Positions 1-64,000 of a stretch of 64,000 nucleotides of DNA are shown piece by piece. The stretch lies in NCBI GenBank assembly GCA_905234655.1, contig CAJOJG010000006.1:4709-68708 (forward strand). Direction: 5' to 3'. Positions within the stretch are counted from its first letter, which is position 1; each line of letters starts with the position of its first letter. This stretch comes from an uncultured Bacteroidales bacterium. Its GTDB lineage: Bacteria > Bacteroidota > Bacteroidia > Bacteroidales > UBA3824. The notes below the pieces were generated by a model. That model was not told where the DNA came from, searched no databases, and was given only the letters and a program-made list of their open reading frames with translations. Made by a program: the position numbers and the translations under genes.

Positions 1-428
1 TAGCCGCTGCCGTCGTCCATCTGACATCCGCCGCAGTACAACTCTTTGATTATTATTTTGTTGACGAATGCCTCGACGAGCGGAATCCGCGTAAAGACCG
101 CCGCAGATGTCGTTACGACGATTTCGCCTGACTTGCCGTTGTAGACAGTCGTGCCGGTGGTCTTGTCGCTGACGGTGGCAGTGTAAACGCCCGACGGTAT
201 TTCAAAAACCGCCGTGCCGCTCTCGTCGGTCTCGCCCTTGAAAACGCCGCCCTGATTGTCAGTGAGCGTTACTACAACGCCGCTGTGGACGGTCATGGAC
301 GAATTTTCGGGGTACGAGAGGGACACCGATAGCGTCTGCAACGGGAAGTCGAAGGTGTCCTCGTCCAAGGAACCGACGCAGCCCGCCGCCGTCAACAACA
401 GAAATAATATGTATGATATTTTTTTCAT
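1..428 (-). CDS. Lipoprotein, 5' portion only (gene continues past the left edge)
   Basis: Absent from the ORF track because there is no stop in the window. The reverse complement from the ATG at 428-426 reads MKKISYILFLLLTAAGCVGSLDEDTFDFPLQTLSVSLSYPENSSMTVHSGVVVTLTDNQGGVFKGETDESGTAVFEIPSGVYTATVSDKTTGTTVYNGKSGEIVVTTSAAVFTRIPLVEAFVNKIIIKELYCGGCQMDDGSG, open to position 1. It has a lipobox (AAGC) and a carboxypeptidase-regulatory-like beta-sandwich signature. It is co-oriented with the TonB receptor gene and lies 130 bp downstream of it. Confidence 0.6.
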   Translation of the reverse strand, partial: MKKISYILFLLLTAAGCVGSLDEDTFDFPLQTLSVSLSYPENSSMTVHSGVVVTLTDNQGGVFKGETDESGTAVFEIPSGVYTATVSDKTTGTTVYNGKSGEIVVTTSAAVFTRIPLVEAFVNKIIIKELYCGGCQMDDGSG

Positions 429-442
429 ATATATATTTTTTT

Positions 443-549
443 AGTCACGGAAAACACGGAATTTAGTTTCCGTGGGTTCTGTAAATATTTTTGTAAAAAA
501 TATTTGTTTTCCACATTCTCTTTCAGTGTTTTCTGTGTGTTTCGTGACC
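443..549 (-). repeat. Short-form inverted-repeat element, copy A (MITE/REP-like), inverted relative to copy 59189-59295
   Basis: The reverse complement of 443-549 aligns end to end with 59189-59295 with only a few mismatches or indels. Terminal inverted repeats are GGTCACG(G)AA(A)ACAC ... GTGTTTTCCGTGAC. The core is a central palindrome, AAATATTTTT-N-AAAAATATTT. It fills the gap between the receptor stop (559) and the next start (428). Confidence 0.85.
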
Positions 550-558
550 CAAATACAC

Positions 559-3540
559 TCATATCTTTATCCTCAATGTCATTCCATAATAAAAATCGGG
601 TATGTAGCCGCTGTCGTAGAGCGAGGATTTCAGGCCGGTGCGGCTCGATTTCACGTCGCCGTTATGACAGAAAAAGTTGTTGGCGTAAAAACTTACCGAC
701 GCCCGGTCGCCGATTTCCTTTGTAACGCTGATGTTTGCGGAATAGTACGCCGAAATTTTGTCGGGGTTGAAAGTGTAGCCGTAATTAGTTGTCGTAGTGA
801 GTTTTGCGAGGTCGACGTAGAGGTTTGGGTCGTTTTCCTTGGCCCAAATGAAACGCTCGGCAAAAGGTATCAGTTCGTCGGGACGGTCCCACGTCGAATA
901 ATATGCGGGATAGACCGTTACGTAAAAATCCCTCATCTTTTCGTCGTATGGGATGCCCGTCGTCGCGCCCTTTTCGCCCGACGCATACGCCAACGTGCCG
1001 TATTTGCCGCTGTCAATCAGCAACTTGGAAAACCTGTAAAGCGTCGCTTCCACCCTCAGCGAGATTATCATACGGATTTTTGGAATGTGGGTGGTGAGGG
1101 TCAGGTTTTGGTTCAGTTGTTTTTTGAGAGTGCCATTGTAATATGAATTGCTTGCGCCAGAGGCAGTTGACGTGTTGGAACTGCCGGCGTAATAGCCAAT
1201 CAGGTTGAACGGCGTGCCGTCGGCGGCGAGCGACGTAGAATTTGGCCAATACGCTAATAATGTGGTGTTTGCGCCCTCATAACGGTAAAAACTTCCGTCC
1301 AGCCGCACCGAAGTTTTCAAGCACTTGATTTGCGGAAAATCTGCCGTCCAATCTATTCCGTAACGCTTTATGGGATTGGCGTTTACGAAAGTTGTGTTGG
1401 ATTTGTAAGTGTTTTTGGCGGTGGCGGCGAGCGTCTGCGGCGGGGTGGCGTTTGTTTTGTCGCTGACGGTAACTATGCCGCTCGTCTGGTCGATGGAATA
1501 CAGGCGGTTTTCACTCGGAATCGCAACGCCCTCTAATTCAGACGCATACGTCTTGTAATATGTGAACGGCATGTAATTATAGACCGAAATATACGACTTG
1601 AAAGTTTTGTTGTAATATGCTGATACATTGATTTTTATGCCGCTGACGACGATTTCCGTGCCCAATTCGCATTGGTTGGTGTATTGCCACTTCAAATCCT
1701 TGTTTCGCGCGGCGGCGAAGGGGTGCGTGTAATATGCGTAGAATGCCTTGCCGTCGGCGGTGGAAGTCGAGGCAAAAACTTGCTCGTCGTAGTACGTCGG
1801 ACGCGGGTAAAGTACCTGAAACGAAGGCAGTTTGACACTTTTGCCATAGCCGCCGTAGATGCTCATGGTGCTGACGGTCTTTGCGCGGTCGTTCCAAAAA
1901 ACATACTTCAAATTTCCCCTCGGCGATAGCGACGACACTGTGCCGTAATCGCTGCCCGAAATCGTCGTCAAATCCTCGCGAAGTCCAAAAGTCAACTGAA
2001 TTTCAGAGCCTTTGATGTTTTTGAAGACGGGCGCGGTGAGTTTGTTTTCGGCGTAGAGGGCGACATTGTTCATCGCGGGCAAATCCTTGTAGCGGTACTC
2101 GCGGTAGCCGTCGGGGGCGAGGCGCGGATTGTCGTAATAAATGCCTGCGCCGAGGTTCCGGTCTTGCGAAAATTCTGCGCCCACCATGATTTTGTCCGTC
2201 AAAACCGAAAAATATTTCACAAGGTCGCCTTTCAGTTTCGCGCTGAGATTCAGCGGTTTGCTTTCCGAAAATTCCTTCACGTACCAGTATCCCGTGGGCG
2301 AGAGGACGATTGGCGACGTTGGGTCGTCGTCATAGTCGTGCGCGATGAAATAGCCCTCGTCTGTCGTGTGGACGTAAGGCTGGGTGGACGCGCTGTTTCG
2401 GTTGGCGTTTGATTCAGTGGTCTTGTCGGCGGCAGACATTGATAATGAGGCGTTTAGGTTGGTAATCCAACTCTTGTTCAATAGCCACGAGAGGTGCGAA
2501 TTGAGCCGCACGACATAGTCTTTTTTCTTGACGTAATTGTCGGAAAATGCGTCGGGATCCGCTTCGGAATCGTATCCGCCGGTATTGCCGCTCGCCGAAA
2601 ATGTGAACATCAACGGATTGTCAGTCAGACTGTTGAAAGTCTTGCTGTATTTGAGGTCGAGGACGTTGCGGGCGTAACTCGTGTGCGGACTCGCGATGTC
2701 GGTGTAGGATTTGGTGTGCTCGAAAGAAGCGTTGAGCGTGCCAAAATGATTTTTGAGTTCAAATCCCTTGCTCACGGCGGCTTGCTTGGTGTGCGGATTG
2801 GTGGCGAGGTCGATGACGAATGGGGTCTTGCCTTTTTTGGTGTTGACGATTACAATGCCGTTGCTCAGGTCGCCGTATTCCACTGACGGAATGCCAGTTA
2901 TGATTTCGACGCTCTCGATGTTGGTCGCGCTGATGTTCCGCGTAGACGCGCCGGCGGTTTCGTCGAGGTCGGCATTGTTTGAGATACGTGCGCCGTCGGC
3001 TTGGATTGCGGTCGCGAAGGACGCGTTGCCGAGTTCCGACGAGCCGCTGCGAAGGGCTGTGCGGTTGTCAGTGGTGAGGGTGGAATTGACGGTCTTGCCG
3101 CCGGGCAAAAGGCTGTTGATGTCGCTGACGTTGATTATTTGCTGATGGTCCAACGCCTTGCGGTCGAGAGTGTAAGCCGTCGAAACCTCGGTGGCGGATT
3201 TTTGGGCGGTAACGGTAACTTCCTGAATTTCAAGGTTGTCCTCTTTCAGGAAAATCGTCAGCGGATTCATGTCTTTTGTAACGACAAATTCCCGCTTGAC
3301 GTAGCCGAGGCACTGCACCGAGAGTTTGATTTGGTCAGTCGGGACATTCTTGATTGTGAACGAGCCGTCGTCGGCGGAAATCGTCCACAACTGATTGTCG
3401 CCCAATACGATAGTAGCAAAAGGCACGGGCGAAGAGTCTCTGAGGCTCTTGACCGTGCCGTTGAGGGTAAAGTTTTGAGCCGACAATCCGCTGATTGTCA
3501 GGAATATCAATGCAATATAGACTAATATTCTGTGGCTCAT
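559..3540 (-). CDS. TonB-dependent outer-membrane receptor (not SusC-paired)
   Basis: 993 aa. Signal peptide MSHRILVYIALIFLTISGLSAQ. CarboxypepD_reg-like N-domain (NFTLNGTVKS...PVPFATIVL). Plug-like segment (EVTVTAQK ... IESVEIITGIPSVEYGD). A long barrel ends in ...YYGMTLRIKI. No SusD gene follows it. Confidence 0.85.
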   Translation of the reverse strand: MSHRILVYIALIFLTISGLSAQNFTLNGTVKSLRDSSPVPFATIVLGDNQLWTISADDGSFTIKNVPTDQIKLSVQCLGYVKREFVVTKDMNPLTIFLKEDNLEIQEVTVTAQKSATEVSTAYTLDRKALDHQQIINVSDINSLLPGGKTVNSTLTTDNRTALRSGSSELGNASFATAIQADGARISNNADLDETAGASTRNISATNIESVEIITGIPSVEYGDLSNGIVIVNTKKGKTPFVIDLATNPHTKQAAVSKGFELKNHFGTLNASFEHTKSYTDIASPHTSYARNVLDLKYSKTFNSLTDNPLMFTFSASGNTGGYDSEADPDAFSDNYVKKKDYVVRLNSHLSWLLNKSWITNLNASLSMSAADKTTESNANRNSASTQPYVHTTDEGYFIAHDYDDDPTSPIVLSPTGYWYVKEFSESKPLNLSAKLKGDLVKYFSVLTDKIMVGAEFSQDRNLGAGIYYDNPRLAPDGYREYRYKDLPAMNNVALYAENKLTAPVFKNIKGSEIQLTFGLREDLTTISGSDYGTVSSLSPRGNLKYVFWNDRAKTVSTMSIYGGYGKSVKLPSFQVLYPRPTYYDEQVFASTSTADGKAFYAYYTHPFAAARNKDLKWQYTNQCELGTEIVVSGIKINVSAYYNKTFKSYISVYNYMPFTYYKTYASELEGVAIPSENRLYSIDQTSGIVTVSDKTNATPPQTLAATAKNTYKSNTTFVNANPIKRYGIDWTADFPQIKCLKTSVRLDGSFYRYEGANTTLLAYWPNSTSLAADGTPFNLIGYYAGSSNTSTASGASNSYYNGTLKKQLNQNLTLTTHIPKIRMIISLRVEATLYRFSKLLIDSGKYGTLAYASGEKGATTGIPYDEKMRDFYVTVYPAYYSTWDRPDELIPFAERFIWAKENDPNLYVDLAKLTTTTNYGYTFNPDKISAYYSANISVTKEIGDRASVSFYANNFFCHNGDVKSSRTGLKSSLYDSGYIPDFYYGMTLRIKI

Positions 3541-3549
3541 TGTTTTAGT

Positions 3550-4497
3550 TTATTTTGACGTGCCGTCCACCGTCGGCGCGGCGTTTTCGGTAGCCGTGAA
3601 ATAATTGCGCAGCGTCAAGATGCTCTTGCCGTTGTAGTAATAGTCGTAAAAATCATCGACATTGATTACATAGCCTTCCAACTTCCAAGAATGTTCGCCG
3701 GTAGCGTCGATGAATTTGTCTTCTGTGAGTTCGATTGTTACGTCGTCGCCATAGCGGTCTTTGCCTATGTATTTACCGTAGAACGAGTTAGCATCTTCTG
3801 CGTTGTAGATGCCGGTCTGACGGTAAAGTTCGTTGCCGACAAAATACAAGGCGTAGTTGTAGTCGGAAAATTCGTCGCCGAATGAAATCGTTGAAGTCTC
3901 AGCATCAAATGTGATGTCGCTGACGTAGGTGTACTTGTTTTCGTCGTTCCAGTCGAGAGAATATGCTTTCATATTTTTGAAGTCGAAATACTTGCCGGCG
4001 GCGGTGTAGTTCGACGCTTTGAGTTGGTCGAGGGTGGGTTGCTTGACGAGGGCGATGGTTGTGGACATGATTGTCAGGTTCTTGTCGATGACGGTGGCAT
4101 CAATGAGTTCCTGAGTGAGCGGTTGAGCGGTCGTAGCGTCGTCGCCGAGTACTATGCCGATGATTTTGCGGTCGGCGTTGTCTTTTGGAAGTTCAATGTC
4201 CTTCAGCGCAGTAGCCGAATCAGCGGAAACAGTTGCGAGAGTTTCGCCGTTGATGAGGAATGTTACGGTGAACTTGGTAACTTCGGGTTCCGGGATTGGC
4301 TGATTGGCGGTGGTGTCAATGGGATTGATTTTGGTGGTGTCAGATGGGTTGACTTTGGTAGTGTCGTTTGGTTTGACGGCAGAGGAATCGGTTTCGTCGG
4401 ACGGTGTGATTACGTCGTCCTCGTCGTCGCCGCAAGAGGCAAAGCCCAACGAGAGCATCAGGGCGGCAAGCGCCATTGCAAAAAGATTCTTTTTCAT
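3550..4497 (-). CDS. Hypothetical surface lipoprotein
   Basis: 315 aa. Lipobox LGFASC is followed by an acidic GDDEDD run. It carries imperfect Thr/Pro-rich repeats (KPNDTTKVNPSDTTKINPIDTT). It ends 9 bp upstream of the receptor gene, so it is probably the first gene of the operon. Confidence 0.7.
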   Translation of the reverse strand: MKKNLFAMALAALMLSLGFASCGDDEDDVITPSDETDSSAVKPNDTTKVNPSDTTKINPIDTTANQPIPEPEVTKFTVTFLINGETLATVSADSATALKDIELPKDNADRKIIGIVLGDDATTAQPLTQELIDATVIDKNLTIMSTTIALVKQPTLDQLKASNYTAAGKYFDFKNMKAYSLDWNDENKYTYVSDITFDAETSTISFGDEFSDYNYALYFVGNELYRQTGIYNAEDANSFYGKYIGKDRYGDDVTIELTEDKFIDATGEHSWKLEGYVINVDDFYDYYYNGKSILTLRNYFTATENAAPTVDGTSK

Positions 4498-4625
4498 TTG
4501 TCTGTTTTTAATTAATTCTGTTAACTTTTAGACAGCAAAATTACCGAAATCCGCCATTCCCGGCAATACCTAAAATGAGGTATTTCAAACCACGATTCTT
4601 AATTATTTTTAGGTACTCGAAATCT

Positions 4626-4657
4626 TTTGCAAGGTAACAAAAATAAATGTAATTTTG
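4626..4657 (+). promoter_or_regulatory. Candidate Bacteroides-type promoter (-33 TTTG / -7 TAnnTTTG)
   Basis: TTTG at 4626-4629, then 20 nt, then TAATTTTG at 4650-4657. The -7 box overlaps the first in-frame ATG (4655), which favours ATG 4676 as the true start of the downstream gene. Confidence 0.4.
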
Positions 4658-4675
4658 CAAAAAATTTTACTGATT

Positions 4676-5254
4676 ATGATACAATTAAGAAAAACTGTCG
4701 TCACACTACTTATAATAGGTGTGGCAATTTTGGCGGCATGCTCGGGCAACCAGGGGCAGAGTGCCGCCGAGAGGAACGTCAACCAAAAGGAACAATTCGT
4801 TGCGCCCGCCAACTCGATGACCCCGAAGCAAATCTCTGACAAGGGCATGGAACTCGTTGACAAAGAGGTAATTATCGCTGGCAAAATCACCCACGTGTGC
4901 CACCGCTCGGGCAAAAAATGCTTCATCGTCGGCGAGGACGACAGCCTGTTGTCGATGCAGGTGTTTGTAGGCGGCGAGATAGACACCTTCCCCCGCGAAA
5001 TGGCTCATCAAAAGGTGGCGATAAGCGGCATCCTGAAAGTCAACAAAATCGCCAAAGACCGCATCCTCGAAAGCGAAAAACAGGCGCAAGAGAAGATGCC
5101 CGCCGACACTTCGACGGAAGAAAACTGCATGATAATGGAACGCTGCCACAGTGTCATGAACCAGACCGCCCAGATGAAAGAATACATGGAAAAGAACGGA
5201 ACGGACTACTATCCAGTCTTTTACGTCGAGGGGCGGAAATACTTGGCGAAGTAA
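4676..5254 (+). CDS. Hypothetical small lipoprotein
   Basis: The ORF-track frame is 4655-5254. I prefer the start MIQLRKTVVTLLIIGVAILAACSG (lipobox LAAC) at 4676. I recognise no family motif. Confidence 0.6.
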   Translation: MIQLRKTVVTLLIIGVAILAACSGNQGQSAAERNVNQKEQFVAPANSMTPKQISDKGMELVDKEVIIAGKITHVCHRSGKKCFIVGEDDSLLSMQVFVGGEIDTFPREMAHQKVAISGILKVNKIAKDRILESEKQAQEKMPADTSTEENCMIMERCHSVMNQTAQMKEYMEKNGTDYYPVFYVEGRKYLAK

Positions 5255-5303
5255 CGCCGAGATAGGTGTTTCTAATCACTAACTCATAATCCTATTTCCC
5301 GGG

Positions 5304-5343
5304 CGAGGCTGACATACAAAACGTATGTCGGCCTCGTTTTTTT
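5304..5343 (+). terminator. Rho-independent terminator
   Basis: CGAGGCTGACATAC-aaaa-GTATGTCGGCCTCG followed by T7, about 50 nt after the stop at 5254. Confidence 0.65.
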
Positions 5344-5792
5344 ATGCCCTTCTTTTCCACTGCGCGCCCTGTATCCGCCCTCAAAAACCGCCCTCCTGCG
5401 ATTTCGGTCCATGTAACATTTTTAATATGTTAACTATCTGATTATTAAGGTATTATAAAATTTTATGCAACATTTGTAATATGCGATGTTCGATTTTTAA
5501 AACAATGTAACATCATTTTGTAACATTTCAAAAACATCGTGTAACACGAAAAATTGGCGGCAAAATTTTTAGTGCTTTACTTTGCAGCATCGATTTCGGA
5601 ACATTGGAATCGACAACACTGTAATAAACCAAAATGTTAATTAAAATTATGAAGAAAAACTACCAAAAGCGCAAGCCGCCAGCGCGACGAGTCTAAGGCC
5701 CCGGCCTTCGGACAGGCGGCATGGTCAACACGATTATGCTTTAATCAAATTTATCAACTAATTTATTTTACCTCAAACAAATCATTTATTAA

Positions 5793-8700
5793 ATGAAAAG
5801 AGAATCAATTCAATTAAGGAAATTTGTATTGCTTCTTGCCCTGATGATTTGCTCGTTCGACCTGCTTGCGCAGGTGACGCTGACGGGTACGGTCACGGAC
5901 GAGGACGGCAATACGCTTCCTGGAGTAAATGTGTTTGAAAAAGGTACCACCAACGGTACTATTACGGATCTTGACGGTAAATATATGCTGAACGTCCGCA
6001 GCGGCGCGACTGTGTCGTTCAGTTATATAGGTTACGACGAGCAAGAGTTCACCGTATCAGGCACAAAATCAATCAATGTGGTACTCAAAGAGAGTTCCAA
6101 GGAAATCGAGGAGGTCGTCATCGTCGGTTACGGCCAGCAGCGCAAGGCTTCGGTCGTCGGCGCGATTACGCAGACCTCGGGCAAGACTCTCGAACGCGCA
6201 GCAGGTGTGAGCGACCTCAGCTCGGCTCTCACCGGCAATCTCCCCGGCGTCGTCACAGTGACGAGTACTGGTATGCCGGGTCAGGAAGAGGCTAAAATCA
6301 CAATCCGTGGTGCTGCATCGTGGACTGACGGCGGTGCTGACCCGCTCGTGCTTGTGGACGGTATCGAACGTCCTATGAGCAGCGTGGACGTGTCGTCTGT
6401 ACAGAGCATCTCCGTGCTTAAGGACGCTTCCGCAACCGCTGTGTACGGTGTCAAGGGCGCAAACGGCGTTATCCTTATTACTACAAAGCGTGGTTCGGAG
6501 GGAAAGGCGCAGATTAATGTGACTGCCACTTCTACTATCAAAACTGTATCCAAACTCCCTGGCAAATACGATTCTTACGACTCATACATGTACCGTAACA
6601 TCGCTGTAGAGCATGAGTTGAACCTTTTGCCGGAAAACTTCAACCTCATCAGAACCCAGTCTTTCATCAATAATTACCGCAACCAAAGCGGCGAGGACGA
6701 ACTTGGAAACCTGATTTCAGAGCGTTATCCTAATGTGGACTGGCAGGACGAAATCTTCAAGACCCACGCGATGGCTTATAACGCAAGCCTTAACATCTCG
6801 GGTGGTAATAAGTTTGTCCGCTACTTCACCGCCGTCGACTGGGCTAATGAAGGTGACATGATGAACGTGTTTGACAATGGCCGTGGTTATAAAGGCGGCT
6901 ATGGTTACAACAGGTTCAATGTCCGTTCCAACCTTGACTTCCAGTTGACAAAGTCCACAGTCTTCAAGGTCAACCTCGCTGGCTCGCTCGGCGTCCGCAA
7001 GACCCCGTGGAACAACTCCAACCTCGGCGTAGGCGACTGGGGCATCTCCCAGCAGTGGGCCGTATTCCTCCCACAGTATGCCGACGGCTCGTGGGGCTAC
7101 GACTACCTCGCTCGTCCCAACGCCACCAACTCCGCTGTAAACGTGGCTATCGGCGGCCTCCAGTACACCACCAACACCAAAATCACCACCGACTTCATCT
7201 TGGAGCAGGACCTCAGCATGTTGACAAAGGGCCTTTCCGTTAAGGCCTCCGTCTCCTGGGACAACAACTTCAACGAGTGGCAGCGCGGTGTTAGCGACAT
7301 GTACAACGACCCGCAGTACAAGTGGATTGACCCCGAGACAGGCGAAGTGCATTACAAGACTGAGAAGGACAACCAGACCGGCCTCGACCCCGACGCCAAC
7401 CCAATCAAATGGTCCACGCAGGGCGGCAGCGTCCAGGACTGGGCCACCGGCCGAAACCTCACCTATATGGCCCAGATCAACTGGAACCGCAATTTCGACA
7501 AGCACTACATTACCGCGATGGGTTCGTTCCAGCGTGAGGAGAGGGTGACGGGCTCTTCTATCCCCAACTTGCGTGAAGACTGGATCTTCCGTCTCACATA
7601 CAACTGGAACGACCGCTACTTCCTCGAATACAACGGCGCATACAACGGCACCGAGAAATTCTCCTCCGACAACCGTTTCGCATTCTTCAATTCCGGCTCC
7701 ATCGGCTGGATGATCAGCAACGAGCCTTTCATGTCGTCCATCAAGGAAAAAGGCATCCTCGACCAGTTTAAGATCAGGGCGTCTTACGGCGAAATCGGCA
7801 ACGACTGGTACGGTTCGCGCTGGCTCTACCTCACAGAATGGGACCTCGGCTCCGGCGACGGCAACAACTTTGTCAACACAGCTCCTTTGAGCTCCGACCG
7901 TACTTCGAGCCCCTACCAAATCTACAAGGAAAGCAAGGTGGGTAATCCTGACGTCCACTGGGAAGTCGCCCGTAAGTTCAACTTCGGTATCGACTACTCG
8001 TTCCTCAATGGATTGGTTTCCGGTTCTGTCGACATCTTCAAGGACAAGCGTTCCGACGTACTCGTGGGCGGCGGTGACCGTTCTGTCCCTGCATACTTCG
8101 GACAGAGCGCACCTACCGCAAACCTCGGTAAGGTAGAGAACAAGGGTTACGAAATTGAGGTGAAACTTAACAAGACTTTTGGAAAAATACGTACATGGGC
8201 TAACTTGAACATGACTCACGCTGAAAACAAGATTATTGTAAAAGACGACGCACAGTTACTTCCCGATTACCGCAAGCAGGCTGGATATGCCATTGGCCAG
8301 ACACGTACATACTTAGATAACGGCCGCATCACCAATTACGACGAATTGTATGCAGCACCTCAAACCTACCAGTTCAACGACCAGCGTCTTATGGGCGACT
8401 ACTACATCGTAGACTTTAACGGCGACGGTCAGATTACTGAAGACGACCAGGCTCCCTGGGGATACTCCGGCACTCCGCAGAACACTTACAACGCTACTTT
8501 GGGCATCGAGTACAAAGGATGGAGCGCATTCGCGCAGTTCTACGGCGTTACTAATGTAACCCGCGACGTCAACCTCACCTCCTTCGGCGGTAAGTTCAAC
8601 AACGTCTATGAGCAGGGCACATGGTACAGCGAGGATCCCTCCAATGCCGACATCGAGACTCCGAGGTACAACTCGAGCCTCTTCACAACCGGCACTCAGT

Positions 8701-8936
8701 TCCTCTACGACGCTTCTTACATAAGGCTAAAGACTATCGAAATCGCATATACTTTCCCAAAGCTCATGCTCGGTAAGTACGCATTCTCCGACGTCAAGAT
8801 CTACGTCAACGGCAATAACCTCTGGCTTTGGTCGAGGATGCCTGACGACCGCGAAAGCAACTTCGCCGGTGCCTCCAACCAGGGCCAGTATCCTACCGTC
8901 AAGCGTTTCACGATTGGTCTGAAATTTAGTTTGTAA
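5793..8936 (+). CDS. SusC/RagA-family TonB-linked transporter (first of tandem pair, XusA-like)
   Basis: 1047 aa. N-terminal CarboxypepD_reg signature VTLTGTVTDEDGNTLPGVNVFEKGTTNGTITDLDGKY. Plug with VVIVGYGQQRK and GANGVILITTKRG. A SusD gene starts 39 bp downstream. Confidence 0.95.
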   Translation: MKRESIQLRKFVLLLALMICSFDLLAQVTLTGTVTDEDGNTLPGVNVFEKGTTNGTITDLDGKYMLNVRSGATVSFSYIGYDEQEFTVSGTKSINVVLKESSKEIEEVVIVGYGQQRKASVVGAITQTSGKTLERAAGVSDLSSALTGNLPGVVTVTSTGMPGQEEAKITIRGAASWTDGGADPLVLVDGIERPMSSVDVSSVQSISVLKDASATAVYGVKGANGVILITTKRGSEGKAQINVTATSTIKTVSKLPGKYDSYDSYMYRNIAVEHELNLLPENFNLIRTQSFINNYRNQSGEDELGNLISERYPNVDWQDEIFKTHAMAYNASLNISGGNKFVRYFTAVDWANEGDMMNVFDNGRGYKGGYGYNRFNVRSNLDFQLTKSTVFKVNLAGSLGVRKTPWNNSNLGVGDWGISQQWAVFLPQYADGSWGYDYLARPNATNSAVNVAIGGLQYTTNTKITTDFILEQDLSMLTKGLSVKASVSWDNNFNEWQRGVSDMYNDPQYKWIDPETGEVHYKTEKDNQTGLDPDANPIKWSTQGGSVQDWATGRNLTYMAQINWNRNFDKHYITAMGSFQREERVTGSSIPNLREDWIFRLTYNWNDRYFLEYNGAYNGTEKFSSDNRFAFFNSGSIGWMISNEPFMSSIKEKGILDQFKIRASYGEIGNDWYGSRWLYLTEWDLGSGDGNNFVNTAPLSSDRTSSPYQIYKESKVGNPDVHWEVARKFNFGIDYSFLNGLVSGSVDIFKDKRSDVLVGGGDRSVPAYFGQSAPTANLGKVENKGYEIEVKLNKTFGKIRTWANLNMTHAENKIIVKDDAQLLPDYRKQAGYAIGQTRTYLDNGRITNYDELYAAPQTYQFNDQRLMGDYYIVDFNGDGQITEDDQAPWGYSGTPQNTYNATLGIEYKGWSAFAQFYGVTNVTRDVNLTSFGGKFNNVYEQGTWYSEDPSNADIETPRYNSSLFTTGTQFLYDASYIRLKTIEIAYTFPKLMLGKYAFSDVKIYVNGNNLWLWSRMPDDRESNFAGASNQGQYPTVKRFTIGLKFSL

Positions 8937-8975
8937 TTCAGCATGTAATTAAGAAACTTAATTCGTTACATCAAA

Positions 8976-10916
8976 ATGAACATCAACAAGAATTTATTAT
9001 ATGTGTTGCCGGCGGCCATGGCTTTGGCGTTCAGCTCCTGCTCCGACTACCTTGACAAGGAGCCTGATGCCATCGTCAGCTCGGACGATGCCTTCGGTAA
9101 CTTCAGAAACTTCCAGGGTTTCGTCGAGCAAGTCCACCTGGCTGTGCCTACTAAGACGCTCTGCTATTGGAACACCACTTTCAACTGGGGCGAGGACGAA
9201 ATCCTCAGCACCGCCGGCAACTCGCCATACGTCACATACAACATGGACGAAGGCAACTTCCGCGCCTACTTCCAGAACTGGGGCGGCAACCTCACATACC
9301 TCTACGGAAATACCAACCGTGGCAACGACCGTATGGGAAACCACATCCTTAACAGCGCGTGGTACTGCATCCGTAAGTGCAACGTCGGACTGGAGAACCT
9401 CGACAAGCTCGTTAACGCTACTGAAGAAGAGAGGAACACCATTAAAGGCGAACTCCTGTTCTTCCGTGCATGGTGGCACGAAGAGATGCTTATCTTCTTC
9501 GGCGGACTTCCATATCAGGAAGGTGTGCCGGCTGCCAATGACGTGCTTAACGCTCCGAGGATGACCTTGCAGGAGACCGCTAAGAAGGCCGCCGAGGACT
9601 TCGAGGCTGCTGCCGCTCTCCTTCCTAACAACTGGGACAAGTCGTCCGTAGGCGCGGCTACTTCGGGTCATAACGAACTGCGCATAACGAAAGCCACTGC
9701 ATTGGCATACGCAGGCAAGATGTACCTCTACGCAGCAAGCCCGCTCGCTGAGAACGGCGCACAGACCGGCGGAAAAAGCGGTAAGACTTACGCCTATAAT
9801 GAGGAATTGGCTAAACAGGCCGCCACTGTCCTCGGAAACTGCATAGACCTCCTCGAATCAGGCAAGACTCCCTACGAACTTGCATCTTACGAGTACGAAG
9901 ACATCTATGACCATAAGAAAGCCGCTGGCGTGACCAACAGCTTCTCCGAAATCTTCTGGACACAGAACAACGGCTGGCGTCAGCCTGGTGGAAAGGAGGC
10001 GATGATGCGCGGATGTCCCTTCGGCACTAACGGCGCACGCTGGGGCGAGGCTACTAACTGGGGACCCAACAAGAACGGTCTTTGCGAAGGAGGCTTCTGC
10101 TGCACTCCTACCGCCAACTATGTCAACTACGCATACGGCACTGCCGACGGCTACCGTCTCGAAGACGCTCCGGCGGAGAGTTTCGACAAGACCCATCCTT
10201 TCAGGAACCGCGACACCCGTTTCTACCACGACATCGTATTCGACGGTTTCGAGTACATCAACGGCGACACAAAGGATTACGAAGACTACAAATATGCAAC
10301 TCTCTACACAGGCGGTTTGATGAGGGATCCTGAGAAGAACAGCCGCACAGGCTACTTCTGCCAGAAACTCTTCCCCCATACCTGCAACAAGGTTGACGAT
10401 GCTTTCGGATACGGCAACGCCGGCGACAGCTACCTGCCTTACCTTCGCATGGCCGATGTTTACCTGATGTACGCCGAGGCAGGCGCAGCGGTAAGCGGCG
10501 CGACAGCTAAGTTCGGCTCGACGAGTAAGACCGCCCGCGACGCTATTAATGTACTCCGCGACCGTGTCAGCGTAGCCCACGTCCTCGACATGTACGCTGG
10601 CGACAAGAACACATTCATGGACGAAGTAAGGCGCGAGAGGGCGTGCGAGTTGGCTTTCGAAGGCTTCCGCTATAACGACCTCGCTCGTTGGCTGCTCCTG
10701 ACCGAGTATCCTTACACCCTCAAGACCTCGCAGGAGTTCACCCGCGACGACCCCGACTTCGACTTCTCGAAGCAGGATCCGAGGGACGCTAAGGTTGCTA
10801 ACTGGACTGAGAAGGAAATCCTTACCCGCAAGTACGACGCTAAGCATTATTTCTTCCCGTTCAGAGATGCCGATGTTTACATCTACGAAGGGTTCTCGCA
10901 GAATCCTGGATGGTAG
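8976..10916 (+). CDS. SusD/RagB-family glycan-binding lipoprotein (XusB-like)
   Basis: 646 aa. Lipobox AFSSCSDYLDKEPD. SusD hallmarks are present: RAWWHEEMLIFFGG, MADVYLMYAEA, RRERACELAFEGFRYNDLARW. Confidence 0.95.
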   Translation: MNINKNLLYVLPAAMALAFSSCSDYLDKEPDAIVSSDDAFGNFRNFQGFVEQVHLAVPTKTLCYWNTTFNWGEDEILSTAGNSPYVTYNMDEGNFRAYFQNWGGNLTYLYGNTNRGNDRMGNHILNSAWYCIRKCNVGLENLDKLVNATEEERNTIKGELLFFRAWWHEEMLIFFGGLPYQEGVPAANDVLNAPRMTLQETAKKAAEDFEAAAALLPNNWDKSSVGAATSGHNELRITKATALAYAGKMYLYAASPLAENGAQTGGKSGKTYAYNEELAKQAATVLGNCIDLLESGKTPYELASYEYEDIYDHKKAAGVTNSFSEIFWTQNNGWRQPGGKEAMMRGCPFGTNGARWGEATNWGPNKNGLCEGGFCCTPTANYVNYAYGTADGYRLEDAPAESFDKTHPFRNRDTRFYHDIVFDGFEYINGDTKDYEDYKYATLYTGGLMRDPEKNSRTGYFCQKLFPHTCNKVDDAFGYGNAGDSYLPYLRMADVYLMYAEAGAAVSGATAKFGSTSKTARDAINVLRDRVSVAHVLDMYAGDKNTFMDEVRRERACELAFEGFRYNDLARWLLLTEYPYTLKTSQEFTRDDPDFDFSKQDPRDAKVANWTEKEILTRKYDAKHYFFPFRDADVYIYEGFSQNPGW

Positions 10917-10952
10917 TAGTATAAATCTTATTATATCAATTGGAAAAATAAT

Positions 10953-13883
10953 ATGAAAAGCAATAAGTATATATCAGGCATTGCAGCAGGCACGTTGGCT
11001 TTTACGGCGTTGATAGCCAATCCGGCGACAGTTTCGGCGCAGGAAGAGGAAGGCGACACTGTTGCAGCCAAGGCGGTTCACACTCTTTTCCGTGACCAGG
11101 ACCCGGACAGGATTCTTGGCGGTGTCGTCACGGTGGACTATACTGAGCTGCAAAAGAAAAACTTCGGTTCGGTCAATGCTATTTCATTAGCCAATACCGG
11201 CAATTTCTGGGGCTATGGCGGCGGGCTGGTGCTCATTGACGGTCTTCCCGCCAACAACTCGGTGCTTTACGACGACATCGAGTCCATCACTTACATCAAA
11301 GGTGCGCAGGCTGTGGCTCTCTACGGCAGCCGTGGCGTTAACGGCGTGATTCTCGTAAAGACTAAGCGCGGAAAGAACGAGCCTATCTCCATCACTGCAA
11401 GAGGCAACTTCGGAATGGGATTCGACAAGGCATACCCGGAGTTACTCGGCTCGGCTGAGTACATGATGTTCTACAACAAGGCTTTGGAGAACGACGGACT
11501 CTCGGCTAAGTATTCTGACGCAGACATCTATTATTCTGCATCCGGCGAGAACCCATATCTCTACCCCGATGTCGACTTCTATTCTTCTGACTATATCAAG
11601 AACCACTTCTGCGGCGGCGACGTGTCTATGATAATAGAAGGCGGCAACGACAAAGCCACTTTCTACACCGACATCATGGCGGAGCGTAGTGGCGACCAGT
11701 TCAAGTTTGGCGAGGCTAAGAATAACTACGCCAGCACACTCGCAATCCGTGGTAACGTGGACATCCACCTTACAGATAGGATTTCCGCAGAGGTCGACGC
11801 TAATGTCAATATGCATGACGTAAGGTCTTATGTGGGAACGAGCTACTGGTCGGCGGCTGCTTCTCAGCGTCCTAACCGTATCGCCCCGTTAATTCCGTTG
11901 AGCATGATTTCGTCCACCGCCCTTGACGCGCTGGATCTTATGAAGGAAAACACCAACATCATTGATGGCAAGTATTTCCTTTCTGGTACTCAGGAAGATG
12001 CAACAAACGTGTTCGCCAATATCTACTCCGGTGGAAAGTCAAAAGCCACTAACCGCCAGTTCCAGTTCAACACTCAGTTGCACTTTGACCTGCGTGACTT
12101 GCTCGAAGGACTATCCTTCCACACACAGTTCGGTATGGAGTACGCCACGACATACACCACAAGCTTCAACAACCAGTATGCGGTGTACATCCCGACATGG
12201 TTCGACCTTGGCAATGGCGAGGTAATCACTAACCTCAAGAAGGAGAACGAAAATAAGAAGACTGGTACACAGAATGTCGGTGGCAGTAGCACACGACGCA
12301 TGTTCGCCTTCAACGCACACCTTGACTACGACCACTCGTTCGGCGACCATACTGTTGGCGGCATGATTCTCGTCAACGGTTATCAGAAGGCTGTCGATGG
12401 TGAGTACCACAAGACCTCTAACGCCGACCTCTCTTTCAATGCAAACTACAATTTTGCAAAAAGGTACTACGCGGACGTTACATTTGCAATCCCCCACTCG
12501 GCTAAGCTTGCTGAAGGCCACAGGAACGGCTTCTCGAAGTCCATGTCCCTCGGCTGGAACATCGCCAACGAGCCTTTCTTCGACAAGAGCAGCGTCATCA
12601 ACTCTCTTACATTCTCGTTTTCCGCATCTGACCTCTGCGAAGACATAGACATTTCCGACTACTACATGTACGCTGGCACATGGTCGTTCGAGGAGGGCTG
12701 GTACTCCTGGCGCGAGGGCAACGGCACTCAGCCCACATACTCCGTACGTGGCGAGAACCCCGAACTCGACTTCATCCACCGCAAGGAATTGTCCACTAAT
12801 GTAAAGGTGTCCATGCTCCAGAACAGCTTGGTATTCGACTTCTCGATGTTCACCTCCAAGCAGGCCGGTCTTATCATCACACCGTCCCTCGTTCCGTCAT
12901 ACTTCACCTCGTATTACCCCGGCGCGTCCTTCATCTCGTACATAAACAACAACGAGAACACATTCAAGGGCATCGATTTCGGCATCAACTACACAAAACA
13001 GTTTGGCGAAGTTACAGTCGGTCTCGGAGTATTTGGCTCCACAATGGTTGCAAAAGCCGGCAAGCGTGATGAATCCAACATACCGGACCTTGAAGGATAC
13101 AATCTTGACGCTGATGGCAACAAGATTTACATTGATAAGGATGGCAATGCTACAAAGAGCGAGTTTGATGCCAATGGTATGCAAAATGGACCTTCGATGT
13201 CCACCGACTACCGCAAGCGTGAGGGCAAATACCTCGACGGCGTCTGGGGGTACGAGAGCCTTGGCTACTTCAAGACCCAGGAAGAAATCGACAACTATGC
13301 TACTTACGCCCTCGGCAGCGACAAGCCTCTCAGGCCCGGCGACATCAAGTACAAGGATCAGAATAACGACGGCGTCATCGACTCCAAGGACCAAGTCGAA
13401 CTCGGCAGGGCCGGATGGTACGGCGCACCATTCTCCATGGGCTTTAACGTCAGCGCAAGCTACAGGAACTTCACGCTTTTCGTCGCTGGTCATGGCAATT
13501 TTGGCACGACAAGCGTAAAGAACAGCGAGTACTACTGGGTTAACGGTGAAGACAAGTACACCGCCGCTGTCCGCGACACATGGACTGAAGAAAACCCCAA
13601 CGCCAAGTATCCGCGCCTTACTACTGGTAACGGCAACAACAACTTCCAGACATCAGACTTCTGGACATTCAAGAACAACGTGTTCTACCTCGACAAAATC
13701 CAGCTCTCATACGACTTCCCGTCGTCGATGTTCGAGAACAACAGGATTATCAAGGGATGTTCGGTATACGTGTATGGCAGCAACCTGCTTACCATTTCCA
13801 AGGAGCGCGAGCTTCTCGAGCGCAGTTACGGTTCGGCACCGCAGTATCGTTTCTACAACTTCGGTGTAAAAGTAAATTTCTAA
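10953..13883 (+). CDS. SusC-family transporter, second of tandem pair (XusC-like), lacking the CarboxypepD_reg N-domain
   Basis: 976 aa. The signal peptide is followed directly by the plug (VLIDGLPANN...ITYIKGAQAVALYGSRGVNGVILVKTKRG). It ends ...RFYNFGVKVNF and is followed by a SusD gene. Confidence 0.9.
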   Translation: MKSNKYISGIAAGTLAFTALIANPATVSAQEEEGDTVAAKAVHTLFRDQDPDRILGGVVTVDYTELQKKNFGSVNAISLANTGNFWGYGGGLVLIDGLPANNSVLYDDIESITYIKGAQAVALYGSRGVNGVILVKTKRGKNEPISITARGNFGMGFDKAYPELLGSAEYMMFYNKALENDGLSAKYSDADIYYSASGENPYLYPDVDFYSSDYIKNHFCGGDVSMIIEGGNDKATFYTDIMAERSGDQFKFGEAKNNYASTLAIRGNVDIHLTDRISAEVDANVNMHDVRSYVGTSYWSAAASQRPNRIAPLIPLSMISSTALDALDLMKENTNIIDGKYFLSGTQEDATNVFANIYSGGKSKATNRQFQFNTQLHFDLRDLLEGLSFHTQFGMEYATTYTTSFNNQYAVYIPTWFDLGNGEVITNLKKENENKKTGTQNVGGSSTRRMFAFNAHLDYDHSFGDHTVGGMILVNGYQKAVDGEYHKTSNADLSFNANYNFAKRYYADVTFAIPHSAKLAEGHRNGFSKSMSLGWNIANEPFFDKSSVINSLTFSFSASDLCEDIDISDYYMYAGTWSFEEGWYSWREGNGTQPTYSVRGENPELDFIHRKELSTNVKVSMLQNSLVFDFSMFTSKQAGLIITPSLVPSYFTSYYPGASFISYINNNENTFKGIDFGINYTKQFGEVTVGLGVFGSTMVAKAGKRDESNIPDLEGYNLDADGNKIYIDKDGNATKSEFDANGMQNGPSMSTDYRKREGKYLDGVWGYESLGYFKTQEEIDNYATYALGSDKPLRPGDIKYKDQNNDGVIDSKDQVELGRAGWYGAPFSMGFNVSASYRNFTLFVAGHGNFGTTSVKNSEYYWVNGEDKYTAAVRDTWTEENPNAKYPRLTTGNGNNNFQTSDFWTFKNNVFYLDKIQLSYDFPSSMFENNRIIKGCSVYVYGSNLLTISKERELLERSYGSAPQYRFYNFGVKVNF

Positions 13884-13906
13884 CCTGTTAATTAGTTATT
13901 GGCAAA

Positions 13907-15670
13907 ATGAACAAGACATTATATATCGCCGCTTGCATTGCCTTGGGATGCTCTCTCAATGCGTGTGACGACCTGATGGAGCCGGCTATAGACAACCTCA
14001 ACGAGTTTTCTTCGCTCTACGGTACTGTCAATCAGGCTGCACATGTACTCGGCAATGCTTACATAAAACTGCCTTACCCGGCAATGCCCGAGACCGACCT
14101 TGCTACGGACGACGCTGTCACCAACGACGCCGACAACAGCTTCAGGCTCATGGCGGGCGGCAGCTGGACCGCAACGTCCAACCCCGTTGACCGCTGGAAG
14201 GACGCCTACTACGCCATCCAGAACGTCAACATCTTCCTCGAGAACATCGACAACATCAACTGGAGCGAAGACCCGGTTTATGCAGAGATGATTCGCGACC
14301 ACATGAGGGGCGAGGCTTTGGCTCTCAGGGGAATATTCCACTACTTCCTCCTCCAGGCTCACGCCGGCAAGGTCGGCGGAACCCTCATGGGTGTGCCGAT
14401 CCACACCGTGTCTGAAAACGGTTCTTCGGATTTCAACCAGCCGCGTAATTCGTTCCAGGAATGTTACAACCAGATTATGAAGGACCTCGACGATGCCGCC
14501 GCGCTTCTCCCAGAAGTTTACGTCAACGTGAAGGAAGAGGACGTGCCCGCCAAGTACAAGGAAAAAGGTGGCACGGCATACGACTACAACCGCGCACAAG
14601 GCGAGCTTTGGTCTGGCAAGGTGGACGGTCGAATCATCAAGACCTTCAAGTCGCTCCTCTCGCTCATGGCCGCAAGCCCCGCTTACGGCACAGAGACTTG
14701 GGAGAACGCCGCTAAGTACGCTTCCGAGGTCGTCACGTCCCTCGGCGGCATCTCGGCTCTGACAAGCAACAGCATCGCCTGGTTCAACGACAAGGAATAC
14801 GTTGAAAACGGCGTTTCAGCACTCGTCGTCCCCGACGTGGCGATATGGTGGAACGGCCGTAACAAGACCGCCGACTACGAGGCGGACAACTTCCCGCCAT
14901 CGCTCTACGGCAAAGGCCGCGTGAACCCCACTCAGAACCTTGTCGACGCTTTCCCGATGGAAAACGGCTACCCAATCACCGACCCTGCGTCTGGCTATAA
15001 TGACCAGGACCCCTACACCGGGCGCGACCCGCGCCTTGCCAAGTACATCCTCTTCGACCAGGGCGTGATTGAAAACGCCAACAACGACGTCATCACCACC
15101 GGCGACTACGCCGACAACAAGGACGGACGCGACAAGGATCTCAGCATCTCCACCCGCACCGGCTACTATATGAAGAAGCTCCTGCGCACAGACGCCAACC
15201 CGAGTTCGTCGAGCAAGTCGGAGCAGTACCACCTCATCCCCCGTATCCGCGTCGAGGAGATGTTCCTCACTTACGCCGAGGCCGCCAACGAGGCCTGGGG
15301 ACCGACCACTGGCTCTCCGTCCGCATACGATGTCATCAAGCAAATCCGCCAGTACGCCGGCATAACCGGCGGCGACGCTTACCTCGAGTCCATCAAGGGC
15401 GACAAGGACAAGATGCGCGACATGATCCGTAACGAACGCCGCATCAACCTCTGCTTCGAGAACAAGCGTTTCTGGGATCTCCGCCGTTGGAACGTGTCGC
15501 TCTCCGAAGCCGCCAAGGGCGTGAAGATTACCAAAGACGGTAACACAAGGAAGTTCGAGTACATCGAGGTTGAAAAACGCGATTTCAAGGATTACCAGAC
15601 TTACTGCCCGATTCCCGCAGCCGAGATTAACAAGTTCCCCGCCCTCCAGCAGAACGACGGCTGGCAGTAG
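13907..15670 (+). CDS. SusD/RagB-family lipoprotein (XusD-like)
   Basis: 587 aa. Lipobox LGCSLNAC. Motifs: RGEALALRGIFHYFLLQ, VEEMFLTYAEAANEA, RNERRINLCFENKRFWDLRRW. Confidence 0.95.
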   Translation: MNKTLYIAACIALGCSLNACDDLMEPAIDNLNEFSSLYGTVNQAAHVLGNAYIKLPYPAMPETDLATDDAVTNDADNSFRLMAGGSWTATSNPVDRWKDAYYAIQNVNIFLENIDNINWSEDPVYAEMIRDHMRGEALALRGIFHYFLLQAHAGKVGGTLMGVPIHTVSENGSSDFNQPRNSFQECYNQIMKDLDDAAALLPEVYVNVKEEDVPAKYKEKGGTAYDYNRAQGELWSGKVDGRIIKTFKSLLSLMAASPAYGTETWENAAKYASEVVTSLGGISALTSNSIAWFNDKEYVENGVSALVVPDVAIWWNGRNKTADYEADNFPPSLYGKGRVNPTQNLVDAFPMENGYPITDPASGYNDQDPYTGRDPRLAKYILFDQGVIENANNDVITTGDYADNKDGRDKDLSISTRTGYYMKKLLRTDANPSSSSKSEQYHLIPRIRVEEMFLTYAEAANEAWGPTTGSPSAYDVIKQIRQYAGITGGDAYLESIKGDKDKMRDMIRNERRINLCFENKRFWDLRRWNVSLSEAAKGVKITKDGNTRKFEYIEVEKRDFKDYQTYCPIPAAEINKFPALQQNDGWQ

Positions 15671-15713
15671 TCAAATGACAAATTAATTAACATTAATTGA
15701 ATTTACAAGCATT

Positions 15714-16754
15714 ATGAACGTTTCAATAAAACATATATCGCTTTCGCTTGCAGCAGCCTCGCTTTTTGCGATGGGCTCCTGCAAGAACAGCGACATCGAA
15801 TTTGACGATTACAAGGAGCAGACGGTGTACTTCGCTACGCAGACGCCCGTGAGGACTCTTGTAATGGGAAAGGATTTCGATAACGACAATACCCTCGACA
15901 AGCAGCACCGCTGCCGCATCGGCGCAACAATGGGCGGCTCTTACACGGGAAGCAACGGCACAGTGGATTTTGTTGTGGACAATTCGCTCTGCGACAACAT
16001 CTTCTTCGATGATGCCGCCACCCAGCCAGTGGAGCCCATGCCGTCGGCGTACTACAAACTTGGAGAGTCGCCGATTAGATTCGGCGGTCAGATGACTGGC
16101 TTCGTCGATGTCGAGTTGACGGACGCATTCTTTGCCGACCCGCTCTCCGCTACCAAGCACTACGTAATTCCATTGAGGATGACTAATCAGAGCGGATTCG
16201 ACAGGATTCTTACCGGCGAGTATGACGCTGCTGTTTACAGCACTGCGCCTGCGCTTACTAACGCCGGTGCATGGTCGGTTCTGCCGATGAACTACGTGCT
16301 GTACTGCGTGACCTACATGAGCAAGTACGGCGGATACTATCTCCGTCGCGGCGTTGACAATATCAACGGCACAGTGGTTAAGCGTGAGTTCAAGAACGAG
16401 TACCAGATTGAGGACGATGTAACTGATCTTGTGGTAACAAATGGCCTTAACAAGGTAACTCTCACTGTAAAGTACCTCCTCGACAATGTCGAGACCTATT
16501 ATGACCTCGTGATGACCTTCGACGACGCTCAGAAATGCACAGTCACCTCCGGCACCTCCGGCGTGACTGTCACAGGCTCCGGCGAGTTTGTCGATGATGG
16601 CGCGGGAAAGTACTGGGGAGACATCACACGCGACCAGCTTACCCTCAAGTATGAAATCAACGACGGCACAAACACAATCAGCACCACCGATACCCTTGTG
16701 TCGCAGCGCACTGGTTTGAAATTTGAGACATTCTCTTATACTTACAAACAATAA
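15714..16754 (+). CDS. DUF1735-like surface lipoprotein (XusE position of xus clusters)
   Basis: 346 aa. Lipobox AMGSCKNSDIEFDD. TVYFATQTPVRTLVMG and HYVIPLRMTN are typical of the BT_3987/DUF1735 type. It occupies the position directly after the second SusD, as in known xylan PULs. The near full-length antisense ORF 15723-16751 was rejected. Confidence 0.7.
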   Translation: MNVSIKHISLSLAAASLFAMGSCKNSDIEFDDYKEQTVYFATQTPVRTLVMGKDFDNDNTLDKQHRCRIGATMGGSYTGSNGTVDFVVDNSLCDNIFFDDAATQPVEPMPSAYYKLGESPIRFGGQMTGFVDVELTDAFFADPLSATKHYVIPLRMTNQSGFDRILTGEYDAAVYSTAPALTNAGAWSVLPMNYVLYCVTYMSKYGGYYLRRGVDNINGTVVKREFKNEYQIEDDVTDLVVTNGLNKVTLTVKYLLDNVETYYDLVMTFDDAQKCTVTSGTSGVTVTGSGEFVDDGAGKYWGDITRDQLTLKYEINDGTNTISTTDTLVSQRTGLKFETFSYTYKQ

Positions 16755-16766
16755 TCTTAGACCATC

Positions 16767-19436
16767 ATGAACATTTCAAGATATATATATCCAATGGCTG
16801 TCGGCGCGGTGCTGCTAAGTTCGTGCGCCGACGACCTCCAGAAAAGCATCGTGGTAGACAAGCCCGAGTCCGTAATCGAGGACGAGCGTTATAAAGACCT
16901 CAACGCGCTCAAGTCATACGTCCAGGGCGGCAATCTCAAGATTTCCGCCTCTGTATCTGCCGACGACATCCTCGAGGGCGGCCTGACGGCTGCTGTGTCT
17001 GTCAACAACTTCAACGAACTCGCCGCCGAGGCTTCGTTCGCCCACGGCGCAGTGGTCAAGGACGACGGCACGCCCGATTTCACCAAGATCCAGAGCCTCG
17101 CCAACACCGCCGAAAAATACGGCATGACTGTGTTCGGCGGCCCGCTGGTGTGGAGCGACAATCAGAGCGCAAAATATCTTTCGGGTCTTATTGCCCCGAA
17201 GGTGGTGGAAGTCGTTGTTCCTGACACCCCCGTGGAAGTACCTGATTTCGTTACCAACGGTTCTTTCAACGAGAACAATGTCAACAACTGGGCAAACAAC
17301 TGGCAAGGCCCCACATTCTCCCGTACCTCGGAAGGAAGTGGCTATTGCATCGAATATACTATCGGCGAGGCCGGCGCCAACCAGTGGGACAAGCAGGGCA
17401 TATACACTCTGCCAGTTGCGATGGAACAGGGCAAGACTTATGTCGTAAAGATAAAGGCAAAAGCCTCAAACCCGCCGTCAGACGATCCTGAGACCGATGC
17501 TGCAAAAGTTTTTGGACTTTGGCCTATTTGGTCCACAAGTGAGAACAAGAACGAATGGGGCGGCAGCAACGACGTGCAGTACCTTGCTAGTTATGCTGTT
17601 TTCTCTGAATGGACAGAGTACACATGGAAATTCGAGGCTTCGTTCCCCCACGACAAATTGCAGTTTGTGTTCGGCAAGCTCGGCGGCAGCATGTATTTCG
17701 ACGACCTTAGTGTCGTGGAGGCTGGCTCCGACAACGAAATGGTAGCCAACGGTACATTCGACGCAGAGTCCATCGACGGATGGTCAAACAACTGGCAGGG
17801 CCCGACTTACGCTCGCATCGAGGACAAGAACTACTTCATCGAATATCAGTGCGGCGAGGCTGGCACCAACCAGTGGGACAAGCAGGCCATCTACACTCTT
17901 GGCACACCGATGCTCCAGGGCTCCAAATACACTGTCAAACTCAAAGTTCGGGCAGAGAATGAAGGTACTGTCGGACTCTGGCCCATTTGGTCAACAAGCG
18001 AAAACAAGAACCAGTGGGGCGGAAGCAATGACGTTCAGTACCTCGACACTTACGAGGTCGGCACTTCATGGAAGGAGCTCACATGGGAGTTCAACGCATC
18101 GTTCCCACATGATCAGTTGCAGTTCGTATTTGGAACCCAAAGCGGCAACATCTATTTCGACGACTTGTCGGTGGACGGCCCCGCCGCTGCTCCCACTCCG
18201 CAGCCGGGCGGCTCAACATGGGAGAATGTCCTCGCCAACCCCGACTGCGAAGGTACTGACGTCAGTGCATTCGTGTCAAAGGAATACCCGGGAACAGAAT
18301 CGATTGCAGCCAAGATTGTTGATGGCGAAGGCGTGGACGGCGGCCGTTGTGTTGTCGTCAACTCCGCAAAAAAAGTTTCCGAATCTTGGGATTCGCAGTT
18401 CTGGATTGTAACCCCGGAGTTTTACCCCGAAGGCACTACGTTCAAGCTGGAGTTTGACTACAAGGCGTCGGCTGCCGTGACGGTCGGCACTCAGGCTCAT
18501 GAAGCACCGGGCAATTACAACCACTGGAGCTTCGCCGGCGACATTAATTTCACCACCGAATGGCAGCATTACGAAAAGACGTTCACTCTTGACGCCAACC
18601 AGACTGCAAAACAGGGTTTCAAGTCTTGCGCATTCAACCTTTCTGTTGACAGCGACGTAACCTATTATTTCGACAACATGCAGGTTCTGTTTGAACATAA
18701 GGACGAGCCTACGAAGGAACTCACCGACGAGGAGAAGTCCGACACCCTCAAATGGGCTCTTAATGAATGGCTCAAGGGCATCATGGACGCTACCAACGGT
18801 ACTATAACCAATTGGGATGTGATAGCCGACCCGTTGTCCAACTCTGTTGATATTGAAGGCTCTGATTTGTATGCGCTCCAGAAGTCCAGTGCTCCTAATG
18901 GCGACAAGGCGGCGAGCGGTCAGGCTTTCTATTGGCAGGATTACATCGACAATGTGGAATTAGTCCGCATGGCTATTGACACTACGCGCAAGTATTTTGC
19001 CGGCGACAAGTCGCAGCTCAAACTTTTCGTAAGCGAATATGGCCTTGAAAAAGACTCCAAGAAGGTGTCGAGCCTTTTGCATTGGATTGACGCCTGGGAA
19101 GACGACGACACCAAAATCGACGGCATCAGCGTACAGTTGCACTTGACGACATCGGACAATGTCGACGGTGTAAAGTCCGCGCTCACGGCTCTCGCACAGT
19201 CGGGAAAGCTCATCAGGATTGGCTCGCTCGACGTGGCAGGTGCTGACGACGAAAAAGTCGCCGAAATGTACAAGGAAGTCGCAAAAGCTTACCTCTCGTC
19301 CGTACCGGCCGCCCAGCAGTATGGAATCAACCTCTCGGGCATCCAGAGCGGTCTCGACTACACAAGCCTTTGGACTGAAGAATACAAGCGCAATGCTTCG
19401 TACAAGGCGTTTGTAGAGGGATTAGGAGGAAAGTAA
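16767..19436 (+). CDS. GH10-derived lipoprotein with three inserted CBM4/22-like modules, predicted catalytically inactive (xylan-binding SGBP candidate)
   Basis: 889 aa. Lipobox LLSSCADD. The GH10 fold is split by an insert after KYLSGLIAPKVV, the same point as in the active paralog at 33357. The GH10 acid/base motif WDVxNE reads WDVIAD (A-D codons 18825-18830). The nucleophile motif I(S/T)ELD reads IGSLD (Ser codon 19224-19226). GNAMK reads EASFA and GHxLxWH reads GGPLVWS. Two tandem, clearly related CBM repeats lie at about 17250-17720 and 17740-18175, with a third module at about 18215-18700. Confidence 0.8.
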   Translation: MNISRYIYPMAVGAVLLSSCADDLQKSIVVDKPESVIEDERYKDLNALKSYVQGGNLKISASVSADDILEGGLTAAVSVNNFNELAAEASFAHGAVVKDDGTPDFTKIQSLANTAEKYGMTVFGGPLVWSDNQSAKYLSGLIAPKVVEVVVPDTPVEVPDFVTNGSFNENNVNNWANNWQGPTFSRTSEGSGYCIEYTIGEAGANQWDKQGIYTLPVAMEQGKTYVVKIKAKASNPPSDDPETDAAKVFGLWPIWSTSENKNEWGGSNDVQYLASYAVFSEWTEYTWKFEASFPHDKLQFVFGKLGGSMYFDDLSVVEAGSDNEMVANGTFDAESIDGWSNNWQGPTYARIEDKNYFIEYQCGEAGTNQWDKQAIYTLGTPMLQGSKYTVKLKVRAENEGTVGLWPIWSTSENKNQWGGSNDVQYLDTYEVGTSWKELTWEFNASFPHDQLQFVFGTQSGNIYFDDLSVDGPAAAPTPQPGGSTWENVLANPDCEGTDVSAFVSKEYPGTESIAAKIVDGEGVDGGRCVVVNSAKKVSESWDSQFWIVTPEFYPEGTTFKLEFDYKASAAVTVGTQAHEAPGNYNHWSFAGDINFTTEWQHYEKTFTLDANQTAKQGFKSCAFNLSVDSDVTYYFDNMQVLFEHKDEPTKELTDEEKSDTLKWALNEWLKGIMDATNGTITNWDVIADPLSNSVDIEGSDLYALQKSSAPNGDKAASGQAFYWQDYIDNVELVRMAIDTTRKYFAGDKSQLKLFVSEYGLEKDSKKVSSLLHWIDAWEDDDTKIDGISVQLHLTTSDNVDGVKSALTALAQSGKLIRIGSLDVAGADDEKVAEMYKEVAKAYLSSVPAAQQYGINLSGIQSGLDYTSLWTEEYKRNASYKAFVEGLGGK

Positions 19437-19519
19437 TTTTTGTGTTAGTAATGTTTTTTATTTTATTATTTAGTTATTTAGTACAAATTCAATTAGTTTA
19501 ATTAAATTTTGGTTTAGTG

Positions 19520-19566
19520 CAGGGGAAAAGTTGTGTTTTTTTATAACTTACGCCCCTGCTTTTTCC
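19520..19566 (+). terminator. Stem-loop terminator candidate
   Basis: GCAGGGGAAAAGTT...AACTTACGCCCCTGC followed by TTTTT, inside a 156-bp AT-rich spacer after the stop at 19436. Confidence 0.5.
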
Positions 19567-19592
19567 TTATTAATGACTAAAAAGAATGATTT

Positions 19593-20900
19593 ATGAAACA
19601 AGCACTTAAATATATTGCCCTTGGCATAATCTTGTCAGCGGGCGCGCCGCTCGCCTCATGCGGAGATGACGATGAGGTAATCGACTACACAACGAAGCCG
19701 CAGGAGGAGGAGAAACCCGATACGAGCGGCACGAAAAAGGTCCTCGACGAGAACTCCGGCCTTAAGGAGTACCTCGACCGCGACAAGCACCCGATGTTCA
19801 AGGTTTCCGGCGCGCTCGACGTGACCGAGTTCCATAATAACAACAACGGAATCGCCGACATAGTTAAGGTTAACTTCGATGAGATTGTGGCAGGTAATGC
19901 GATGAAGTACGCCTCGTGCGTCAACTGGAACGGCGACCTCAACTATGACCGCGTCAAGCAGTTCGTCGCCGATGCGAAGGCCAATGGGCTGTCGATATAC
20001 GGCCACACCCTCGCCTGGCATTCCCAGCAGCAGCCGGCCTACCTGCTCGGGCTGATGTCCGACGGCATGACGCAGGCCGAGAGGCGCGAGGTTTTGACCA
20101 CCGCCATGCAAAAATGGATAAAGGGCATGATGGAGGCTACCGACGGCTTTGTGAAGGCGTGGGACGTATGTAACGAGCCAATCTCCGGCAAGGACGGCGA
20201 CGGCGACGGAATCTACGACCTCCAGGACTATGACAATGCCAATATCGACCCGACGTCGGTCCAGTCCGGCGTGTTCTACTGGCAGTATTACATGGGCGAC
20301 CTGGAGTATGTGCGCACGGCTGTGGCTTGTGCCCGCAGGTACTTCAAGGGCAAGGCGGCAGACCTCAAGCTCTTCGTCAACGACTATAACCTCGAGTCCG
20401 ACTGGGACGACAATGCAAAGGTCAAGAGCCTTGTGAAATGGATTGAGAAGTGGGAGTCTGACGGTGTTACAAAGATTGACGGCATTGGCACGCAGATGCA
20501 CATCAGCTGTTATGAGAACGCCGACATCCAGAAGAGCATCGAGGACCATATAGTCAAGATGTTCGAGATTATGGCTGCAAGTGGCAAACTTTGCCGCATC
20601 TCCGAGCTCGACATGGGATATGTGCGCGGCGACCGGCGTTGGGGCGCATCGCCGTTGAAGACTGCCGAAGTCACCGCCGCCGAGCATAAAAAGATGGCGG
20701 AGTTCTACAGGTTCATTGTCAAGAAGTACCTCGAAATAATCCCCGTCGACCAGCAGTACGGCATCTGCCAGTGGTGCTTGACGGACGCGCCTGAAAAGTC
20801 AGGCTGGAGGGGCGGCGAGCCTGTCGGATTTTGGACCGAGGGGTTCAAGGAGAAGAAAGCCACGTTCTATGGTTTTGCCAACGGACTGGCCGAGAAGTAG
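19593..20900 (+). CDS. GH10 endo-1,4-beta-xylanase, lipoprotein, single domain
   Basis: 435 aa. Lipobox LASCGDDDEV. Motifs: AGNAMKY, YGHTLAWHSQQP, acid/base WDVCNEP, FVNDYNLE, GIGTQMH, nucleophile CRISELDM. Confidence 0.9.
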   Translation: MKQALKYIALGIILSAGAPLASCGDDDEVIDYTTKPQEEEKPDTSGTKKVLDENSGLKEYLDRDKHPMFKVSGALDVTEFHNNNNGIADIVKVNFDEIVAGNAMKYASCVNWNGDLNYDRVKQFVADAKANGLSIYGHTLAWHSQQQPAYLLGLMSDGMTQAERREVLTTAMQKWIKGMMEATDGFVKAWDVCNEPISGKDGDGDGIYDLQDYDNANIDPTSVQSGVFYWQYYMGDLEYVRTAVACARRYFKGKAADLKLFVNDYNLESDWDDNAKVKSLVKWIEKWESDGVTKIDGIGTQMHISCYENADIQKSIEDHIVKMFEIMAASGKLCRISELDMGYVRGDRRWGASPLKTAEVTAAEHKKMAEFYRFIVKKYLEIIPVDQQYGICQWCLTDAPEKSGWRGGEPVGFWTEGFKEKKATFYGFANGLAEK

Positions 20901-20919
20901 TTAATTATTTCTTAAATTA

Positions 20920-22221
20920 ATGATTCGTATGAAAAACACATTCAAATATTTGGCACTTTGTCTTATCGCCGGATTGACTTTCGCGTCCTGCGGCGATGAT
21001 GACGAGGTCATGGACTACACAAAGCCGGACAACAACGAGCCGGAGCCTGCGCCGGTGTCCATTGACGAGGTTTTCGCCAATGATGTCCACGTAGAAGGCC
21101 GCTATCTGAAGGACGGCAGCGGCAATGTCATTAATCTCCACGGCATGGCGCAGACCTACAGTCCGTGGTTCAACCGTGTTGACGGCAAGGAGACTTGGAG
21201 CGGCTACGATGTCGCCGGATGCCTTAGCGTCAATCAGGAAAAGCTCAGGAAAATCATGGATGCCGGTTGGTGCATGGATTTTGTGCGCCTGCACATGGAT
21301 CCGCATTGGACAGTGAAGGACAAGAACGACAACGGCGGCGAGGGCACTGCCCACCTTTTCTATGACGAGGACAGGTTCAAGAAGTATCTTGACGAAGTGT
21401 TTGTGCCGATGGCGGAGTACATCCAAAGCCTTGGCATGAGGGTTTTGATGCGCCCTCCGGGAGTATGCCCGCAGACTATCGCGCTTAACGACGAGTACCA
21501 CAAGTACATGATTAAGGTCTGGACGATAGTCGCAAGCCACAAGAAGCTCAAGAACAATCCCAAAATCATGTTCGAGCTTGCCAACGAGCCGGTCAACTTC
21601 CATGCGTCCGACGGCAGCGAGGGCGCGAGCGGCGGCTTGATTGACAAGGAGCTCAGCGAGTTTTTCCAAAGCGTCGTCGACAAGATCCGCGGCCTTGGCT
21701 GTAACAATATCCTGTGGGTTCCCGGCACAAGCTGGCAGCAGAACTACCAGGCATACGTCAACTATCCCATAAAGGGCGACAACATCGGCTATGCCGTCCA
21801 CTGTTATCCGGGATGGTACGGCAGCGACTGCTACCAGCAGACCGGCGAGATTGCGCCCGACATGTGGCGTGGCTCCGAGGGTGGATATAAAGGCTTTAAG
21901 AAAGGCTGGGACGAGTCCGTCACAAACGGCGTCGCGCAGACTAACCCCATTATTGTAACCGAGATGGACTGGGCGTCCCAGGCGTTCAAGGGCCGTACTT
22001 GGGGCAGCTCGATAACCGGCACTGCCGGTGGACAGGGCTTCGGCGCAAACTTCAAGAAAATCATGGACGAGACTGGAAACGTAAGCTGGCTTACGTTCGT
22101 TTGGGACTATGATCTGGCATCCTTCGACCCGAACCACAAGTCCGATTCGAGCGATTTCCTCTATGACCCAGAGTCCGGCGTGTACCCTGTCTACCAGTGG
22201 TTCAAGGCTTATCGGAAATAA
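20920..22221 (+). CDS. GH5-family glycoside hydrolase lipoprotein (xylan-PUL-associated; subfamily not determinable here)
   Basis: 433 aa. Lipobox FASCGDDDEV. Motifs: NLHGMAQTYSPWF, the acid/base context MFELANEPVNF, and the nucleophile context PIIVTEMDWA. The antisense ORF 20917-22137 was rejected. Confidence 0.8.
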   Translation: MIRMKNTFKYLALCLIAGLTFASCGDDDEVMDYTKPDNNEPEPAPVSIDEVFANDVHVEGRYLKDGSGNVINLHGMAQTYSPWFNRVDGKETWSGYDVAGCLSVNQEKLRKIMDAGWCMDFVRLHMDPHWTVKDKNDNGGEGTAHLFYDEDRFKKYLDEVFVPMAEYIQSLGMRVLMRPPGVCPQTIALNDEYHKYMIKVWTIVASHKKLKNNPKIMFELANEPVNFHASDGSEGASGGLIDKELSEFFQSVVDKIRGLGCNNILWVPGTSWQQNYQAYVNYPIKGDNIGYAVHCYPGWYGSDCYQQTGEIAPDMWRGSEGGYKGFKKGWDESVTNGVAQTNPIIVTEMDWASQAFKGRTWGSSITGTAGGQGFGANFKKIMDETGNVSWLTFVWDYDLASFDPNHKSDSSDFLYDPESGVYPVYQWFKAYRK

Positions 22222-22253
22222 TTATTGACAAACAGTTCCTAATCAAAAATAAA

Positions 22254-23201
22254 ATGTTGAAAAAAAATATAACTTCATTGTTTGGCGCGGTGGCGCTTGG
22301 CTTTTTGATGGCGTCGGGCGTTGCGTCGTGCGGTGACGACGACGATTCTGTCATCGACTATACAAAGCCTGACCCGGAGCCGGAGGCTGTGGATTCTACG
22401 GACAATCCCACGACCGAAGAACCGAAGATGTCGATTTTTCTGTGTTTTGGACAGTCGAACATGGAAGGCAATGCCGCCGTCGAGGATCAGGACAGGGTCG
22501 ATGTCCCTTCCAATTTCAAGAACATGATTGTCGCAAAGGGCGATGCCGACCATTATGGCGCGGCGCGGTACACATGGCGCAAGGCCGACCCGCCGCTTGC
22601 GAGGTTCACGACCGGGCTTACTCCTGCGGACTATTTCGGCAGGAAGATGGTCGAGAAGCTTGGAGCTGACCATGAGGTCGGGATTGTGATGGTAGCTATC
22701 GGCGGTGCGTCCATCGAGGCTTTCGAGAAGGACAAGTGCAAGGAATATTGTAGCCGCACAGACCATGCCGACTGGTACAAGAACTATCTCGCCGAGTATG
22801 ACAATAATCCCTACGGTGTACTTGTCACTGCGGCTAAGGCGGCACAAAAAAGCGGTGTAATCCGTGGCATACTCCTCCATCAGGGCGAGACTAACAACAC
22901 CGACCCGACATGGCCGGAGACTGTGAAGGCTATCTACAACAACCTCCTGACCGACCTCGGACTCGACGCGGCAAAATGTCCGCTCCTTGCTGGCGAAATG
23001 CTCCGGCAGGAAGAAGGCGGTATATGCTGGGGGCATAATGCGGTCATCGCCACGCTCCCGACCGTAATCCCGACTTCGTATGTCATATCGTCCGAGGGCT
23101 GTAAGGGCAACGGCGTCGACGGCTTCCATTTCTGCGCCGAGGGCTACAGGATTCTCGGCGAGCGGTACGCCGCAAAGATGATTAGCGTAATGAACAAATA
23201 G
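22254..23201 (+). CDS. SASA/CE6-type carbohydrate O-acetylesterase lipoprotein (likely acetylxylan esterase)
   Basis: The start was moved to MLKKNITSLFGAVALGFLMASGVASCGDDDD (ATG 22254). Motifs: GQSNMEGN (SGNH Ser), VAIGGASI, LLHQGETN, DGFHFCAEGY. Confidence 0.8.
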   Translation: MLKKNITSLFGAVALGFLMASGVASCGDDDDSVIDYTKPDPEPEAVDSTDNPTTEEPKMSIFLCFGQSNMEGNAAVEDQDRVDVPSNFKNMIVAKGDADHYGAARYTWRKADPPLARFTTGLTPADYFGRKMVEKLGADHEVGIVMVAIGGASIEAFEKDKCKEYCSRTDHADWYKNYLAEYDNNPYGVLVTAAKAAQKSGVIRGILLHQGETNNTDPTWPETVKAIYNNLLTDLGLDAAKCPLLAGEMLRQEEGGICWGHNAVIATLPTVIPTSYVISSEGCKGNGVDGFHFCAEGYRILGERYAAKMISVMNK

Positions 23202-23242
23202 TGCAAAAAAATATTTGTTATTCTCATTAAAAAGTATTTCCT

Positions 23243-25003
23243 TTGTGGGAAACTAATCACAAATTTTCGATGGGAATATTCCGCATTTTGTCGCCGGTGG
23301 TTTTTGCCGCCGTGGTGTTTGTCTGTTATGGAGTCCTTCATCCCGAGTGGTTCAACTACCATGAGCAGTACCAGCTGTTCATGTTCGGGTGGGAGTATCT
23401 GTCGGAGCACGTCGCCGTTGCATCGGGCATGGCGGGGTATATGGCGGAGTTTGTGGTTCAATTTTATTTTTTTCCAATTCTTGGCGCGGTAATGTGGGCA
23501 GGATTGCTGGTTCTTATGGGATGGCTCGTGTGGAAAGTCGCACGGCTGTTGGACGGCGGCTGCTCACATTACGCGCTTTGTTTTTTGCCGCCGTTGGCGG
23601 TTGCGCTCTATTGTGGCGATGAGAATGTCATGATGGCGTTTCCGATGTCGATATTGTTGGCGTTGGTGTCGGCGTTTTCTTATGGAAAGTCCACTTGCTC
23701 ATGGCGCGGCTGGGCGCAGGTGGCGGTGATTCCGTTGTTGTATTGGATTATGGGTTATGGCGTTTTTGTGTACGCCGCGCTCTCGTTGGCTCTCGACCGT
23801 AGGAAGTTCGGCTACGATGCAGCAAGAACTCTCTTGATGGTCGGGGTGTATGTGGTCGTGATTTCCATGACGATTGTCCTCGTGGGGCATACCGTCATGA
23901 AACAATATCCGTTCATCGACATAGTTTGTGGCGTTAATTTTTACCGAGAAAGGCTCGTCGTTCCGATGATGCAGCACGTCGTCGCGGTGTGTTGTGTGGT
24001 TGTGCCGGTGGTCATGCCGCTGTTGAAGCAGTCGGGTAGGGTAGTGGCGATAGTCGAGGCGGCGGTCATGGCGTTGGTACTGCCGGTGTCAAGTTCAAAG
24101 ACCTTCGACAATGTCGTTTATCCGCTTTTAAAGATTGACTACCTCGTCCGCAATCAGGAATGGGCGAAGGTCGTCAAGTTTTGTGAACAAAATCCGCCGA
24201 CTAACGACATGGGCGCCTCCGGGCTCAATCTTGCCCTCGCGATGACTGGTCAGCTGCCCGACAGGATGTTCGAGTTTCCTCAATACGGCAAGAACGGGCT
24301 GTTGTCGAGTTTTGAGCGCAACATGGTCTCGTGCGGCATTACTGCCGAGGCTTGCTATTACCTTGGCCTTATAAATTCGGTTTTGCGGTATAATTATGAC
24401 AGCCAGGCGGCTATCGTCAACTGCAACATGAGCGGCCGTTTTACGCGCAGGATAGCGGAGGCGTACATGCTCAACGGTAACTATGAACTCGCCATGAAAT
24501 ACGCCGACCTGCTCAAGAAAACTGTGTTCTACAGGCCTTGGGCAAAGCGTGTCGAAGATTGTTGCAAGAATCCGGCGACGATTGGGCAGTCCAAACGATG
24601 GGCGGTGATTATGCGCCACAGATTGCCTGAAAACCAGTTGTTTTCAGTGACTGACATGGATGCCATGCTGCTCAATCTCTATAAACATTCGCCGGACAAT
24701 GCCATGGCGTTGCAGTACTCCTTGGCGTGTGACCTTCTTGACGGCAAGATGAAGAATTTTGTCAACACGATGTCGCAGACTTTCGACGACAATTCACGTA
24801 TGCCGAGGGTATATCAGGAGGCTTTGGCGTGGGTCTACCTGCAACGTCAAGGCACATTGAAAGGCGTTCCCGATTTCATATCCAATGAAGTCCAGGCTGA
24901 TTTGCGCGATTTTGACAGGTTGTACATGATGGATCGTAACAATCCGCAATTACGCCAAGGCCGGCTCGCAAAGACCTTCTGGGGCTATACGATACGTCAA
25001 TAG
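23243..25003 (+). CDS. Polytopic inner-membrane protein with a soluble helical C-terminal half (resembles DUF6057 from memory; unverified)
   Basis: 586 aa. About 8 hydrophobic spans fall in the first ~300 aa. The C-terminal half is TPR-like and helical (AEAYMLNGNYELAMKYADLLKK). The true start could be the internal MGIFRIL. Confidence 0.6.
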   Translation: MWETNHKFSMGIFRILSPVVFAAVVFVCYGVLHPEWFNYHEQYQLFMFGWEYLSEHVAVASGMAGYMAEFVVQFYFFPILGAVMWAGLLVLMGWLVWKVARLLDGGCSHYALCFLPPLAVALYCGDENVMMAFPMSILLALVSAFSYGKSTCSWRGWAQVAVIPLLYWIMGYGVFVYAALSLALDRRKFGYDAARTLLMVGVYVVVISMTIVLVGHTVMKQYPFIDIVCGVNFYRERLVVPMMQHVVAVCCVVVPVVMPLLKQSGRVVAIVEAAVMALVLPVSSSKTFDNVVYPLLKIDYLVRNQEWAKVVKFCEQNPPTNDMGASGLNLALAMTGQLPDRMFEFPQYGKNGLLSSFERNMVSCGITAEACYYLGLINSVLRYNYDSQAAIVNCNMSGRFTRRIAEAYMLNGNYELAMKYADLLKKTVFYRPWAKRVEDCCKNPATIGQSKRWAVIMRHRLPENQLFSVTDMDAMLLNLYKHSPDNAMALQYSLACDLLDGKMKNFVNTMSQTFDDNSRMPRVYQEALAWVYLQRQGTLKGVPDFISNEVQADLRDFDRLYMMDRNNPQLRQGRLAKTFWGYTIRQ

Positions 25004-25039
25004 TTGAAATCATAAATCAATAAATCAAAAAATCAATAA

Positions 25040-26494
25040 ATGAGACTGCTGGTTTGGATATTGGTTTGCGTGATGGTCTTGGCGGGATGCTCGCCGATGC
25101 CGGAAAATGTCACGAAAGTTGGTGGTTTTCCGCCGATTTTTCCTGACTATGAGGGCGTGACGATACCTGTGGACATTGTGCCGCTCAATTTTAATGTTGA
25201 CGGTGCGGAGTATGTCTATGCCACCGCCACTGGCAGTATCGGCGGCGAGTTGACAGCCAAGGGCGAGTGGGCGGATTTTGACATCGAAGGCTGGCACTTC
25301 CTTACGCGAGAGAACATGGGCGGTAAGATTGTGGTCGCCGTCACTGCAAAAATCGACGGCAAGTGGCTCGAATACATGCCTTTCGATATTTTCGTCAGCA
25401 CAGATTCATTGTCAGTTTACGGTCTGACGTACCGCAAGATTGCGCCAGGGTACGAGACTTTCAGCAATATTGGCATTTTTCAGCGTGACATCCATACTTT
25501 TGACGAGACCGCCATCGTCAACCATACCGCGCTACAGGGCGAGTGCATGAATTGCCATGTCGCGAACCGTTGTAACCCAGACCGTTTCCAACTCCATATC
25601 CGTGGTCGACACGCAGCGACCCTCGTACAGACGATGGGCAAGCGCAAGCTCCTTCAGACAAAGACCGATTCTACGATTGCTAACTGCATGTACGCATATT
25701 GGCACCCGTCGGGGCGTTATTGTGCCTATTCGCTTAATCTCATTAACCAGTGCTTTTGGGAGGACACGACGAAGTACATCGAGGTTTTTGACCTTGGCTC
25801 CGATGCACTTGTGCTGGACATGGAGAAAGACGAGATTATTCTGTCGCCGCTCTTGAAGACTAAGGATTACGAGTCTTATCCTGTGTTTTCCGCCGATGGA
25901 AAGACCATATATTATTGTACCTCAAAGCCTTGGATTGAGAGTGGGCATATTGAAAAGATGCAGTACGACCTATGCGCGATTTCCTTCGATGAGGCTACCG
26001 GGCGTATCGGCGACCATGTTGACACTATCATTAAGGCATCTGCTTTTGGCAAGAGCATCACTCACCCGCGTCCGAGCTACGATGGCAAATATTTGATGTA
26101 TTCGCTTGCCGATTATTCTGTTTTCCCGATTCACCACCCGGAGGCGGACCTTTATATCATGGATCTTGCCACAGGCGAGAGCCGCGCATTGTCCGAGGTC
26201 AACTCCGACCGTGCCGAGTCGTTCCATAACTGGTCGCCAAACTCCCGGTGGTTCGTGTTCAACAGCCGTCGGTTTAACAATGCAAACAATCTGCTTTATA
26301 TCGCCCATTTTGGCACGGACGGCACGGCTGGAAAGCCTTTCATGTTGCCGCAGCGCAATCCCCGCGAGTTTTACCGTCGGCTGATTCATTCGTACAATGT
26401 CCCCGATTTCACGATACGCCGTGTCGACCTTGACATCAGGTCGTTCGCCGCCGAAATCTACAGCAACGAGAGGATTCAGGTGCAAGTTCGATGA
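25040..26494 (+). CDS. Lipoprotein with TolB/PD40-like beta-propeller repeats and a single CxxCH motif
   Basis: 484 aa. Lipobox VLAGCSP. CMNCH lies at 25544-25558. PD40-like blades: YPVFSADGKTIYYCTS, PRPSYDGKYLMYS, NWSPNSRWFVFNSRR. Confidence 0.6.
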   Translation: MRLLVWILVCVMVLAGCSPMPENVTKVGGFPPIFPDYEGVTIPVDIVPLNFNVDGAEYVYATATGSIGGELTAKGEWADFDIEGWHFLTRENMGGKIVVAVTAKIDGKWLEYMPFDIFVSTDSLSVYGLTYRKIAPGYETFSNIGIFQRDIHTFDETAIVNHTALQGECMNCHVANRCNPDRFQLHIRGRHAATLVQTMGKRKLLQTKTDSTIANCMYAYWHPSGRYCAYSLNLINQCFWEDTTKYIEVFDLGSDALVLDMEKDEIILSPLLKTKDYESYPVFSADGKTIYYCTSKPWIESGHIEKMQYDLCAISFDEATGRIGDHVDTIIKASAFGKSITHPRPSYDGKYLMYSLADYSVFPIHHPEADLYIMDLATGESRALSEVNSDRAESFHNWSPNSRWFVFNSRRFNNANNLLYIAHFGTDGTAGKPFMLPQRNPREFYRRLIHSYNVPDFTIRRVDLDIRSFAAEIYSNERIQVQVR

Positions 26495-26784
26495 CGATTT
26501 TTCAGTCCTCGACCTCGTCGATTGGACTGTTTGAGGTGGACATGTTACATTTTCGTATGGCTATGTTACATTTTTGTAAGAAAATTTTTGCAGGTTGTGT
26601 TGCATTATTTCAAAACTATTTCGTAAAATTGCATACTCAAAAATTGATATATTGATATAGTTTGTTAGCGATAGGATTTAGAAGAAAACTGTTTGAAAAA
26701 AATAATTGAATTTGTAAATTTTACACTTTATTACTGAACAAAGATACATTTTACTTAATTACTAAACCAAAGTTTAATTAAATT

Positions 26785-29700
26785 ATGCGAAACCAAATTA
26801 AGAGAAGATCAGCAGTCCTGACTCTCTTGTTTTTGCTATTCCCGATGTTGTTGGCGGCGCAGAGGGCCACAATTTCGGGAACGGTGACTGACGAGGGTGG
26901 GTTTGGGCTGCCTGGAGTAAGCATCGTGGAGGTTGGTACTACTAACGGTACGATTTCCGACATGGACGGAAATTTCAGCCTCTCTGTCTCAAAGACGCCT
27001 GCGAGGGTCGCCTTTTCCTTCATTGGATACACCTCGCAGGAAGTGCCGGTAACGGGCAACGCCTCTGGCATCAAGGTGGTGCTCGAGGAAGACACTAAGG
27101 CCATCGACGAAGTGGTGGTGGTCGGCTACGGACAGATGAAACGCTCTGACCTTACGGGCTCGGTCGTTTCTGTCGATGAAAAGTCCATAAGCCGCAGCGT
27201 CCCCACGAGCGTCGACCAAGTGCTTCAAGGCCGTGCCGCAGGTGTCCAAATCCAAGCCAACTCGGGTACGCCGGGTGCGTCGACATCGATCCGTATCCGT
27301 GGTACAAACTCCCTCAACGCCAGCAACCAGCCGATTTTCGTAATCGACGGTGTCGTTGTCGACCCCGCAGGCGCGGATTCTAACGACCCCACATCCTCCA
27401 ACAACCCGTTGGCATCCATCAACCCCTCCGACATTGTGTCGATGGACGTTCTTAAGGACGCTTCCGCCACCGCAATCTATGGCGCGCGCGCCTCCAACGG
27501 CGTCATTATGATTACCACCAAGCGTGGCAAGTCGGGCGAGGCAACCATTACCTACGACGGCTATGTCGGCTGGCAGCAGATGGCCAAGAAACTCGACATG
27601 ATGGATCTCAAGCAATACGCCGCCCACCACAACGCGAGGGCGGCTGCGGGCATCGTAAGTTTCTCTGACGCTTTCGTCAACGTCAACGCTTTGGGCGACG
27701 GCACCGACTGGCAGGAGGCTCTCTTCGACAACGGCGCGTTCATGCAGAGCCACAACCTCTCCGTCACCGGCGGCAATGAAAACAACACATACGCAATGGG
27801 CGCGGGCTATATGAACCAGGACGGTATCGCGGTCGGCTCGGGTTTCCGCCGCCTGACGCTCCGTGGAAATATGGATTCGCAAGTCCGCAAGTGGGTCAAG
27901 AACTCGCTGTCGTTCTCCCTTACTGATTCCAAGCAAGATGTCGGCGCGGACAATACTGTAATCCTCAACGCCTTGCAGTCCCAGCCGAGCGCCGCCCTTA
28001 CAAGTGCCGACGGCTCGTATGACGGTCCTGACAACGGCGACGGCCAGGCCGTCTGGTTGCCGGTCAATCCTATCGCCATGGCGACAATCAAGGAAAACTA
28101 TAACAAGAAGCTCAACTTCCGCATCAACGAGGCTCTCGACTTCAACATCTACAAGGGCATCACGTTCAAGACGGAACTTTCCGCCGACTACAACACCAAC
28201 AAGTTCTACTATTACATGCCCGACTATGCGTTTGGCGTTCTTACGAGGGACACCCGCGAAGGCACATGGACTAACACCACCACTAAATATTGGAGCTGGC
28301 GCAACATCTTGAATTACAGCGAGACATTCGCAGAAAAGCACCGTTTCAACGCGATGCTCGGACAGGAGATGAGCCACAGCCACTGGGAGAGCCAGGCGTC
28401 CTCCGGAAGCGGATTCCTCTCAAACTCCGTACACGACCCCTCCGCAGGCGACCGCGCAGCATCTTCAAGCACCGGCTCGCAAAACAACACTTCGTTGTTC
28501 TCATACTTCGGCCGTCTGTTCTATTCGTTTGACGAGAGGTACATGCTCACATTCACTCTCCGCCGCGACGGTTCTTCGCGTTTCGACGAGGACAAACGTT
28601 GGGGCTGGTTTCCGTCGGCAGCCTTGGCATGGAAGGTGTCGAGTGAAAGCTTCGTAAAGGACTTCGCCGAGAAGATTAAGATGAACAACATGAAAATCCG
28701 CGTCGGCTGGGGTTCTACCGGCAACCAGAATGTCAGCGACTGGCAGTACATCTCACTCCTCGCCTCCAAATCTACTCCGTGGGGATCGGGCGTTTTGGCA
28801 GCCAACACCGCCAACCCCGACCTCCAGTGGGAGACTACAAACTCCGTCAATGCAGGTCTCGACCTCAACTTCCTGAACAACCGCATCGAGTTCATTTTCG
28901 ACTATTACTATAAGAAGACCAAAGACCTCCTCCTCGAGATTGCGCTTCCCGCCATGCTCGGCTCGGAGGGCAACGGCGCGGCTTCAAAACCCTGGGCAAA
29001 CATCGGCTCGATGGAAAACAAGGGTGTCGAGTTCACCCTCAATACCGTCAACATCGACAAGCACGGCTTCCAGTGGCGCACAAACCTCGTGTTCTCCCAC
29101 AACAAGAACAAGATTGTCGAGCTTGATTCGGATTCGGGCATGGTCCCTGGACAGTTCTCCTTCGGCTCCGGCACATGGACAATCACAAAGTCTGTCGTAG
29201 GTGCGCCTGTCGGTCAGTTCTATGGCTACAAGGTAATCGGCAGGTTTGAGAAAGCCGAAGACTTCTACTACCGCGACGCAGACGGCAACTTGAAGCAAGT
29301 GGCAATCCCCACCGGCTCTTCGATTTCAGAATCAGGTACATACATCGGCGACTACATCTTCGAGGACATTAACGATGATGGCGTTATCGACGACCAGGAT
29401 CAGACCGTAATCGGCGACCCCAACCCCGATTTCACTTTTGGTATCGGCAACACGTTCTCTTACAAGGGCTTTGACTTGACGCTCTACTTCAACGGCTCGT
29501 ATGGCAACGACGTGTTCAACCTCAACCGCTACTACATCGACGACGTGAGGGTCAATGGCAATGTCCTCGCCGATGCCGCCGACTATGCAAGGCTCGAGGT
29601 CATCGACCCCGACCTGCCCGACAACGACTACCGCAACCTCCGCGTAGCAAACACCTCGACAATGTATCCGAGGGCTTCTGCCGCCAATACCAACAACAAC

Positions 29701-29976
29701 TCCCGACAGTCCGACCGTTACATCGAGGACGGCTCGTACATCAGGTTGCAGAACATCTCGCTCGGCTACACGCTCAAGAAAGACTGGGTGAAGAAAGTCA
29801 AGCTCCAGAACGTCCGCGTCTATGCCAACCTCCAGAACGTCTACACCTGGACCAAGTATTCGGGATACGACCCCGAAGTGGGCTGCATGTACGGCAACGC
29901 GCTCTTGAACGGCCTCGACTACGGACGCTACCCCTCGCCGCGCATCGTCACCTTCGGCGTCAACGTCCAATTCTAA
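26785..29976 (+). CDS. SusC/RagA-family transporter (second xylan PUL)
   Basis: 1063 aa. Motifs: ATISGTVTDEGGFGLPGVSIVEVGTTNGTISDMDGNF, VVVVGYGQMKRSD, ASNGVIMITTKRG. It ends ...TFGVNVQF. Confidence 0.95.
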   Translation: MRNQIKRRSAVLTLLFLLFPMLLAAQRATISGTVTDEGGFGLPGVSIVEVGTTNGTISDMDGNFSLSVSKTPARVAFSFIGYTSQEVPVTGNASGIKVVLEEDTKAIDEVVVVGYGQMKRSDLTGSVVSVDEKSISRSVPTSVDQVLQGRAAGVQIQANSGTPGASTSIRIRGTNSLNASNQPIFVIDGVVVDPAGADSNDPTSSNNPLASINPSDIVSMDVLKDASATAIYGARASNGVIMITTKRGKSGEATITYDGYVGWQQMAKKLDMMDLKQYAAHHNARAAAGIVSFSDAFVNVNALGDGTDWQEALFDNGAFMQSHNLSVTGGNENNTYAMGAGYMNQDGIAVGSGFRRLTLRGNMDSQVRKWVKNSLSFSLTDSKQDVGADNTVILNALQSQPSAALTSADGSYDGPDNGDGQAVWLPVNPIAMATIKENYNKKLNFRINEALDFNIYKGITFKTELSADYNTNKFYYYMPDYAFGVLTRDTREGTWTNTTTKYWSWRNILNYSETFAEKHRFNAMLGQEMSHSHWESQASSGSGFLSNSVHDPSAGDRAASSSTGSQNNTSLFSYFGRLFYSFDERYMLTFTLRRDGSSRFDEDKRWGWFPSAALAWKVSSESFVKDFAEKIKMNNMKIRVGWGSTGNQNVSDWQYISLLASKSTPWGSGVLAANTANPDLQWETTNSVNAGLDLNFLNNRIEFIFDYYYKKTKDLLLEIALPAMLGSEGNGAASKPWANIGSMENKGVEFTLNTVNIDKHGFQWRTNLVFSHNKNKIVELDSDSGMVPGQFSFGSGTWTITKSVVGAPVGQFYGYKVIGRFEKAEDFYYRDADGNLKQVAIPTGSSISESGTYIGDYIFEDINDDGVIDDQDQTVIGDPNPDFTFGIGNTFSYKGFDLTLYFNGSYGNDVFNLNRYYIDDVRVNGNVLADAADYARLEVIDPDLPDNDYRNLRVANTSTMYPRASAANTNNNSRQSDRYIEDGSYIRLQNISLGYTLKKDWVKKVKLQNVRVYANLQNVYTWTKYSGYDPEVGCMYGNALLNGLDYGRYPSPRIVTFGVNVQF

Positions 29977-30091
29977 TAGTCGCTTACGCGATTTTATACA
30001 GTCGCTTCGCGAGAAAGATTTCCGCCCGACAGGGCGCAAAACAAATCGCCCGCCAGGGCGAAAAAACTCAACAAATTAGTAAAAAATAATT

Positions 30092-31840
30092 ATGAGAAAC
30101 AAAATAAAATACCTGGGGCTTTTGGCGGTTGGAGCGGTTGCCTTCGCGGGCTGTGGCGAGGATTTCCTGGAACAGGAAAACACCACAAGCCTTAACATGG
30201 CGACATTCTTCGACAGCGACGATGCCATATCAGAAGCCACAGCCACACTGTACAACTACGTGTGGAACTCCTTCAACGGCAAACTGTACTACTCCATGGG
30301 CGACGGCCGCGCCAACAACATCACCGCCCAGTGGAGTAATTACATCAAGTATTTCACCAACTTCAACGACGACGGCACGACCGAAGGCTTGTACGACGGA
30401 TGGTCGGCGCTCTATTCGGTGGTCGCCCAGTCCAACAACGTCATCAACAACGTCCAAAAGTACGCCGTCGGCTCTGTAAGCCCGGAAGCGGTAACGCAAG
30501 GCATCGCCGAGGCGCGTTTCATGCGTGGCACGGCATACTGGTACTTGGCATCGCTTTGGGGCAATGTAGTCCTCTACGAAAACACCGGCGATTTGGTCAA
30601 CAACTACCTCCTCGCGCCCCACAGGCAGGCTGACGTGTTCGAGTTTGCAATCCGCGACCTTGAGTATGCCGCCAAGTACCTGCCGTCGTCGTCGTCCGCA
30701 GCCGGCCGTGTCAACAAGTACTCCGCATACGCAATGCTTTCGAGGGTATACCTCTCGATGGCGGGCATCACGACAAGCGAACAGTACAACGGCTCAAACA
30801 TCAAGACCGACTTCAACGACGGACAGCGCAACGCCTACTACCTCGATTTGGCTAAGAAGTCCGCAAGCACGGCAATCGAAAAAGGCCCGTACAAACTCAT
30901 GGACAATTTCGCCGACCTTTTCAAGATCGAAAACAACAACTGCGCCGAGGACATCTTCCAGCTTCAATGGATAGCCGGCTCGACTTCCGCCAACGGCTGG
31001 GGCTGCAACCAGGACATCACCGCATTCTTCGGCTGGTCCACGATGGTAAGCGACGAGACTAACTGGGGCGGCGCGACATGTTGCTCGTGGGATTTGTATG
31101 CTGAGTTCCACAGGCTCGACACCGAGGACGGACTGTTCAACTTTGGTACTCTCTACGCCGACGAGAACCCTGCGCTCGACAAGCGTCTCCAGCCCACAAT
31201 CGCCGAGTATGGCAACTCCTATCCTGAAATTAATGTCAAGAACGGCGGCTACATATACGGCAAGACCGAGAGCGCGTCCACCAACGGTGCAAACATCAAG
31301 AAGTACGTCGTAGGCACACATGACGACAATGGCGTAAGCTACAAGCAATCTTCCGCCATCAACACCCACATGATGCGTCTCGCCGAAGTTTACCTCAACT
31401 ATGCCGACGCAGCTCTTGGCAACAATTCAACGACAGACGACGCCACTGCGTTGGAGTATTTCAACAAAGTCCGCGAGCGTGCCGGGATGCCAGCCGTTTC
31501 TCAGATTTCGTATGAAAAACTCCGCCACGAGTACCGTCTTGAGACCGCCTTCGAGGGTCAATACTGGTATTTCCTCGTCCGCAGGGCTTACGGCCATCAG
31601 CAAGAAGTCGTCAACTACCTCAACGCCCAGGACCGCAACCGCACTTACAAGTATGTTGAGGCGGACGGAAAGTATGTCCAGAGCGAGAATCCAGGCTCGG
31701 GCGTGTTCCCGGCAGACGCTGGCCGCCTCCTCTTGCGCTATCCCGACACCGAGACCGCCAAAAACCCCGCATTGAACAACGCGGCCGGCGCATACCCATT
31801 CGGCGACCGCGAAGTTGACGAAGCCACCCTTTTCGATTAG
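30092..31840 (+). CDS. SusD/RagB-family lipoprotein
   Basis: 582 aa. Lipobox FAGCGEDFLEQEN. Motifs: RFMRGTAYWYLASLWG, LAEVYLNYADAAL, LETAFEGQYWYFLVR. Confidence 0.95.
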   Translation: MRNKIKYLGLLAVGAVAFAGCGEDFLEQENTTSLNMATFFDSDDAISEATATLYNYVWNSFNGKLYYSMGDGRANNITAQWSNYIKYFTNFNDDGTTEGLYDGWSALYSVVAQSNNVINNVQKYAVGSVSPEAVTQGIAEARFMRGTAYWYLASLWGNVVLYENTGDLVNNYLLAPHRQADVFEFAIRDLEYAAKYLPSSSSAAGRVNKYSAYAMLSRVYLSMAGITTSEQYNGSNIKTDFNDGQRNAYYLDLAKKSASTAIEKGPYKLMDNFADLFKIENNNCAEDIFQLQWIAGSTSANGWGCNQDITAFFGWSTMVSDETNWGGATCCSWDLYAEFHRLDTEDGLFNFGTLYADENPALDKRLQPTIAEYGNSYPEINVKNGGYIYGKTESASTNGANIKKYVVGTHDDNGVSYKQSSAINTHMMRLAEVYLNYADAALGNNSTTDDATALEYFNKVRERAGMPAVSQISYEKLRHEYRLETAFEGQYWYFLVRRAYGHQQEVVNYLNAQDRNRTYKYVEADGKYVQSENPGSGVFPADAGRLLLRYPDTETAKNPALNNAAGAYPFGDREVDEATLFD

Positions 31841-31870
31841 TCACTAATAAAATAAAATAAAGCATAGATT

Positions 31871-33286
31871 ATGAAAAAACTATTATACATCGCCGCTGCG
31901 TCGCTCCTTGCCTTGAATCTCTATTCGTGCAAGGACGAGGACGGCAATCCGTACCCGGGCGGCAGCGGCGCAGTAACGGTAAACAAGGTCTATCTCCTTG
32001 ACGCCGATGCCGACGAGGACAAGGGCGAACTGAAAGAACGCGAGGTTGACTTTGCGCGCCTTGGTCAGACCCTGAGGCTCGAAGGCTCGGGCTTCGGTGG
32101 CACGCTCAAAGTCCTTGTCAACGGCTACGAGACCTACTTCAACACCGCACTCGCCACCGACAATTCGATGATTTTCTCGCTCTCCGGCACAACGCCCGTG
32201 GCTGGTGCGGACGAGAGCGTGAGAAACAAAATCCAGTTTGTGAAGTCCTCCGGCACTTACACCTACGATTTCACAATCCGCGCCGCCTCGCCCTCTATCA
32301 CGGCCGTCTCTCCGTCATTGCCGCAGGTCGGCGAACTCGTGAAGGTTTCAGGCTCTAATCTCGAAGAAGTATCCGAAATCACACTTCCCGGCGGCATCAA
32401 AGTTACCGACGGCATCGTCAACGCCCCCGAGGAGGAGACAGGCGAATGGTTCACGTTTGTGATGCCCGACGGCGTTACCGAGAGTGGCACAGTTGCCATC
32501 GTCGGTGCCAACGGTCAGGCAATTTCGGGCGCGTACTTCAACGACTTCGACTGTTTCATCACCGACTTCGACGGCAAAGGCGAACTCGGCGGCTGGTCGG
32601 CGACGTTCTCTGCCGACGACCTTGTGGACGACCCCCTCAACTCGGGTCGCGGCAAGGTTGCGATGCTCATTCCGGGTCTCGGCGTGGCTGACGCAAAATA
32701 CGAAAACGGCGTCAATCCCGGCGTGGACCACATCGAATATTGGGCCACCGCCGGCAACGACAACGACAACGACGACTGGACGCGCATGACTTCCAAAATC
32801 CCCGCCGAAACGTCGCTCGACGAACTTGCAATACAGTTTGACATCTATGTGGACGGTGTGTGGAGCGAGACCGGGCAGCTGGAGATTTCGCTCGCCAACA
32901 ACCTCAATTCCTACGGCTACGGCTCGGCAAACGCATCGCCCGGCAATTCGGGCGTCGTATCGGGCGCGGCTGTCTGGGTGCCGTGGTTAGACAAGAGCAA
33001 TCCTGCCGTCCCCGTCCCTTACGCCACCGAGGCTTGGCAGACAGTAACGATTCCCTTGACGGATTTCGGCGAGTTTGCCGACGGCGAAGCCCATGTATTC
33101 CAGGAGGCCATCGACTTGCGAAACAATTGCAGTTACAAAAACTTCCTTGTTTTTGCAAGCAACGCCAACCTGAAGTACGGCGACGAGGAAGGCCAGGTGT
33201 ATGAGGCTAAGGTTTTCGACCCCAAAATCTACATCGACAACTTCCGCGTCGTCAACACCAAGACAACCACCGTTTCGGATTTTTAA
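31871..33286 (+). CDS. IPT/TIG-domain surface glycan-binding lipoprotein (SGBP candidate)
   Basis: 471 aa. Lipobox NLYSCKDEDG. Two IPT/TIG-like modules are present (RLEGSGFGGTLKVLVNG; ITAVSPSLPQVGELVKVSGSNLEEVSEITLPGG), followed by a ~270 aa beta-rich C-domain. It sits directly after SusD. Confidence 0.7.
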   Translation: MKKLLYIAAASLLALNLYSCKDEDGNPYPGGSGAVTVNKVYLLDADADEDKGELKEREVDFARLGQTLRLEGSGFGGTLKVLVNGYETYFNTALATDNSMIFSLSGTTPVAGADESVRNKIQFVKSSGTYTYDFTIRAASPSITAVSPSLPQVGELVKVSGSNLEEVSEITLPGGIKVTDGIVNAPEEETGEWFTFVMPDGVTESGTVAIVGANGQAISGAYFNDFDCFITDFDGKGELGGWSATFSADDLVDDPLNSGRGKVAMLIPGLGVADAKYENGVNPGVDHIEYWATAGNDNDNDDWTRMTSKIPAETSLDELAIQFDIYVDGVWSETGQLEISLANNLNSYGYGSANASPGNSGVVSGAAVWVPWLDKSNPAVPVPYATEAWQTVTIPLTDFGEFADGEAHVFQEAIDLRNNCSYKNFLVFASNANLKYGDEEGQVYEAKVFDPKIYIDNFRVVNTKTTTVSDF

Positions 33287-33298
33287 ATAATCAATAAT

Positions 33299-33339
33299 AA
33301 CCACGAAAAATTATCGTGCCTTTCGTGTTTTTCGTGGTT
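33299..33339 (+). repeat. Hairpin repeat, CCACGAAAAA variant (copy B)
   Basis: AACCACGAAAAA...TTTTTCGTGGTT. The right arm TCGTGCCTTTCGTGTTTTTCGTGGTTAAAAAAA is nearly identical to 57847-57880. It lies 17 nt upstream of ATG 33357. Confidence 0.8.
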
Positions 33340-33356
33340 AAAAAAACAGAAAAACA

Positions 33357-35729
33357 ATGAAAACATTACATAAGATAATGCCCGTCGCCCTCTGTGGCGC
33401 GTTGCTTCTTGCCGCCTGCGACGACGACAAGATGGACTGGCACACGCCCGAGGGACACACGCCGATTTCGTCCGTTGACGAGATTCCGCTGTCGTCGGAC
33501 GAGGCCATGGCAAACTACAAGTTCATCAAGGAATACATGGCGGAATACATGCCGGGCGTCACCATCGGCATCGGACTCGGCGCCGACAAGTACCTTTCCG
33601 ACGAGGCTTACCAGAAGGTGGCCAGCAACAATTTCCAGCAGTTCGTCACCGGCAACGCCATGAAGTTCGGCTCGGTGTGCAGCCGCACCGGCGTGCTCGA
33701 CTTCACCACCATCGACGCTTTCATCGAGAAGGTCAAGGAAAACAATTCCGACGCCCAAATCTTCGGTCACAACCTCATCTGGCACACGCAGCAGCCGCAG
33801 GACTACCTTCGCAGCCTTATCGCGCCCACCAAGGTGACGCTTGCGAGCGGCGGCATCGCCAACGAGCTTTCGGGCGACGACAGCGACTTCAACGGCGGCA
33901 CTTCCGGCGGCTGGGGAAGCTGGGGCAGCAACAAGGAATCCGCCGCAGTGGAGGATGGCGCGGGCTTTGGCGGCACGCCCTGCATGGTTCTCGCCAACAA
34001 GGGCGACGGCAATGCCTGGGAGGCGCAGTTTGCCTACACTTTCGCCGACTACCTCAAACAGTCTGACGACGCCCACGACTACACCTACGTCATACGCTTC
34101 AAGGCTAAGTCGAGCACCGCCGCCGGACAAATCCAGTTCCAGTACCAAAACGGCACGACTTACGGCAGCCAGGGCGGCTACAACACCTTTGAGGTCAATA
34201 CCGGCTGGTCCACCTGCGAACACGAGTTCCAAATCACCGCATACGACGACGTCAACCGCATCATCCTCAATTTTGGCAAGGCGGGCGGCACGTATTACAT
34301 CGACGACATTGAGTTTGGGCTGAAAGTGGAAGATGCCTACCCCGACCCGATGGACGACGAACTTGGCACGGACGGCACATTCGAGAGCGGTGAGAGTGCA
34401 TGGGGCTGCTGGGGCGGCAACAAGCCTACGGCTTCCGTGTCAGACGAGGGCCAGGGCTACAACAGCAAGTACTGCCTCATACTCGACAACCCGGCTGAGG
34501 GCGGCTCTGGCAACAGCTGGAAGTCCCAGTGCGCCTACACGTTCAATGAACCGTTGGAGCAAAACGCCACATACGTCATCAGTTTCTACGCCAAATCGTC
34601 GGTAAGCAGCGGCGTAATGCAGTTCCAGTACCAAAACAGCGAGACTTACGGCAGCCAGGGCGGCTACCACAATTTTGAAATCACCGACCAGTGGGCAAAA
34701 TACGAATACGAGTTCACTATGCCCAACGACGACGACAACCGCATCCTCTTGAATTTCGGCGAAGTGATAGCCACCTATTACGTCGACGACATCAAGTTTG
34801 GCAAGAAGAAGGCTACATCCAAACGCTCGCTTTCCAAAGCGTCCACCACATCCTACACCATCAAGAGCCCCGAAGAAAAACAGACCGCTCTTCTCGGCGC
34901 AATGGAATCGTGGATTACCGAGATGGTAACTCATTGTAAAGAGAAAGGCAACGTAATGGAATGGGACGTCCTCAACGAGGCAATCGGCGACGACAGCAAA
35001 ATCCGTGGCGTTGACGGCGGATATATGTCTGACGATGCCCAGCCGACTGAAACCGAGACCGACGGCCTCAAACTCAACTGGCAGTCCGACCACTTCTACT
35101 GGGGCTACTACCTCGGCAAGGATTACGCCGTAAAAGCCTTCCAGTACGCACGCGCGGCAGCCGGCGCCGATGCAAAACTCTACATCAACGACTACAACCT
35201 CGAAACTTCTGATTCAAAACTCGAAGCCCTCATTAATTACGTCAAGTACATAGACGAGACTAATGGCGGCGCGATTGTGGACGGTATCGGCACGCAGATG
35301 CACATTATGTGTTTCAACACCGACGACACGAAGAACGACGACGCAAAGGCAAAGATTGTCAACATGTTCACCAAACTCGCCGCTACTGGCAAGTCGGTGC
35401 GTATCAGTGAGTTGGATGTTGCGTTCTCTTATACCCACGACGACGAGACTAAGGTAAGCCCGTCCGCTGAGCAACTTCAGGCGCAGTCCGACACCTACAA
35501 GTACGTCATCGAGCAGTACAAGGCCATCGTCCCCACGGCACAGCAGGGCGGCATCTGCGTATGGTCGCTCACCGACGCCGACGACGAGCATGAATATTGG
35601 CTCAAGGGCGACAAACCCAACCTCTTCAATGCCGACTTCAGCCGCAAGCCCGCCTACAAGGGCGTTTGCGACGGCATCGCCGGCAAGGATTTGAGTGCCG
35701 ACTTCACCGGCAGCCAGTGGAATAATTAA
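33357..35729 (+). CDS. GH10 endo-xylanase with tandem CBM4/22-like insert (Xyn10C-type), lipoprotein
   Basis: 790 aa. Lipobox LLAACDDD. Motifs: TGNAMKF, FGHNLIWHTQQP, insert after DYLRSLIAPTKV, then EWDVLNEA (acid/base), YINDYNLE, GIGTQMH, VRISELDV (nucleophile). The two inserted repeats share QFQYQN..TYGSQGGY and YY(I/V)DDI(E/K)FG. Confidence 0.9.
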   Translation: MKTLHKIMPVALCGALLLAACDDDKMDWHTPEGHTPISSVDEIPLSSDEAMANYKFIKEYMAEYMPGVTIGIGLGADKYLSDEAYQKVASNNFQQFVTGNAMKFGSVCSRTGVLDFTTIDAFIEKVKENNSDAQIFGHNLIWHTQQPQDYLRSLIAPTKVTLASGGIANELSGDDSDFNGGTSGGWGSWGSNKESAAVEDGAGFGGTPCMVLANKGDGNAWEAQFAYTFADYLKQSDDAHDYTYVIRFKAKSSTAAGQIQFQYQNGTTYGSQGGYNTFEVNTGWSTCEHEFQITAYDDVNRIILNFGKAGGTYYIDDIEFGLKVEDAYPDPMDDELGTDGTFESGESAWGCWGGNKPTASVSDEGQGYNSKYCLILDNPAEGGSGNSWKSQCAYTFNEPLEQNATYVISFYAKSSVSSGVMQFQYQNSETYGSQGGYHNFEITDQWAKYEYEFTMPNDDDNRILLNFGEVIATYYVDDIKFGKKKATSKRSLSKASTTSYTIKSPEEKQTALLGAMESWITEMVTHCKEKGNVMEWDVLNEAIGDDSKIRGVDGGYMSDDAQPTETETDGLKLNWQSDHFYWGYYLGKDYAVKAFQYARAAAGADAKLYINDYNLETSDSKLEALINYVKYIDETNGGAIVDGIGTQMHIMCFNTDDTKNDDAKAKIVNMFTKLAATGKSVRISELDVAFSYTHDDETKVSPSAEQLQAQSDTYKYVIEQYKAIVPTAQQGGICVWSLTDADDEHEYWLKGDKPNLFNADFSRKPAYKGVCDGIAGKDLSADFTGSQWNN

Positions 35730-35766
35730 AAAGGAAATTTGTTTTAGTAGTTAATTAAGTAGTATT

Positions 35767-35801
35767 GAGGTCGCCTTCGCAATGAGGGCGGCCTCTTTTT
35801 G
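35767..35801 (+). terminator. Rho-independent terminator
   Basis: GAGGTCGCC-ttcgcaatgag-GGCGGCCTC followed by TTTTT, 38 nt after the stop at 35729. Confidence 0.55.
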
Positions 35802-35867
35802 TGAAAAAATTTTCGCAATGTCCATTTTTTTTATTAATATTGCAAAATTTTTCACAATCACAAAACC

Positions 35868-37364
35868 ATGGCACATATAATCAACGAAATTTCCAGGACT
35901 TTCAACGAGTACCTCTTGATCCCGGGCCTGACGACCAAGGATTGCACCCCTGATAATGTCAACCTTCAGACGCCTCTCGTAAAATTCAAGAAAGGCGAGA
36001 CCTCTGCGCTTTCGCTCAACGTCCCCTTCACGTCGGCGATAATGCAGTCTGTCTCGGATTCCAACATGGCTATCGCCCTCGCAAAAAGCGGCGGAATATC
36101 CTTCATCTACGGCTCTCAATCCATTGAGGATCAGGCCGAGATGGTTCGCAAAGTGAAGAAATACAAGGCGGGTTTCGTAGTTTCCAACGCCAACCTCACG
36201 CCCGAAAACACGTTGGCGGACGTGGTTGCGCTCAAAGCCAAGACCGGCTATTCCACAATCGGCATCACCGACGACGGCACGTCAAACGGCAAGCTACTCG
36301 GCATCGTAACGAGCCGCGACTACCGCCCCACCCGCGACCCCCACGACCGCAAAGTCAGGGATTTCATGACCCCGTTTGAGAAACTCGTCGTCGGCCGTTA
36401 TCCCCTCGACCTCAACGAGGCCAACGACATCATCTGGAACAACAAAATCAACGCCCTGCCCATAATCGACGACAACCAGCACCTCAAATTCTTCGTCTTC
36501 CGCAAAGACTACGACTCTCACAAGACCTATCCCCTCGAACTTTTGGACGACGACAAGTCGCTGCGCGTCGGCGCGGGCATCAATACACGCGACTACGCCG
36601 AGCGCGTCCCCAAACTCGTGGAGGCCGGCGTCGACGTCATCTGCATGGACTCGTCCGACGGATTTTCCGAATGGCAGAAAGAGACCATCAAGTGGGTGCG
36701 CGACAATTACGGCGACACCGTCAAAATCGGCGCGGGCAACGTCGTGGACGCCGAGGGCTTCAACTACCTCGCCGAGGCTGGCGCAGACTTCGTAAAAGTG
36801 GGCATCGGCGGCGGCAGCATCTGCATCACCCGCGAGCAAAAAGGCATCGGACGCGGTCAGGCTACCGCAATCATCGACGTTGCCAAAGCCCGCGACGAAT
36901 ACTTCGAGCGTACTGGCGTTTATATCCCAATCTGTTCTGACGGCGGCCTTGTGCAAGACTACCACATGGTGCTTGCCTTGGCGATGGGTGCGGATTTCCT
37001 GATGATGGGACGCTATTTTGCACGTTTTGACGAGTCGCCCACCAAGAAGATAATGATCAACGGCTCGTACATGAAGGAATATTGGGGCGAAGGCAGCAAC
37101 CGCGCCCGCAACTGGCAGCGTTACGACATGGGCGGCGACGCGGCGATGAAGTTTGAAGAAGGCGTCGATTCCTACGTCCCCTACGCCGGCAAGCTCAAAG
37201 ACAACCTCAAAGTAACCATCGACAAAATCAAGTCCACGATGTGTTCCTGCGGCGTTACGAGCCTCGACGACCTCAAACAAAACGCCAAAATCACCCTCGT
37301 ATCTTCCACCGGCATCATCGAGGGCGGCGCACACGACGTCATCCTCAAAGAACAGAAACAGTAA
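35868..37364 (+). CDS. guaB: IMP dehydrogenase
   Basis: 498 aa. It has the CBS-pair insert and the catalytic loop [47 protein letters not shown] is typical of GuaB. Confidence 0.95.
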
Positions 37365-37369
37365 TTTGT

Positions 37370-37439
37370 TAATGCATAATTCATAATTCGTAGTCAATGC
37401 ATTATTCATAATGCATTATTCATTATGAATTATGCATTA
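37370..37439. terminator. AT-rich perfect 18-bp inverted repeat between convergent guaB and regulator genes (bidirectional terminator candidate)
   Basis: TAATGCATAATTCATAAT (37370-37387) pairs with ATTATGAATTATGCATTA (37422-37439). The loop holds a tandem AATGCATTATTCAT repeat. The right arm overlaps the regulator's stop codon. Confidence 0.45.
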
Positions 37440-40177
37440 TTTTTCGTGATTTCGCTTGGTTTTTTGCCGAATTGGGCTTGGAAAAGTTTGGCGAAATAAG
37501 AGAGGTTGTTGAAGCCGACCATTGTGGCGACTTCGTTGACGCGGTAGCGGTTTTCGGCGAGAAGGGCGGCGGCTTTGTTAAGTCGCTCGGTGCGGATAAG
37601 TTCGTTGGGCGTCTTGCCGGTGGCTTGCTTGACCTTTTGGAACAGGCTCGACCGCGAACACCCCACAATTTCCGACAGCCTCGTCGCGTCAAGTTCCGTG
37701 TCTTCAATGTTGTCAAGTATCGCCTTGTGTAGGTCTTGCATGAACTTTTCGTCAATCGGCGATGAGGCTGGTTTTTCTATGACCTCAGTTTTCTCAGTTT
37801 TTTCAGTTTTCTCAGTTTTCTCTGTGATATTTTTCTCTGTGCCCTCAGTGATATTTTTCTCTGTGTTCTCTGCGTTTTTCCCCTCTGTGTCCTCTGTGTG
37901 TTTTGTTTTTTCCCGCCTTTTGATGATTACTACAATGGCGGCGGCAGCGGCGATGATTGACAATATGACGAACGGAAGTTTTGGCATAGAGCGGTCGATG
38001 ACGGTAATGGCGAGTTTGGTCTCGGGGCTTGTCGCGCCGCATGGTGAGACGGATTTTATTCTGAAAACATATTCGCCTTCGGGCAAGTAGTTGAGCGACA
38101 GGGTGTTGTCGTCGGCTTCATGCCAAGACGTGTCGATGTCGTCAACGCGGAACAATAACTTGTTTTGATAGGCGTTGAGCGTCCCCGGCACGGCAAATTC
38201 AAGGTACAGCGTGTTGCTGTCTATGTCCACGGTAATATGGCGGCAGAGGTGCGGCACGGTGTCGGTCGTGTGGACTTTGCCAGTGGCGAGTATGCTGGTA
38301 ATCAAGACTTTGGGCGCATTGTTGCGGGCGCTGACGTATTCGGGGCGGAAGGCGACCACGCCGTTTGTAGTGCCCATGTAAATCTTGCCGTCAGAGGAAT
38401 ACAGCGATGCGTCGGCGGTGAACTGCGAGCCGCACAGGCCATCGTATGTGTCGAAGAAGTTGAGGTTTTCGCCGTCATAGACCGCGAGTGCCTTCTGCGT
38501 CCCGATGTAGCATACGCCGTCCTGCGCCTCGATGCTGTATATTTCGGGCAGGTTGATGTCTATTTTTTCAAATTTTGAGGTCGGGATGTCGAACCGGTGC
38601 AGGCCGTTGCGCGTGCCGAGTAGGATTGTGGTGCTGTCGGTGATTTTTATGCAGTTGATGTCAGAGAGTTTGATGTCGCTCTTATAGACGGTGTGCGCTT
38701 TGGCGCGTGTGTCGTAGCGGCAGAGGCCTTCGTCAACGGGTATCCAAAGGTTGCCGTCGTGGTCTTCCTCGATAGTGTACGAGAGTTTTTTGAGCGGGGC
38801 TACGGCGTCGAAACGGTCGTCCTTGCGGTCGTAGACGTACAGGCTGTCCCACGACGCGGCGTAGAGGTCGTCGCCTTTGAGGTGCATCGCGTAGCAACTT
38901 TGACCGAAATAGTTGCGGTCGGCGACGGTGTAATTCTTTGTCTTTTTGGTTTTTAGGTTCAGTAGCCTGATTCCCTGCGAATACGTGCCTGCCCAAATCT
39001 CGTCGCCGTGGCATGATAGTGCGTGGATGTTGAGGTCGGGCATGAGGTTTTCGAATGTGCCTTTATGAGTGTCGTAGCGTGTCAGTCCGCCGTCGTCTGA
39101 CGCTATCCAAATGTTGTGGTCGTTGTCCTCTTGAAGTTCGCTGATTACATTGCCAGAGATTGAGTTGCGGTACTGGTTGTGGGTGTAGTTTTCGAAATAC
39201 TGCGTCCCGTTTGCGGCATAGTTGACGCCGCCGTAGAATGTCGTTACCCACAATGCGCCCCTTGCGTCTTTCAGCATCGAGTACACAAAGCACGACGAGA
39301 GCGATGTCGGGTCGGTGTTGTCGGCGAGTAGGATGTTGTGTGTGCGCTTTTCGGTGTCGTATATGCACAGTCCGTCGTCAGAGCCAATCATCAAAAGTCC
39401 GGGGCTGTATTCGTAGATGTTGTGTATGTGCGGCAGTTTTTTTTCGCTGATTGGGGCTTTCTGCGCGTTGCCGTCGGTGTCGATTGTGTAGAGTCCGTCT
39501 TCCCATGTGCCGTACCAGATGCGCCCCTGCGAGTCCTCGTACATCGAGCGGGCGTAGGAAGTGGATTTGATGTTGCGTAGTTTGACGGGCGAAAATTCGG
39601 TGTCCGACGCGCCTTTATAGTATAGTTGGGCTTCCTGGCTTTTCTTCGACGCCCATACGTTGCCCTTGCTGTCGCAGAATACGAATGTAGACGTCAGGTC
39701 GGTGCCGAGGGTGTAGCGCGTGGCTTTGCCAGTGGCAGGGTCGTAGCAAAAAATCCCCTGCCGGCTTGTCGAGAGCCATGCCTTGCCGCCGTGGACTGAG
39801 ACGTTGAGCACCATGGGCGGTTTGCCGTCCTCGATGGCGGGAAGGTCCGGCTTGGTGATTCGGTAGGTCGCCATGTCGAGTTCATAAAGTCCAAAGTCGC
39901 TGCCAAACAGCAACTTGCCGTCGCACAACGCCAACGATGAGACGTACTGGTTGAGTTGGTCGTCCCCAAAGGGGAAAACCTTGATTTTTGCGCCGTCGTA
40001 CCGGCAGAGGCCGTTGTCTGTGCCAAACCACATGAAGCCCGATTCGTCTTGCAAAATGCTTCTGACGCCATTGGCGGGCAGCCCGTCGTGCATGGTCATA
40101 TTGCGGAAACGGAAGTTTTGGGCGTGGCCCGCGGCGCAAATTAACAGTATGTATATGGTTGAGATTAGTCTTTTCAT
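37430..40177 (-). CDS. HTCS-like periplasmic sensor (beta-propellers + Y_Y_Y) fused via one TM helix directly to an AraC-type HTH; no kinase or receiver domains
   Basis: The preferred start is MKRLISTIYILLICAAGHAQ (ATG complement 40177); the ORF track extends to 40231. Motifs: NMTMHDGLPANGVRSILQDESGFMWFGTDNGLCRYDG (propeller repeats), EGEYVFRIKSV (Y_Y_Y), TM helix LPFVILSIIAAAAAIVVII, a low-complexity TEK-rich linker, then an AraC HTH (LSEIVGCSRSSLFQKVKQATGKTPNELIRTERLNKAAALL...VGFNNLSYFAKLFQAQFGKKPSE). At about 915 aa it is too short to contain HisKA/HATPase/REC domains. Confidence 0.85.
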   Translation of the reverse strand: MKRLISTIYILLICAAGHAQNFRFRNMTMHDGLPANGVRSILQDESGFMWFGTDNGLCRYDGAKIKVFPFGDDQLNQYVSSLALCDGKLLFGSDFGLYELDMATYRITKPDLPAIEDGKPPMVLNVSVHGGKAWLSTSRQGIFCYDPATGKATRYTLGTDLTSTFVFCDSKGNVWASKKSQEAQLYYKGASDTEFSPVKLRNIKSTSYARSMYEDSQGRIWYGTWEDGLYTIDTDGNAQKAPISEKKLPHIHNIYEYSPGLLMIGSDDGLCIYDTEKRTHNILLADNTDPTSLSSCFVYSMLKDARGALWVTTFYGGVNYAANGTQYFENYTHNQYRNSISGNVISELQEDNDHNIWIASDDGGLTRYDTHKGTFENLMPDLNIHALSCHGDEIWAGTYSQGIRLLNLKTKKTKNYTVADRNYFGQSCYAMHLKGDDLYAASWDSLYVYDRKDDRFDAVAPLKKLSYTIEEDHDGNLWIPVDEGLCRYDTRAKAHTVYKSDIKLSDINCIKITDSTTILLGTRNGLHRFDIPTSKFEKIDINLPEIYSIEAQDGVCYIGTQKALAVYDGENLNFFDTYDGLCGSQFTADASLYSSDGKIYMGTTNGVVAFRPEYVSARNNAPKVLITSILATGKVHTTDTVPHLCRHITVDIDSNTLYLEFAVPGTLNAYQNKLLFRVDDIDTSWHEADDNTLSLNYLPEGEYVFRIKSVSPCGATSPETKLAITVIDRSMPKLPFVILSIIAAAAAIVVIIKRREKTKHTEDTEGKNAENTEKNITEGTEKNITEKTEKTEKTEKTEVIEKPASSPIDEKFMQDLHKAILDNIEDTELDATRLSEIVGCSRSSLFQKVKQATGKTPNELIRTERLNKAAALLAENRYRVNEVATMVGFNNLSYFAKLFQAQFGKKPSEITKNNA

Positions 40178-40429
40178 TATTGGCAATCTATTTTTCCCGA
40201 CAAACATAAAAAAAATAATAGATTTGTCCAAAAATATCTATAATTTTATTTGTGGAACTCAAGAAACTTGTATCCGATGAAATGAACCATGTGTTCGGGG
40301 CTGTCGGCAATCCAAACCTCTGTTTCCCAGGCGATTTCAGTTACCCAACGTCGAAATTCCTTTTTGTTGAGGAACGAAGTGATAAAGACAGGGGGGCGGT
40401 GCAGTTTTTCAATTGATTTTTGAGTTTTT

Positions 40430-40465
40430 TTCAGTATCTCTGTGTTTTCCGTGTTTTCCGTGTCC
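40430..40465 (+). repeat. Solo arm of the inverted-repeat element family (copy G)
   Basis: TTCAGTATCTCTGTGTTTTCCGTGTTTTCCGTGTCC followed by AAAAAA. Only one arm is present. It lies in the regulator/GH127 divergent intergenic region. Confidence 0.6.
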
Positions 40466-40691
40466 AAAAAATACTTGCAATGTATGAACAATGTTAATTT
40501 TCCGTTTCGTCATTCCCGACTATGTTAAATTAACAATATCGTCCAAACTTATAACAAAATCGTCCAAAAACGCCATTATGGACTATCATGTTAAATATTT
40601 GGACGATTTTAGCACGCGAGGGAAAAAATAGTTTGCAACTTTGTCATGTCAATCGGGAACAAATCCGGTTAACGTAAAATTAACAAACAAG

Positions 40692-43106
40692 ATGAACAAA
40701 AACTTTTTCATATCGTTAATCTTCTCGGCTGCGGCTCTCGCCTCGACCGCCCAAAACTCTGACATCCGCGAAGTGCCTTTTACAAAAGTGCATTTCACGG
40801 ACGACTTTTGGGCTTCGAGAATCGAGACCAACCGCACCGTTTCTATCCCGTCCGCTTTTAAGGAATGTGAGAAGAACGGAAGGTTCGACAATTTCGCCGT
40901 CGCAGCGGGAATCATTAAGAAAGAGCATCAGGGTGACTTCTCTTTTGACGATACCGACCCATACAAGGTAATCGAGGGCGCAAGTTACTCTCTCGCCGTC
41001 CATTACGACAAAAAACTCGACCATTACCTCGACAGCGTCATCAATCTCATCGCAAAGGCTCAAGAATCCGACGGATATATCACAACTTGTGTAACCAACA
41101 AATGCACAAGGCTTTCCGGCTGGTGGGGCACGCGCCGTTGGGAAAAAATCAACAGCCACGAACTTTACAATTCGGGTCATCTGATTGAATCCGCCGTCGC
41201 CCACTACCAAGCCACCGGCAAGCGCAATTTTCTCAACGTCGCAATCAAAAACGCCGACCTTATTTGTAAAGTGTTCGGCGCGGAAGACGGCAAAATCCAC
41301 CGCCCCTCGGGACACCCGATTGTCGAGATGGCTCTCTGCAAACTTTACAAAGTAACCGGCAAGAAGGAATACCTCGACATGGCTAAATATTTCGTCGAGG
41401 AAACCGGCCGCTGCACCGACGGACACCATCCGAGCGAGTACAGCCAAGACCACAAGCCGATTCTTCAGCAAGACGAAATCGTTGGACACGCCGTCCGCGC
41501 GGGCTACCTCTATTCGGGCGTTGCGGACGTTGCGGCCCTGACCGGCGACAAGGACTATTTCAACGCGCTCTGCCGCATCTGGGACAACATGGCGTCAAAA
41601 AAACTTTTCATCACCGGCGGCATCGGCTCGCGTCCGCAGGGCGAGGGTTTCGGCCCCAACTACGAACTCAACAACCACACCGCATATTGCGAGACCTGCG
41701 CCTCGATTGCCAATGTGTATTGGAATTACAGAATGTTTCTCGCAACGGGCGATTCCAAATACGTAGATGTCTATGAACGTGCGCTTTACAACGGCGTTAT
41801 GAGCGGCGTTTCGCTCTCTGGCGACACGTTTTTCTACGACAATCCGCTCGAAAGCGGCGGCGAACACGAAAGGGCGCCGTGGTTTGGCTGCGCTTGCTGT
41901 CCGGGCAACGTAACCCGCTTTGTGGCAAGCATTTCCAACTATGTTTACGCCACAAAAGGCAGCGACATCTACGTCAACCTCTACGCTCAAAACACCGCCG
42001 ACATCACCGCCGGCAAGAACGTCGTAAAACTCACACAATCAACCAAAATGCCGTGGGAAGGCGCGGTGGAAATCGCCGTCGAGCCCAAAAAGCAAGGCGA
42101 GTTCACAATCCTTCTTCGTCTGCCCTCGTGGTGCGGCGAAAAGCCAGTCTCGACCGACCTCTATTCCTTCACCGACAAGGTTGGACGTTACACCCTGAAA
42201 ATCAACGGCAAAGACTTCTCTGCAAACCTCGAAAAAGGCTACTTGGTAGTAAAACGCGTTTGGAAAAAAGGCGACAAAATCTCTCTCGATTTCCCGATGG
42301 ACATCCGCAAAATCAAGGCCAACGACAATGTAGAGGACGACCGTGGCAAAATCGCCCTTCAACGCGGCCCCGTTGTGTATTGCATCGAGGGCGTTGACAA
42401 TGGCAACTCGGTTTTTGACAAGTCAATCCTCAAAAACGAAAAAATCACTTACAAATACGAACCCGCGCTCTTGGGCGGCGTTGTAACGCTCACTGGCAAG
42501 GCTCTCGAACTCACTCAGGACGGCAATGTCAAAACCGTTGACTTCAAGGCGATTCCATATTCCACTTGGAACAACCGTGGCAACCACGAGATGGAAATTT
42601 GGATTGCCGAATCGCCCGCATACTCGCGCGTCAAGCCCGCCGAGACTATCGCCTCAAAAGCCACTTCGATTACGCTTCAAGCACCAATCCAAAAGGACGC
42701 GCCCGAAAGTGCCGCCGTGGAAGGCTGGGCATTTGGCGTCAACGACCAGTGGGACCCCCTGCGCTCGTCCTACACCGCCAAGCCGTACTTCTATTGGTGG
42801 CTCAAACAAGGCTCGAAAGAGACTTTGGCATACAAGTTCGACACCGCGACCGAGGTCAGCAACGTCCAACTCTACTGGCTCGAATTTGACCATTACGACG
42901 GCTCGTACCGCGTCCCCGAAAGTTGGAAACTCTTTTACAAGGACGGCGACACATTCAAGGAAGTCGAGTACCTCAGCCCCTGCACCGTCGAGAAAGACTG
43001 TTACAACAGCGTCAACTTCAAGCCCGTAAAGACCACCTCGCTCAAAATCGAAGTCCAACTGCAAAAAGGATTTTCCGGCGGCGTGTTGGAATGGAAAGTG
43101 AATTAG
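40692..43106 (+). CDS. GH127 beta-L-arabinofuranosidase-like (DUF1680) with extra C-terminal beta-sandwich domain
   Basis: The start was moved to MNKNFFISLIFSAAALASTAQ (ATG 40692). Motifs: HELYNSGHLIESAVAHY, GHPIVEMALCKLY, GHAVRAGYLYSG, AYCETCAS and GCACCPGNVTRF (the Glu/Cys Zn site and catalytic Cys context of HypBA1-type enzymes). The C-terminal ~150 aa is discoidin-like (NVQLYWLEFDH...GGVLEWKV). Confidence 0.9.
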   Translation: MNKNFFISLIFSAAALASTAQNSDIREVPFTKVHFTDDFWASRIETNRTVSIPSAFKECEKNGRFDNFAVAAGIIKKEHQGDFSFDDTDPYKVIEGASYSLAVHYDKKLDHYLDSVINLIAKAQESDGYITTCVTNKCTRLSGWWGTRRWEKINSHELYNSGHLIESAVAHYQATGKRNFLNVAIKNADLICKVFGAEDGKIHRPSGHPIVEMALCKLYKVTGKKEYLDMAKYFVEETGRCTDGHHPSEYSQDHKPILQQDEIVGHAVRAGYLYSGVADVAALTGDKDYFNALCRIWDNMASKKLFITGGIGSRPQGEGFGPNYELNNHTAYCETCASIANVYWNYRMFLATGDSKYVDVYERALYNGVMSGVSLSGDTFFYDNPLESGGEHERAPWFGCACCPGNVTRFVASISNYVYATKGSDIYVNLYAQNTADITAGKNVVKLTQSTKMPWEGAVEIAVEPKKQGEFTILLRLPSWCGEKPVSTDLYSFTDKVGRYTLKINGKDFSANLEKGYLVVKRVWKKGDKISLDFPMDIRKIKANDNVEDDRGKIALQRGPVVYCIEGVDNGNSVFDKSILKNEKITYKYEPALLGGVVTLTGKALELTQDGNVKTVDFKAIPYSTWNNRGNHEMEIWIAESPAYSRVKPAETIASKATSITLQAPIQKDAPESAAVEGWAFGVNDQWDPLRSSYTAKPYFYWWLKQGSKETLAYKFDTATEVSNVQLYWLEFDHYDGSYRVPESWKLFYKDGDTFKEVEYLSPCTVEKDCYNSVNFKPVKTTSLKIEVQLQKGFSGGVLEWKVN

Positions 43107-43197
43107 AATTGACAGTTGACAGTCGACAATTGACAGTTAGTTGATAATTGGTACGCTCTGAATAGCATTGTCAATTGTCAATTATCAATTGTCAATT
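43107..43197. repeat. Long imperfect hairpin built from TTGACA(A/G) heptad repeats
   Basis: The left arm at 43107-43150 is AATTGACAGTTGACAGTCGACAATTGACAGTTAGTTGATAATTG. The right arm at 43167-43197 is CATTGTCAATTGTCAATTATCAATTGTCAATT, its approximate reverse complement. It starts immediately after the GH127 stop. Confidence 0.75.
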
Positions 43198-43236
43198 AAA
43201 AAAGAACACATTTTAACTTAAATACTTTTTGAAAAG

Positions 43237-46200
43237 ATGAAGCAATTATTATTGACGGCGTTGCTGATAGCCGTCTCACTCTCGGCCTTTGCCCAGCACA
43301 AGGTAAACGGCAAAGTTACCGACCCAAATGGCGAGCCGATCATCGGCGCCAACATCATCATCAAAGGGACTACGACGGGTACTATTTCCGACTTGGACGG
43401 TAAGTACGGCCTCGACAACGTCCCCGACAATTCGACTTTGGCATTCTCGTTCATCGGCTACTTGACACAGGAATTTGTAATCAATTCCTCTAAGACTCTC
43501 AATGTTACCCTCAAAGAGGATGACAACGAACTCGAGCAGGTAGTCGTAATCGGCTACGGCACACAACGCAAGGGTGACGTTACATCCGCCGTAACGAGCG
43601 TCAAGGCCGACGAGTTTACCGAAGGCAAAATCAGCGACGCGGCTTCGCTTATCAAAGGCAAGGTGGCAGGCCTCAGCATCGTCAACTCTTCGGGCAACCC
43701 TACCGAATCGAGTTCGATAATGCTGCGCGGCATCACCACAATCACCGGCAATGTTTCGCCCCTTATCCTTATCGACGGCGTGGAAGGCACTCTCAACGAT
43801 GTCGCTCCTGAAAACATCGCCTCTATCGATGTCCTCAAAGACGCTTCCGCAGCCGCAATCTACGGTACACGTGGCGCAAATGGCGTTATCATCATCACAA
43901 CAAAGACCGGCAAGCGCGAGCAGAAACTCACCGCCGTCTATAACGGATATTTTTCTATGTCAAACTGGGCTAAGAAAGCCGACTTTATGGGTGTCAGCGA
44001 CATTATGTACGGCAAGACTTCGTTCAAAGACGAATTTGGCGACACCGACTGGCTCAAAGAAATATCCAATGACCACGGTTTTACGCAGAACCACTCGCTT
44101 ACTGTGACCGGCGGCAGCGCAAAATCCACATACTCGGGAAACATCTCGTACAACGACGAGGAAGGCATGATTAAAAACTCCGGCAACGAGAACATCAAAC
44201 TCCAGACAGACCTCACGCATTATGCTCTGAACGACATTGTCAAGTTCAACTTCAACACTCTCGTCCGCCAGCAGACATACGACATCAACAACAACCCGTA
44301 TGTATACCGCCAGGCAATCATCCGCAACCCGACCTCGCCTATTTATGACGAGGACGGCTCTTACCATGAGGACTTTAACAAACTCTACTATTACAATCCC
44401 GTCGAGATGCTTAACGAGTACGGCGGCGAGGCGCGCTACAGGACATACCGCATGACCGGCAACGTAACCGTCGAACCTATCAAAGGATGGCAGACCAACC
44501 TCATGCTCTCCCGCACCGAGGGTACGACTATCAGCCAGGAATATACCACAAAAAAGCATTACTCCTTAGTTCAGAAAGAAGACTATAACGGCTCGGCTTC
44601 CAAGAGCGAGGGTGGCGACAAACAGGACAACCTCGAAATCACTTCTAAATATGACAAGACAATCGGCAAGCACCGTTTCAATGTCCTCGTCGGTTATAGT
44701 TACCTTTACAGCATGTATGACGGTTTCTCCGCATCTAACGGCAACTTCCCTTCCGAGGCTTACCTCTACAACAACCTCCAACTCGGTACGCTCCTTACAG
44801 AGAAAGACCGCCACGCTGGAATGTCGTCCTATAAAAACGACAACACCCTCGTAGGTTTCTTCGGCCGTGTTTCATACGCTTTCGCCGACAAGTACAACCT
44901 CCTCGTCAGCGTCCGTCAGGAAGGCTCGTCGAAGTTTGGCAAGGACAACAAGTGGGGTACTTTCCCGTCGGTTTCCGCTGGCTGGACAATCTCCAAGGAA
45001 GAGTTCATGAGTGGAATCGAATGGCTTGACAACTTGAAAATCCGTGTCGGCTACGGTGTCACGGGCGTTATCCCCACAGACTCATACATCTCCCAGCGTC
45101 TTTACACGTATGATTCGTATGGCGACGTGCTCGCTCCCGACGGCACTTGGACAAAGACTTTGCAGTCTACGCAGAACCCAAATCCCGAACTTAAGTGGGA
45201 AACCACCAACGAAATTAACCTCGGCCTCGACTTCTCGGTTTTGAACGGCAGGGTTTCGGGTAGTTTCGACTACTATGTAAAGACAACCAAAGACTTGCTC
45301 TACGACTACGCAGTGCCTGTTCCGCCTAACCTGTTCCCGACTACTACCGCTAACGTCGGCGAGATGAAGAACAAGGGCTACGAACTTATGATTGAGGGCA
45401 AACCTTTCGTGGGCGACTTCACTTGGACCACGACACTCACAATGTCGGGCTATAAAAACGAACTCGTAAGCCTCTCCAACGACCTCTACGTTACCGACAA
45501 TTTCAAAGAGGAGGGCGGTCTCGGCGAGCCTATCTCAACTCCTACACACTACATGGAAGTCGGCAGCCCGCTCGGCGAATTTTGGGGACTTAAGTCTGTC
45601 GGCGTAGACAAGGACGGCTTTGTACTCGTAGAAGTCCGCGACGGCGACGGCTGGACTGTCAAGCCCTTCAACACCAACCTCAATGTCCAGGAAAACCGCC
45701 AAAAACTCGGTTCCGGTCTTCCTAAACTCTACCTCGGCTGGGGCAACACGTTCAACTACAAAGGCTTTGATCTCACGCTCCAGTTCACCGGTCAGTTTGG
45801 CTATAAGATTCTTAACGCCCAGCGTTGTTTCTACGAAAACAATTCAAGTTCGTACAACCGCTTGAAGACCGCCGCCGACACTTATGGCGCGGTATCCTAC
45901 AACAAGGAGACTAAGCAACTCGAGCCTGTCCTCGACGAGAACGGCAACCAACTCCAAGTTACGCTCTCGAAGTCGATGTCCCAAGGTTTTTGGTCCGACC
46001 ACTTGGAGAAGGGCGACTACCTCAAGCTCTCCAACATTACCTTGGGCTATAAGATTCCGATTCCCGACTCATTCCTCAAATATGTCAACGGCGCAAGGGT
46101 TTACGTTTCGGCATCAAACGTGTTCTGCATTACTGGATATTCGGGCATCGACCCCGAGGTTTCTAATTACTTCCTCGCCCCCGGCATCGACTATCAGGAC

Positions 46201-46251
46201 AAGTATCCCACGACACGTTCATTCTCATTCGGTTTAACTCTTAACTTCTAA
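43237..46251 (+). CDS. SusC/RagA-family transporter (third PUL)
   Basis: 1004 aa. Motifs: HKVNGKVTDPNGEPIIGANIIIKGTTTGTISDLDGKY, VVVIGYGTQRKGD, GANGVIIITTKTG. It ends ...FGLTLNF. Confidence 0.95.
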   Translation: MKQLLLTALLIAVSLSAFAQHKVNGKVTDPNGEPIIGANIIIKGTTTGTISDLDGKYGLDNVPDNSTLAFSFIGYLTQEFVINSSKTLNVTLKEDDNELEQVVVIGYGTQRKGDVTSAVTSVKADEFTEGKISDAASLIKGKVAGLSIVNSSGNPTESSSIMLRGITTITGNVSPLILIDGVEGTLNDVAPENIASIDVLKDASAAAIYGTRGANGVIIITTKTGKREQKLTAVYNGYFSMSNWAKKADFMGVSDIMYGKTSFKDEFGDTDWLKEISNDHGFTQNHSLTVTGGSAKSTYSGNISYNDEEGMIKNSGNENIKLQTDLTHYALNDIVKFNFNTLVRQQTYDINNNPYVYRQAIIRNPTSPIYDEDGSYHEDFNKLYYYNPVEMLNEYGGEARYRTYRMTGNVTVEPIKGWQTNLMLSRTEGTTISQEYTTKKHYSLVQKEDYNGSASKSEGGDKQDNLEITSKYDKTIGKHRFNVLVGYSYLYSMYDGFSASNGNFPSEAYLYNNLQLGTLLTEKDRHAGMSSYKNDNTLVGFFGRVSYAFADKYNLLVSVRQEGSSKFGKDNKWGTFPSVSAGWTISKEEFMSGIEWLDNLKIRVGYGVTGVIPTDSYISQRLYTYDSYGDVLAPDGTWTKTLQSTQNPNPELKWETTNEINLGLDFSVLNGRVSGSFDYYVKTTKDLLYDYAVPVPPNLFPTTTANVGEMKNKGYELMIEGKPFVGDFTWTTTLTMSGYKNELVSLSNDLYVTDNFKEEGGLGEPISTPTHYMEVGSPLGEFWGLKSVGVDKDGFVLVEVRDGDGWTVKPFNTNLNVQENRQKLGSGLPKLYLGWGNTFNYKGFDLTLQFTGQFGYKILNAQRCFYENNSSSYNRLKTAADTYGAVSYNKETKQLEPVLDENGNQLQVTLSKSMSQGFWSDHLEKGDYLKLSNITLGYKIPIPDSFLKYVNGARVYVSASNVFCITGYSGIDPEVSNYFLAPGIDYQDKYPTTRSFSFGLTLNF

Positions 46252-46264
46252 GAATCAGAAAATT

Positions 46265-47974
46265 ATGAAAAAGATTTTTAAACATACATTCGCCGGTTTG
46301 TTGGCTGCCGGAATGGTCATGGGCGCGGGTTGTACCGATTTGGACGAGACCCTCTACGACCAACTTAACGAAACCAACATCGACTTCAACAGCGAGAAGG
46401 ATGTCGCCTCGATGATGGGACAGGCTATCGCGCAGTTCCGCTACACCCACCTTTCTTGGTTTGGCGCGTGGGAACTCATGGAGCAGTGCACAGACGTCTA
46501 CTGCGTGCCTTACCGCATCGGTGTGGGCTGGGGCGACCTCTATGTCAACCTCCACAAGCACAACTGGGACTACAACGTCGGACACGCCGAGAACATCTGG
46601 CTGTACGCCTATAAGTGCATCGGCTACTGCAACAGCACCCTCGACGTAATGCCCGAATCGAGCGCCGAGAACCGCGCCCAACTCAGGTTCTTCCGCGCGA
46701 TGACATACTATCTTCTCCTCGATCTTTTCCGTAACGTGCCAATCCTGACCACTATGAACGTCGAGGCGGGCTATCTCCCCGAGCAGTCCACCCCACAGCA
46801 GGTATTCGACTTCTGCGTGTCGGAGCTTGAGGACATAAAGGAGGCCATCGGCACCGACAAGAACTTCGGCTACGGAAATAAGTACACCGTCGAGATGGCT
46901 CTTGCAAAACTCTACCTCAACCGTGGCGTTTACCTCGAGCTCGCCGACAACAAGGAAGGCTATGAGAAGGCTCTCGAATATGCCTCGGACGTCATCGACA
47001 ACGGCGGCTACTCGCTCTCCGCAAAATATTCCGACAACTTCCGCGAAGACCTTTCCGCAAACAACGAAATCATCTTTGCAATCCCCGAGGACCGCACCCA
47101 CGCAAAGCATTTCCTCCTCCACACCTACTCGTTCCCCAACGACGGCATGAAGGCTTTCGCTTCCACCGCTAACGCTACTAACGGAAGTTGCTGTGTGCCG
47201 CAGTTCTACGACTCATACAGCGACAAAGACCTCCGCCGCGACCAGACTTGGACGGTCGGCATACAATACGAGGCTTTGAAGAATGCCGACGGCACGTACA
47301 CTCCGTGGGGCGACAAGACAAAGCCAATCGCCTTCGGCAACGACAACTGGAAAGACCCCAAGTACCTTTGCTATTCTAAGGAAGTACACTCCATGGACAA
47401 CCCCGGCGCATACCAGCAGGAAGGCGCGAGGATGTGCAAGTACGAAATCCCGGCCGGTGAGTATGGCACCAATGTAGACGACATTCCGATTTTCCGCTTG
47501 GCGGACGCTATGTTCATCAAGGCTGAATGTCTCCTCCGCCTTGGCAAGGACGAGGCCACAGCCGCCCAACTCATCACCGACGTGCGCAAGCGCGCATTCG
47601 CCGACGCAGCCGACGCTACACGTACTGTAGCCCAACTCAAAGGCGGCTCGGCATATAAATACGGACACGAGGAGTGTACTTCCACTGGCTGCACTGTCTG
47701 GACAGACTGGGTGAAGACCGAAGAGGGTGGCGACGACATCGAGCTCGGCGGACTTTTGGACGACCTTGCATGGGAGTTTGTAGGCGAGGAACACCGCCGC
47801 CAGGATTTGATCCGTTTCAAACTCAACGACGGACGCAACGTATTCAACGGCAAATCGTGGTTCTGCAAAGACGCTACGACTTCGACAACGTACAACCTGT
47901 TCCCGATACCGAAACTTGCCCTCGACGCCAACGTCAAGATGAAGCAAAACCCCGGCTATTCGGGCGCACAATAA
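46265..47974 (+). CDS. SusD/RagB-family lipoprotein
   Basis: 569 aa. Lipobox MGAGCTDLDE. Motifs: LRFFRAMTYYLLLDLF, LADAMFIKAECLLRLG, DLAWEFVGEEHRRQDLIRF. Confidence 0.95.
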   Translation: MKKIFKHTFAGLLAAGMVMGAGCTDLDETLYDQLNETNIDFNSEKDVASMMGQAIAQFRYTHLSWFGAWELMEQCTDVYCVPYRIGVGWGDLYVNLHKHNWDYNVGHAENIWLYAYKCIGYCNSTLDVMPESSAENRAQLRFFRAMTYYLLLDLFRNVPILTTMNVEAGYLPEQSTPQQVFDFCVSELEDIKEAIGTDKNFGYGNKYTVEMALAKLYLNRGVYLELADNKEGYEKALEYASDVIDNGGYSLSAKYSDNFREDLSANNEIIFAIPEDRTHAKHFLLHTYSFPNDGMKAFASTANATNGSCCVPQFYDSYSDKDLRRDQTWTVGIQYEALKNADGTYTPWGDKTKPIAFGNDNWKDPKYLCYSKEVHSMDNPGAYQQEGARMCKYEIPAGEYGTNVDDIPIFRLADAMFIKAECLLRLGKDEATAAQLITDVRKRAFADAADATRTVAQLKGGSAYKYGHEECTSTGCTVWTDWVKTEEGGDDIELGGLLDDLAWEFVGEEHRRQDLIRFKLNDGRNVFNGKSWFCKDATTSTTYNLFPIPKLALDANVKMKQNPGYSGAQ

Positions 47975-48061
47975 AATATTGGAACGCGGGCGGCTCGCCG
48001 CCTGCAATTCACCCAAAAAACAATTCTTATTTCTTATTAACAATTTAATTTAAAAAAAATT

Positions 48062-49690
48062 ATGAAAAAGTTATTCTTTTGGGCTGCTGCCGCGCTTTTC
48101 GCTGGCGCAGTCCTGACAACAAGCTGCAACAAGGACGACGACGACAACAACGGTGGCACTACGAGCGACATCGACGAGCGTAAGCGCATCCAGGACTCTA
48201 TTCAGAGGGTTCAGGACAGCCTCGCCCAGATCGTCAAGGCCAACAAGATTATCGATGTCGACGTAGAGTTCACAGCATCCGAGACTTCCTACGACGGCAC
48301 AAAGTTCACTGTCGATGTCGCTACAATCGCTAAGGAACTTGGCATCACTGAAGACGAGTTCCTCAAAGGCATCGAAGGCAAGGACGGCGGTGCAGAGGTT
48401 GTAACCTACACCATCCAGTCTGATGGCAACGAACTCATCGGCACCAACACACAGAAAGGCGCATCAGAGAAAGGCTGGGGCCACTGGTTCACCGCCAAGG
48501 GCGATGTAACCACTTGGAGTGAAGGTCAGGCTGCCGATTATAGCATCACATACGCTGGTCAGGCTGTAATCTTCACCGATTTCCACAGGGTAAGCGACGA
48601 CAGCAACGAGTTTGAATGTGTAGTTGGTCAGTTCCCTGCAAAGTTGGCTGAGGCTGGTCTCGTCGGTCAGACCTACACAATCAAGGAAGGTGTCAAGTAC
48701 GACGACGTAAAGGTCGTTCTCCAAATCAAAGTCAGCATTAAGGGTCTTGAAGAACTCAAAGCCGAAGTCGTTGACTCCAAGGAACTCACTCTCACAACTG
48801 CCGTTTATGACAGCCACGAAGACTACATCGAACTCGATTCCACCGAAATCCTCTCTAAACTCGGCGCGACTTCGTTTGCAGACTGCAAGTTTGTAGCCAT
48901 CAAGGCCGACGGCTCTTACGCTCAGGAACCCGACGATCCTGCATTGGGTCTCTACTGGGAGAATCTCGACGGCGAGGCTTCAGGCTACACTGACGGCAAC
49001 TTCTACATTGGCTACGCTCACGCCGCCGACAACGAAAACCGTGGCAAACTCATCATCGGCCAGTACGGCCACAAACTCCAAGTTCCCGAAGCCGAAGGCT
49101 CTGAAACCAAGGTTGACTTCACTGGCGACTTCACCGCTCGTTGGGGCGTGTTCTACAACAACAAGGTCGTCATGGTCAACGTAAAAGTAACCATCGCATC
49201 TTACGAAGATCCCGATGCTGGCACATTCACAGGAACTCCCGCATCGTCTGAAAAGGCTTACGACGCCATCGAAAGGGCTTACGAACTCGGCTACGATGCA
49301 ACAGTCGTTGACGTTAAGGAACAGCTCCAGACCACATTCCAGATGACATGCTACGAAATCTACCAAGCATTCCAGGCTGGCACATTGAAACTCTACGCTG
49401 CCAACATCGCCGACACAGACCCCGAATACACTGGTGAAAAGCCTGGCTACTGGCTCGACAAGGACGGCAAGGGCATTGCATACGCTAACGGCCTCGTGTA
49501 CGCTAACCTCGTTGTTAACGACTTCGCTAATCAGAAGCTCATCATCAATGTTGGCCACCACCCCGAAAACACAAAAGCAGGTGTTGAAGTCAACATCAAA
49601 CTTATCGTCACCAACGGCACAGTAAACGCAGTAATCACCGTTCCTGTAAAGGTTGCTGCACAACTCCCCGCTGAAACTCCCGCTGAGTAG
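48062..49690 (+). CDS. Hypothetical surface lipoprotein (SGBP position)
   Basis: 542 aa. Lipobox LTTSCNKDDDDNN. It is beta-rich with no family motif I recognise, and sits directly downstream of SusD. Confidence 0.65.
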   Translation: MKKLFFWAAAALFAGAVLTTSCNKDDDDNNGGTTSDIDERKRIQDSIQRVQDSLAQIVKANKIIDVDVEFTASETSYDGTKFTVDVATIAKELGITEDEFLKGIEGKDGGAEVVTYTIQSDGNELIGTNTQKGASEKGWGHWFTAKGDVTTWSEGQAADYSITYAGQAVIFTDFHRVSDDSNEFECVVGQFPAKLAEAGLVGQTYTIKEGVKYDDVKVVLQIKVSIKGLEELKAEVVDSKELTLTTAVYDSHEDYIELDSTEILSKLGATSFADCKFVAIKADGSYAQEPDDPALGLYWENLDGEASGYTDGNFYIGYAHAADNENRGKLIIGQYGHKLQVPEAEGSETKVDFTGDFTARWGVFYNNKVVMVNVKVTIASYEDPDAGTFTGTPASSEKAYDAIERAYELGYDATVVDVKEQLQTTFQMTCYEIYQAFQAGTLKLYAANIADTDPEYTGEKPGYWLDKDGKGIAYANGLVYANLVVNDFANQKLIINVGHHPENTKAGVEVNIKLIVTNGTVNAVITVPVKVAAQLPAETPAE

Positions 49691-49716
49691 TATCAGTTCC
49701 ATCCTTTAATAATTAT

Positions 49717-49751
49717 GCCGGAGGAAGCATCGCCTCCCTCCGGCATTTTTT
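49717..49751 (+). terminator. Rho-independent terminator
   Basis: GCCGGAGG-aagcatcgcctc-CCTCCGGC followed by ATTTTTT. Confidence 0.65.
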
Positions 49752-49769
49752 ATAAAAATTGTTTATTTT

Positions 49770-49949
49770 GAACACGGAACACACTGAAATCACGAAAATT
49801 TCTAAAAACAAATTATAAAAATACAAGTATTTTTTTTATAAACAGAAAACACAGAATTTAATTTCCGTCTTTTTCGCAAAGTAAAAATAATATATTTTCA
49901 CTTTTTTTCAAATAAATCAATTTCAGTGTATTCAGTGTTTTCCGTGACC
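49770..49949 (+). repeat. Long-form inverted-repeat element (copy D)
   Basis: It starts GAACACGGAACACACTGAAATCACG and ends TTTCAGTGTATTCAGTGTTTTCCGTGACC, followed by AAAAAAA. The right ~70 bp parallels 62118-62188. It lies 38 nt upstream of ATG 49988. Confidence 0.8.
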
Positions 49950-49987
49950 AAAAAAACAAATGGTTAACAAAAAAAGATAAATCGATT

Positions 49988-52333
49988 ATGAGAAAGTTTA
50001 ACAAAATATTCGCGCTTCTGATGGTGTTCGCACTTTGCGCAATGTCGATGGCATCGTGCAACAAGGACGACGACGACGACAAACAGTCCGACAACGCCGA
50101 CACTACCCAAAACAGCGGCGGCGGCTTGGTAACAAGCCAGTACATAACATTCCAAAAAGACTATTCAAACTTTGAAATTGAATCAACGACGACATTCACC
50201 CGCATCAACTTCGTCGCCACCGCAGACTGGAAGGCAGAAGTCGTAGGAGCCGACTATGTGACGCTCTCCGTCACTGAAGGCACTGCAAGTGCGGGCGTCG
50301 TCAAGATGAACGTGAAACTGTCCTCCGACAACGAGGGCAACCCTTCGCGCTCGTTTCAAGTTAAGATAACAGCCGGAGGCGAGGAAGCCATCGTCACCAT
50401 AAAGCAGAAAGGCAGCGACGTAATCGTCCTCGAAGAAAAAGACATCCAGGATTTGGACAAGTTCCACAAACCCTCCGAGTTCAATTACGACATGTTGCGC
50501 TCCACATCAAAATTCTCCTGGGTGCGCAGCAAACAATCCGAACACTTTGTATGCTTCTGGGAGGCCGGCTACGGCGACGACCCCAAGACTGCAAAACACC
50601 CCGTCGATGTTGACGACATGCTCCAAAAATGCGAGCAGTTTTACAAGACCAACGTCGAAACACTCAAAATGGCTACCACGGGGCAGGGCAAATCCTACCT
50701 CGACAAATATAAAATGGAAATCTTCATCCTCGACACCGACGACTGGACTTGCGTGGGTTCTGGCTACGACAATGTAATCGGCGCGCTTTGGGTCAATTGG
50801 CAGCCCTGCCAGCCCGTCGGAAGTGCCGTGGCTCACGAGGTGGGACACTCGTTCCAATATCAGGTGTTCTGCGACAAGATCCTCAACGGCGAAGTTACCG
50901 TTGCCAATCAAGGCGCGCCCACCGCAGAGGAGGCCATCTACGGCTACCGTTACGGCTTTGGTCCCAACGGCGACGGCGGCTGTGCATTCTGGGAACAGTG
51001 CGCACAGTGGCAGAGTTTCCAAGACTATCCTAACGAGGCTTTCGACCAGTCTTACAACCTTTTCACTAAGAACACACACCGCCATTTCCACTCGCCGTGG
51101 ATGCGTTACCAGTGCTACTGGTTCCAGTATTACTTCACCAACAAGCACGGCCTTGATTCCTACGGAAAACTTTGGAACCAAGCAAAATACCCCGAAGACG
51201 CTCTCGAAACCTACACCCGTCTGTATTGCAACGGCGACCTCGAAAAATTCTACGACGAATACTACGACTACGCCTCGCGCGCCGTCATCTACGACTACGG
51301 CACAATCCATTCGTATTGGAACGCCGGTTATTCCTCATACAACACCACGATGCTCGAAGTGGACGGCAAGTTCCGCCCGGCATACGCAAGTTGCCCGTCC
51401 TCTACCGGCTTTAACATCATCGGCCTCAACTGCCCCGCAAAAGGCACTAAGGTCAGCGTAAGCCTTTCCGCATTGCCCACCGGCTCAAAGCTCGCTTCCA
51501 CCGATGCCGGCACAATCGTCAACGGCGACGGCCCCACCGGCTCCACCGCCACCAACTACAACGAAAACAAATATTTCGACAACCAGTATTACAACGAATC
51601 TTACGCCAACTACCGCTTTGGTTTTGTGGCAGTTAAGAACGGCACAGCCACCTACGGCGCAATGGCCACCGGCAGCAAGGATGCAGTTGCCGAAATGGAC
51701 TTGACCGACGACTACGACGAACTCTATCTCGTCGTTGCCGCAACGCCCACCAAGTATTTCCGCCAGTATTGGGACGAGAAGGAAGAAAACGACATGCAGT
51801 GGCCATACGAAATCTCCTTCACCGGCACCAACATCCTCGGCTTTGTAGAGATACCCGCCGGCGACCCGCAGGATGTCGAGGTTTCGCTTGACGTAACCTG
51901 CGACGCATCGCGCCAGGAATACGAGCAAGGCTCGGTAAACCTCCTCTCGAAAGGCATCATGGACAAGATAGCCGTCGCCCTCAAACTTCAGCCCGCCGAG
52001 ATAGCCGCAGCAATGGCTGCGCCGGCAGTCAATCAGACCGGTAAGGTAGCCGAAGGCAAGGTAACATTCGGACTTACAGAAACCACTGGCAAAATCAACT
52101 ACACCTACACCGCCAACGCCGGCTTCTGGGCTAACGCCATGGGCAACGCTACCAACTGGGGCGACAATGCTCCCGTATATATCGAATACACCCCATCTAC
52201 CTCCGTCCTCGTCTATGGACACAGGGGCGGGCAGACCAAGGCCGGCGACAAGTACGTCCTCAAGCCCACCTTCACCTACATGAAAGACGGCAAAGAGTAC
52301 CACGCCGTCATCAAATTGACGATGCAGTTTTAA
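49988..52333 (+). CDS. BACON-like domain + HExxH (gluzincin-like) lipoprotein, paralog 1
   Basis: 781 aa. Lipobox MASCNKDDDDD. The BACON-like module is FVATADWKAEVVGADYVTLSVTEG...NPSRSFQVKITAGGEEAIVTIKQKG. HEVGH lies at 50834-50848 in AVAHEVGHSFQYQ, with a downstream conserved Glu (FWEQCAQW) and YWFQYYFTNKHG...YTRLYCNGD shared with the paralogs. Confidence 0.75.
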   Translation: MRKFNKIFALLMVFALCAMSMASCNKDDDDDKQSDNADTTQNSGGGLVTSQYITFQKDYSNFEIESTTTFTRINFVATADWKAEVVGADYVTLSVTEGTASAGVVKMNVKLSSDNEGNPSRSFQVKITAGGEEAIVTIKQKGSDVIVLEEKDIQDLDKFHKPSEFNYDMLRSTSKFSWVRSKQSEHFVCFWEAGYGDDPKTAKHPVDVDDMLQKCEQFYKTNVETLKMATTGQGKSYLDKYKMEIFILDTDDWTCVGSGYDNVIGALWVNWQPCQPVGSAVAHEVGHSFQYQVFCDKILNGEVTVANQGAPTAEEAIYGYRYGFGPNGDGGCAFWEQCAQWQSFQDYPNEAFDQSYNLFTKNTHRHFHSPWMRYQCYWFQYYFTNKHGLDSYGKLWNQAKYPEDALETYTRLYCNGDLEKFYDEYYDYASRAVIYDYGTIHSYWNAGYSSYNTTMLEVDGKFRPAYASCPSSTGFNIIGLNCPAKGTKVSVSLSALPTGSKLASTDAGTIVNGDGPTGSTATNYNENKYFDNQYYNESYANYRFGFVAVKNGTATYGAMATGSKDAVAEMDLTDDYDELYLVVAATPTKYFRQYWDEKEENDMQWPYEISFTGTNILGFVEIPAGDPQDVEVSLDVTCDASRQEYEQGSVNLLSKGIMDKIAVALKLQPAEIAAAMAAPAVNQTGKVAEGKVTFGLTETTGKINYTYTANAGFWANAMGNATNWGDNAPVYIEYTPSTSVLVYGHRGGQTKAGDKYVLKPTFTYMKDGKEYHAVIKLTMQF

Positions 52334-52381
52334 GTAATTTTTCTCATACGTTTGTTAGTAAGTTAATAATTTTTGGTGTGC

Positions 52382-52414
52382 AAGCCCCCCCGAAACACAG
52401 AGGGGGGCTTTTTT
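52382..52414 (+). terminator. Rho-independent terminator
   Basis: AAGCCCCCC-cgaaacacag-aGGGGGGCTT followed by TTTT. Confidence 0.7.
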
Positions 52415-52427
52415 AAAAAAGATTATT

Positions 52428-54266
52428 ATGAAAAGGTTTATTAAAATATTCATCCTCTTTCTCGTAACGGCACTATCGTTCGCCGCCTGCCACGACAAGG
52501 ACGACATACAACCGTCCGAGGAGGAGCGTTTCACCATCAAAATGATTGATGATGACAGCACTTATGTTATGAACTTCTGTGTTGGCAAACTAATCTACGA
52601 TACAGAAAATGAATGTTATGCTTTTTTCCCCGATATGCTTTATGGTAAACCATTCACCAGCGGTCAAGAACTTGGCAACACATTGCTTTTGAAGAGCATT
52701 CCCGACACACTGAAGGCATATACCGATTCTACTTTGGTTATTGCTGGAACATATACACCCATCTGTATCAAAACAGAAAACGGTACAAATTGCCCTTGGA
52801 TTGAATGTATTTTCGATGCTGAAATCACTTGGGCTGCACCATACAAAATTGTTTATGGTGGTGGATGTGATACCGAAGGCACAGAGCCATCGAGTTGGGT
52901 CTTTGACAAATCGATTTCAAAGGCCGCTGACAAAACATGGTATTTTATTAAAATATTTGTACATATCGTTGAGCCTTCAAGCGATACCCATCGTCCTCCT
53001 CTTGACAAGGTTGAGGTATCAGATAGTGTGATAAATAAATTGAACCGTGCTTATGCGGGACATGGTATATCTTTTGTACTTTCAGGAAATGATTGCATTA
53101 AAGATGATGCCGCCTTCAATTTGACAAGTAACGATGCAAATAAAATATTTAATTACAAATTCAAGTATGATGCAATAAATGTTTATGTTTTCTCTTATGA
53201 TAACAAACTGGATCGTCTTTGGGGGCGTGCGCAATGCATTACATCTACAGCATGCTTGATAAAAGATGCGTGTTATTACGTTGGAGAAACACTTCCACAC
53301 GAAATTGGACATTGTTTAGGTCTGTATCATACCCATCATGGAACAGCACAAACAGAGTCAGGAATCCCTGAACTTGTCAACGGTTCTAATTCCGAGGTTG
53401 CTGGTGATTATATATCTGATACGCCAGCAGACCCCAACCAGTGGATGAATTGTTCGTATTCTGGTATAGGACGTGATGCTAATGGTCAAGTATATCATCC
53501 TGACCCTCTTAACATGATGTCCTATTCTCATATTCAGACTTACAAAGGTATTACGCAACATTTTACTCCTTTGCAATTTGAACGCATGAGAAACACACTT
53601 AGAAGAGACAATAATTTGAAAAAAACTTTTTTGAAAGTTGATGTTTCCGGACCAGATTATTTGACAAGCCCAAGTAATTATTCAGTGGAATTGCCTACGT
53701 CCCTGACATATTCCACCCAATGGATGGTCAGTTGTTCAACCTTGTTCCGTGAGTCAGGTTCTGTTTCTAACTATACGAAATATTTTATGGGAGAAAGTAT
53801 TTCGATTACCCCACTGAATAAGTCGGTAGGCTCCGATTCGTATTCGATAACAGCAAAAGCCGTTAACGCCGACCAATATGTCTATACGCTGACTAAGAAA
53901 GTTTATACGTTGCGTCCGTCCGACCAGACAGGTCTGTTGAAATGGACTTTTGTTGACAAAAACAGAAACACAGCATTCGGATATTTGAATATGGATGCCT
54001 CAAACGGCAGTTCGGTCATAAGGCTTACATCTGAGGGTTATCTGACGTTCAGGTACATAGATGCTGTCGGAGTGGATTCTTATTACAATTCATTTCCATG
54101 CAGTTTCAATTTCTTTGACGCAATTTCCAACAACGCCCTGCAAAAAAACGGCAGTTGCAAGTTTTACGTTAAACCTATTCAGGGAATAGTATCAAATAAC
54201 GCGGTTTTGAATATGAACGTTTGTGGATATTCAAAAATCATAAGATTCCAATTCCAAATCAAATAA
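52428..54266 (+). CDS. M43 (pappalysin/cytophagalysin-type) metzincin lipoprotein
   Basis: 612 aa. Lipobox SFAACHDKDD. The extended zinc motif HEIGHCLGLYH lies at 53298-53330, with AGDYISDTPADP downstream. The body of the gene is AT-rich. Confidence 0.8.
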   Translation: MKRFIKIFILFLVTALSFAACHDKDDIQPSEEERFTIKMIDDDSTYVMNFCVGKLIYDTENECYAFFPDMLYGKPFTSGQELGNTLLLKSIPDTLKAYTDSTLVIAGTYTPICIKTENGTNCPWIECIFDAEITWAAPYKIVYGGGCDTEGTEPSSWVFDKSISKAADKTWYFIKIFVHIVEPSSDTHRPPLDKVEVSDSVINKLNRAYAGHGISFVLSGNDCIKDDAAFNLTSNDANKIFNYKFKYDAINVYVFSYDNKLDRLWGRAQCITSTACLIKDACYYVGETLPHEIGHCLGLYHTHHGTAQTESGIPELVNGSNSEVAGDYISDTPADPNQWMNCSYSGIGRDANGQVYHPDPLNMMSYSHIQTYKGITQHFTPLQFERMRNTLRRDNNLKKTFLKVDVSGPDYLTSPSNYSVELPTSLTYSTQWMVSCSTLFRESGSVSNYTKYFMGESISITPLNKSVGSDSYSITAKAVNADQYVYTLTKKVYTLRPSDQTGLLKWTFVDKNRNTAFGYLNMDASNGSSVIRLTSEGYLTFRYIDAVGVDSYYNSFPCSFNFFDAISNNALQKNGSCKFYVKPIQGIVSNNAVLNMNVCGYSKIIRFQFQIK

Positions 54267-54342
54267 TAATTCGTCATCCGCGTATGGGAGGTAATCAATG
54301 TTTGCCTCCTATATGCAAATGACTTTTTAATAGTAACATATT

Positions 54343-55689
54343 ATGAAAAAAATAATCTACATATTAACCCTTGTTTTCGTAACGGCATCAATTGCCTGTT
54401 ACGACAAGGACGATTTGACCGCCTTGACGGAACAAGAAATGCCTGAAGTGGAGGCAATCGAATTGTCCGATACTGTTTTGTCCAACGCCGTAACGTTTGA
54501 AGAAGCCCGTAAAGATTTGGAAATCTTTTTGAAAGATTTTCCAACGCTCACCAAGAAAGGCGGAATAAGCACACGGACAATCAGCGGCGGCTTCACCCTC
54601 GAAAGCGAGAAAAAGTCGTTGAAGAAGTCCACCGGCGACACATCGACGGCGAAAATCCACGTGTTCAATTTCGAGGACGACGGCGGATTCGCCATAATGT
54701 CGGCAACGCGCGACCTGCCCGCACTCTTGGCAATCACCGACGGCGGTAATATTGATACCAACGAAACGATTGACAATCCAGGATTGATTATGTTTTTGAC
54801 CAACTTAGAGGCAAAGATGCTTAACGGTGGAGTTGAACGACAAATTGATACTATAAGTTTAGATGGCAATATTCAAAGTGAGAAGAATAGTCTTTCTAAA
54901 TTGTATTATACATATTATAAAAATAAAATATATAAGCCTCAAAATGAGTGCCCAAATTGGCACCAAGAATCGCCGTATAATGAATATTGTAAAACAGATT
55001 CAGGAGAGACTGCTGTTGTCGGATGCGTTGCGGTTGCTTGTGCTCAATTAATGGCAATTTATCATTATCCACAGAAATACCAGACAAAGGTTTTTAACTG
55101 GGATAAAATGGTTGACAATAAAAATAAAGATAAAAATGATGTAGCCTGGTTATTGCAACAACTTGGTGATAAGTTTAATTTGGATATGACATACGGAAAA
55201 ACCGGAAGTAGTGCCTATCCTGATAATATTCCACGAACATTAAAAAATTTTGGATATAGTAACGGTGGAAAACTTGAAAACTACGTTACTTACAAAATAT
55301 GTAATGAATTAATAGGTAATCATCCAGTCTTAATCGGTGGATGTTCACATAAAATTTTTAGTAATGTTTTCGGTACTAATTGTAGTTCTGTGTCTTATGA
55401 AGGAAGTCATAGATGGATTGGCTATGGTCTGTTAGTGCGGACTAAAGAAGAATGTCACATTTAACAAAAAAATGGTAATACAGAGTTTAATTACAAAACT
55501 ATTGGTTCTGATTATTACATTTTGTGCAATATGGGGCAGGGAAAATCCAAAAAATGCAACGGCTACTATCTTAGCGGAGTGTTCGACACTGACGAAGGAG
55601 TTGTTTTCCCAGATGACTATAGCAAAAGAAGTGGTAAAGATGGCTATTTTCAATACAAAATGACCGCCGTAACAGGCATTAGAAAATAA
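54343..55689 (+). pseudogene. Peptidase C10 (streptopain-like) lipoprotein interrupted by an in-frame TAA; degenerate catalytic region
   Basis: Lipobox ASIACYDKDD. The Spi-type prodomain reads IHVFNFEDDGGFAIMSATRDLPALLAITDGG. The catalytic Cys context is VVGCVAVACAQLMAIYHYP (Cys codon 55024-55026) and the His context is EGSHRWIGYG. The stop TAA at 55462-55464 is followed in the same frame by QKNGNTEFNYKTIGSDYYILCNMGQGKSKKCNGYYLSGVFD...IRK (stop 55687-55689). That tail is the C10 C-terminal region, with the usual NWGWGG reading NMGQGK. Confidence 0.7.
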
Positions 55690-55702
55690 ATAGGAGGTTA
55701 TT

Positions 55703-56428
55703 ATGAAACATTTATTGTTCATTTTGGCATTTATTACCATTTGCATCGTTTCCTGCGGACGGGACGATGACAAGACTGATGTCAGTCATTCGGGTGGCGT
55801 TAGAGACAGCGTTAAACATTATCCCGAGGATGGACGTATAATGTCCGATTATTACATTCAGGTTTTCATCGACCCTGACACCATAGAAGTGTGGCAGAAA
55901 GAGTATTACGGCTTGAAACCATATATTGCTGTTATGTTCGACGGTTATCAATACGACTGCAAAGGTTGGGGTGGTACGGAAGACTATGCGATTTTCAAAA
56001 AACATTCGGACATTCTCGGTGATTCTTTGTTTTCAGGGTTGTTAATTCCGTTCAGCAACAGGATAATCATTGGAGAACTTATGGAAATCAACGTCGTAAC
56101 CATCGATGATTTTGACGAGGAACATAAAAGCGGCAGTTCAGTTTCTGACATAATCACTTTTTATGGTTCGTCGCCGGTCGATTATATTAAAAATGGCTAC
56201 AAAAGCACAAAAGAATATTCAAAAGATTTGCCCGCAGGCATATCTTATGTGTACGACCTTATCAAGTACAATGCGTCGTCTATAGGCCAGGAAAAAGTAA
56301 GTTATATAGATTACTACTTTTTCCTCTGTTTCGACCGCCTTCCCTCGTCCCCCGGCACCTACACTTTTGAAATAGAAATCAAACTCTCTCAAAAAACTTT
56401 GAAAAACAAGGTAACGATGGAGTTTTAA
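55703..56428 (+). CDS. Hypothetical lipoprotein
   Basis: 241 aa. Lipobox CIVSCGRDDDK. It is preceded by AGGAGG 7 nt upstream of the ATG. I recognise no family motif. Confidence 0.6.
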   Translation: MKHLLFILAFITICIVSCGRDDDKTDVSHSGGVRDSVKHYPEDGRIMSDYYIQVFIDPDTIEVWQKEYYGLKPYIAVMFDGYQYDCKGWGGTEDYAIFKKHSDILGDSLFSGLLIPFSNRIIIGELMEINVVTIDDFDEEHKSGSSVSDIITFYGSSPVDYIKNGYKSTKEYSKDLPAGISYVYDLIKYNASSIGQEKVSYIDYYFFLCFDRLPSSPGTYTFEIEIKLSQKTLKNKVTMEF

Positions 56429-56449
56429 CAATATAAAGAATAAACAATT

Positions 56450-57754
56450 ATGAAGACGTCAAAAATAATCCTGACATTATTCCTCTCTGCCGCGCTGATT
56501 TTTCAGGCGTGCAACAAGGACGACGACGACCCCGTTGTTGACCCAGACAACCCCGACCCTGACAGCGGCGAGAAAGTAGAGGGAATCGACACAATTTCTA
56601 AGTTCAAAGTCGCTAAAATGGTGATAACCACTGAGAACGGCGCGACGATTAACGGCAAGGACAAAGCCGATTACGTCAACTGCACCATCGCCATCGAAAG
56701 CGAAAAAGAAGAGTGGAACACCACCGTTACGGGACGAATCCGTGGGCGCGGCAACTCATCTTGGAAGTGGTACGACAAAAAGCCCTACCGCCTCAAACTC
56801 GACGAAAAGTCCAAAATCCTCGGCCTGCGTTCCAACAAAGACTGGAACCTTCTCGCCAACTACCGCGACGCAACCGACCTGATGAACACTTTTGTCTTTG
56901 AACTCGGTCAACTTGCGGGTCTCGGTTACACCAACAACACCCGTTACGTGGAAATCACCTTGAACGGCGATTACATTGGTCTTTACCAACTTACGGAGAC
57001 CATCGAGGCCGCCAAAGACCGTGTCGACATCGACAAGGACAACGGCATTATCCTCTCGCTCGACGCTGACGACGGCCCTGAACTCTCGCCCGATGCCACC
57101 GACAATTTTTGGAGTGAGGTTTATTATATGCCGTGCTGCGTCAAGAATCCCGACAAGCCCACCGCCGCTCAGGTCAAGGCTGTAATGGACGAGTTTGCGG
57201 AACTTGAATACGCTGTCTATCAGCACGATTACAACGATTTTTCTGCCCTTGCCGACATCGACGCTTTCATCAACTACCTGTTGATTCAGGAGTTGGTGTA
57301 TAACGTCGAAGTCGCCGCGCCGAGGAGCATTTACCTTTATAAAGACGTCAACCAAAAATGGGGCTTCGGACCATTGTGGGATTTTGACGCGGGCTACGAC
57401 TTCGACTGGGGTTCAATGTATACTGGACACAATTTCTTCATGTCGTACAAGGAGTCAGTATTGGGAACCGACCCCAAGACCCACGACGGTGGTTACAGTT
57501 ACGTGCCGGAATTTTTCACTGACATGTTCCGCAGCAAGGAGTTCGTCCAGCACGTCCAAAACAACTGGCTCGACCTCGCCGGCCTTATCCCGCAGGCTTG
57601 GGCAAACGCTCAAAAATACGACATCTCAGCCGCCCTTGAACGCGACCTAAAACGTTGGCCGATAGACAAATCCCCCACCGTCGAAACCAAAAAGATGGGC
57701 GACTGGCTCACCAACCGCACAAACTACATGAACACCGTCGTCGGCGGGTATTAA
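56450..57754 (+). CDS. CotH kinase-fold family lipoprotein
   Basis: 434 aa. Lipobox FQACNKDDDDP. CotH signatures: GRIRGRGNSSWKWYDKKPYRLKLD, KDWNLLANYRDATDLMN, YVEITLNGDYIGLYQLTE, GPLWDFDAGYDFDWG. Confidence 0.8.
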   Translation: MKTSKIILTLFLSAALIFQACNKDDDDPVVDPDNPDPDSGEKVEGIDTISKFKVAKMVITTENGATINGKDKADYVNCTIAIESEKEEWNTTVTGRIRGRGNSSWKWYDKKPYRLKLDEKSKILGLRSNKDWNLLANYRDATDLMNTFVFELGQLAGLGYTNNTRYVEITLNGDYIGLYQLTETIEAAKDRVDIDKDNGIILSLDADDGPELSPDATDNFWSEVYYMPCCVKNPDKPTAAQVKAVMDEFAELEYAVYQHDYNDFSALADIDAFINYLLIQELVYNVEVAAPRSIYLYKDVNQKWGFGPLWDFDAGYDFDWGSMYTGHNFFMSYKESVLGTDPKTHDGGYSYVPEFFTDMFRSKEFVQHVQNNWLDLAGLIPQAWANAQKYDISAALERDLKRWPIDKSPTVETKKMGDWLTNRTNYMNTVVGGY

Positions 57755-57763
57755 GAGAATTAT

Positions 57764-57872
57764 AACCACGAAAAACACTAAAAACACTAAATTAATTTCC
57801 GTGTTTTCCGTGTCTTCCGTGGTTAAAATAAAAACAACAAAAGTTTTCGTGCTTTTCGTGTTTTTCGTGGTT
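57764..57872 (+). repeat. Hairpin repeat, CCACGAAAAA variant (copy C), composite
   Basis: AACCACGAAAAACAC...GTGTCTTCCGTGGTT (57764-57825) plus a second right arm, TTTTCGTGCTTTTCGTGTTTTTCGTGGTT (57844-57872), followed by AAAAAAAA. It lies 19 nt upstream of ATG 57892. Confidence 0.8.
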
Positions 57873-57891
57873 AAAAAAAATATATAAAAAT

Positions 57892-59181
57892 ATGAAACCG
57901 ATATTGAAACTACTCTTCCCCCTGTCGCTTTTTGCGGCGGCGGCGTGCAACAACGAGAGTGAAAACGTTGTTGCGCCCAACATCGAGGGCAAGCAAATCT
58001 TCGTCCCCAAAGACCTGGCGGACAACCTTGTAAACAATCCTTCCGACACTTCGTCGTGGAGTTACAGCCGCATGTCGCTCACTGACAATTTCGCAATCTT
58101 TTGGCAGAAAGGCTTTGGCGACAGCCTCAACAATCCGCCCGACCTCGATGGCAAGAAGATGAGCGTTGACCTCGACAACTTGCAAAAAAAGTTGGAATAT
58201 TTCTACGGCTATTACCGTGATTCACTGAAATTTATCGGTGAAAATTCCCTCGCCCAAAAATACCGCATGATGATAATGCTGTGGTATTCGCTCGAAGGCA
58301 CGGCATACGGCGGCGACTACGACCAGACGATTGGTGCGTTTTGGGTTGCGCCAAACAGGATTCAGGACACCGCGCTCAACTGTGTCGCCCACGAACTCGG
58401 ACACTCGTTCCAGATGCAGGCGCAGATTGACAAAGGCGGCCTGACCGAGGACAATTATTGGGATTGCGGGCCGTTTTACGAGATGGCCTCGCAGTTCATG
58501 CTTTGGCGGGTCAACCCCGACTGGATTCGCGACGAAAAATACCATTGGGACGCTTACCGCGAACAGTCTTTCAAGGCGTTCCTCTCTTGGGAAAACGCCT
58601 ACCACACGCCCTATGTGCTTGAATATTGGGCAGAAAAGCGCGGCGCGGACATCATCGCCAAGATGTTTCAGAACGCGAAAAAAGGCGAGGACGCGGTGGA
58701 CGTTTACAAGCGTCTGACGGGCATTTCGCAGGAGGATTTCAACATCGAAATGATGGAGGCCAACTGCAAGACTTTGAATTTGGATTTTTCACACGCATAC
58801 GCCAACACCCGCCAGTTTGTATTGCCGTTCTCGACCAAAATGCACGCTGTATCAGACGGTTACATAGAGGTTGACGACGCAAACCGTCCCGAAAATTATG
58901 GTTTCAACGCCATCGAAATCGACTTTCGCGGCAAGGAGGCCATCACCGCCGACTTTGTGCCGGAGCGCAACGACAACGTCAAGTTTTACACCCAGTTTGT
59001 CGGCATCGACAACGGCGGCAAGACGGTCTACGGCGGCATCAACGCCAACAGTTTCAAGATTCCCGACGGTCTTAAAACGTTGTACTACGTCGTGATGCCC
59101 GCCCCGCTCGTGCATTTCCACAACGTCGAAGACCCCGAAACCCAGAAAAATCCAAACTACGGATATAAGGTAAAAATGTAA
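57892..59181 (+). CDS. HExxH (gluzincin-like) lipoprotein, paralog 2 (no BACON module)
   Basis: 429 aa. Lipobox AAAACNNESEN. HELGH lies at 58390-58404 in CVAHELGHSFQMQ, with a downstream Glu in FYEMASQF. Confidence 0.75.
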   Translation: MKPILKLLFPLSLFAAAACNNESENVVAPNIEGKQIFVPKDLADNLVNNPSDTSSWSYSRMSLTDNFAIFWQKGFGDSLNNPPDLDGKKMSVDLDNLQKKLEYFYGYYRDSLKFIGENSLAQKYRMMIMLWYSLEGTAYGGDYDQTIGAFWVAPNRIQDTALNCVAHELGHSFQMQAQIDKGGLTEDNYWDCGPFYEMASQFMLWRVNPDWIRDEKYHWDAYREQSFKAFLSWENAYHTPYVLEYWAEKRGADIIAKMFQNAKKGEDAVDVYKRLTGISQEDFNIEMMEANCKTLNLDFSHAYANTRQFVLPFSTKMHAVSDGYIEVDDANRPENYGFNAIEIDFRGKEAITADFVPERNDNVKFYTQFVGIDNGGKTVYGGINANSFKIPDGLKTLYYVVMPAPLVHFHNVEDPETQKNPNYGYKVKM

Positions 59182-59188
59182 ATCTTTT

Positions 59189-59295
59189 GGTCACGGAACA
59201 CACAGAAAACACTGAAAGAGAATGTGGAAACAAATATTTTTTACAAAAATATTTAACAGAAACCACGGAAACTAAATTCAGTGTTTTCCGTGACC
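59189..59295 (+). repeat. Short-form inverted-repeat element (copy E, archetype)
   Basis: GGTCACGGAACACACAGAAAACACTGAAAGAGAATGTGGAAACAAATATTTTTTACAAAAATATTTAACAGAAACCACGGAAACTAAATTCAGTGTTTTCCGTGACC. It has terminal inverted repeats of at least 14 nt, inner complementary AACACTGAA/TTCAGTGTT segments and a central AT palindrome. It lies 20 nt upstream of ATG 59316. Confidence 0.85.
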
Positions 59296-59315
59296 AAAAA
59301 AAATCATAAGTTATA

Positions 59316-62000
59316 ATGAAAAAGTTCCTATTTCTAATTTTGTTGTTTTTCCCGCTGTGGCTCAATGCGCAGACGGAGATAACCTCGCCGAACAAGAAAA
59401 TCAGCGTCAAAGTTTCGGTGCATAACTCGGATGTCGTGTACTCTGTGAGTTACGGCAACACGCTGATAATGAGCGACTGCAAGGCGGCACTCATCGGCAA
59501 AGACTTTGCCACGAAATACGCCTTGAAAAAGTCTAAACCGGCATTGAAAACCGAGAAAACCACCTCGCCGTTCTACCGTTTCAGTAGTTTTGAGGTAAAG
59601 TACACCGAACAAAAATTCACCCTCGCCAACAATCTCGGAATCGTTTTCCGTGTCTTCGACGACGGCGTTTCTTACCGTTTCATTTACACCGGCAAAACCT
59701 CGGCGGAAGTCGAAAACGAAAAAGCCGTGTTCAATTTCACTGACGATTACAATTCGTGGATGTCGTTCACAACCAACGACAAAGACCCATTTGCAATGGC
59801 GTTTCAAAACATCTATTCTGAGAAAAAACTTTCCGCTCAAGAGTCGAAGCTCTCGTTCCTGCCCGTTGTCGCCGACTGTGGAAAAGTCAAGGCGACAGTT
59901 TTGGAAAGCGACTTGGAACATTTTCCGGGAATGTTCCTCAAAGCCGACGGCAAGAGCCTCAAAGCCGAGTTTGCACGTTATCCCAAAAAGTTTGACAAAT
60001 ATCCGTGGCGCGGAATGTCGTATGTGGCTGAAAGAGAGAATTTTATCGCCAAGATTAATGCCAACTTCAATCTTCCGTGGCGCATAATTTCGCTCACCGA
60101 AAACGATGCTCAAATGCCGGTCAGCAACCTTGTCTACGCCCTCAATTCGCCAAACCGTATCGGCAATACCGATTGGATAATCCCCGGCAAGTCGGCGTGG
60201 GACTGGTGGAACGATTGGAACATCAAAAACGTTGATTTTCAGGCTGGTATCAACACCGAAACTTACAAATATTTCATAGATTTTGCCGCCTCTCATTCGC
60301 TCGAATACATTATCCTCGACGAGGGTTGGTACGACAGCAAGAAGGCTGACATTATGAACCCGATTGCTGACATAAACCTCAAAGAATTAATCTCTTACGC
60401 AAACGATAGGGGTGTGGGCATCGTCCTTTGGGCGGTGTTTAATGTAATTGACGAAAACCTCGACCAAGTTTTTGCGCATTATTCCAAGATGGGTGTCAAG
60501 GGTTTCAAGATTGATTTTCTCGACCGCAACGACCAGACCGCCGTCGAAATGGCGTACCGCATCGCCGCGAAAGCCGCTGAATATCAGTTGGTTTTGGATT
60601 ATCACGGTTTTTATCCGCCGTCCGGAATGAACCGCGCTTACCCAAACGTTATCAATTTTGAAAGCGTTTTCGGAATGGAGGAGATGAAATGGAACGAGGA
60701 CAAAAAGGACATGCCGCTCTACGACGTTACATTCCCCTTTATCCGCATGATGTGCGGCCCCGTCGATTACACGCCCGGCGCAATGCGGAATGGTACAAAA
60801 CATTGGTATTCACCTATTTACGGCAACCCGATGAGCATGGGCACGAGGTGTCATCAGTTGGCGGCGTATGTGGTTCACGATTCGCCGTTTACGATGCTTG
60901 CCGACGCACCGAGCGCGTACCTGCAAGAGGAAAGTTTCACCGACTTTTTGTCAAAAATCCCCAACAATCCCGACTTTACCCAAATCCTTTCGGGCAAAAT
61001 TGGCGAACACGTCGTTACCGCCCGCAGGTTTGGTTCTGATTGGTTTGTAGGCGGTCTTACTAACTGGGACGACAGGGATTTGAACATCAGTTTTTCGTTT
61101 TTGGATTCCGACACTGACTACGATGTCGTACTCTACAAAGACGGCAAAAACGCGAACCACAACGGCGAGGATTATGCCGTTGAAAAATTTTCTGTCAAAA
61201 ACACAGATTCCAAGAATATTCATCTTGCCTCGGGCGGCGGTTTTGTAATGAAAATTTCTAAAAATTACAAGACTTCTTCACTTCCCACGTCGATTCCGTC
61301 AGACAAGAAGTTTGATAAGTTTTACAAAAAATATCTTAACATTTCAGGCATTCCGACGATTTCGAGCGCGAATGTCAGCGATTCGGCGTTGATAAAAACT
61401 CAGGAAATCATTTCGGTAATGCTCGCCAAGCGTCCCGACGTCAAGCGGAAAATGATTGAAAAAGGCTGTTACACAATGGTTTTGGGCAAAGATGAACAAG
61501 TCTGTGAACTGCCCGAATACGCGCATTTTTGCAACTGTGAGGACAGCATAAAATATTGGAACTGGCGGGCGCGTGGTTTTGGCGGTGCGCCTCAGCACGA
61601 AATTTCGGCAAGTTTCGGCGAGGAAAATGTTTTGGCTTTGACTTCCGACAGGTATCGTGGCGAAAACATCCCGATTCACGAGTTTTCGCATTTGATTCAT
61701 CTCGTTGGCATCGAGGGCGTTGACCCGACGTTCAGAAAGCGTCTGACCGATTGTTTCAATAATGCCAAAAGTCTTAATCTTTGGTCAGGAACATACGCAT
61801 TGTCAGACATTTACGAATATTTTGCTGAGGGCGTTCAGTCTTTTTTCAACTGCAACCAATACGTCCTGCCCGCCAACGGTGTCCACAACGCAATCAACCG
61901 CCGCGAAAAACTCAAAATCCACGACCCTCGGCTTTACAACTTGCTGAAAGAGTTTTTCTACGAAACGGACATTGATATTTACAACGAGGTGCATAGATGA
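59316..62000 (+). CDS. GH97 glycoside hydrolase fused to a C-terminal HExxH...EYFAE zincin-like domain
   Basis: 894 aa. Signal peptide LFFPLWLNAQ. GH97 motifs: GKSAWDWWNDWN, YIILDEGW, GVKGFKIDFLDRNDQ, VLDYHGFYPPSGMNRAYPNVINFESVFGMEE, MMCGPVDYTPGAM. After about aa 645 (about nt 61270) there is an extra ~240 aa domain with HEFSH (61677-61691) and YEYFAEGVQSFF about 45 aa later. Confidence 0.85.
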   Translation: MKKFLFLILLFFPLWLNAQTEITSPNKKISVKVSVHNSDVVYSVSYGNTLIMSDCKAALIGKDFATKYALKKSKPALKTEKTTSPFYRFSSFEVKYTEQKFTLANNLGIVFRVFDDGVSYRFIYTGKTSAEVENEKAVFNFTDDYNSWMSFTTNDKDPFAMAFQNIYSEKKLSAQESKLSFLPVVADCGKVKATVLESDLEHFPGMFLKADGKSLKAEFARYPKKFDKYPWRGMSYVAERENFIAKINANFNLPWRIISLTENDAQMPVSNLVYALNSPNRIGNTDWIIPGKSAWDWWNDWNIKNVDFQAGINTETYKYFIDFAASHSLEYIILDEGWYDSKKADIMNPIADINLKELISYANDRGVGIVLWAVFNVIDENLDQVFAHYSKMGVKGFKIDFLDRNDQTAVEMAYRIAAKAAEYQLVLDYHGFYPPSGMNRAYPNVINFESVFGMEEMKWNEDKKDMPLYDVTFPFIRMMCGPVDYTPGAMRNGTKHWYSPIYGNPMSMGTRCHQLAAYVVHDSPFTMLADAPSAYLQEESFTDFLSKIPNNPDFTQILSGKIGEHVVTARRFGSDWFVGGLTNWDDRDLNISFSFLDSDTDYDVVLYKDGKNANHNGEDYAVEKFSVKNTDSKNIHLASGGGFVMKISKNYKTSSLPTSIPSDKKFDKFYKKYLNISGIPTISSANVSDSALIKTQEIISVMLAKRPDVKRKMIEKGCYTMVLGKDEQVCELPEYAHFCNCEDSIKYWNWRARGFGGAPQHEISASFGEENVLALTSDRYRGENIPIHEFSHLIHLVGIEGVDPTFRKRLTDCFNNAKSLNLWSGTYALSDIYEYFAEGVQSFFNCNQYVLPANGVHNAINRREKLKIHDPRLYNLLKEFFYETDIDIYNEVHR

Positions 62001-62013
62001 TTTAATGCTTTTT

Positions 62014-62188
62014 GGGACACGGAACACACAGATGACACAGAAAGTGAGTGTGAAAACTAAATATTTTTTAGCAAAAATATTTACTGAAATCACGGAAACT
62101 AAATTCCTTTTTTCCCGTCAAAAATTTTAAAGAATTCAAAATTTTGTTTTTCGCAAAAGATTCAGTGATTTCAGTGTTTTCCGTGACT
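62014..62188 (+). repeat. Long-form inverted-repeat element (copy F)
   Basis: GGGACACGGAACACACAGATGACACAGAAAGTGAGTGTGAAAACTAAATATTTTTTAGCAAAAATATTTACTGAAATCACGGAAACTAAATTCC..., then a ~70-bp extension ending GATTCAGTGATTTCAGTGTTTTCCGTGACT followed by AAAAAA. It lies 46 nt upstream of ATG 62235. Confidence 0.8.
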
Positions 62189-62234
62189 AAAAAATGTACA
62201 ATTTTGATTTACTAATTTATTAATACTTAATACA

Positions 62235-64000
62235 ATGAAAAGTTTAAAATTTCTGACGTTTGCATTGGCGGTGTTGATGTTTGTCGCCTGCAACAAGGAC
62301 AAGGACGACGACAATCCGTCGCCCGAACCCGAAGTAATTTCGGGCAACATTCTTCTCAAGAACGAGGCGGACACGCTTTGGGAACTCAAGTATTCGTCTA
62401 GCTTCAAGAACATCCGTTTCTCATGTTCTGATGCGTGGCAGATTGTCATCGACGACGACGCAACGTCTTGGATCAAGGCTGACGCCACTTCCGGCGAGGC
62501 TTCGGCAGAGATGTTGAGGGTGAGGTTCGATTTCTCTGCCAACGACAAGCAAGAGAACCGCACGGGACATTTCAAGGTTCAGAGCGGCAACAATGCTGTT
62601 TCGTTCCGCGTTGTTCAGGACGCTGCGCCGCGCTCGCTCACTCTCGACGAGGTGAAGGCGATGGGCATCGACGTTGCAAAGGCCTATACGCCCAATACCG
62701 GCGCGATTGAGAAACTTCTCGACACCGGCAACGAGTTTTCGTTCTCGCGCAGCCGCGTTTCGCCGAAAGGCAACATCATCATCTTCTGGGACAAGGCTTA
62801 CGGCGACTATGAGCCTAATGCTGAGGAAGTTGACAAGGGAATCCGTGTTGATGTCAATGATTTTTTGGCAAAGGCGGACAACTATTTCGAGTACTACGTC
62901 AACGACCTTAAAATGGTAGAGTACGAAAAATCTATGCTCAAAGACTACTACATGGCGATATTCCTCTATGGCACAACGAGTTGGCGTGCCGAGGGCGGCG
63001 GTGCCAACAAGATGGGCTCGGCATGGTTCAGCGCGACGACGTGCCAGCCGACGGGCAGCACAATCGCCCACGAACTCGGACACTCGTTCCAATTCCAAGC
63101 CTCTGCCGACGGTGCTGAAATCAGCGGCGGCGCGCATTGGGAAGATTTTGCAAACTGGATGAGTTATTCCCAATACGCCGAACAAGCCTTCAATTCGGGC
63201 AATTTCACCGTCTTTTCAAATTATTATCAAAACCATTTCCATTCAACGAGCCACATGTACGCAAGTTACTGGTTTCAGTACGAATGGACCGACAAGTACG
63301 GCAAAGAGGCATTTGGCAAGGTTTGGCGTGGCACCAAGGCAAACGAGGAACTCGCGCAGGGCTACATGCGGCTGTATTGCAACAACGACATCAACATCTT
63401 CAACCTCGACCTTTACGAATACGCCGCAAAATGCGCAACGTGGGATTTCACCACCGAGGTAATCACCTACAATGAAAACGAGCCGACAGTCAAGAGCCGT
63501 GGCATGGTCAAGGATTACGGCAAGGACTACATCGGCAAACTTGGCTGGAAATCAACAACTACCGCCGACGGTTACTACGCCGTGAGCGACGAGATGGCAC
63601 CCGAGGCTACTGGCTTTAATGTCATCCGCCTCAACCTTCCCGAATCCGACAATGACATCAAGGTAAAATTTGTCGGTACGCCAAAGTCAAACGCCTCTGA
63701 TGCGGGCTGGACGAGCGGTTTTGTTGCGCTTTTGAGCGACGGCACGCGCCTGTATTCCGACCCGGTTTTGGTAGGTTCGGAACTCGAAGGCGAGATTTCG
63801 TGGACAGTGCCCGCCAACACCGAAAAACTCTGGTACATCGTATCTTGCACACCGTCCAAGTACTATTCGAGCGGTGCCGGTGTTACTTGGCCGTTCAAAA
63901 TCCAAATCGAGAATACCGACATCTACGGCACTATAAAATTCGACGGCACCGAAACCCCGCAAAGCACCGAGATTGTCAAGGCCGTAGAATGTTCAGCCAA
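62235..64000 (+). CDS. BACON-like domain + HExxH (gluzincin-like) lipoprotein, paralog 3; 3' end beyond the window
   Basis: Absent from the ORF track because there is no stop in the window. Hand translation from ATG 62235 reads MKSLKFLTFALAVLMFVACNKDKDDDNP..., open to 64000. The BACON-like module is FSCSDAWQIVIDDDATSWIKADATSGEASAEMLRVRFDFSANDKQENRTGHFKVQSGNNAVSFRVVQDA. HELGH lies at 63069-63083 in TIAHELGHSFQFQ. HWEDFANW and YWFQYEWTDKYG...YMRLYCNND match paralog 1. Confidence 0.75.
   Translation, partial: MKSLKFLTFALAVLMFVACNKDKDDDNPSPEPEVISGNILLKNEADTLWELKYSSSFKNIRFSCSDAWQIVIDDDATSWIKADATSGEASAEMLRVRFDFSANDKQENRTGHFKVQSGNNAVSFRVVQDAAPRSLTLDEVKAMGIDVAKAYTPNTGAIEKLLDTGNEFSFSRSRVSPKGNIIIFWDKAYGDYEPNAEEVDKGIRVDVNDFLAKADNYFEYYVNDLKMVEYEKSMLKDYYMAIFLYGTTSWRAEGGGANKMGSAWFSATTCQPTGSTIAHELGHSFQFQASADGAEISGGAHWEDFANWMSYSQYAEQAFNSGNFTVFSNYYQNHFHSTSHMYASYWFQYEWTDKYGKEAFGKVWRGTKANEELAQGYMRLYCNNDINIFNLDLYEYAAKCATWDFTTEVITYNENEPTVKSRGMVKDYGKDYIGKLGWKSTTTADGYYAVSDEMAPEATGFNVIRLNLPESDNDIKVKFVGTPKSNASDAGWTSGFVALLSDGTRLYSDPVLVGSELEGEISWTVPANTEKLWYIVSCTPSKYYSSGAGVTWPFKIQIENTDIYGTIKFDGTETPQSTEIVKAVECSA

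Follow-up and report, generated by a model that had tools for sequence, protein, structure and literature searches.

The closest described system is BACOVA_03431, the 'inactive GH10' of the B. ovatus locus PUL-XylL, a surface-located protein that is inactive on xylans and binds them, with a disrupted -2 subsite and a lost nucleophile (PMC4491172). In 2015 it was described as the sole natural inactive GH10, and Rogowski et al. drew an analogy with GH18-derived chitin-binding lectins (PMC4491172). Our search of the literature for other characterised inactive GH10s found none beyond BACOVA_03431 and the papers citing it. A second point of reference is provided by the Xyn10C-type endoxylanases (P. 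bryantii Xyn10C, B. intestinalis Xyn10A and termite-gut Pm25; PMC7848910), active enzymes encoded in the slot after xusE, whose barrel is interrupted by an insert that lies between beta3 and alpha3. Xylan binding by Pm25, a Xyn10C-like enzyme, is due mainly to its CBM4 tandem, and the full-length E546A mutant retains binding to xylans and wheat bran (PMC7848910).

We analysed a 64,000-nt stretch of DNA from an uncultured Bacteroidales bacterium (the window), in which a GH10-derived gene, P0001, occupies the corresponding slot of a xus-type xylan PUL. The genes of the locus are as follows.

5793-8936, 8976-10916, 10953-13883 and 13907-15670, plus strand: tandem SusC/SusD pairs of a xus-type xylan PUL (Pfam)
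15714-16754, plus strand: XusE-like lipoprotein with BT_3987-like_N and DUF5627 domains, a BACOVA_03430 homologue (Pfam; match to PDB 3N91, E 5.3e-65)
16767-19436, plus strand: P0001, predicted dead GH10 lipoprotein of 889 aa (ORF, translation, Pfam GH10 and CBM_4_9)
19593-20900, plus strand: intact single-domain GH10 (Pfam; catalytic motifs intact)
20920-22221, plus strand: GH5 (Pfam)
22197-23201, plus strand: SASA-type esterase (Pfam)

The gene order SusC-SusD-SusC-SusD-DUF5627-dead GH10 is that of B. ovatus PUL-XylL. P0001 starts only 12 nt past the DUF5627 gene and we therefore place the two in one operon; a scan of 15600-19700 for promoters and terminators gave nothing above shuffled background. 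A preliminary description of this DNA had stated that the slot after the XusE-like gene normally holds an active Xyn10C and that an intact single-domain GH10 follows at 19593. Both statements hold: among 80 loci found via their neighbouring DUF5627 gene, the downstream gene carries active-type GH10 motifs in 64 (one of them cut by a contig end), and the gene at 19593 has every catalytic motif in place.

The open reading frame of P0001 is intact, and Pfam recognises Glyco_hydro_10 (PF00331) in two stretches (E 1.6e-24, 87 bits against a cut-off of 22.1 bits) and CBM_4_9 (PF02018) in three (E 1.2e-15). Together with alignments, these matches divide the product into the following parts.

16767-16826, plus strand: signal peptide and lipobox LLSSC, with the codon of Cys20 at 16824-16826, followed by acidic ADD (read from the sequence)
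16884-17204, plus strand: N-terminal GH10 barrel part, aa 40-146, up to the insertion point KYLSGLIAP (alignments)
17244-17720, plus strand: CBM module a, aa 160-318, of Xyn10C / PDB 4MGQ type, with W207 and Q210 (Pfam CBM_4_9, 4MGQ match)
17730-18176, plus strand: CBM module b, aa 322-470, a tandem duplicate of a, with W370 and Q373 (sequence comparison)
18213-18701, plus strand: CBM module c, aa 483-645, of a second CBM4_9-like type (third Pfam stretch, beta-sandwich in the model)
18708-19433, plus strand: C-terminal GH10 barrel part, aa 648-889, with Asp688 and Ser820, and with Q790, H792, D822 and W869 kept (alignments)

In an AlphaFold2 model (mean pLDDT 83.6), three beta-sandwich modules interrupt the barrel. 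Foldseek searches with this model matched GH10 xylanases with E from 1e-10 down to 8.5e-13, and barrel-only matches had a TM-score normalised to the target of about 0.5, which we take as support at the level of fold rather than of superposed residues. The insert follows KYLSGLIAP (aa 136-144); the window's active enzyme and every homologue have theirs at this point too. By its Pfam profile and modelled barrel, P0001 belongs to GH10 as a sequence and fold family, and by its insertion point and its slot after xusE to the Xyn10C-type GH10s with an internal CBM insert. It would not qualify as an active retaining xylanase, however, as the acid/base and nucleophile glutamates are both absent from it.

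The preliminary description had reported the replacement of both catalytic glutamates in a GH10 scaffold, and every motif it quoted lies where it was placed. The acid/base motif reads WDVIAD (aa 683-688), with Asp688 (codon 18828-18830) instead of Glu, and the nucleophile motif reads IGSLD (aa 818-822), with Ser820 (codon 19224-19226) instead of Glu. The active enzymes have GNAMK where P0001 has EASFA (aa 88-92), GHTLAWHxQ where it has GGPLVWSDN (aa 124-132) and NDYN where it has SEYG (aa 756-759). Thus, whereas the Xyn10C-type endoxylanases keep GNAMK, GHxLxWHxQ, WDVxNE, NDYN and ISELD and are active, P0001 has lost all five, and besides the two glutamates it lacks Asn687, His125, His130, Asn89 and Lys92, together with the residues of the -2/-1 subsites. 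FYWQDY (aa 721-726) and DGISVQLH (aa 785-792) persist. When the 120 best homologues and the window's two intact GH10s were aligned with MAFFT, the complete active-site set was present in all but five clusters, or about 115 of the 120. Among orthologues, which the preliminary description had proposed to check for the two glutamates, the state of these positions differs. It had also allowed for true catalytic glutamates at shifted positions. In a phmmer alignment to solved GH10s, IGSLD falls on the nucleophile motif ITELD, and there is no Glu close by that could take its place. At the sequence level, we conclude that P0001 would no longer cleave xylan.

Could P0001 nevertheless be a weak enzyme or one with a changed activity, in which Asp688 served as acid/base and the nucleophile was some other residue or a group of the substrate, as in a transglycosylase-like or lyase-like reaction or one on decorated xylan? 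Aspartate is chemically capable of the acid/base role, same-genus relatives combine a nucleophile Glu (VSELD, ISELD) with an Asp acid/base, and the cleft residues Q790, H792, D822, Y758 and W869 do not vary within the P0001 clade. Nonetheless, we regard such activity as very unlikely. The nucleophile position is Ser820, and the only acidic residue nearby, D822, is one that all GH10s share; the five further active-site positions listed above have gone as well; and the catalytic pair varies among P0001 orthologues (D/S, D/A, E/A, D/E) in a manner that fits relaxed constraint rather than a fixed new mechanism. Moreover, BACOVA_03431 is inactive on xylans despite a milder change of its nucleophile, from Glu to Asp.

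Loss of catalytic residues is also what would be expected of a slowly decaying, functionless pseudogene made redundant by the intact GH10 downstream, and P0001 has evolved faster overall than its neighbours, with 52% identity to its syntenic orthologue as against 62-94% for the neighbouring genes. We consider this explanation extremely improbable. The frame of 889 codons is intact, as are the frames of all relatives, including those in five clusters at 41-60% identity to P0001. The lipobox motif (...SC|ADDL) is kept in 10 of 10 clade members checked. The barrel is under purifying selection, with a dN/dS of 0.13-0.20 overall, 0.13-0.15 for aa 1-150 and 0.14-0.20 for the C-terminal part. Against one diverged locus, L134, the barrel gives 0.125-0.142 at an unsaturated dS of 0.36-0.40, and against the syntenic L114 locus it gives 0.15-0.20, compared with 0.06-0.15 for the neighbouring genes. 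The low overall identity to the syntenic orthologue is instead explained by exchange of the CBM cassette: the cassette of the orthologue in a fully syntenic PUL differs from that of P0001, and modules have been swapped between P0001 orthologues. The window also contains the following tract.

17031-19070, plus strand: recombination tract of 2 kb with 99-100% nucleotide identity to L134 (sliding-window identity, dS per region)

The flanks of this tract are 75-86% identical to L134 and neighbouring genes have a dS of 0.4-2.4; we read the tract as the product of a recent recombination, L134 being a diverged relative.

The modules of the P0001 cassette have the characters of CBM4_9: a profile match, a beta-sandwich in the predicted structure and conserved aromatics. 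Module a matches PDB 4MGQ (E 3.7e-13) and is of the CBM type carried by the Xyn10C enzymes (50-60% identity to the CBMs of active homologues); it is 50-66% identical to the CBMs of family members, active xylanases included. Module b is 58% identical to module a, making it a tandem copy, and module c shows 42-61% identity to its counterparts in homologues with and without an intact active site. Across 50 homologues W207 never varies and Q210 hardly does, and W370 is invariant and Q373 conserved across active and inactive homologues; W207 and Q210 are equated with the Pm25 residues (Y213, Q216, Y257, W259) by spacing only. The preliminary description had read the gene as catalytic loss plus CBM gain. 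The three modules are indeed there and the extra one is a copy of the first CBM, but the proposed tie between gain and loss does not stand, because active homologues of 907-946 aa also have three modules and because modules are swapped between orthologues.

Another way to view P0001 is as a structural or docking part of the SusC/D-XusE complex, with the CBM-like modules acting as spacers rather than as glycan binders. The barrel is under purifying selection while its sugar-contacting residues vary: the -2/-1 subsite positions of the N-half cleft differ even among close orthologues within the P0001 clade, so that the barrel may bind no sugar at all. In addition, 21 barrel residues are invariant in the clade and not common to active enzymes, and the gene is tightly linked, across its 12-nt gap, to the DUF5627 gene. 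The modules themselves, however, make docking as the sole role unlikely. They share 50-66% identity with their counterparts in active xylanases, whereas the barrel shares only 28-37%, their W207/Q210 and W370/Q373 pairs are invariant or nearly so with or without catalysis, and modules of this kind bind xylan in Pm25. Docking is moreover compatible with glycan binding, and would possibly be an additional function.

Taking these results together, we think it likely that P0001 arose from a Xyn10C-type endoxylanase and serves a xus-type xylan locus as a surface glycan-binding protein (SGBP) without catalytic activity. Since the dead barrel remains under selection, the protein is most likely a functional counterpart of BACOVA_03431, by analogy with which it would bind xylan on the outside of the cell and leave it uncut. 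In the mechanism we propose, the protein would receive its lipid at Cys20 and be displayed on the outside of the outer membrane, a location that we infer from the conservation of the lipobox and the acidic ADD tail, read according to the Bacteroidota lipoprotein export signal. The three CBM4_9-type modules between beta3 and alpha3 would then capture xylan, as their conservation with active-xylanase CBMs and the experiments on Pm25 suggest. The barrel, with an Asp acid/base, a Ser nucleophile and its -2/-1 subsite residues gone, would leave the captured chain uncleaved, and selection might keep it as a scaffold presenting the CBMs, as a residual binding cleft in its C-terminal half, or as both. 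Cutting would fall to the downstream intact lipoprotein GH10 and the GH5, with the products entering via the two SusC/D pairs. As in the GH18-derived lectins, a glycoside hydrolase fold would thus serve carbohydrate binding after catalytic loss, although those lectins belong to another fold family, lie outside PULs and bind via the former active site, whereas P0001 would bind through its appended CBMs.

The comparison with BACOVA_03431 was made with the sequence itself. We located PUL-XylL by using the 3N91 sequence to search genomes of Bacteroides and recovered BACOVA_03431 as L102:11925-14177, with the motifs WNIIGN and VSDLS. Another candidate for PUL-XylL, locus L062 of a representative B. 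ovatus genome, was rejected, as both DUF5627 loci of that genome (L062 and L089) precede active-type GH10s and neither is 3N91; P0243, P0203 and P0163 were rejected as BACOVA_03430, none of them matching. BACOVA_03431 resembles P0001 in being a GH10-derived lipoprotein whose gene is preceded by two SusC/D pairs and by BACOVA_03430 (DUF5627, PDB 3N91), and in having a non-barrel insert at the corresponding point of the barrel. P0001 agrees with the inactive-GH10 SGBP type of BACOVA_03431 in its altered active site (S820 at the nucleophile position, EASFA for GNAMK, GG..WS for GH..WH) and in its locus, where tandem SusC/D pairs and a DUF5627 gene resembling BACOVA_03430 come directly before it. 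The two differ in that the nucleophile position is Asp in BACOVA_03431 and Ser in P0001, and in that GH30 and GH98 lie downstream in PUL-XylL where the window has GH10, GH5 and esterase. Because the barrels are only 27-28% identical and the insert of BACOVA_03431 neither aligns with the P0001 CBMs nor matches Pfam CBM_4_9, the transfer of function is by analogy, between what are at most distant relatives. A dead GH10 acting as an SGBP is accordingly not new in kind, BACOVA_03431 having already been tested; the preliminary description's remark that SGBPs derived from inactive enzymes are known in principle understated a literature that has held the exact case, in the same PUL slot, since 2015. 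Its core idea of a dead GH10 as a PUL surface xylan binder is supported by our tests and by the BACOVA_03431 precedent, but its claims of paralogy, CBM gain and novelty are not. With respect to the first of these, the enzyme at 33357-35729, which it had called clearly a paralog, does share the split fold and insertion point, but is only 23-29% identical to P0001 on a very long branch, as against 32-37% for the Xyn10C-type enzymes of other species.

Dead GH10s are not confined to these two loci. Among the nearest 148 representatives of 50%-identity clusters, 34 lack one or both catalytic glutamates. In congeneric species with the same PUL, the slot gene is crippled in various ways (WDVVKD/VSELD, WDIVSD/ISELD and WTVINE/VTALD; G158, G160 and G152); an intact GH10 lies just downstream of it in all three and in the syntenic L114 locus, and L134 has its next GH10 (607 aa) at a greater distance downstream. 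In rumen Prevotella, a clade of dead GH10s of about 550 aa (L055, L060, L063, L069, L070, L072, L073 and L075) also follows the DUF5627 gene directly, with the nucleophile motif LSNFD (in some LYNFD, ISNFD or LSNLD), although most members, unlike P0001, keep the acid/base Glu. A dead GH10 at a second B. ovatus locus (L113) is again placed directly after a DUF5627 gene and has the nucleophile motif ISDLN. Both the Prevotella proteins and that of L113 are shorter than P0001, with a single module that has no CBM match in Pfam, and the active enzymes closest to them are not those closest to the window clade; the literature yielded no characterised member of either. Two further candidates were set aside: L076 is a GH43 with CBM6, and L056 (432 aa) lacked GH10 motifs in the alignment.

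A tree of all GH10s together joined all dead clades (SH-aLRT 96, with a long-branch warning). However, a tree in which the window clade was held with active Prevotella-type enzymes was 22.5 log-likelihood units better (p-AU 0.73), and dead clades placed one at a time went to different active clades. The tree of the DUF5627 neighbours agrees, and a single clade of all DUF5627 neighbours of dead GH10s was rejected (p-AU 0.0002). We therefore rejected a single origin of all dead GH10s as probable long-branch attraction. Nor do these tests support the descent of P0001 and BACOVA_03431 from one dead ancestor; separate origins are favoured by the gene trees, and the two are probably convergent, not orthologous. 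Catalytic loss in the post-DUF5627 slot looks recurrent. A more general proposal, to which we would give an even chance, is that conversion of a Xyn10C endoxylanase into a binder is a path that evolution has followed repeatedly in the xylan PULs of Bacteroidota, on three or more independent occasions (in the window, BACOVA_03431 and rumen Prevotella clades), with the barrel as a conserved frame and the CBM cassette exchanged by recombination, thereby retuning which xylan is captured.

These results suggest that inactive GH10s are a widespread class with several origins rather than a single case. Annotation pipelines label such proteins 'endo-1,4-beta-xylanase', as for the relative P0002 in NCBI, and such labels inflate the number of xylanase genes counted in gut and rumen Bacteroidota. 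If the class is indeed widespread and of multiple origin, it would offer a natural system for the transition from enzyme to binder and for the features that selection maintains in a dead barrel, and an exchangeable CBM cassette could help account for strain-level differences in xylan preference.

By sequence, a xylan PUL of the xus type lies in the window, with the dead GH10 lipoprotein (P0001) encoded only 12 nt past its DUF5627 gene.

Genes of the xylan PUL in order (start position in the window, product)
5793, SusC
8976, SusD
10953, SusC
13907, SusD
15714, lipoprotein with BT_3987-like_N and DUF5627 domains
16767-19436, + strand, dead GH10 (P0001), intact open reading frame of 889 aa
19593, intact single-domain GH10, as the preliminary description had stated
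20920, GH5
22197, SASA-type esterase

Pfam places the GH10 domain of P0001 in two stretches, together with three CBM_4_9 stretches, and in the AlphaFold2 model (mean pLDDT 83.6), which has GH10 xylanases as its Foldseek matches, the barrel is broken up by three beta-sandwich modules. Each motif quoted in the preliminary description is found at its place: Asp688 (WDVIAD) occupies the acid/base position and Ser820 (IGSLD) that of the nucleophile, GNAMK has become EASFA, GHxLxWHxQ has become GGPLVWSDN and NDYN has become SEYG, while DGISVQLH and FYWQDY are still present. Replacement of both catalytic Glu residues in a GH10 scaffold is borne out by the homologue alignment and by phmmer comparison with solved GH10s, in which IGSLD aligns with the ITELD nucleophile motif.

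The window's two intact GH10s were added to an alignment of the 120 best homologues from the database. The full active-site set is present in every sequence except five clusters, P0001-P0005. When the C-terminal barrel was searched against 1.84 billion cluster representatives and the 148 nearest were scored, 114 kept both Glu residues and 34 lacked one or both.

Catalytic motifs (acid/base; nucleophile) and CBM layout of the five clusters
P0001: WDVIAD; IGSLD; A-A-C
P0002: WDVVKD; VSELD; A-A-C
P0003: WDVVSE; ISALD; A-A
P0004: WDVVAD; ISALD; no type-A module, two type-C modules (syntenic orthologue)
P0005: WDVVAD; IGSLD; no type-A module, two type-C modules (syntenic orthologue)

The window's family comprises, in our genome survey, one genus with 25 species representatives, three of which carry the same PUL with a slot gene (the gene right after the DUF5627 gene) crippled in differing ways: WDVVKD and VSELD in G158, WDIVSD and ISELD in G160, and WTVINE and VTALD in G152. 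All three have an intact GH10 shortly past the slot gene. The differences are consistent with catalysis having become dispensable early on, each lineage then losing the catalytic residue that was first to mutate.

Modules a and b of P0001 are type-A CBMs and share 58% identity. With CBMs of active xylanases they share 50-60%, and with those of other dead-clade members up to 66-68%; identity of the barrel to those of active enzymes is only 28-37%. W207, W370 and Q373 never change across 50 homologues, active and inactive, and Q210 hardly does. A gain of CBMs coupled to catalytic loss had been proposed, but a three-module layout (A-C-C) also occurs in active homologues of 907-946 aa. The proposal that P0001 is a clear paralog of the active GH10 at 33357 did not hold either, since the two are only 23-29% identical and the 33357 enzyme, on its very long branch, is no close paralogue of P0001. 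This CBM-bearing GH10 is part of a second PUL that follows the first and also has a SusC/D pair and an SGBP-B-like protein. At 33357-35729 all catalytic motifs are kept, and the length of the branch among Xyn10C-type enzymes (split barrel with CBM insert) is 1.86 changes per column; the gene comes after the SGBP-B-like one and not after a DUF5627 gene.

P0004 lies in L114, a fully syntenic PUL from another metagenome, whose neighbouring genes are 62-94% identical to those of the window (dN/dS 0.06-0.15). The dead barrel gives 83% identity and dN/dS 0.15 in its N-terminal part, and 64% and 0.20 in its C-terminal part. Against L134, a further related locus, the barrel flanks give dN/dS of 0.125 and 0.142 at unsaturated dS (0.36-0.40). 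A decaying pseudogene is ruled out by the barrel dN/dS of 0.125-0.20 together with the lipobox (...SC|ADDL), which is kept in all dead-clade members checked. Within the clade of P0001, the cleft positions of the N-terminal half (equivalents of Asn89, Lys92, His125, Trp129 and His130) vary freely, Q790, H792, D822, W869 and Y758 do not change, and 21 barrel positions are fixed in this clade alone. P0001 is, as far as sequence can tell, a catalytically dead GH10-CBM lipoprotein that selection keeps at the Xyn10C position of a xylan PUL.

The comparison with L134 also uncovered a 2-kb tract, running through the three CBMs and into both halves of the barrel, in which window positions 17031-19070 are 99-100% identical in nucleotides to approximately 10265-12304 of L134. 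Since the flanks within the same gene are only 75-86% identical and the neighbouring genes have dS of 0.4-2.4, this indicates that the central 2 kb was swapped recently between diverged lineages; an assembly chimera is a less likely source of the identity. In L134 (12797-20389) the dead gene is followed at once by GH5, the single-domain GH10 being absent there, with a 607-aa GH10 further downstream, past a PD40 gene.

To see what occupies the slot elsewhere, we fetched 80 loci from species-representative genomes by DUF5627 homologue alignment and read the next downstream gene. Active-type GH10 motifs were found in 64 (one cut by a contig end), in keeping with the expectation that an active Xyn10C is the norm. 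Eight, all rumen Prevotella (L055, L060, L063, L069, L070, L072, L073 and L075; slot gene at ~11110-12800), have a GH10 of ~550 aa in which the nucleophile is replaced, FDLIDE and LSNFD being the motifs in most; the nucleophile motif reads LSNFD, LYNFD, ISNFD or LSNLD, and each protein has one module without a CBM match in Pfam. Two uncultured Bacteroides loci (L025 and L039, slot gene at 11063) keep both Glu residues (WNAVNE and ISELD) and have lost subsite residues, namely GNAMK, the His of GH..WH and NDYN; these may be intermediates toward a dead enzyme or enzymes of altered specificity. Two loci have something else, in one case a GH43 with CBM6, and four stop at a contig edge. One contig labelled Lachnospiraceae bacterium (L029, CAVBFV010000025.1) carries a DUF5627 gene and GH10 that hardly differ from those of Segatella copri (L020, L026) and is probably mis-binned or mislabelled. 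Next to 03430-like genes in Bacteroides genomes the slot gene is degenerate in all 11 intact cases; a twelfth locus (L106) has a split frame there. B. ovatus has a second DUF5627 gene followed by a second degenerate GH10, distinct from BACOVA_03431 (L113, G033:C1:3137800-3145600; 584 aa, WDIASC and ISDLN), the genome being taken as B. ovatus on its 100% match to PDB 3N91.

All dead clades fall together in a tree of barrel columns (SH-aLRT 96), with a warning from the tool of long branches meeting, and a tree in which the window's clade was forced to join the active clade of Prevotella type scored 22.5 log-likelihood units above the free quick search (p-AU 0.73). Added one at a time, the dead clades attach to different active clades: the window's as sister to L041, the Prevotella one to L068, and that of BACOVA_03431 to a clade of Paludibacter, Sphingobacterium, Cyclobacteriaceae, Marinilabiliaceae, Prolixibacteraceae and an unclassified Bacteroidales MAG. 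In the tree of the neighbouring DUF5627 genes L041 is again the partner of the window and L068 that of the Prevotella dead clade, and the BACOVA_03430 clade comes out nearest Sphingobacterium loci, within the broader group just listed; on these data one clade uniting all dead-GH10 neighbours is rejected (log-likelihood difference 134, p-AU 0.0002). The simplest reading is at least three independent catalytic losses, a count subject to two reservations: L041 itself branches long or basally, and the groups were named only once the trees had been seen.

The precedent for such a protein is BACOVA_03431 of B. ovatus PUL-XylL, a surface lipoprotein similar to GH10 that binds birch glucuronoxylan and corn xylan, named by its authors an inactive GH10 with an SGBP role, no other natural inactive GH10 having then been described (Rogowski et al. 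2015, PMC4491172). In the literature searched it is the only inactive GH10 of this family described. The DUF5627 protein of the window hits PDB 3N91 (E 5.3e-65), which is BACOVA_03430, encoded directly upstream of 03431, and a search of Bacteroides genomes with the 3N91 sequence recovered the locus (100% match), in the order SusC, SusD, SusC, SusD, 03430, 03431 (750 aa; WNIIGN and VSDLS), GH30, GH98. This gene order places both proteins in the same slot, after two SusC/D pairs and a DUF5627 gene. P0001 is a variant of this kind of protein, probably of separate origin, with Xyn10C-type CBMs kept and both Glu residues gone. In the Xyn10C-like enzyme Pm25, xylan binding is driven by a CBM4 tandem; a full-length catalytically dead mutant still bound xylans and wheat bran, and the dead catalytic module alone did not bind bran (PMC7848910). 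By analogy, P0001 would bind glycans mainly through its CBMs, with the barrel as a frame that perhaps retains a residual half-cleft, and it is most likely a surface xylan-binding protein working like BACOVA_03431. Given the degenerate slot genes of Bacteroides and Prevotella loci and the cluster representatives lacking one or both Glu residues, dead GH10s of this family are common.

Follow-up and report, generated by a model that had tools for sequence, protein, structure and literature searches.

The window analysed here is a 64,000-nucleotide stretch of DNA from an uncultured herbivore-gut Bacteroidales bacterium, and the locus under study occupies its positions 37430-64000. The genes run in the order sensor-AraC regulator, GH127, SusC/SusD and a DUF4859 lipoprotein, followed by three DUF6055 paralogues set among an M43 metzincin, a C10 peptidase gene, a CotH-family lipoprotein and a GH97 fused to a zincin domain. 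All genes listed in the initial annotation were found where it had placed them, and their family assignments were upheld by Pfam and NCBIfam. Every gene from 40641 to the window end lies on the + strand, and the membrane-anchored sensor/regulator (37430..40231, - strand) is divergent from GH127, as strands and Pfam domains confirmed. The regulator combines a periplasmic Reg_prop beta-propeller and Y_Y_Y with a single TM helix, a linker of TEK repeats and, at its C-terminus, an AraC HTH. This layout is HTCS-like, but Pfam found no HisKA, HATPase or receiver domain, and without kinase and receiver modules the protein falls outside the definition of an HTCS; in an uncontrolled comparison its sensor was ~32% identical over ~800 aa to full HTCSs of syntenic DUF6055 loci. 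The beta-L-arabinofuranosidase-type GH127 gene (40641..43106, +), whose true start is probably the ATG at ~40692, encodes all three GH127 domains of Pfam (catalytic, middle and C-terminal; E 4e-114) and an extra C-terminal domain of ~160 aa. Its best PDB match was 6ex6 (673 bits, against 342 bits for HypBA1, 3wkw), and its score of 494 against the NCBIfam aceric-acid-hydrolase equivalog stayed under the cut-off of 950. The motifs YCETCA and FGCACCPGN are conserved in the alignment to 6ex6, and we take them to be the family's Cys/Glu metal-site motifs (the HypBA1 zinc/nucleophile site). Because it carries a type-I signal peptide, GH127 is probably periplasmic. Next to it lie the SusC-like TonB-dependent transporter (43237..46251, +; Pfam CarbopepD_reg_2, Plug and TonB barrel) and the SusD-like lipoprotein (46265..47974, +; Pfam SusD_RagB and SusD-like_3). 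The gene at 48062..49690 (+) had been described as a hypothetical lipoprotein; it is indeed a lipoprotein, but no longer hypothetical, since Pfam recognised three DUF4859 stretches in it. Its place after SusD, which is kept in syntenic loci, suggests that it is probably a surface substrate-binding protein.

The three lipoproteins with HE[LV]GHSFQ motifs, two of them bearing BACON, were claimed to be paralogues, and all three proved to be members of Pfam DUF6055. DUF6055-A (49988..52333, +) is a BACON-DUF6055(HEVGHSFQ)-DUF4859 surface lipoprotein and a candidate endo-acting glycoprotein peptidase, DUF6055-B (57892..59181, +; Pfam E 4.6e-105) is a minimal form with HELGHSFQ, and DUF6055-C (62235..64000, +), which the window end cuts, is a BACON-DUF6055(HELGHSFQ) protein. 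In locus L001 the full-length DUF6055-C has 726 aa with a C-terminal DUF4859 and closes the locus, unrelated T9SS and RHS genes coming next; Dockerin-bearing DUF6055 forms also occur. The three Pfam matches, at 386.5, 352.4 and 307.5 bits (cut-off 27; E 1e-91 to 1e-115), are far beyond chance. As they are only 25-27% identical to one another, the three genes are, judged by their sequences, old paralogues. H167, E168, H171 and E197 were invariant in 48 DUF6055 homologues (25-85% identical), which corresponds to the gluzincin arrangement of HExxH with a downstream Glu as third zinc ligand, and the fold matches M60 and M1 gluzincins. The AF2 model of DUF6055-B (pLDDT 91.8) has a gluzincin domain and a C-terminal beta-sandwich resembling CBM6/CBM22 in Foldseek; the top Foldseek match of the protein was the M60 O-glycopeptidase ZmpB (E 5.5e-6, probability 1.0, with a TM of only 0.30), and Pfam M60-like PF13402 gave no match in DUF6055 proteins at E <= 0.01. 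HMM and Foldseek searches thus identified the HE[LV]GHSFQ proteins as DUF6055, with gluzincin fold matches and distant kinship to Svx/AvrXca. The Svx/AvrXca model NF040510 scored 43 bits with DUF6055-C and 28.8 bits with DUF6055-A (E 2.5e-11 and 4.9e-7) against an equivalog cut-off of 625, and DUF6055-B did not match it; the relationship is a distant one. One paper ties DUF6055 to MEROPS M106 (PMC11241649). Svx is a gluzincin, as established by azocasein assay, EDTA and E-to-A mutants (PMC9266454), and a 2026 report on Pectobacterium Svx describes degradation of a carrot extensin fraction and none of porcine gastric mucin or concanavalin A (PMC13164431).

Between DUF6055-A and DUF6055-B lie four further genes. 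The M43 metzincin lipoprotein (52428..54266, +; Pfam M43 26.6 vs 23 bits) had been recognised correctly, with HEIGHCLGLYH conforming to the family's HExxHxxGxxH and a Met-turn LNMMSY; it has long N- and C-terminal regions outside any family match, its gene lies in a low-GC stretch (GC 0.38-0.42), and M43 stands likewise between two DUF6055 genes in L028, L087 and L095. The next gene (54343..55688, +, the ORF ending at 55464) was identified by Pfam and PDB alignment to streptopain as coding for an I69 propeptide and a C10 cysteine peptidase of the streptopain type. It retains both catalytic residues, Cys (GCVAVACAQ) and His (GSHRW), and matches the Pfam profile from position 1 to 162 out of 194, but reading the DNA directly we found an in-frame TAA at 55462-55464 that removes ~74 codons still bearing C10 homology, so that the catalytic domain is not intact. 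The description of this gene as a relic therefore holds, and it likely represents a pseudogene or encodes a truncated product; an identical 373-aa C10 call occurs in L001 and L002. It is followed by a 241-aa lipoprotein (55703..56428, +), which had no Pfam or NCBIfam match, and by the CotH-family lipoprotein (56450..57754, +; Pfam CotH E 5.7e-36), whose assignment to the CotH fold Pfam likewise supported. CotH stands directly upstream of a DUF6055 gene in 15/80 loci.

The GH97 was noted for an additional HEFSH...EYFAE domain, and this feature was confirmed. The GH97 core (59316..61262, +) has N, catalytic and C domains by Pfam and matched BtGH97b (3a24) with 576 bits, against 125 bits for the inverting alpha-glucosidase SusB. 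The NCBIfam model for retaining alpha-galactosidases, NF053844, gave 760.9 bits, below its cut-off of 800, and 825.9 bits, above it, for the L009 orthologue; by these comparisons the core probably falls in the retaining alpha-galactosidase subgroup. GH97 enzymes of this subgroup may be beta-L-arabinopyranosidases rather than alpha-galactosidases (PMC11949833). The protein has a type-I signal peptide and is for this reason probably periplasmic. The 245 extra residues form an M34/PPEP-like zincin domain (61263..62000, +) with the pattern HEFSHLIH...Y...EYFAE, that is, HExxH, a Tyr, and a Glu ~40 residues downstream; among 49 homologues H139, E140, H143 and E185 were invariant and Y178 nearly so. 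Its AF2 model (pLDDT 93.7) was closest in Foldseek to the Pro-Pro endopeptidases PPEP-3 and PPEP-2, followed by anthrax lethal factor (TM 0.45-0.6, E 5e-6). Pfam ATLF (PF07737) remained below threshold for the window domain, which gave only a weak M90 match (E 0.07). Homologues of the domain are mostly stand-alone, and some have faint ATLF or M90 Pfam matches, among them faint ATLF matches in L090-L093.

Considered as a whole, the locus has the adjacent susC-like and susD-like genes, the co-oriented degradative enzymes and the linked sensor/regulator of a PUL. The claim that SusC/SusD is not followed by the usual battery of glycoside hydrolases, with GH97 and GH127 the sole clear CAZymes, was borne out for 37430-64000: GH97 is the only CAZyme downstream of the pair, and among Pfam families we detected no endo-glycanase in the locus, the position of the surface endo-glycanase being occupied by zincin lipoproteins. 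Neither GH121 nor GH43, the latter a putative alpha-L-arabinofuranosidase present in related loci only, was detected in the locus by Pfam. An acidic run after the lipobox Cys had been ascribed to nearly every lipoprotein, and the translations agree: it reads C-NKDDDD in the DUF4859 lipoprotein, DUF6055-A and CotH, C-HDKDD in M43, C-YDKDD in C10, C-GRDDDK in the 241-aa protein and C-NKDKDDD in DUF6055-C, with a weaker run, C-NNESEN, in DUF6055-B. GH127 and GH97 have plain signal peptides with no lipobox Cys. Two xylan PULs adjoin the locus in the host Bacteroidales MAG, and the setting in the host genome is one of plant cell-wall degradation.

We further analyzed the synteny of 80 DUF6055 loci from genomes of different species, and counted gene families in 46 loci spanning 20 kb or more, again from different species. 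SusC was present in 37/46 of these, HTCS in 31/46, GH127, GH146-like or GH43 in 30/46, GH97 or GH27 in 17/46, and another peptidase (M24 Xaa-Pro aminopeptidase, DPP-IV, PPEP-like, M64 or M43) in 18/46. Across the 80 loci the families recurrent with DUF6055 were SusC/D, HTCS, GH127/GH146-like/GH43, GH97/GH27, Xaa-Pro aminopeptidase, DPP-IV, M64 and OPT, and they included no endo-glycanase and no GH121. The locus thus belongs to a PUL family that is conserved and widespread. The earlier statement that no characterised PUL has this gene combination stands insofar as we found no characterised Bacteroidota PUL for extensins in the literature, but the combination is not unique, since the gene set recurs in 80 species, where it is joined by GH43, GH146-like, GH27, proline peptidases and OPT. 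One operon reads MFS-DUF6055-M24-EamA-GH97/PPEP-like-GH43-GH127-DPP-IV, and Segatella copri loci combined contain GH146-like, SusC, SusD, DUF6055, GH27, a second DUF6055, M64, DPP-IV and HTCS, together with OPT encoded on the other strand. In 21/80 loci GH127 or GH146-like is the gene immediately before SusC, in the same orientation, an arrangement that fits a single functional unit. Fusions of DUF6055 with GH97 occur in both orders, and DUF6055-GH43 fusions occur too.

These observations bear on what the substrate may be. The several proline-directed peptidase families and the OPT, EamA and MFS transporters of related loci, together with M64, which takes its name from an IgA peptidase, would suit a general scavenger of proline-rich proteins or peptides (prolamins, collagen, salivary proline-rich proteins, the IgA hinge), with the arabinosidase and galactosidase genes being neighbours that have a separate job. 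We think this improbable: in this locus GH97 is fused to a PPEP-like zincin, in other loci DUF6055 is fused to GH97 or to GH43, GH127 or GH146-like directly precedes SusC in 21/80 loci, and the surroundings in the host genome are those of plant cell-wall degradation, L-arabinofuranose being a plant sugar. Utilisation of mucin or other host O-glycoproteins, by analogy with BACON-M60-like glycopeptidases, is far less probable still. BACON on two DUF6055 proteins and the mucin-active ZmpB as best structural match of DUF6055 speak in its favour, but no sialidase, fucosidase, GH20, GH101, GH109, sulfatase or other mucin-type enzyme was present in the window locus or among the recurrent families of the 80 related loci, the recurrent enzymes are aimed at L-arabinose, PF13402 does not match the DUF6055 proteins, and porcine gastric mucin is not degraded by Svx. 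The initial annotation had left the substrate between a plant HRGP/extensin and a mucin-type glycoprotein; the Svx link, the fold matches, the synteny and the missing mucin-type enzymes favour the former and speak against the latter.

We propose, with a probability of roughly 0.6, that the locus is a SusC/SusD-type system for Pro/Hyp-rich, arabinosylated and alpha-galactosylated plant cell-wall glycoproteins, i.e. extensin-type HRGPs. At the cell surface the DUF4859 lipoprotein and the BACON/DUF4859 modules would hold the glycoprotein, while DUF6055-A and DUF6055-C, possibly DUF6055-B, with help from M43, would cut its glycosylated backbone into glycopeptides, so that the DUF6055 gluzincins would fill the role held by the endo-glycanase in ordinary PULs. 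The glycopeptides would be imported by SusC/SusD, and in the periplasm GH127 would take beta-L-arabinofuranose off Hyp-arabinosides, GH97 would take off alpha-galactose (or beta-L-arabinopyranose), and its PPEP-like zincin domain would cut the exposed Pro/Hyp-rich peptide. The divergent sensor-AraC protein would detect a breakdown product and switch the locus on. The coupling, at the cell surface, of deglycosylation with backbone proteolysis of a glycoprotein, which was suggested at the outset, is supported at the level of sequence and structural model by the Svx kinship, fold matches, synteny and fusions.

Several observations count against the HRGP model. The kinship with Svx is distant (43 bits vs 625) and does not extend to DUF6055-B; Svx needs an acyltransferase-like beta-helix domain for extensin recognition, which is missing from the window proteins, and its proposed sugar-binding residues W136 and G137 are not conserved before HExxH in DUF6055. 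The structural matches do not go beyond the fold: TM is 0.30 for DUF6055, and the PPEP-like domain reaches 0.5-0.6. The locus contains neither GH121 nor an alpha-L-arabinofuranosidase that could remove the alpha-1,3 cap from Ara4-Hyp, GH97 may act as a beta-L-arabinopyranosidase, and GH127 is nearest in structure to 6ex6, not HypBA1. Finally, B. intestinalis PUL8 was induced in vivo by a synthetic arabinose glycan free of protein, which counts here if PUL8 is of this family.

A target of that kind, namely a protein-free glycan with beta-L-arabinose such as a beta-L-Araf-capped arabinan, arabinogalactan side chains or another plant or microbial polysaccharide, would make the zincins binding, accessory or non-peptidase proteins. 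Among the alternatives to an extensin-type glycoprotein we rate this one highest, though as unlikely. It agrees with the recurrent CAZymes (GH127, GH146-like, GH43 and GH97), with the nearest structure of the window GH127 and with the CBM-like, BACON and DUF4859 modules on the DUF6055 proteins. B. intestinalis PUL8 has a very similar GH set, its recombinant GH127 and GH97 free L-arabinose from the synthetic arabinose glycan, and its authors speculate on rare or microbial glycans (PMC11949833). On the other hand, the HExxH and Glu triad is invariant in 48 divergent DUF6055 sequences, which would be unexpected in binding-only proteins, there is no endo-glycanase for opening a polysaccharide, M24 Xaa-Pro, DPP-IV, PPEP-like and M64 peptidases and the oligopeptide transporter recur in the same operons, and the sole characterised relative, Svx, is a peptidase. 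We retain the HRGP reading. Whether it extends to the whole family is, in our estimate, an even bet: DUF6055 would then be a large, unrecognised family of extensin/HRGP-specific glycopeptidases which, together with GH127/GH146/GH43, GH97/GH27 and proline peptidases, defines an 'HRGP utilisation locus' widespread in gut Bacteroidales. If this is true, hosts of such loci would include Segatella copri, B. intestinalis, Phocaeicola and rumen Prevotellaceae, plant cell-wall structural glycoproteins would be a nutrient niche of their own, and orphan loci such as B. intestinalis PUL8 would be explained.

Among known systems, Svx/AvrXca of Pectobacterium and Xanthomonas shares with the DUF6055 proteins homology in the peptidase domain (in DUF6055-C and DUF6055-A) and the HExxH...E arrangement, and both Svx, according to its authors, and DUF6055, in this analysis, have ZmpB as their nearest solved fold. 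Svx has a left-handed beta-helix, whereas no such acyltransferase-like domain was found in DUF6055 proteins by Pfam or in the AF2 model, and these carry a CBM-like beta-sandwich, BACON and DUF4859 instead; moreover Svx/AvrXca are secreted virulence factors, while the DUF6055 proteins are lipoproteins that a gut commensal encodes within a SusC/D locus. The extra domain of GH97 has its fold and its HExxH...Y...E pattern in common with PPEP-1, -2 and -3 and anthrax lethal factor (MEROPS M34), but is only ~15% identical to them and is fused to a glycoside hydrolase. With the BACON-M60-like mucin PULs of Bacteroides and with C. perfringens ZmpB the locus appears, by analogy, to share the logic of a surface zincin glycopeptidase with carbohydrate-binding modules that attacks a densely O-glycosylated backbone beside exo-glycosidases; its zincins are nevertheless of another family (no PF13402 match, and a TM of only 0.30 to ZmpB), and its glycosidases are the plant-type GH127 and GH97, with GH43, GH146-like and GH27 in its relatives.

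B. intestinalis PUL8 (BACINT_00515-00526), which has syntenic counterparts in B. cellulosilyticus and P. vulgatus, encodes five GHs belonging to GH127, GH146, GH97 and a fourth family, and its natural substrate is stated as unknown (PMC11949833); when that paper was searched for 'peptidase' and 'protease', neither term turned up. In B. intestinalis the DUF6055 locus L094 has GH127, GH43, GH97 with a PPEP-like domain and a second GH127 beside SusC/D, along with two DUF6055 genes, CotH, EamA and HTCS. The GH97 and GH127 genes are neighbours in L094, but in PUL8 their published tags differ by six; PUL8 may be another locus, distinct from L094. The HRGP clusters of Bifidobacterium longum and Xanthomonas (HypBA1 GH127, HypBA2 GH121, HypAA GH43) share GH127 with the locus and GH43 with its relatives, and in Xanthomonas a prolyl oligopeptidase lies beside the glycosidases of the cluster (PMC6085000). 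According to the literature, homologues of hypBA2 and hypAA are missing from Bacteroides, and the locus has neither the GH121 nor the HypAA GH43 that the bifidobacterial cluster carries next to GH127; what it has instead is SusC/D import and multiple candidate backbone-attacking zincins.

Our best reading of the locus at 37430-64000 is that of a plant HRGP (Hyp-rich cell-wall glycoprotein)/extensin utilisation system with candidate glycopeptidases of a new family at its core. Using an ORF map and Pfam/NCBIfam scans we recovered every gene named in the initial annotation. The regulator (37430-40231, minus strand, 933 aa) combines a Reg_prop/Y_Y_Y sensor, one TM helix, a low-complexity Thr-Glu-Lys repeat linker (TEKTEKTEK) and an AraC HTH; the same scans found no histidine-kinase or receiver domain in it, and from its domains it looks like a hybrid two-component sensor (HTCS) stripped of its kinase and receiver modules. 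Full HTCSs of ~1330 aa are present in syntenic loci of other species, and the window regulator is ~32% identical to them, a comparison made without an unrelated HTCS as control and given no weight here. Divergent from the regulator is GH127, with all three family domains present, followed 130 bp downstream by SusC, then SusD and, directly after it, a lipoprotein of three DUF4859 repeats. Pfam places each of the three HE[LV]GHSFQ proteins (paralogue A, 49988-52333; B, 57892-59181; C, 62235 to the window end) in DUF6055 (E 1e-91 to 1e-115). In two of them BACON lies N-terminal and DUF4859 C-terminal of DUF6055, and the complete 726-aa form of the third gene is visible in a metagenome contig, L001. 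With a pairwise identity of only 25-27%, the three genes are old paralogues rather than recent copies. The locus further encodes an M43 peptidase (HEIGHCLGLYH, score just over the Pfam cut-off), a protein with I69 and C10 domains assigned by Pfam, a 241-aa orphan lipoprotein, a CotH-family lipoprotein (56450-57754, Pfam) and a GH97 with 245 extra C-terminal residues bearing HEFSH...EYFAE. In the translations, the acidic run after the lipobox Cys, also noticed initially, was found in eight lipoproteins. For GH127 and GH97, whose signal peptides are of the ordinary kind, a periplasmic location is probable.

On the downstream side the third DUF6055 gene is the last of the locus, and beyond it L001 carries unrelated T9SS and RHS genes; immediately past the locus (L001 16625-20861) these are a small protein with a T9SS tail and an RHS/YD-repeat toxin-like protein of 1273 aa, unrelated to the PUL. 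Upstream, IMP dehydrogenase lies between the locus and two xylan-type PULs (5793-35729), one with tandem SusC/SusD pairs, which encode GH10-CBM4_9 enzymes, GH5, a SASA-type esterase, a DUF5627/BT_3987-like protein, an SGBP-B-like protein and a 586-aa DUF6057 membrane protein. The source contig is part of an uncultured Bacteroidales MAG. Terminator counts in our scan were no higher than in shuffles, and the accompanying promoter scan used the sigma-70 consensus, which is not relevant to Bacteroidota. In the C10 gene the catalytic Cys and His are preserved, but an in-frame TAA (55462-55464) ends it, and ~74 codons past it (to 55688) in the same frame still resemble the C-terminal part of the C10 domain, so that the term relic, given to it from the sequence alone, is accurate. 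The same truncated C10 call occurs in two independent metagenome contigs, L001 and L002. GC content falls to 0.38-0.42 at 52000-56000, against ~0.50 around it, and this drop, which spans the M43, C10 and 241-aa genes, suggests that they form a separately acquired cassette.

We collected 80 related loci from the neighbourhoods of DUF6055 homologues and by scanning a single genome of each species, annotating them by phmmer against the window and locus proteins, with Pfam on recurrent unassigned clusters. The window species itself is not among these genome loci, where the best match is 47-49% identical. A recurring order was observed, namely GH127 or GH146-like, SusC, SusD, in some a DUF4859 lipoprotein, BACON-DUF6055-DUF4859, in some CotH, and DUF6055, closed either by an HTCS or by an M24 Xaa-Pro aminopeptidase, EamA, GH97 with a PPEP-like (Pro-Pro endopeptidase, M34) domain, GH43, GH127 and DPP-IV. 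Of these loci, 46 measure 20 kb or more; in this subset SusC was found in 37, an HTCS in 31, GH127, GH146-like or GH43 in 30, GH97 or GH27 in 17 and another peptidase in 18, and 38 of the 46 had at least one of the three enzyme groups (GH127/GH146-like/GH43, GH97/GH27 or another peptidase). Across all 80 loci, GH127 or GH146-like stands immediately 5' of SusC on the same strand in 21, and CotH directly upstream of DUF6055 in 15. The slot between two DUF6055 genes differs by species, holding a small hypothetical gene and CotH, M43 alone, or nothing; M43 occupies it in L028 and L087, as well as in the metagenome contig L095. The short DUF6055 gene has a conserved partner on its upstream side in CotH, a lipoprotein whose acidic run is of the surface-export type; Pfam names CotH as a kinase family, and a kinase-fold protein at the cell surface would have no obvious role in the locus. 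Fusions of DUF6055 with GH97 occur in L022 and L036, with both domain orders among the homologues P0351, P0353 and P0366, and fusions with GH43 in L024, L075, L079 and L081. The Segatella copri loci combined hold GH146-like, SusC, SusD, DUF6055, GH27, a second DUF6055, M64, DPP-IV and HTCS; an oligopeptide transporter (OPT) is encoded there on the other strand. Eight Prevotella-type loci (L037, L041, L043, L050, L057, L062, L074, L082) have a pair of FAS1 (fasciclin) proteins, ~580-680 aa, directly 5' of SusC. The carriers include Bacteroides, Phocaeicola, Prevotella/Segatella/Xylanibacter, Parabacteroides, Alistipes, Muribaculaceae, Tannerellaceae and Marinilabiliaceae. Judged by gene content and order, the window locus is a member of a widespread, conserved PUL family without assigned function.

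The DUF6055 proteins themselves are candidate peptidases. Four residues, H167, E168, H171 and E197, do not vary across 48 aligned homologues whose identity to paralogue B ranges from 25 to 85%, and this HExxH with its Glu constitutes the gluzincin signature. The NCBIfam model of Svx/AvrXca, a secreted gluzincin family of Pectobacterium and Xanthomonas, matched paralogue C (E 2.5e-11) and paralogue A (E 4.9e-7); since the scores are far under the equivalog cut-off, the relation is distant. Svx of Pectobacterium atrosepticum cleaves azocasein, EDTA blocks this and Glu-to-Ala changes make it about threefold weaker (PMC9266454). It was reported in 2026 to degrade a carrot extensin fraction while sparing mucin and concanavalin A, an extensin activity that required its acyltransferase-like domain (PMC13164431). 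The beta-helix domain of Svx is missing from the three paralogues here. One paper has tied DUF6055 to MEROPS M106 (PMC11241649). PDB sequence searches gave no match for paralogue B, the GH97 C-terminal domain or CotH, and only the fold search was informative. The AlphaFold2 model of paralogue B (pLDDT 91.8) best matched the M60 O-glycopeptidase ZmpB, M1 aminopeptidases being next, and its C-terminal beta-sandwich resembles CBM6/CBM22; with TM-scores of ~0.3, this modelled likeness is at fold level only. A profile search of 1.84 billion representatives returned 707 DUF6055 clusters at E <= 1e-10, counted at 50% identity. Some of these proteins carry a type-I (cellulosomal) dockerin and others a T9SS C-terminal sorting domain (P0478, P0410, P0422, P0441, P0402), so that several secretion and display systems of plant-fibre degraders deploy the family. 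One homologue, P0133 (WP_419078499.1, 432 aa, cluster of P0061), has the NCBI name 'glycoside hydrolase family 5 protein, partial [Ruminococcus sp.]', which looks like an annotation error or binning artefact.

A further zincin is appended to GH97. In 49 sequences of this domain H139, E140, H143 and E185 are invariant and Y178 nearly so, and its model (pLDDT 93.7) gave PPEP-3 and PPEP-2 as top matches (E 5e-6, TM 0.5-0.6), followed by anthrax lethal factor. Most homologues of the domain stand alone, with lengths of 260-310 aa, and some have precomputed ATLF or M90 Pfam hits. The GH97 core scored 576 bits to the retaining alpha-galactosidase BtGH97b against 125 bits to SusB; it falls slightly below the NCBIfam alpha-galactosidase cut-off, while the orthologue in L009 is above it. 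Possibly, the window enzyme is a beta-L-arabinopyranosidase instead. An operon without SusC/D, which we suspect to be from Phocaeicola (L090-L093 and L009), has GH97 and the PPEP-like protein as separate genes (673 and 221 aa) in some strains and fused (905 aa) in others. In L090 and L091 the DUF6055 gene has shrunk to an 80-aa call, suggesting strain-level decay.

Beta-L-arabinofuranosidase families, alpha-galactosidase-type enzyme/zincin fusions, proline-directed peptidases and kinship to an extensin-cleaving protease together point to a Pro/Hyp-rich, arabinosylated and alpha-galactosylated substrate. Hyp-Ara(1-4) with Ser-alpha-Gal is the extensin-type HRGP pattern (PMC9266454). The initial proposal of glycoprotein deglycosylation coupled to proteolysis was thus largely supported, with synteny, fusions and the Svx relation favouring plant HRGP/extensin; its mucin-type alternative was rejected, since neither mucin-type glycosidases nor sulfatases were seen and Svx does not act on mucin. 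The gene families that recur in the related loci include neither endo-glycanases nor mucin-type enzymes. We considered an arabinogalactan-protein PUL because the best solved relative of the window GH127 is 6ex6, which we take to be a B. thetaiotaomicron AGP-PUL enzyme; as main target this is unlikely, given that there is no beta-galactanase/beta-galactosidase set, that GH2 occurs in only 3/80 loci and that GH43 of the related loci is not close to galactanase structures. Rhamnogalacturonan-II was rejected, GH127 being far under the aceric-acid-hydrolase cut-off and the RG-II enzyme families all absent. For HRGP utilisation we infer all functional steps of the following mechanism, to which we assign a probability of roughly 0.6. 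DUF6055 zincins at the surface, together with M43, would cleave the glycosylated backbone; the glycopeptides would be taken in through SusC/D; GH127 and GH97 would remove the sugars in the periplasm, whereupon the PPEP-like domain would cleave the bared Pro/Hyp-rich peptide; and the sensor-AraC protein would govern expression. In relatives, GH43, extra GH127/GH146-like enzymes, Xaa-Pro aminopeptidase, DPP-IV and inner-membrane transporters would complete the pathway. The weak points of the HRGP model are the distance to Svx, the missing Svx recognition domain, the low TM-scores, the absence of GH43 from the window locus and the possible beta-L-arabinopyranosidase.

PULs are the chief means by which gut Bacteroidota partition dietary fibre and, to our knowledge, the arabinosides that plant cell walls carry bound to protein have no PUL assigned to them. 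If our reading is true, extensins and other HRGPs would be a new substrate class on the gut glycan map, DUF6055, with the ~700 clusters counted above, and the GH97-zincin fusion would gain a function, and a strongly induced orphan PUL of B. intestinalis a possible explanation. The extensin network is notoriously protease-resistant, and the loci would then be a source of glycoproteases that could open it for plant glycoproteomics or biomass processing. As the carriers include species that are very abundant in the human gut, the idea is directly accessible to diet-microbiome studies.

In the literature that we searched, no PUL of Bacteroidota is characterised as acting on extensins or HRGPs. The Xanthomonas HRGP cluster includes a prolyl oligopeptidase, and Bacteroides are said in the same paper to be without homologues of the bifidobacterial HRGP genes hypBA2 and hypAA (PMC6085000). 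In B. intestinalis, the five GHs encoded by PUL8 fall into GH127, GH146, GH97 and a further family. The GH127 and GH97 of PUL8 liberate L-arabinose, and the PUL is strongly induced by a synthetic arabinose glycan in vivo but not in vitro, its natural substrate being unknown according to the authors (PMC11949833); a term search of that paper found neither 'peptidase' nor 'protease'. In the B. intestinalis DUF6055 locus (L094), GH127, GH43 and GH97 with a PPEP-like domain form a block on the minus strand, followed by a plus-strand operon of GH127, SusC, SusD, DUF4859, DUF6055, a small hypothetical gene, CotH, DUF6055, EamA and HTCS. Its GH set is nearly equal to that of PUL8; however, the published PUL8 locus tags, found in no other paper by literature search, mismatch the L094 gene spacing and could not be mapped onto it, so that the two are only possibly one locus. 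PUL8 is the nearest published object to the window locus family, and the locus is best placed in the class of glycoprotein-targeting PULs, differing in its zincin family and in its probable plant substrate.

Follow-up and report, generated by a model that had tools for sequence, protein, structure and literature searches.

The DUF6055 locus and its neighbouring genes

The window analysed here, a 64,000-nucleotide stretch of the genome of an uncultured Bacteroidales bacterium, carries three genes of the DUF6055 family (Table 1). A SusC/SusD pair lies adjacent and co-oriented with the surrounding enzymes and is accompanied by a regulator, the arrangement by which a PUL is recognized. Every peptidase-like gene, the CotH-family gene, and the gene for the DUF4859 protein encode a lipobox cysteine followed by acidic residues, which suggests a surface location for the peptidases, and all four glycosidases have an ordinary signal peptide. 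The lipoprotein with three DUF4859 repeats is probably a surface substrate-binding protein. The M43-like and C10 genes lie in an AT-rich insert; both are missing from the corresponding locus of L096, the closest relative, with 80% identity between the paralog-3 orthologs.

Table 1. Features of the DUF6055 locus, numbered from the first letter of the window; entries beyond the window carry L004 coordinates.
Feature	Position	Strand	Remarks
Regulator, Reg_prop/Y_Y_Y sensor and AraC HTH	37430..40231	-	divergent; neither kinase nor receiver domain detected
GH127 beta-L-arabinofuranosidase-family enzyme	40641..43106	+	plain signal peptide
SusC-like TonB-dependent transporter	43237-46251	+	
SusD-like lipoprotein	46265-47974	+	
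Lipoprotein with three DUF4859 repeats	48062..49690	+	slot after SusD; same module ends paralogs 1 and 3
DUF6055 paralog 1	49988..52333	+	781 aa; BACON + DUF6055 + DUF4859
Paralog 1, lipobox Cys24	50057-50059	+	NKDDDDD next
Paralog 1, BACON	50228-50410		aa 81-141
Paralog 1, DUF6055			aa 158-616
Paralog 1, DUF4859			aa 645-766
Paralog 1, HEVGH	50834-50848	+	
Paralog 1, distal Glu336	50993-50995	+	
AT-rich insert	52428..56428	+	extra lipoproteins, putatively at the surface; GC 0.33-0.43 vs about 0.52
M43-like metzincin lipoprotein	52428-54266	+	in AT-rich insert
C10 cysteine peptidase with I69 prodomain, lipoprotein	54343-55464	+	in AT-rich insert
241-aa lipoprotein, uncharacterised	55703-56428	+	in AT-rich insert
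CotH-family lipoprotein, putatively at the surface	56450..57754	+	between long and short DUF6055 genes
DUF6055 paralog 2	57892..59181	+	429 aa, short type
Paralog 2, lipobox Cys19	57946-57948	+	NNESEN next
Paralog 2, HELGH	58390-58404	+	
Paralog 2, distal Glu197	58480-58482	+	
GH97 (alpha-galactosidase type) fused to zincin	59316..62000	+	plain signal peptide
DUF6055 paralog 3	62235..64000	+	cut by window end; complete protein 726 aa (L004:44-2224)
Paralog 3, lipobox Cys19	62289-62291	+	NKDKDDD next
Paralog 3, HELGH	63069-63083	+	
Paralog 3, distal Glu303	63141-63143	+	
GH43	L004:8917-11265		beyond window
Second GH127	L004:11311-13800		beyond window

The glycosidases give the locus its carbohydrate context. 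The best solved match of the GH127 encoded upstream of SusC is 6ex6 (E 6e-201), and HypBA1 (3wkw) follows at E 7e-101. We take 6ex6 to be an arabinogalactan-protein (AGP) enzyme of B. thetaiotaomicron, in which case this GH127 would speak for AGP no less than for extensin; searching the literature for the codes 6EX6 and 5MSX brought up unrelated papers only. The GH97 is closest to solved alpha-galactosidases (3a24, E 3e-171) and scores 761 bits against the NCBIfam model 'retaining alpha-galactosidase'; GH97 enzymes may also be beta-L-arabinopyranosidases (PMC11949833). Its fused zincin domain (245 aa, HEFSH...EYFAEG) has a weak ATLF-like match, 9g0j (E 0.05). GH127 and GH43 stand in one cluster, as in the B. 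longum hypBA-type system, with specificities that are predicted. Scans of the locus ORFs turned up no endo-glycanase, no GH121, and no genes for hydroxyproline catabolism.

The DUF6055 family and its metallopeptidase signature

The earlier note described the three genes as a triplicated lipoprotein family, possibly undescribed or only a DUF, and tentatively proposed the name DUF6055. The sequence blocks it listed are present in three plus-strand ORFs with lipoprotein signals, all of which encode AHE(V/L)GHSFQ and a later Glu; the block YWFQY...RLYCN.D occurs, as claimed, in two copies (paralogs 1 and 3). Each ORF matches PF19527 strongly in a Pfam profile search, so the likeness goes far beyond chance: paralogs 1, 2, and 3 give E values of 2e-115, 5e-105, and 2e-91 and bit scores of 386.5, 352.4, and 307.5, against a gathering score of 27 bits, with alignments that span positions 4-416 of the 417-position model. 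Full-length paralog 3 gives 306.7 bits. The proposed name was thus correct (E 1e-91 to 1e-115), and the proteins carry the same signature as the model, A-H-E-x-G-H-[SCAT]-F-Q ... E-x-x-[AS]-Q ... Y, with no structural difference.

DUF6055 is a catalogued Pfam family of unstudied function, so that the family was already known and its members here are new. It has been equated with MEROPS M106 (PMC11241649) and has a distant relative in Svx/AvrXca; the word 'undescribed' therefore holds only in part. Against the Svx/AvrXca equivalog model NF040510, which has a curated cut-off of 625 bits, paralog 3 scores 43 bits (E 2.5e-11) across the peptidase domain, paralog 1 scores 28.8 bits, and paralog 2 has no match. 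On these weak matches, Svx appears to be the sole characterised relative, and a distant one. Our literature search found no biochemically characterised Bacteroidales DUF6055 protein; a PDB sequence search and a profile search gave nothing meaningful, and a PHROGs search gave no match. The three genes hold the only DUF6055 matches in the whole 3.39 Mb assembly. They are paralogs, as the word 'triplicated' implied, and are ancient and diverged, since their pairwise identity is 25-32% and a tree places them in three different well-supported clades; the same two observations rule out a recent triplication.

Paralogs 1 and 3 share one architecture, BACON followed by DUF6055 and DUF4859. The N-terminal BACON that the note had assigned to them is borne out by Pfam and by the full-length AF2 model of paralog 1 (pLDDT 85.1), whose best Foldseek match is the BACON-bearing BoGH5A (3zmr). 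Ig-like and BACON matches dominated that search, which returned nothing informative for DUF4859. Paralog 2 had been called a bare catalytic core; its model (pLDDT 89.9, pTM 0.87) indicates otherwise, with a CBM-like beta-sandwich at the C-terminus (aa ~315-429; Foldseek matches to CBM22 and CBM6) that falls inside the PF19527 model span.

The catalytic region is strongly conserved. The HExxH motif and the distal Glu are invariant in the three paralogs and in 34 homologs. Among 121 family representatives taken from 50%-identity clusters, the first His, the Glu, the second His, and the distal Glu are retained in 119, 120, 118, and 119, respectively, and conservation extends to F173, Q174, Q/N201, and Y237. 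Between the second His and the distal Glu lie 48, 25, and 19 residues in paralogs 1, 2, and 3, in place of the 20-40 given earlier. In the paralog 2 model, HELGH lies within a helix (163-179) and Glu197 within the next long helix (194-207). Foldseek places M1 aminopeptidases and ZmpB (M60) as best matches of this model (E 5e-6 to 1e-4, probability ~1), and the top 31 matches are all M1 or M60 peptidases (E 5e-6 to 4e-3, probability 0.82-1.0). The match is local and restricted to the catalytic core, which has the thermolysin-like fold expected of clan MA; since nothing beyond that core aligns, TM-scores against the M1 and M60 structures reach only ~0.3.

Modeled in this way, the DUF6055 proteins carry the gluzincin (clan MA) signature, an HExxH helix followed by a second helix that bears a conserved Glu. 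The gluzincin reading of the earlier note thus agrees both with the conservation of these residues across orthologs (118-120 of 121) and with a predicted fold that matches metallopeptidases (M1, M60 ZmpB) and not a non-metalloenzyme family. Known subgroups fit less well. No other Pfam peptidase family matches the three catalytic regions even at E<=10, in line with the claim that the sequences are not M43, M64, or thermolysin, and the M60 model PF13402 likewise finds nothing at E<=10 in any of the three. The GxMEN motif of M1 is absent from all paralogs, whose spacers of 48/25/19 compare with X18 in M1, and HE(V/L)GHSFQ(Y/M/F)Q lacks Gly and His at the positions of the metzincin motif HExxHxxGxxH. 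We consider it very probable that the three proteins are metallopeptidases, and the retained residues point to zinc binding and catalysis.

Conservation of the locus across Bacteroidales

The gene order GH127-SusC-SusD-DUF4859-long DUF6055-[CotH]-short DUF6055-(HTCS or GH97 fusion-GH43-GH127-[S9 DPP-IV]) recurs in Bacteroides, Phocaeicola, Segatella, Xylanibacter, Parabacteroides, Muribaculaceae, and Alistipes, among others. In other genomes, DUF6055 genes are preceded by SusC/SusD orthologs of 50-66% identity; there the slot for a DUF4859 lipoprotein after SusD is also conserved and a full-length HTCS adjoins the short DUF6055 gene. CotH occupies the same position in 11-12 of 48 related loci and is fused to DUF4859 in L097; the GH97-zincin fusion is kept in 12 related loci (52-59% identity). 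This conserved PUL context, which the earlier note did not mention, points to a substrate.

The association with GH127 is clade-specific. In an even order-level sample, GH127 lies within 10 kb of DUF6055 in only two of eight copies, and a family-wide link was rejected on that basis. One distant genome has SusC-SusD-DUF4859-DUF6055-CotH without any glycosidase, and in L098 a 1084-aa DUF6055 protein is encoded among housekeeping genes outside any PUL. The carriers are gut bacteria, including plant-fibre degraders of the rumen and the termite gut. B. intestinalis carries the DUF6055 locus; an attempt to equate it with the 'PUL8' of that species (PMC11949833) found no support, as the published glycosidase gene numbers of PUL8 misfit this gene order.

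Proposed function, substrate, and comparison with known systems

Extensin-type hydroxyproline-rich glycoproteins (HRGPs) carry Hyp-linked beta/alpha-L-arabinofuranosides and Ser-linked alpha-galactose, sugars that the combination of GH127, GH43, and alpha-galactosidase fits, which is why we propose an extensin-type HRGP as the substrate. The best overall explanation, and one we hold to be reasonably probable, is that the DUF6055 proteins are gluzincin surface endopeptidases of a SusC/SusD locus that cut plant HRGPs for import. Its parts differ in strength: the proteins are likely to be the surface endo-acting enzymes of this locus, and we lean slightly towards a plant HRGP as the natural substrate. 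The enzymes would be lipid-anchored on the outer cell surface, with the metal held by the two His of HExxH and the Glu of the following helix and with the HExxH Glu as catalytic base. Theirs would be the first, polymer-cleaving step of a system that targets a polypeptide backbone in place of a polysaccharide, and DUF4859, BACON, and the built-in CBM-like beta-sandwich may keep the enzymes on the glycosylated substrate. Glycopeptide products would be imported through SusC/SusD into the periplasm, where two GH127 beta-L-arabinofuranosidases, GH43, and the GH97 alpha-galactosidase would remove the sugars and the GH97-fused zincin would trim the peptide, as might the S9 DPP-IV also present in other genomes. 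The three diverged paralogs probably serve different sequence or glycoform contexts.

The same chemistry and location could serve another arabinosylated or galactosylated glycoprotein, such as AGPs and gums, solanaceous lectins, or algal or fungal wall glycoproteins. We regard this as unlikely. In its favour, the GH127 is closer to 6ex6 than to HypBA1 among solved structures, and the core of SusC/D, DUF4859, DUF6055, and CotH occurs without GH127 in some genomes. AGP breakdown normally requires beta-1,3/1,6-galactanases, beta-galactosidases, and glucuronidases, yet none of these is present in this locus or its conserved version, and GH127, GH43, and alpha-galactosidase are the exact exo-enzyme set for short extensin glycans. 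Published work leaves room for it: GH97 relatives act on synthetic arabino-glycans to set L-arabinose free, and no natural substrate has been validated for the beta-L-arabinose PULs of Bacteroides (PMC11949833). A role in scavenging dietary or host protein, as surface proteases that act regardless of glycans and have arabinofuranosidase neighbours only by coincidence, seems to us less likely still. The recurrence of the gene order with GH127, GH97, and GH43 in many Bacteroidales lineages, the BACON, DUF4859, and CBM-like modules on the enzymes, and the SusC/SusD pair and DUF4859 binding protein dedicated to the locus all speak against it, even though Svx cleaves unglycosylated azocasein (PMC9266454), the putative sugar-binding Trp-Gly of Svx and M60 is not conserved, and some DUF6055 genes, such as that for the 1084-aa protein, lie outside PULs.

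Mucin-type O-glycopeptidases acting on host mucus in the manner of M60 would agree with ZmpB among the top Foldseek matches and with carriage by gut bacteria. However, PF13402 is unmatched, the carriers include plant-fibre degraders, no sialidase, GH101, GH129, GH20, or sulfatase genes occur at the locus, and the neighbours are L-arabinofuranosidases; to our knowledge, animals do not make L-arabinofuranosides. We therefore consider a mucin substrate very improbable. We give equally little credence to catalytically dead binding proteins that retain a metalloprotease fold: PULs often encode surface binding proteins and the present ones carry binding modules, although nothing specific favours this idea, and the near-complete retention of the four metal and catalytic residues in the representatives and all three paralogs is unexpected for pseudo-enzymes.

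Extensins and related HRGPs make up a sizeable, protease-resistant share of dietary plant cell walls, and we know of no established route for HRGP use by gut bacteria other than bifidobacteria. A 2024 study described Bacteroides loci rich in beta-L-arabinose-cleaving enzymes without a validated natural substrate (PMC11949833). Should the DUF6055 proteins serve such a locus as its surface endopeptidases, an unstudied family would gain a function, a widespread Bacteroidales locus would gain a substrate, and the locus would illustrate how peptidases attacking a plant glycoprotein can supply a SusC/SusD system. We suggest, tentatively, that they may be the missing gut 'extensinases', glycan-guided surface peptidases with which Bacteroidales such as Bacteroides, Segatella, and Xylanibacter would harvest plant wall HRGPs via a SusC/SusD locus that cuts its polymer by proteolysis in place of glycoside cleavage. 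DUF4859 would then be a binding module of a new kind for the glycoprotein, on which CotH would exert another, still unexplained activity at the surface.

Among characterised proteins, Svx/AvrXca of Pectobacterium, Dickeya, and Xanthomonas has a gluzincin site, HExxH...E, in common with the DUF6055 trio, and in both a polar N/Q stands at +4 from the Glu (Q in 109 of the 121 DUF6055 representatives, N in 7). Both are secreted enzymes of plant-degrading bacteria and both are predicted extensin attackers, in the Svx case from docking only. The peptidase activity of Svx is EDTA-sensitive and can be restored with Zn, and mutation of either motif Glu lowers it ~3-fold; the Svx authors assigned sugar binding to a Trp-Gly pair before HExxH, at -4 and -3 relative to the first His, with an Asn at +4 relative to the Glu (PMC9266454). 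The trio lacks this Trp-Gly: across the 121 representatives, position -4 is N/S/G/Q and -3 is T/V/A/C. The His-to-Glu spacer is 19, 25, or 48 in the trio versus 22 in Svx. Svx is a soluble secreted protein with a C-terminal acyltransferase-like domain (PMC10815107), whereas no acyltransferase-type family was detected in the three paralogs, which are lipoproteins with BACON and, C-terminal to the catalytic part, a CBM-like sandwich plus DUF4859, encoded inside a SusC/SusD locus. The Svx link would also tie a family of virulence factors from plant pathogens to nutrient acquisition by a gut commensal.

M60-like enzymes offer a second parallel. ZmpB of Clostridium perfringens (5kdn) is a top structural match (E 1.5e-5, probability 1.0), both are gluzincins, and M60-like enzymes, including those of Bacteroides mucin loci, likewise place a glycoprotein-backbone peptidase alongside exo-glycosidases. 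They differ in that the DUF6055 proteins have no PF13402 match and a TM-score of only ~0.3 and that their neighbours target plant arabinofuranosides, not mucin glycans. The hypBA1-hypBA2-hypAA cluster of B. longum also combines GH127 with GH43, and its HypBA1 (GH127) and HypAA (GH43) are active on extensin Hyp-linked arabinosides (PMC7263609, PMC6085000). A proline-directed peptidase lies near the Xanthomonas version of this cluster and in several Bacteroidales versions (S9 DPP-IV). The B. longum cluster imports through an ABC system, has its GH121 arabinobiosidase at the surface, and lacks a dedicated endopeptidase, whereas the DUF6055 locus has SusC/SusD, no GH121, and peptidases predicted to be at the surface.

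Three DUF6055 genes in a SusC/SusD locus

The three DUF6055 lipoprotein genes (paralogs 1, 2 and 3) sit within a SusC/SusD utilisation locus (PUL) and are the only DUF6055 matches in the whole 3.39-Mb assembly of 129 contigs, of which the window occupies C6:4709-68708. The earlier note had described shared motif blocks in the three ORFs, suggested the name DUF6055 and described a BACON-like module in paralogs 1 and 3. Alignment and direct translation show that the blocks are real, and Pfam matches PF19527 (DUF6055) over the whole length of the three proteins (E 2e-115, 5e-105 and 2e-91 for paralogs 1, 2 and 3). Paralogs 1 and 3 combine BACON, DUF6055 and DUF4859 and have a YWFQY...RLYCN.D block in common, and DUF6055 is the sole domain assigned to paralog 2. 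The His-to-Glu spacer measures 48, 25 and 19 residues, respectively. The same note called the genes triplicated: three are present, but they share only 25–32% pairwise identity, and a tree of 124 DUF6055 proteins splits them among three well-supported clades, in each of which the paralog has nearer orthologs from other genomes. They are therefore old paralogs retained side by side, and a recent triplication is ruled out.

Features of the locus and its surroundings (window positions unless a contig or locus is named)
Feature	Position	Strand	Description
Upstream SusC/SusD loci	5793-35729		two or three loci; GH10, GH5, SASA esterase, SGBP-B-like protein
DUF6057 protein	23243-25003		within the upstream loci
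Regulator	37430-40231	-	Reg_prop/Y_Y_Y sensor, AraC HTH
DUF4859 protein	48062-49690		surface glycan-binding-protein position
Paralog 1	49988-52333	+	781 aa (ORF listing)
Paralog 1 motif	HEVGH 50834-50848; Glu336 50993-50995	+	alignment, direct translation
AT-rich island	52400-56600		GC 0.33-0.43 vs ~0.52 in flanks; M43-like metzincin, C10 cysteine peptidase with I69 prodomain, unknown ORF (241-aa lipoprotein)
CotH	56450-57754		kinase fold, surface-lipoprotein signal
Paralog 2	57892-59181	+	429 aa (ORF listing)
Paralog 2 motif	HELGH 58390-58404; Glu197 58480-58482	+	alignment, direct translation
GH97 fusion	59316-62000		alpha-galactosidase type; 245-aa C-terminal HEFSH...EYFAEG domain
Paralog 3	62235 to past window end	+	726 aa, complete in contig
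Paralog 3 motif	HELGH 63069-63083; Glu303 63141-63143	+	alignment, direct translation
Insertion (contig continuation)	L004:2325-8749		between paralog 3 and GH43-GH127; T9SS-sorting-tail ORF, 1273-aa Rhs/FG-GAP/SpvB toxin-like gene, several small ORFs

From 5' to 3', the locus runs regulator, GH127, SusC, SusD, 3x DUF4859 lipoprotein, paralog 1, AT-rich insert, CotH, paralog 2, GH97 fused to an HExxH domain, and paralog 3, followed past the window by a small T9SS-tail ORF, an Rhs island, GH43 and a second GH127. The regulator has no HisKA, HATPase or receiver domain in Pfam; its counterparts in related loci are complete hybrid two-component regulators of 1300 aa. The upstream loci are apparently xylan-directed.

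Surface-exported Bacteroidota lipoproteins are described as carrying a pattern of acidic residues after the lipobox Cys. The N-termini of SusD, the DUF4859 protein, the three DUF6055 proteins, the M43-like and C10 peptidases, the unknown ORF and CotH all display it, whereas the four glycosidases carry plain signal peptides. This split predicts that peptidases and CotH are the sole surface enzymes of the locus, and that the glycosidases, all from exo-activity families, are periplasmic.

Metallopeptidase evidence

The proposed metallopeptidase chemistry of the three DUF6055 proteins is well supported, as the earlier note had read it. Within 1.84 billion cluster representatives, 422 relatives were identified, of which 121 cover the active site. 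Among these, the HExxH residues are kept in 119 (H), 120 (E) and 118 (H) and the distal Glu in 119, and Phe173, Gln174, Gln/Asn201 and Tyr237 are likewise conserved. An AlphaFold2 model of paralog 2 from 34 sequences (pLDDT 89.9, pTM 0.87) places HELGH within a helix spanning residues 163–179 and Glu197 on the next long helix. Against the PDB, the top Foldseek matches of this model are exclusively metallopeptidases, the M1 aminopeptidases and the M60 O-glycopeptidase ZmpB (E 5e-6 to 1e-4, probability ~1), with low TM-scores of ~0.3, so that the likeness is limited to the catalytic core. CBM22 and CBM6 come next in the list and correspond to the C-terminal beta-sandwich of paralog 2.

By sequence, nothing in the PDB matched, Pfam yielded no second peptidase family even at E<=10, and the paralogs contain neither metzincin nor M1 signatures, which agrees with the earlier note's view that the motif does not fit M43, M64 or thermolysin contexts. 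Such conservation, together with the Pfam result, makes a mucin role or a non-catalytic role for these proteins unlikely.

Conservation of the locus and its accessory proteins

Synteny was traced with gene tables of two homologs and by mapping 80 loci from named genomes with tblastn. The recurrent order is GH127-SusC-SusD-DUF4859-long DUF6055-[CotH]-short DUF6055, with either GH97 fusion-GH43-GH127 or a regulator of the hybrid two-component type lying 3', and an S9 DPP-IV peptidase in some loci. Carriers include B. intestinalis, B. reticulotermitis, B. timonensis, Phocaeicola, Parabacteroides hominis, Segatella copri, Xylanibacter ruminicola, Muribaculaceae, Alistipes and rumen MAGs; another variant is a tandem of three DUF6055 genes followed by GH127. 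The locus of the closest relative, L096, has all three DUF6055 genes, its paralog-3 ortholog being 80% identical, and shares the insertion with the Rhs island after paralog 3. It lacks the M43-like and C10 genes; a 249-aa gene in their place bears, by eye, only a faint non-significant likeness to the M43-like ORF's N-terminal portion.

In an even order-level sample of 151 genomes, DUF6055 exceeded the cut-off in 11, and GH127 lay within 10 kb of two of eight copies (five of those 11 genomes), which rules out a family-wide GH127 link. One distant genome encodes SusC-SusD-DUF4859x3-BACON/DUF6055/DUF4859-CotH/DUF4859 with no glycosidase whatever. What stays constant is therefore the set of SusC/D, DUF4859 and DUF6055, often with CotH. 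The family has other contexts as well, since a 1084-aa protein (L098:7303-10557), with a 580-aa N-terminal half without assignment and a C-terminal DUF6055 domain, is encoded amid housekeeping genes (BamA-like, ProRS) outside any PUL.

DUF4859 is the shared module of this locus type and a candidate new binding domain for its substrate; Foldseek with the full-length model gave its fold no assignment. The module occurs on the DUF6055 enzymes and the post-SusD protein and, in a distant Bacteroidales locus (L097:11798-13534), is fused to CotH, which in the window lies between DUF6055 genes. The GH97 fusion is kept at 52–59% identity in 12 related loci. Its GH97 part is closest to solved alpha-galactosidases (E 3e-171), and a profile of the fused domain weakly matches an ATLF-like PDB chain, 9g0j (E 0.05), with HEFAH and EEYFAE aligned; this domain also occurs as a stand-alone gene (L045:6087-6725). 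GH127 is related to HypBA1 (E 7e-101; best match 6ex6).

Proposed substrate and comparison with known systems

Because the surface enzymes are peptidases and the locus is sometimes without a glycosidase, the organization implies that the polymer backbone of the substrate is a polypeptide. The short glycans of extensin comprise Hyp-linked beta-/alpha-L-arabinofuranosides and Ser-linked alpha-galactose (PMC7263609, PMC6085000). The predicted periplasmic enzymes of the window's clade, two GH127, one GH43 and one GH97, would be the exo-enzyme set needed for them. We infer that plant hydroxyproline-rich glycoproteins (HRGPs) such as extensin are the substrate. In this model, the three DUF6055 enzymes would cleave HRGPs at the surface, kept on the substrate by BACON, DUF4859 and the CBM-like domain; SusC/SusD would import the glycopeptides, which would be deglycosylated and trimmed in the periplasm. 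AGPs or other arabinosylated glycoproteins are a possible substrate too, although the locus has no galactan-active enzymes; DUF6055 proteolysis might also proceed independently of glycans.

Searches of the openly accessible literature turned up no study of DUF6055 function and no Bacteroidales extensin locus. In B. intestinalis, 'PUL8' is a locus for beta-L-arabinose and has no validated natural substrate (PMC11949833); the published gene numbers of its glycosidases do not fit the DUF6055 gene order, and the two could not be equated. A fungal DUF6055 protein has been put in MEROPS M106, its function said to be wholly unknown (PMC11241649). Over the peptidase domain, the NCBIfam Svx/AvrXca model matches paralog 3 weakly (E 2.5e-11, 43 bits versus a cut-off of 625). 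Pectobacterium Svx is by experiment a Zn-dependent gluzincin (HExxH-X22-E), and docking led to the prediction that it accepts extensin peptides with alpha-glycosylation (PMC9266454, PMC10815107). Its Trp-Gly pair, assigned to sugar binding by the Svx authors, is not conserved in the DUF6055 representatives. The three genes belong plainly to a catalogued family, to which a single characterised protein is distantly related, and their value is a testable hypothesis at the level of the locus.
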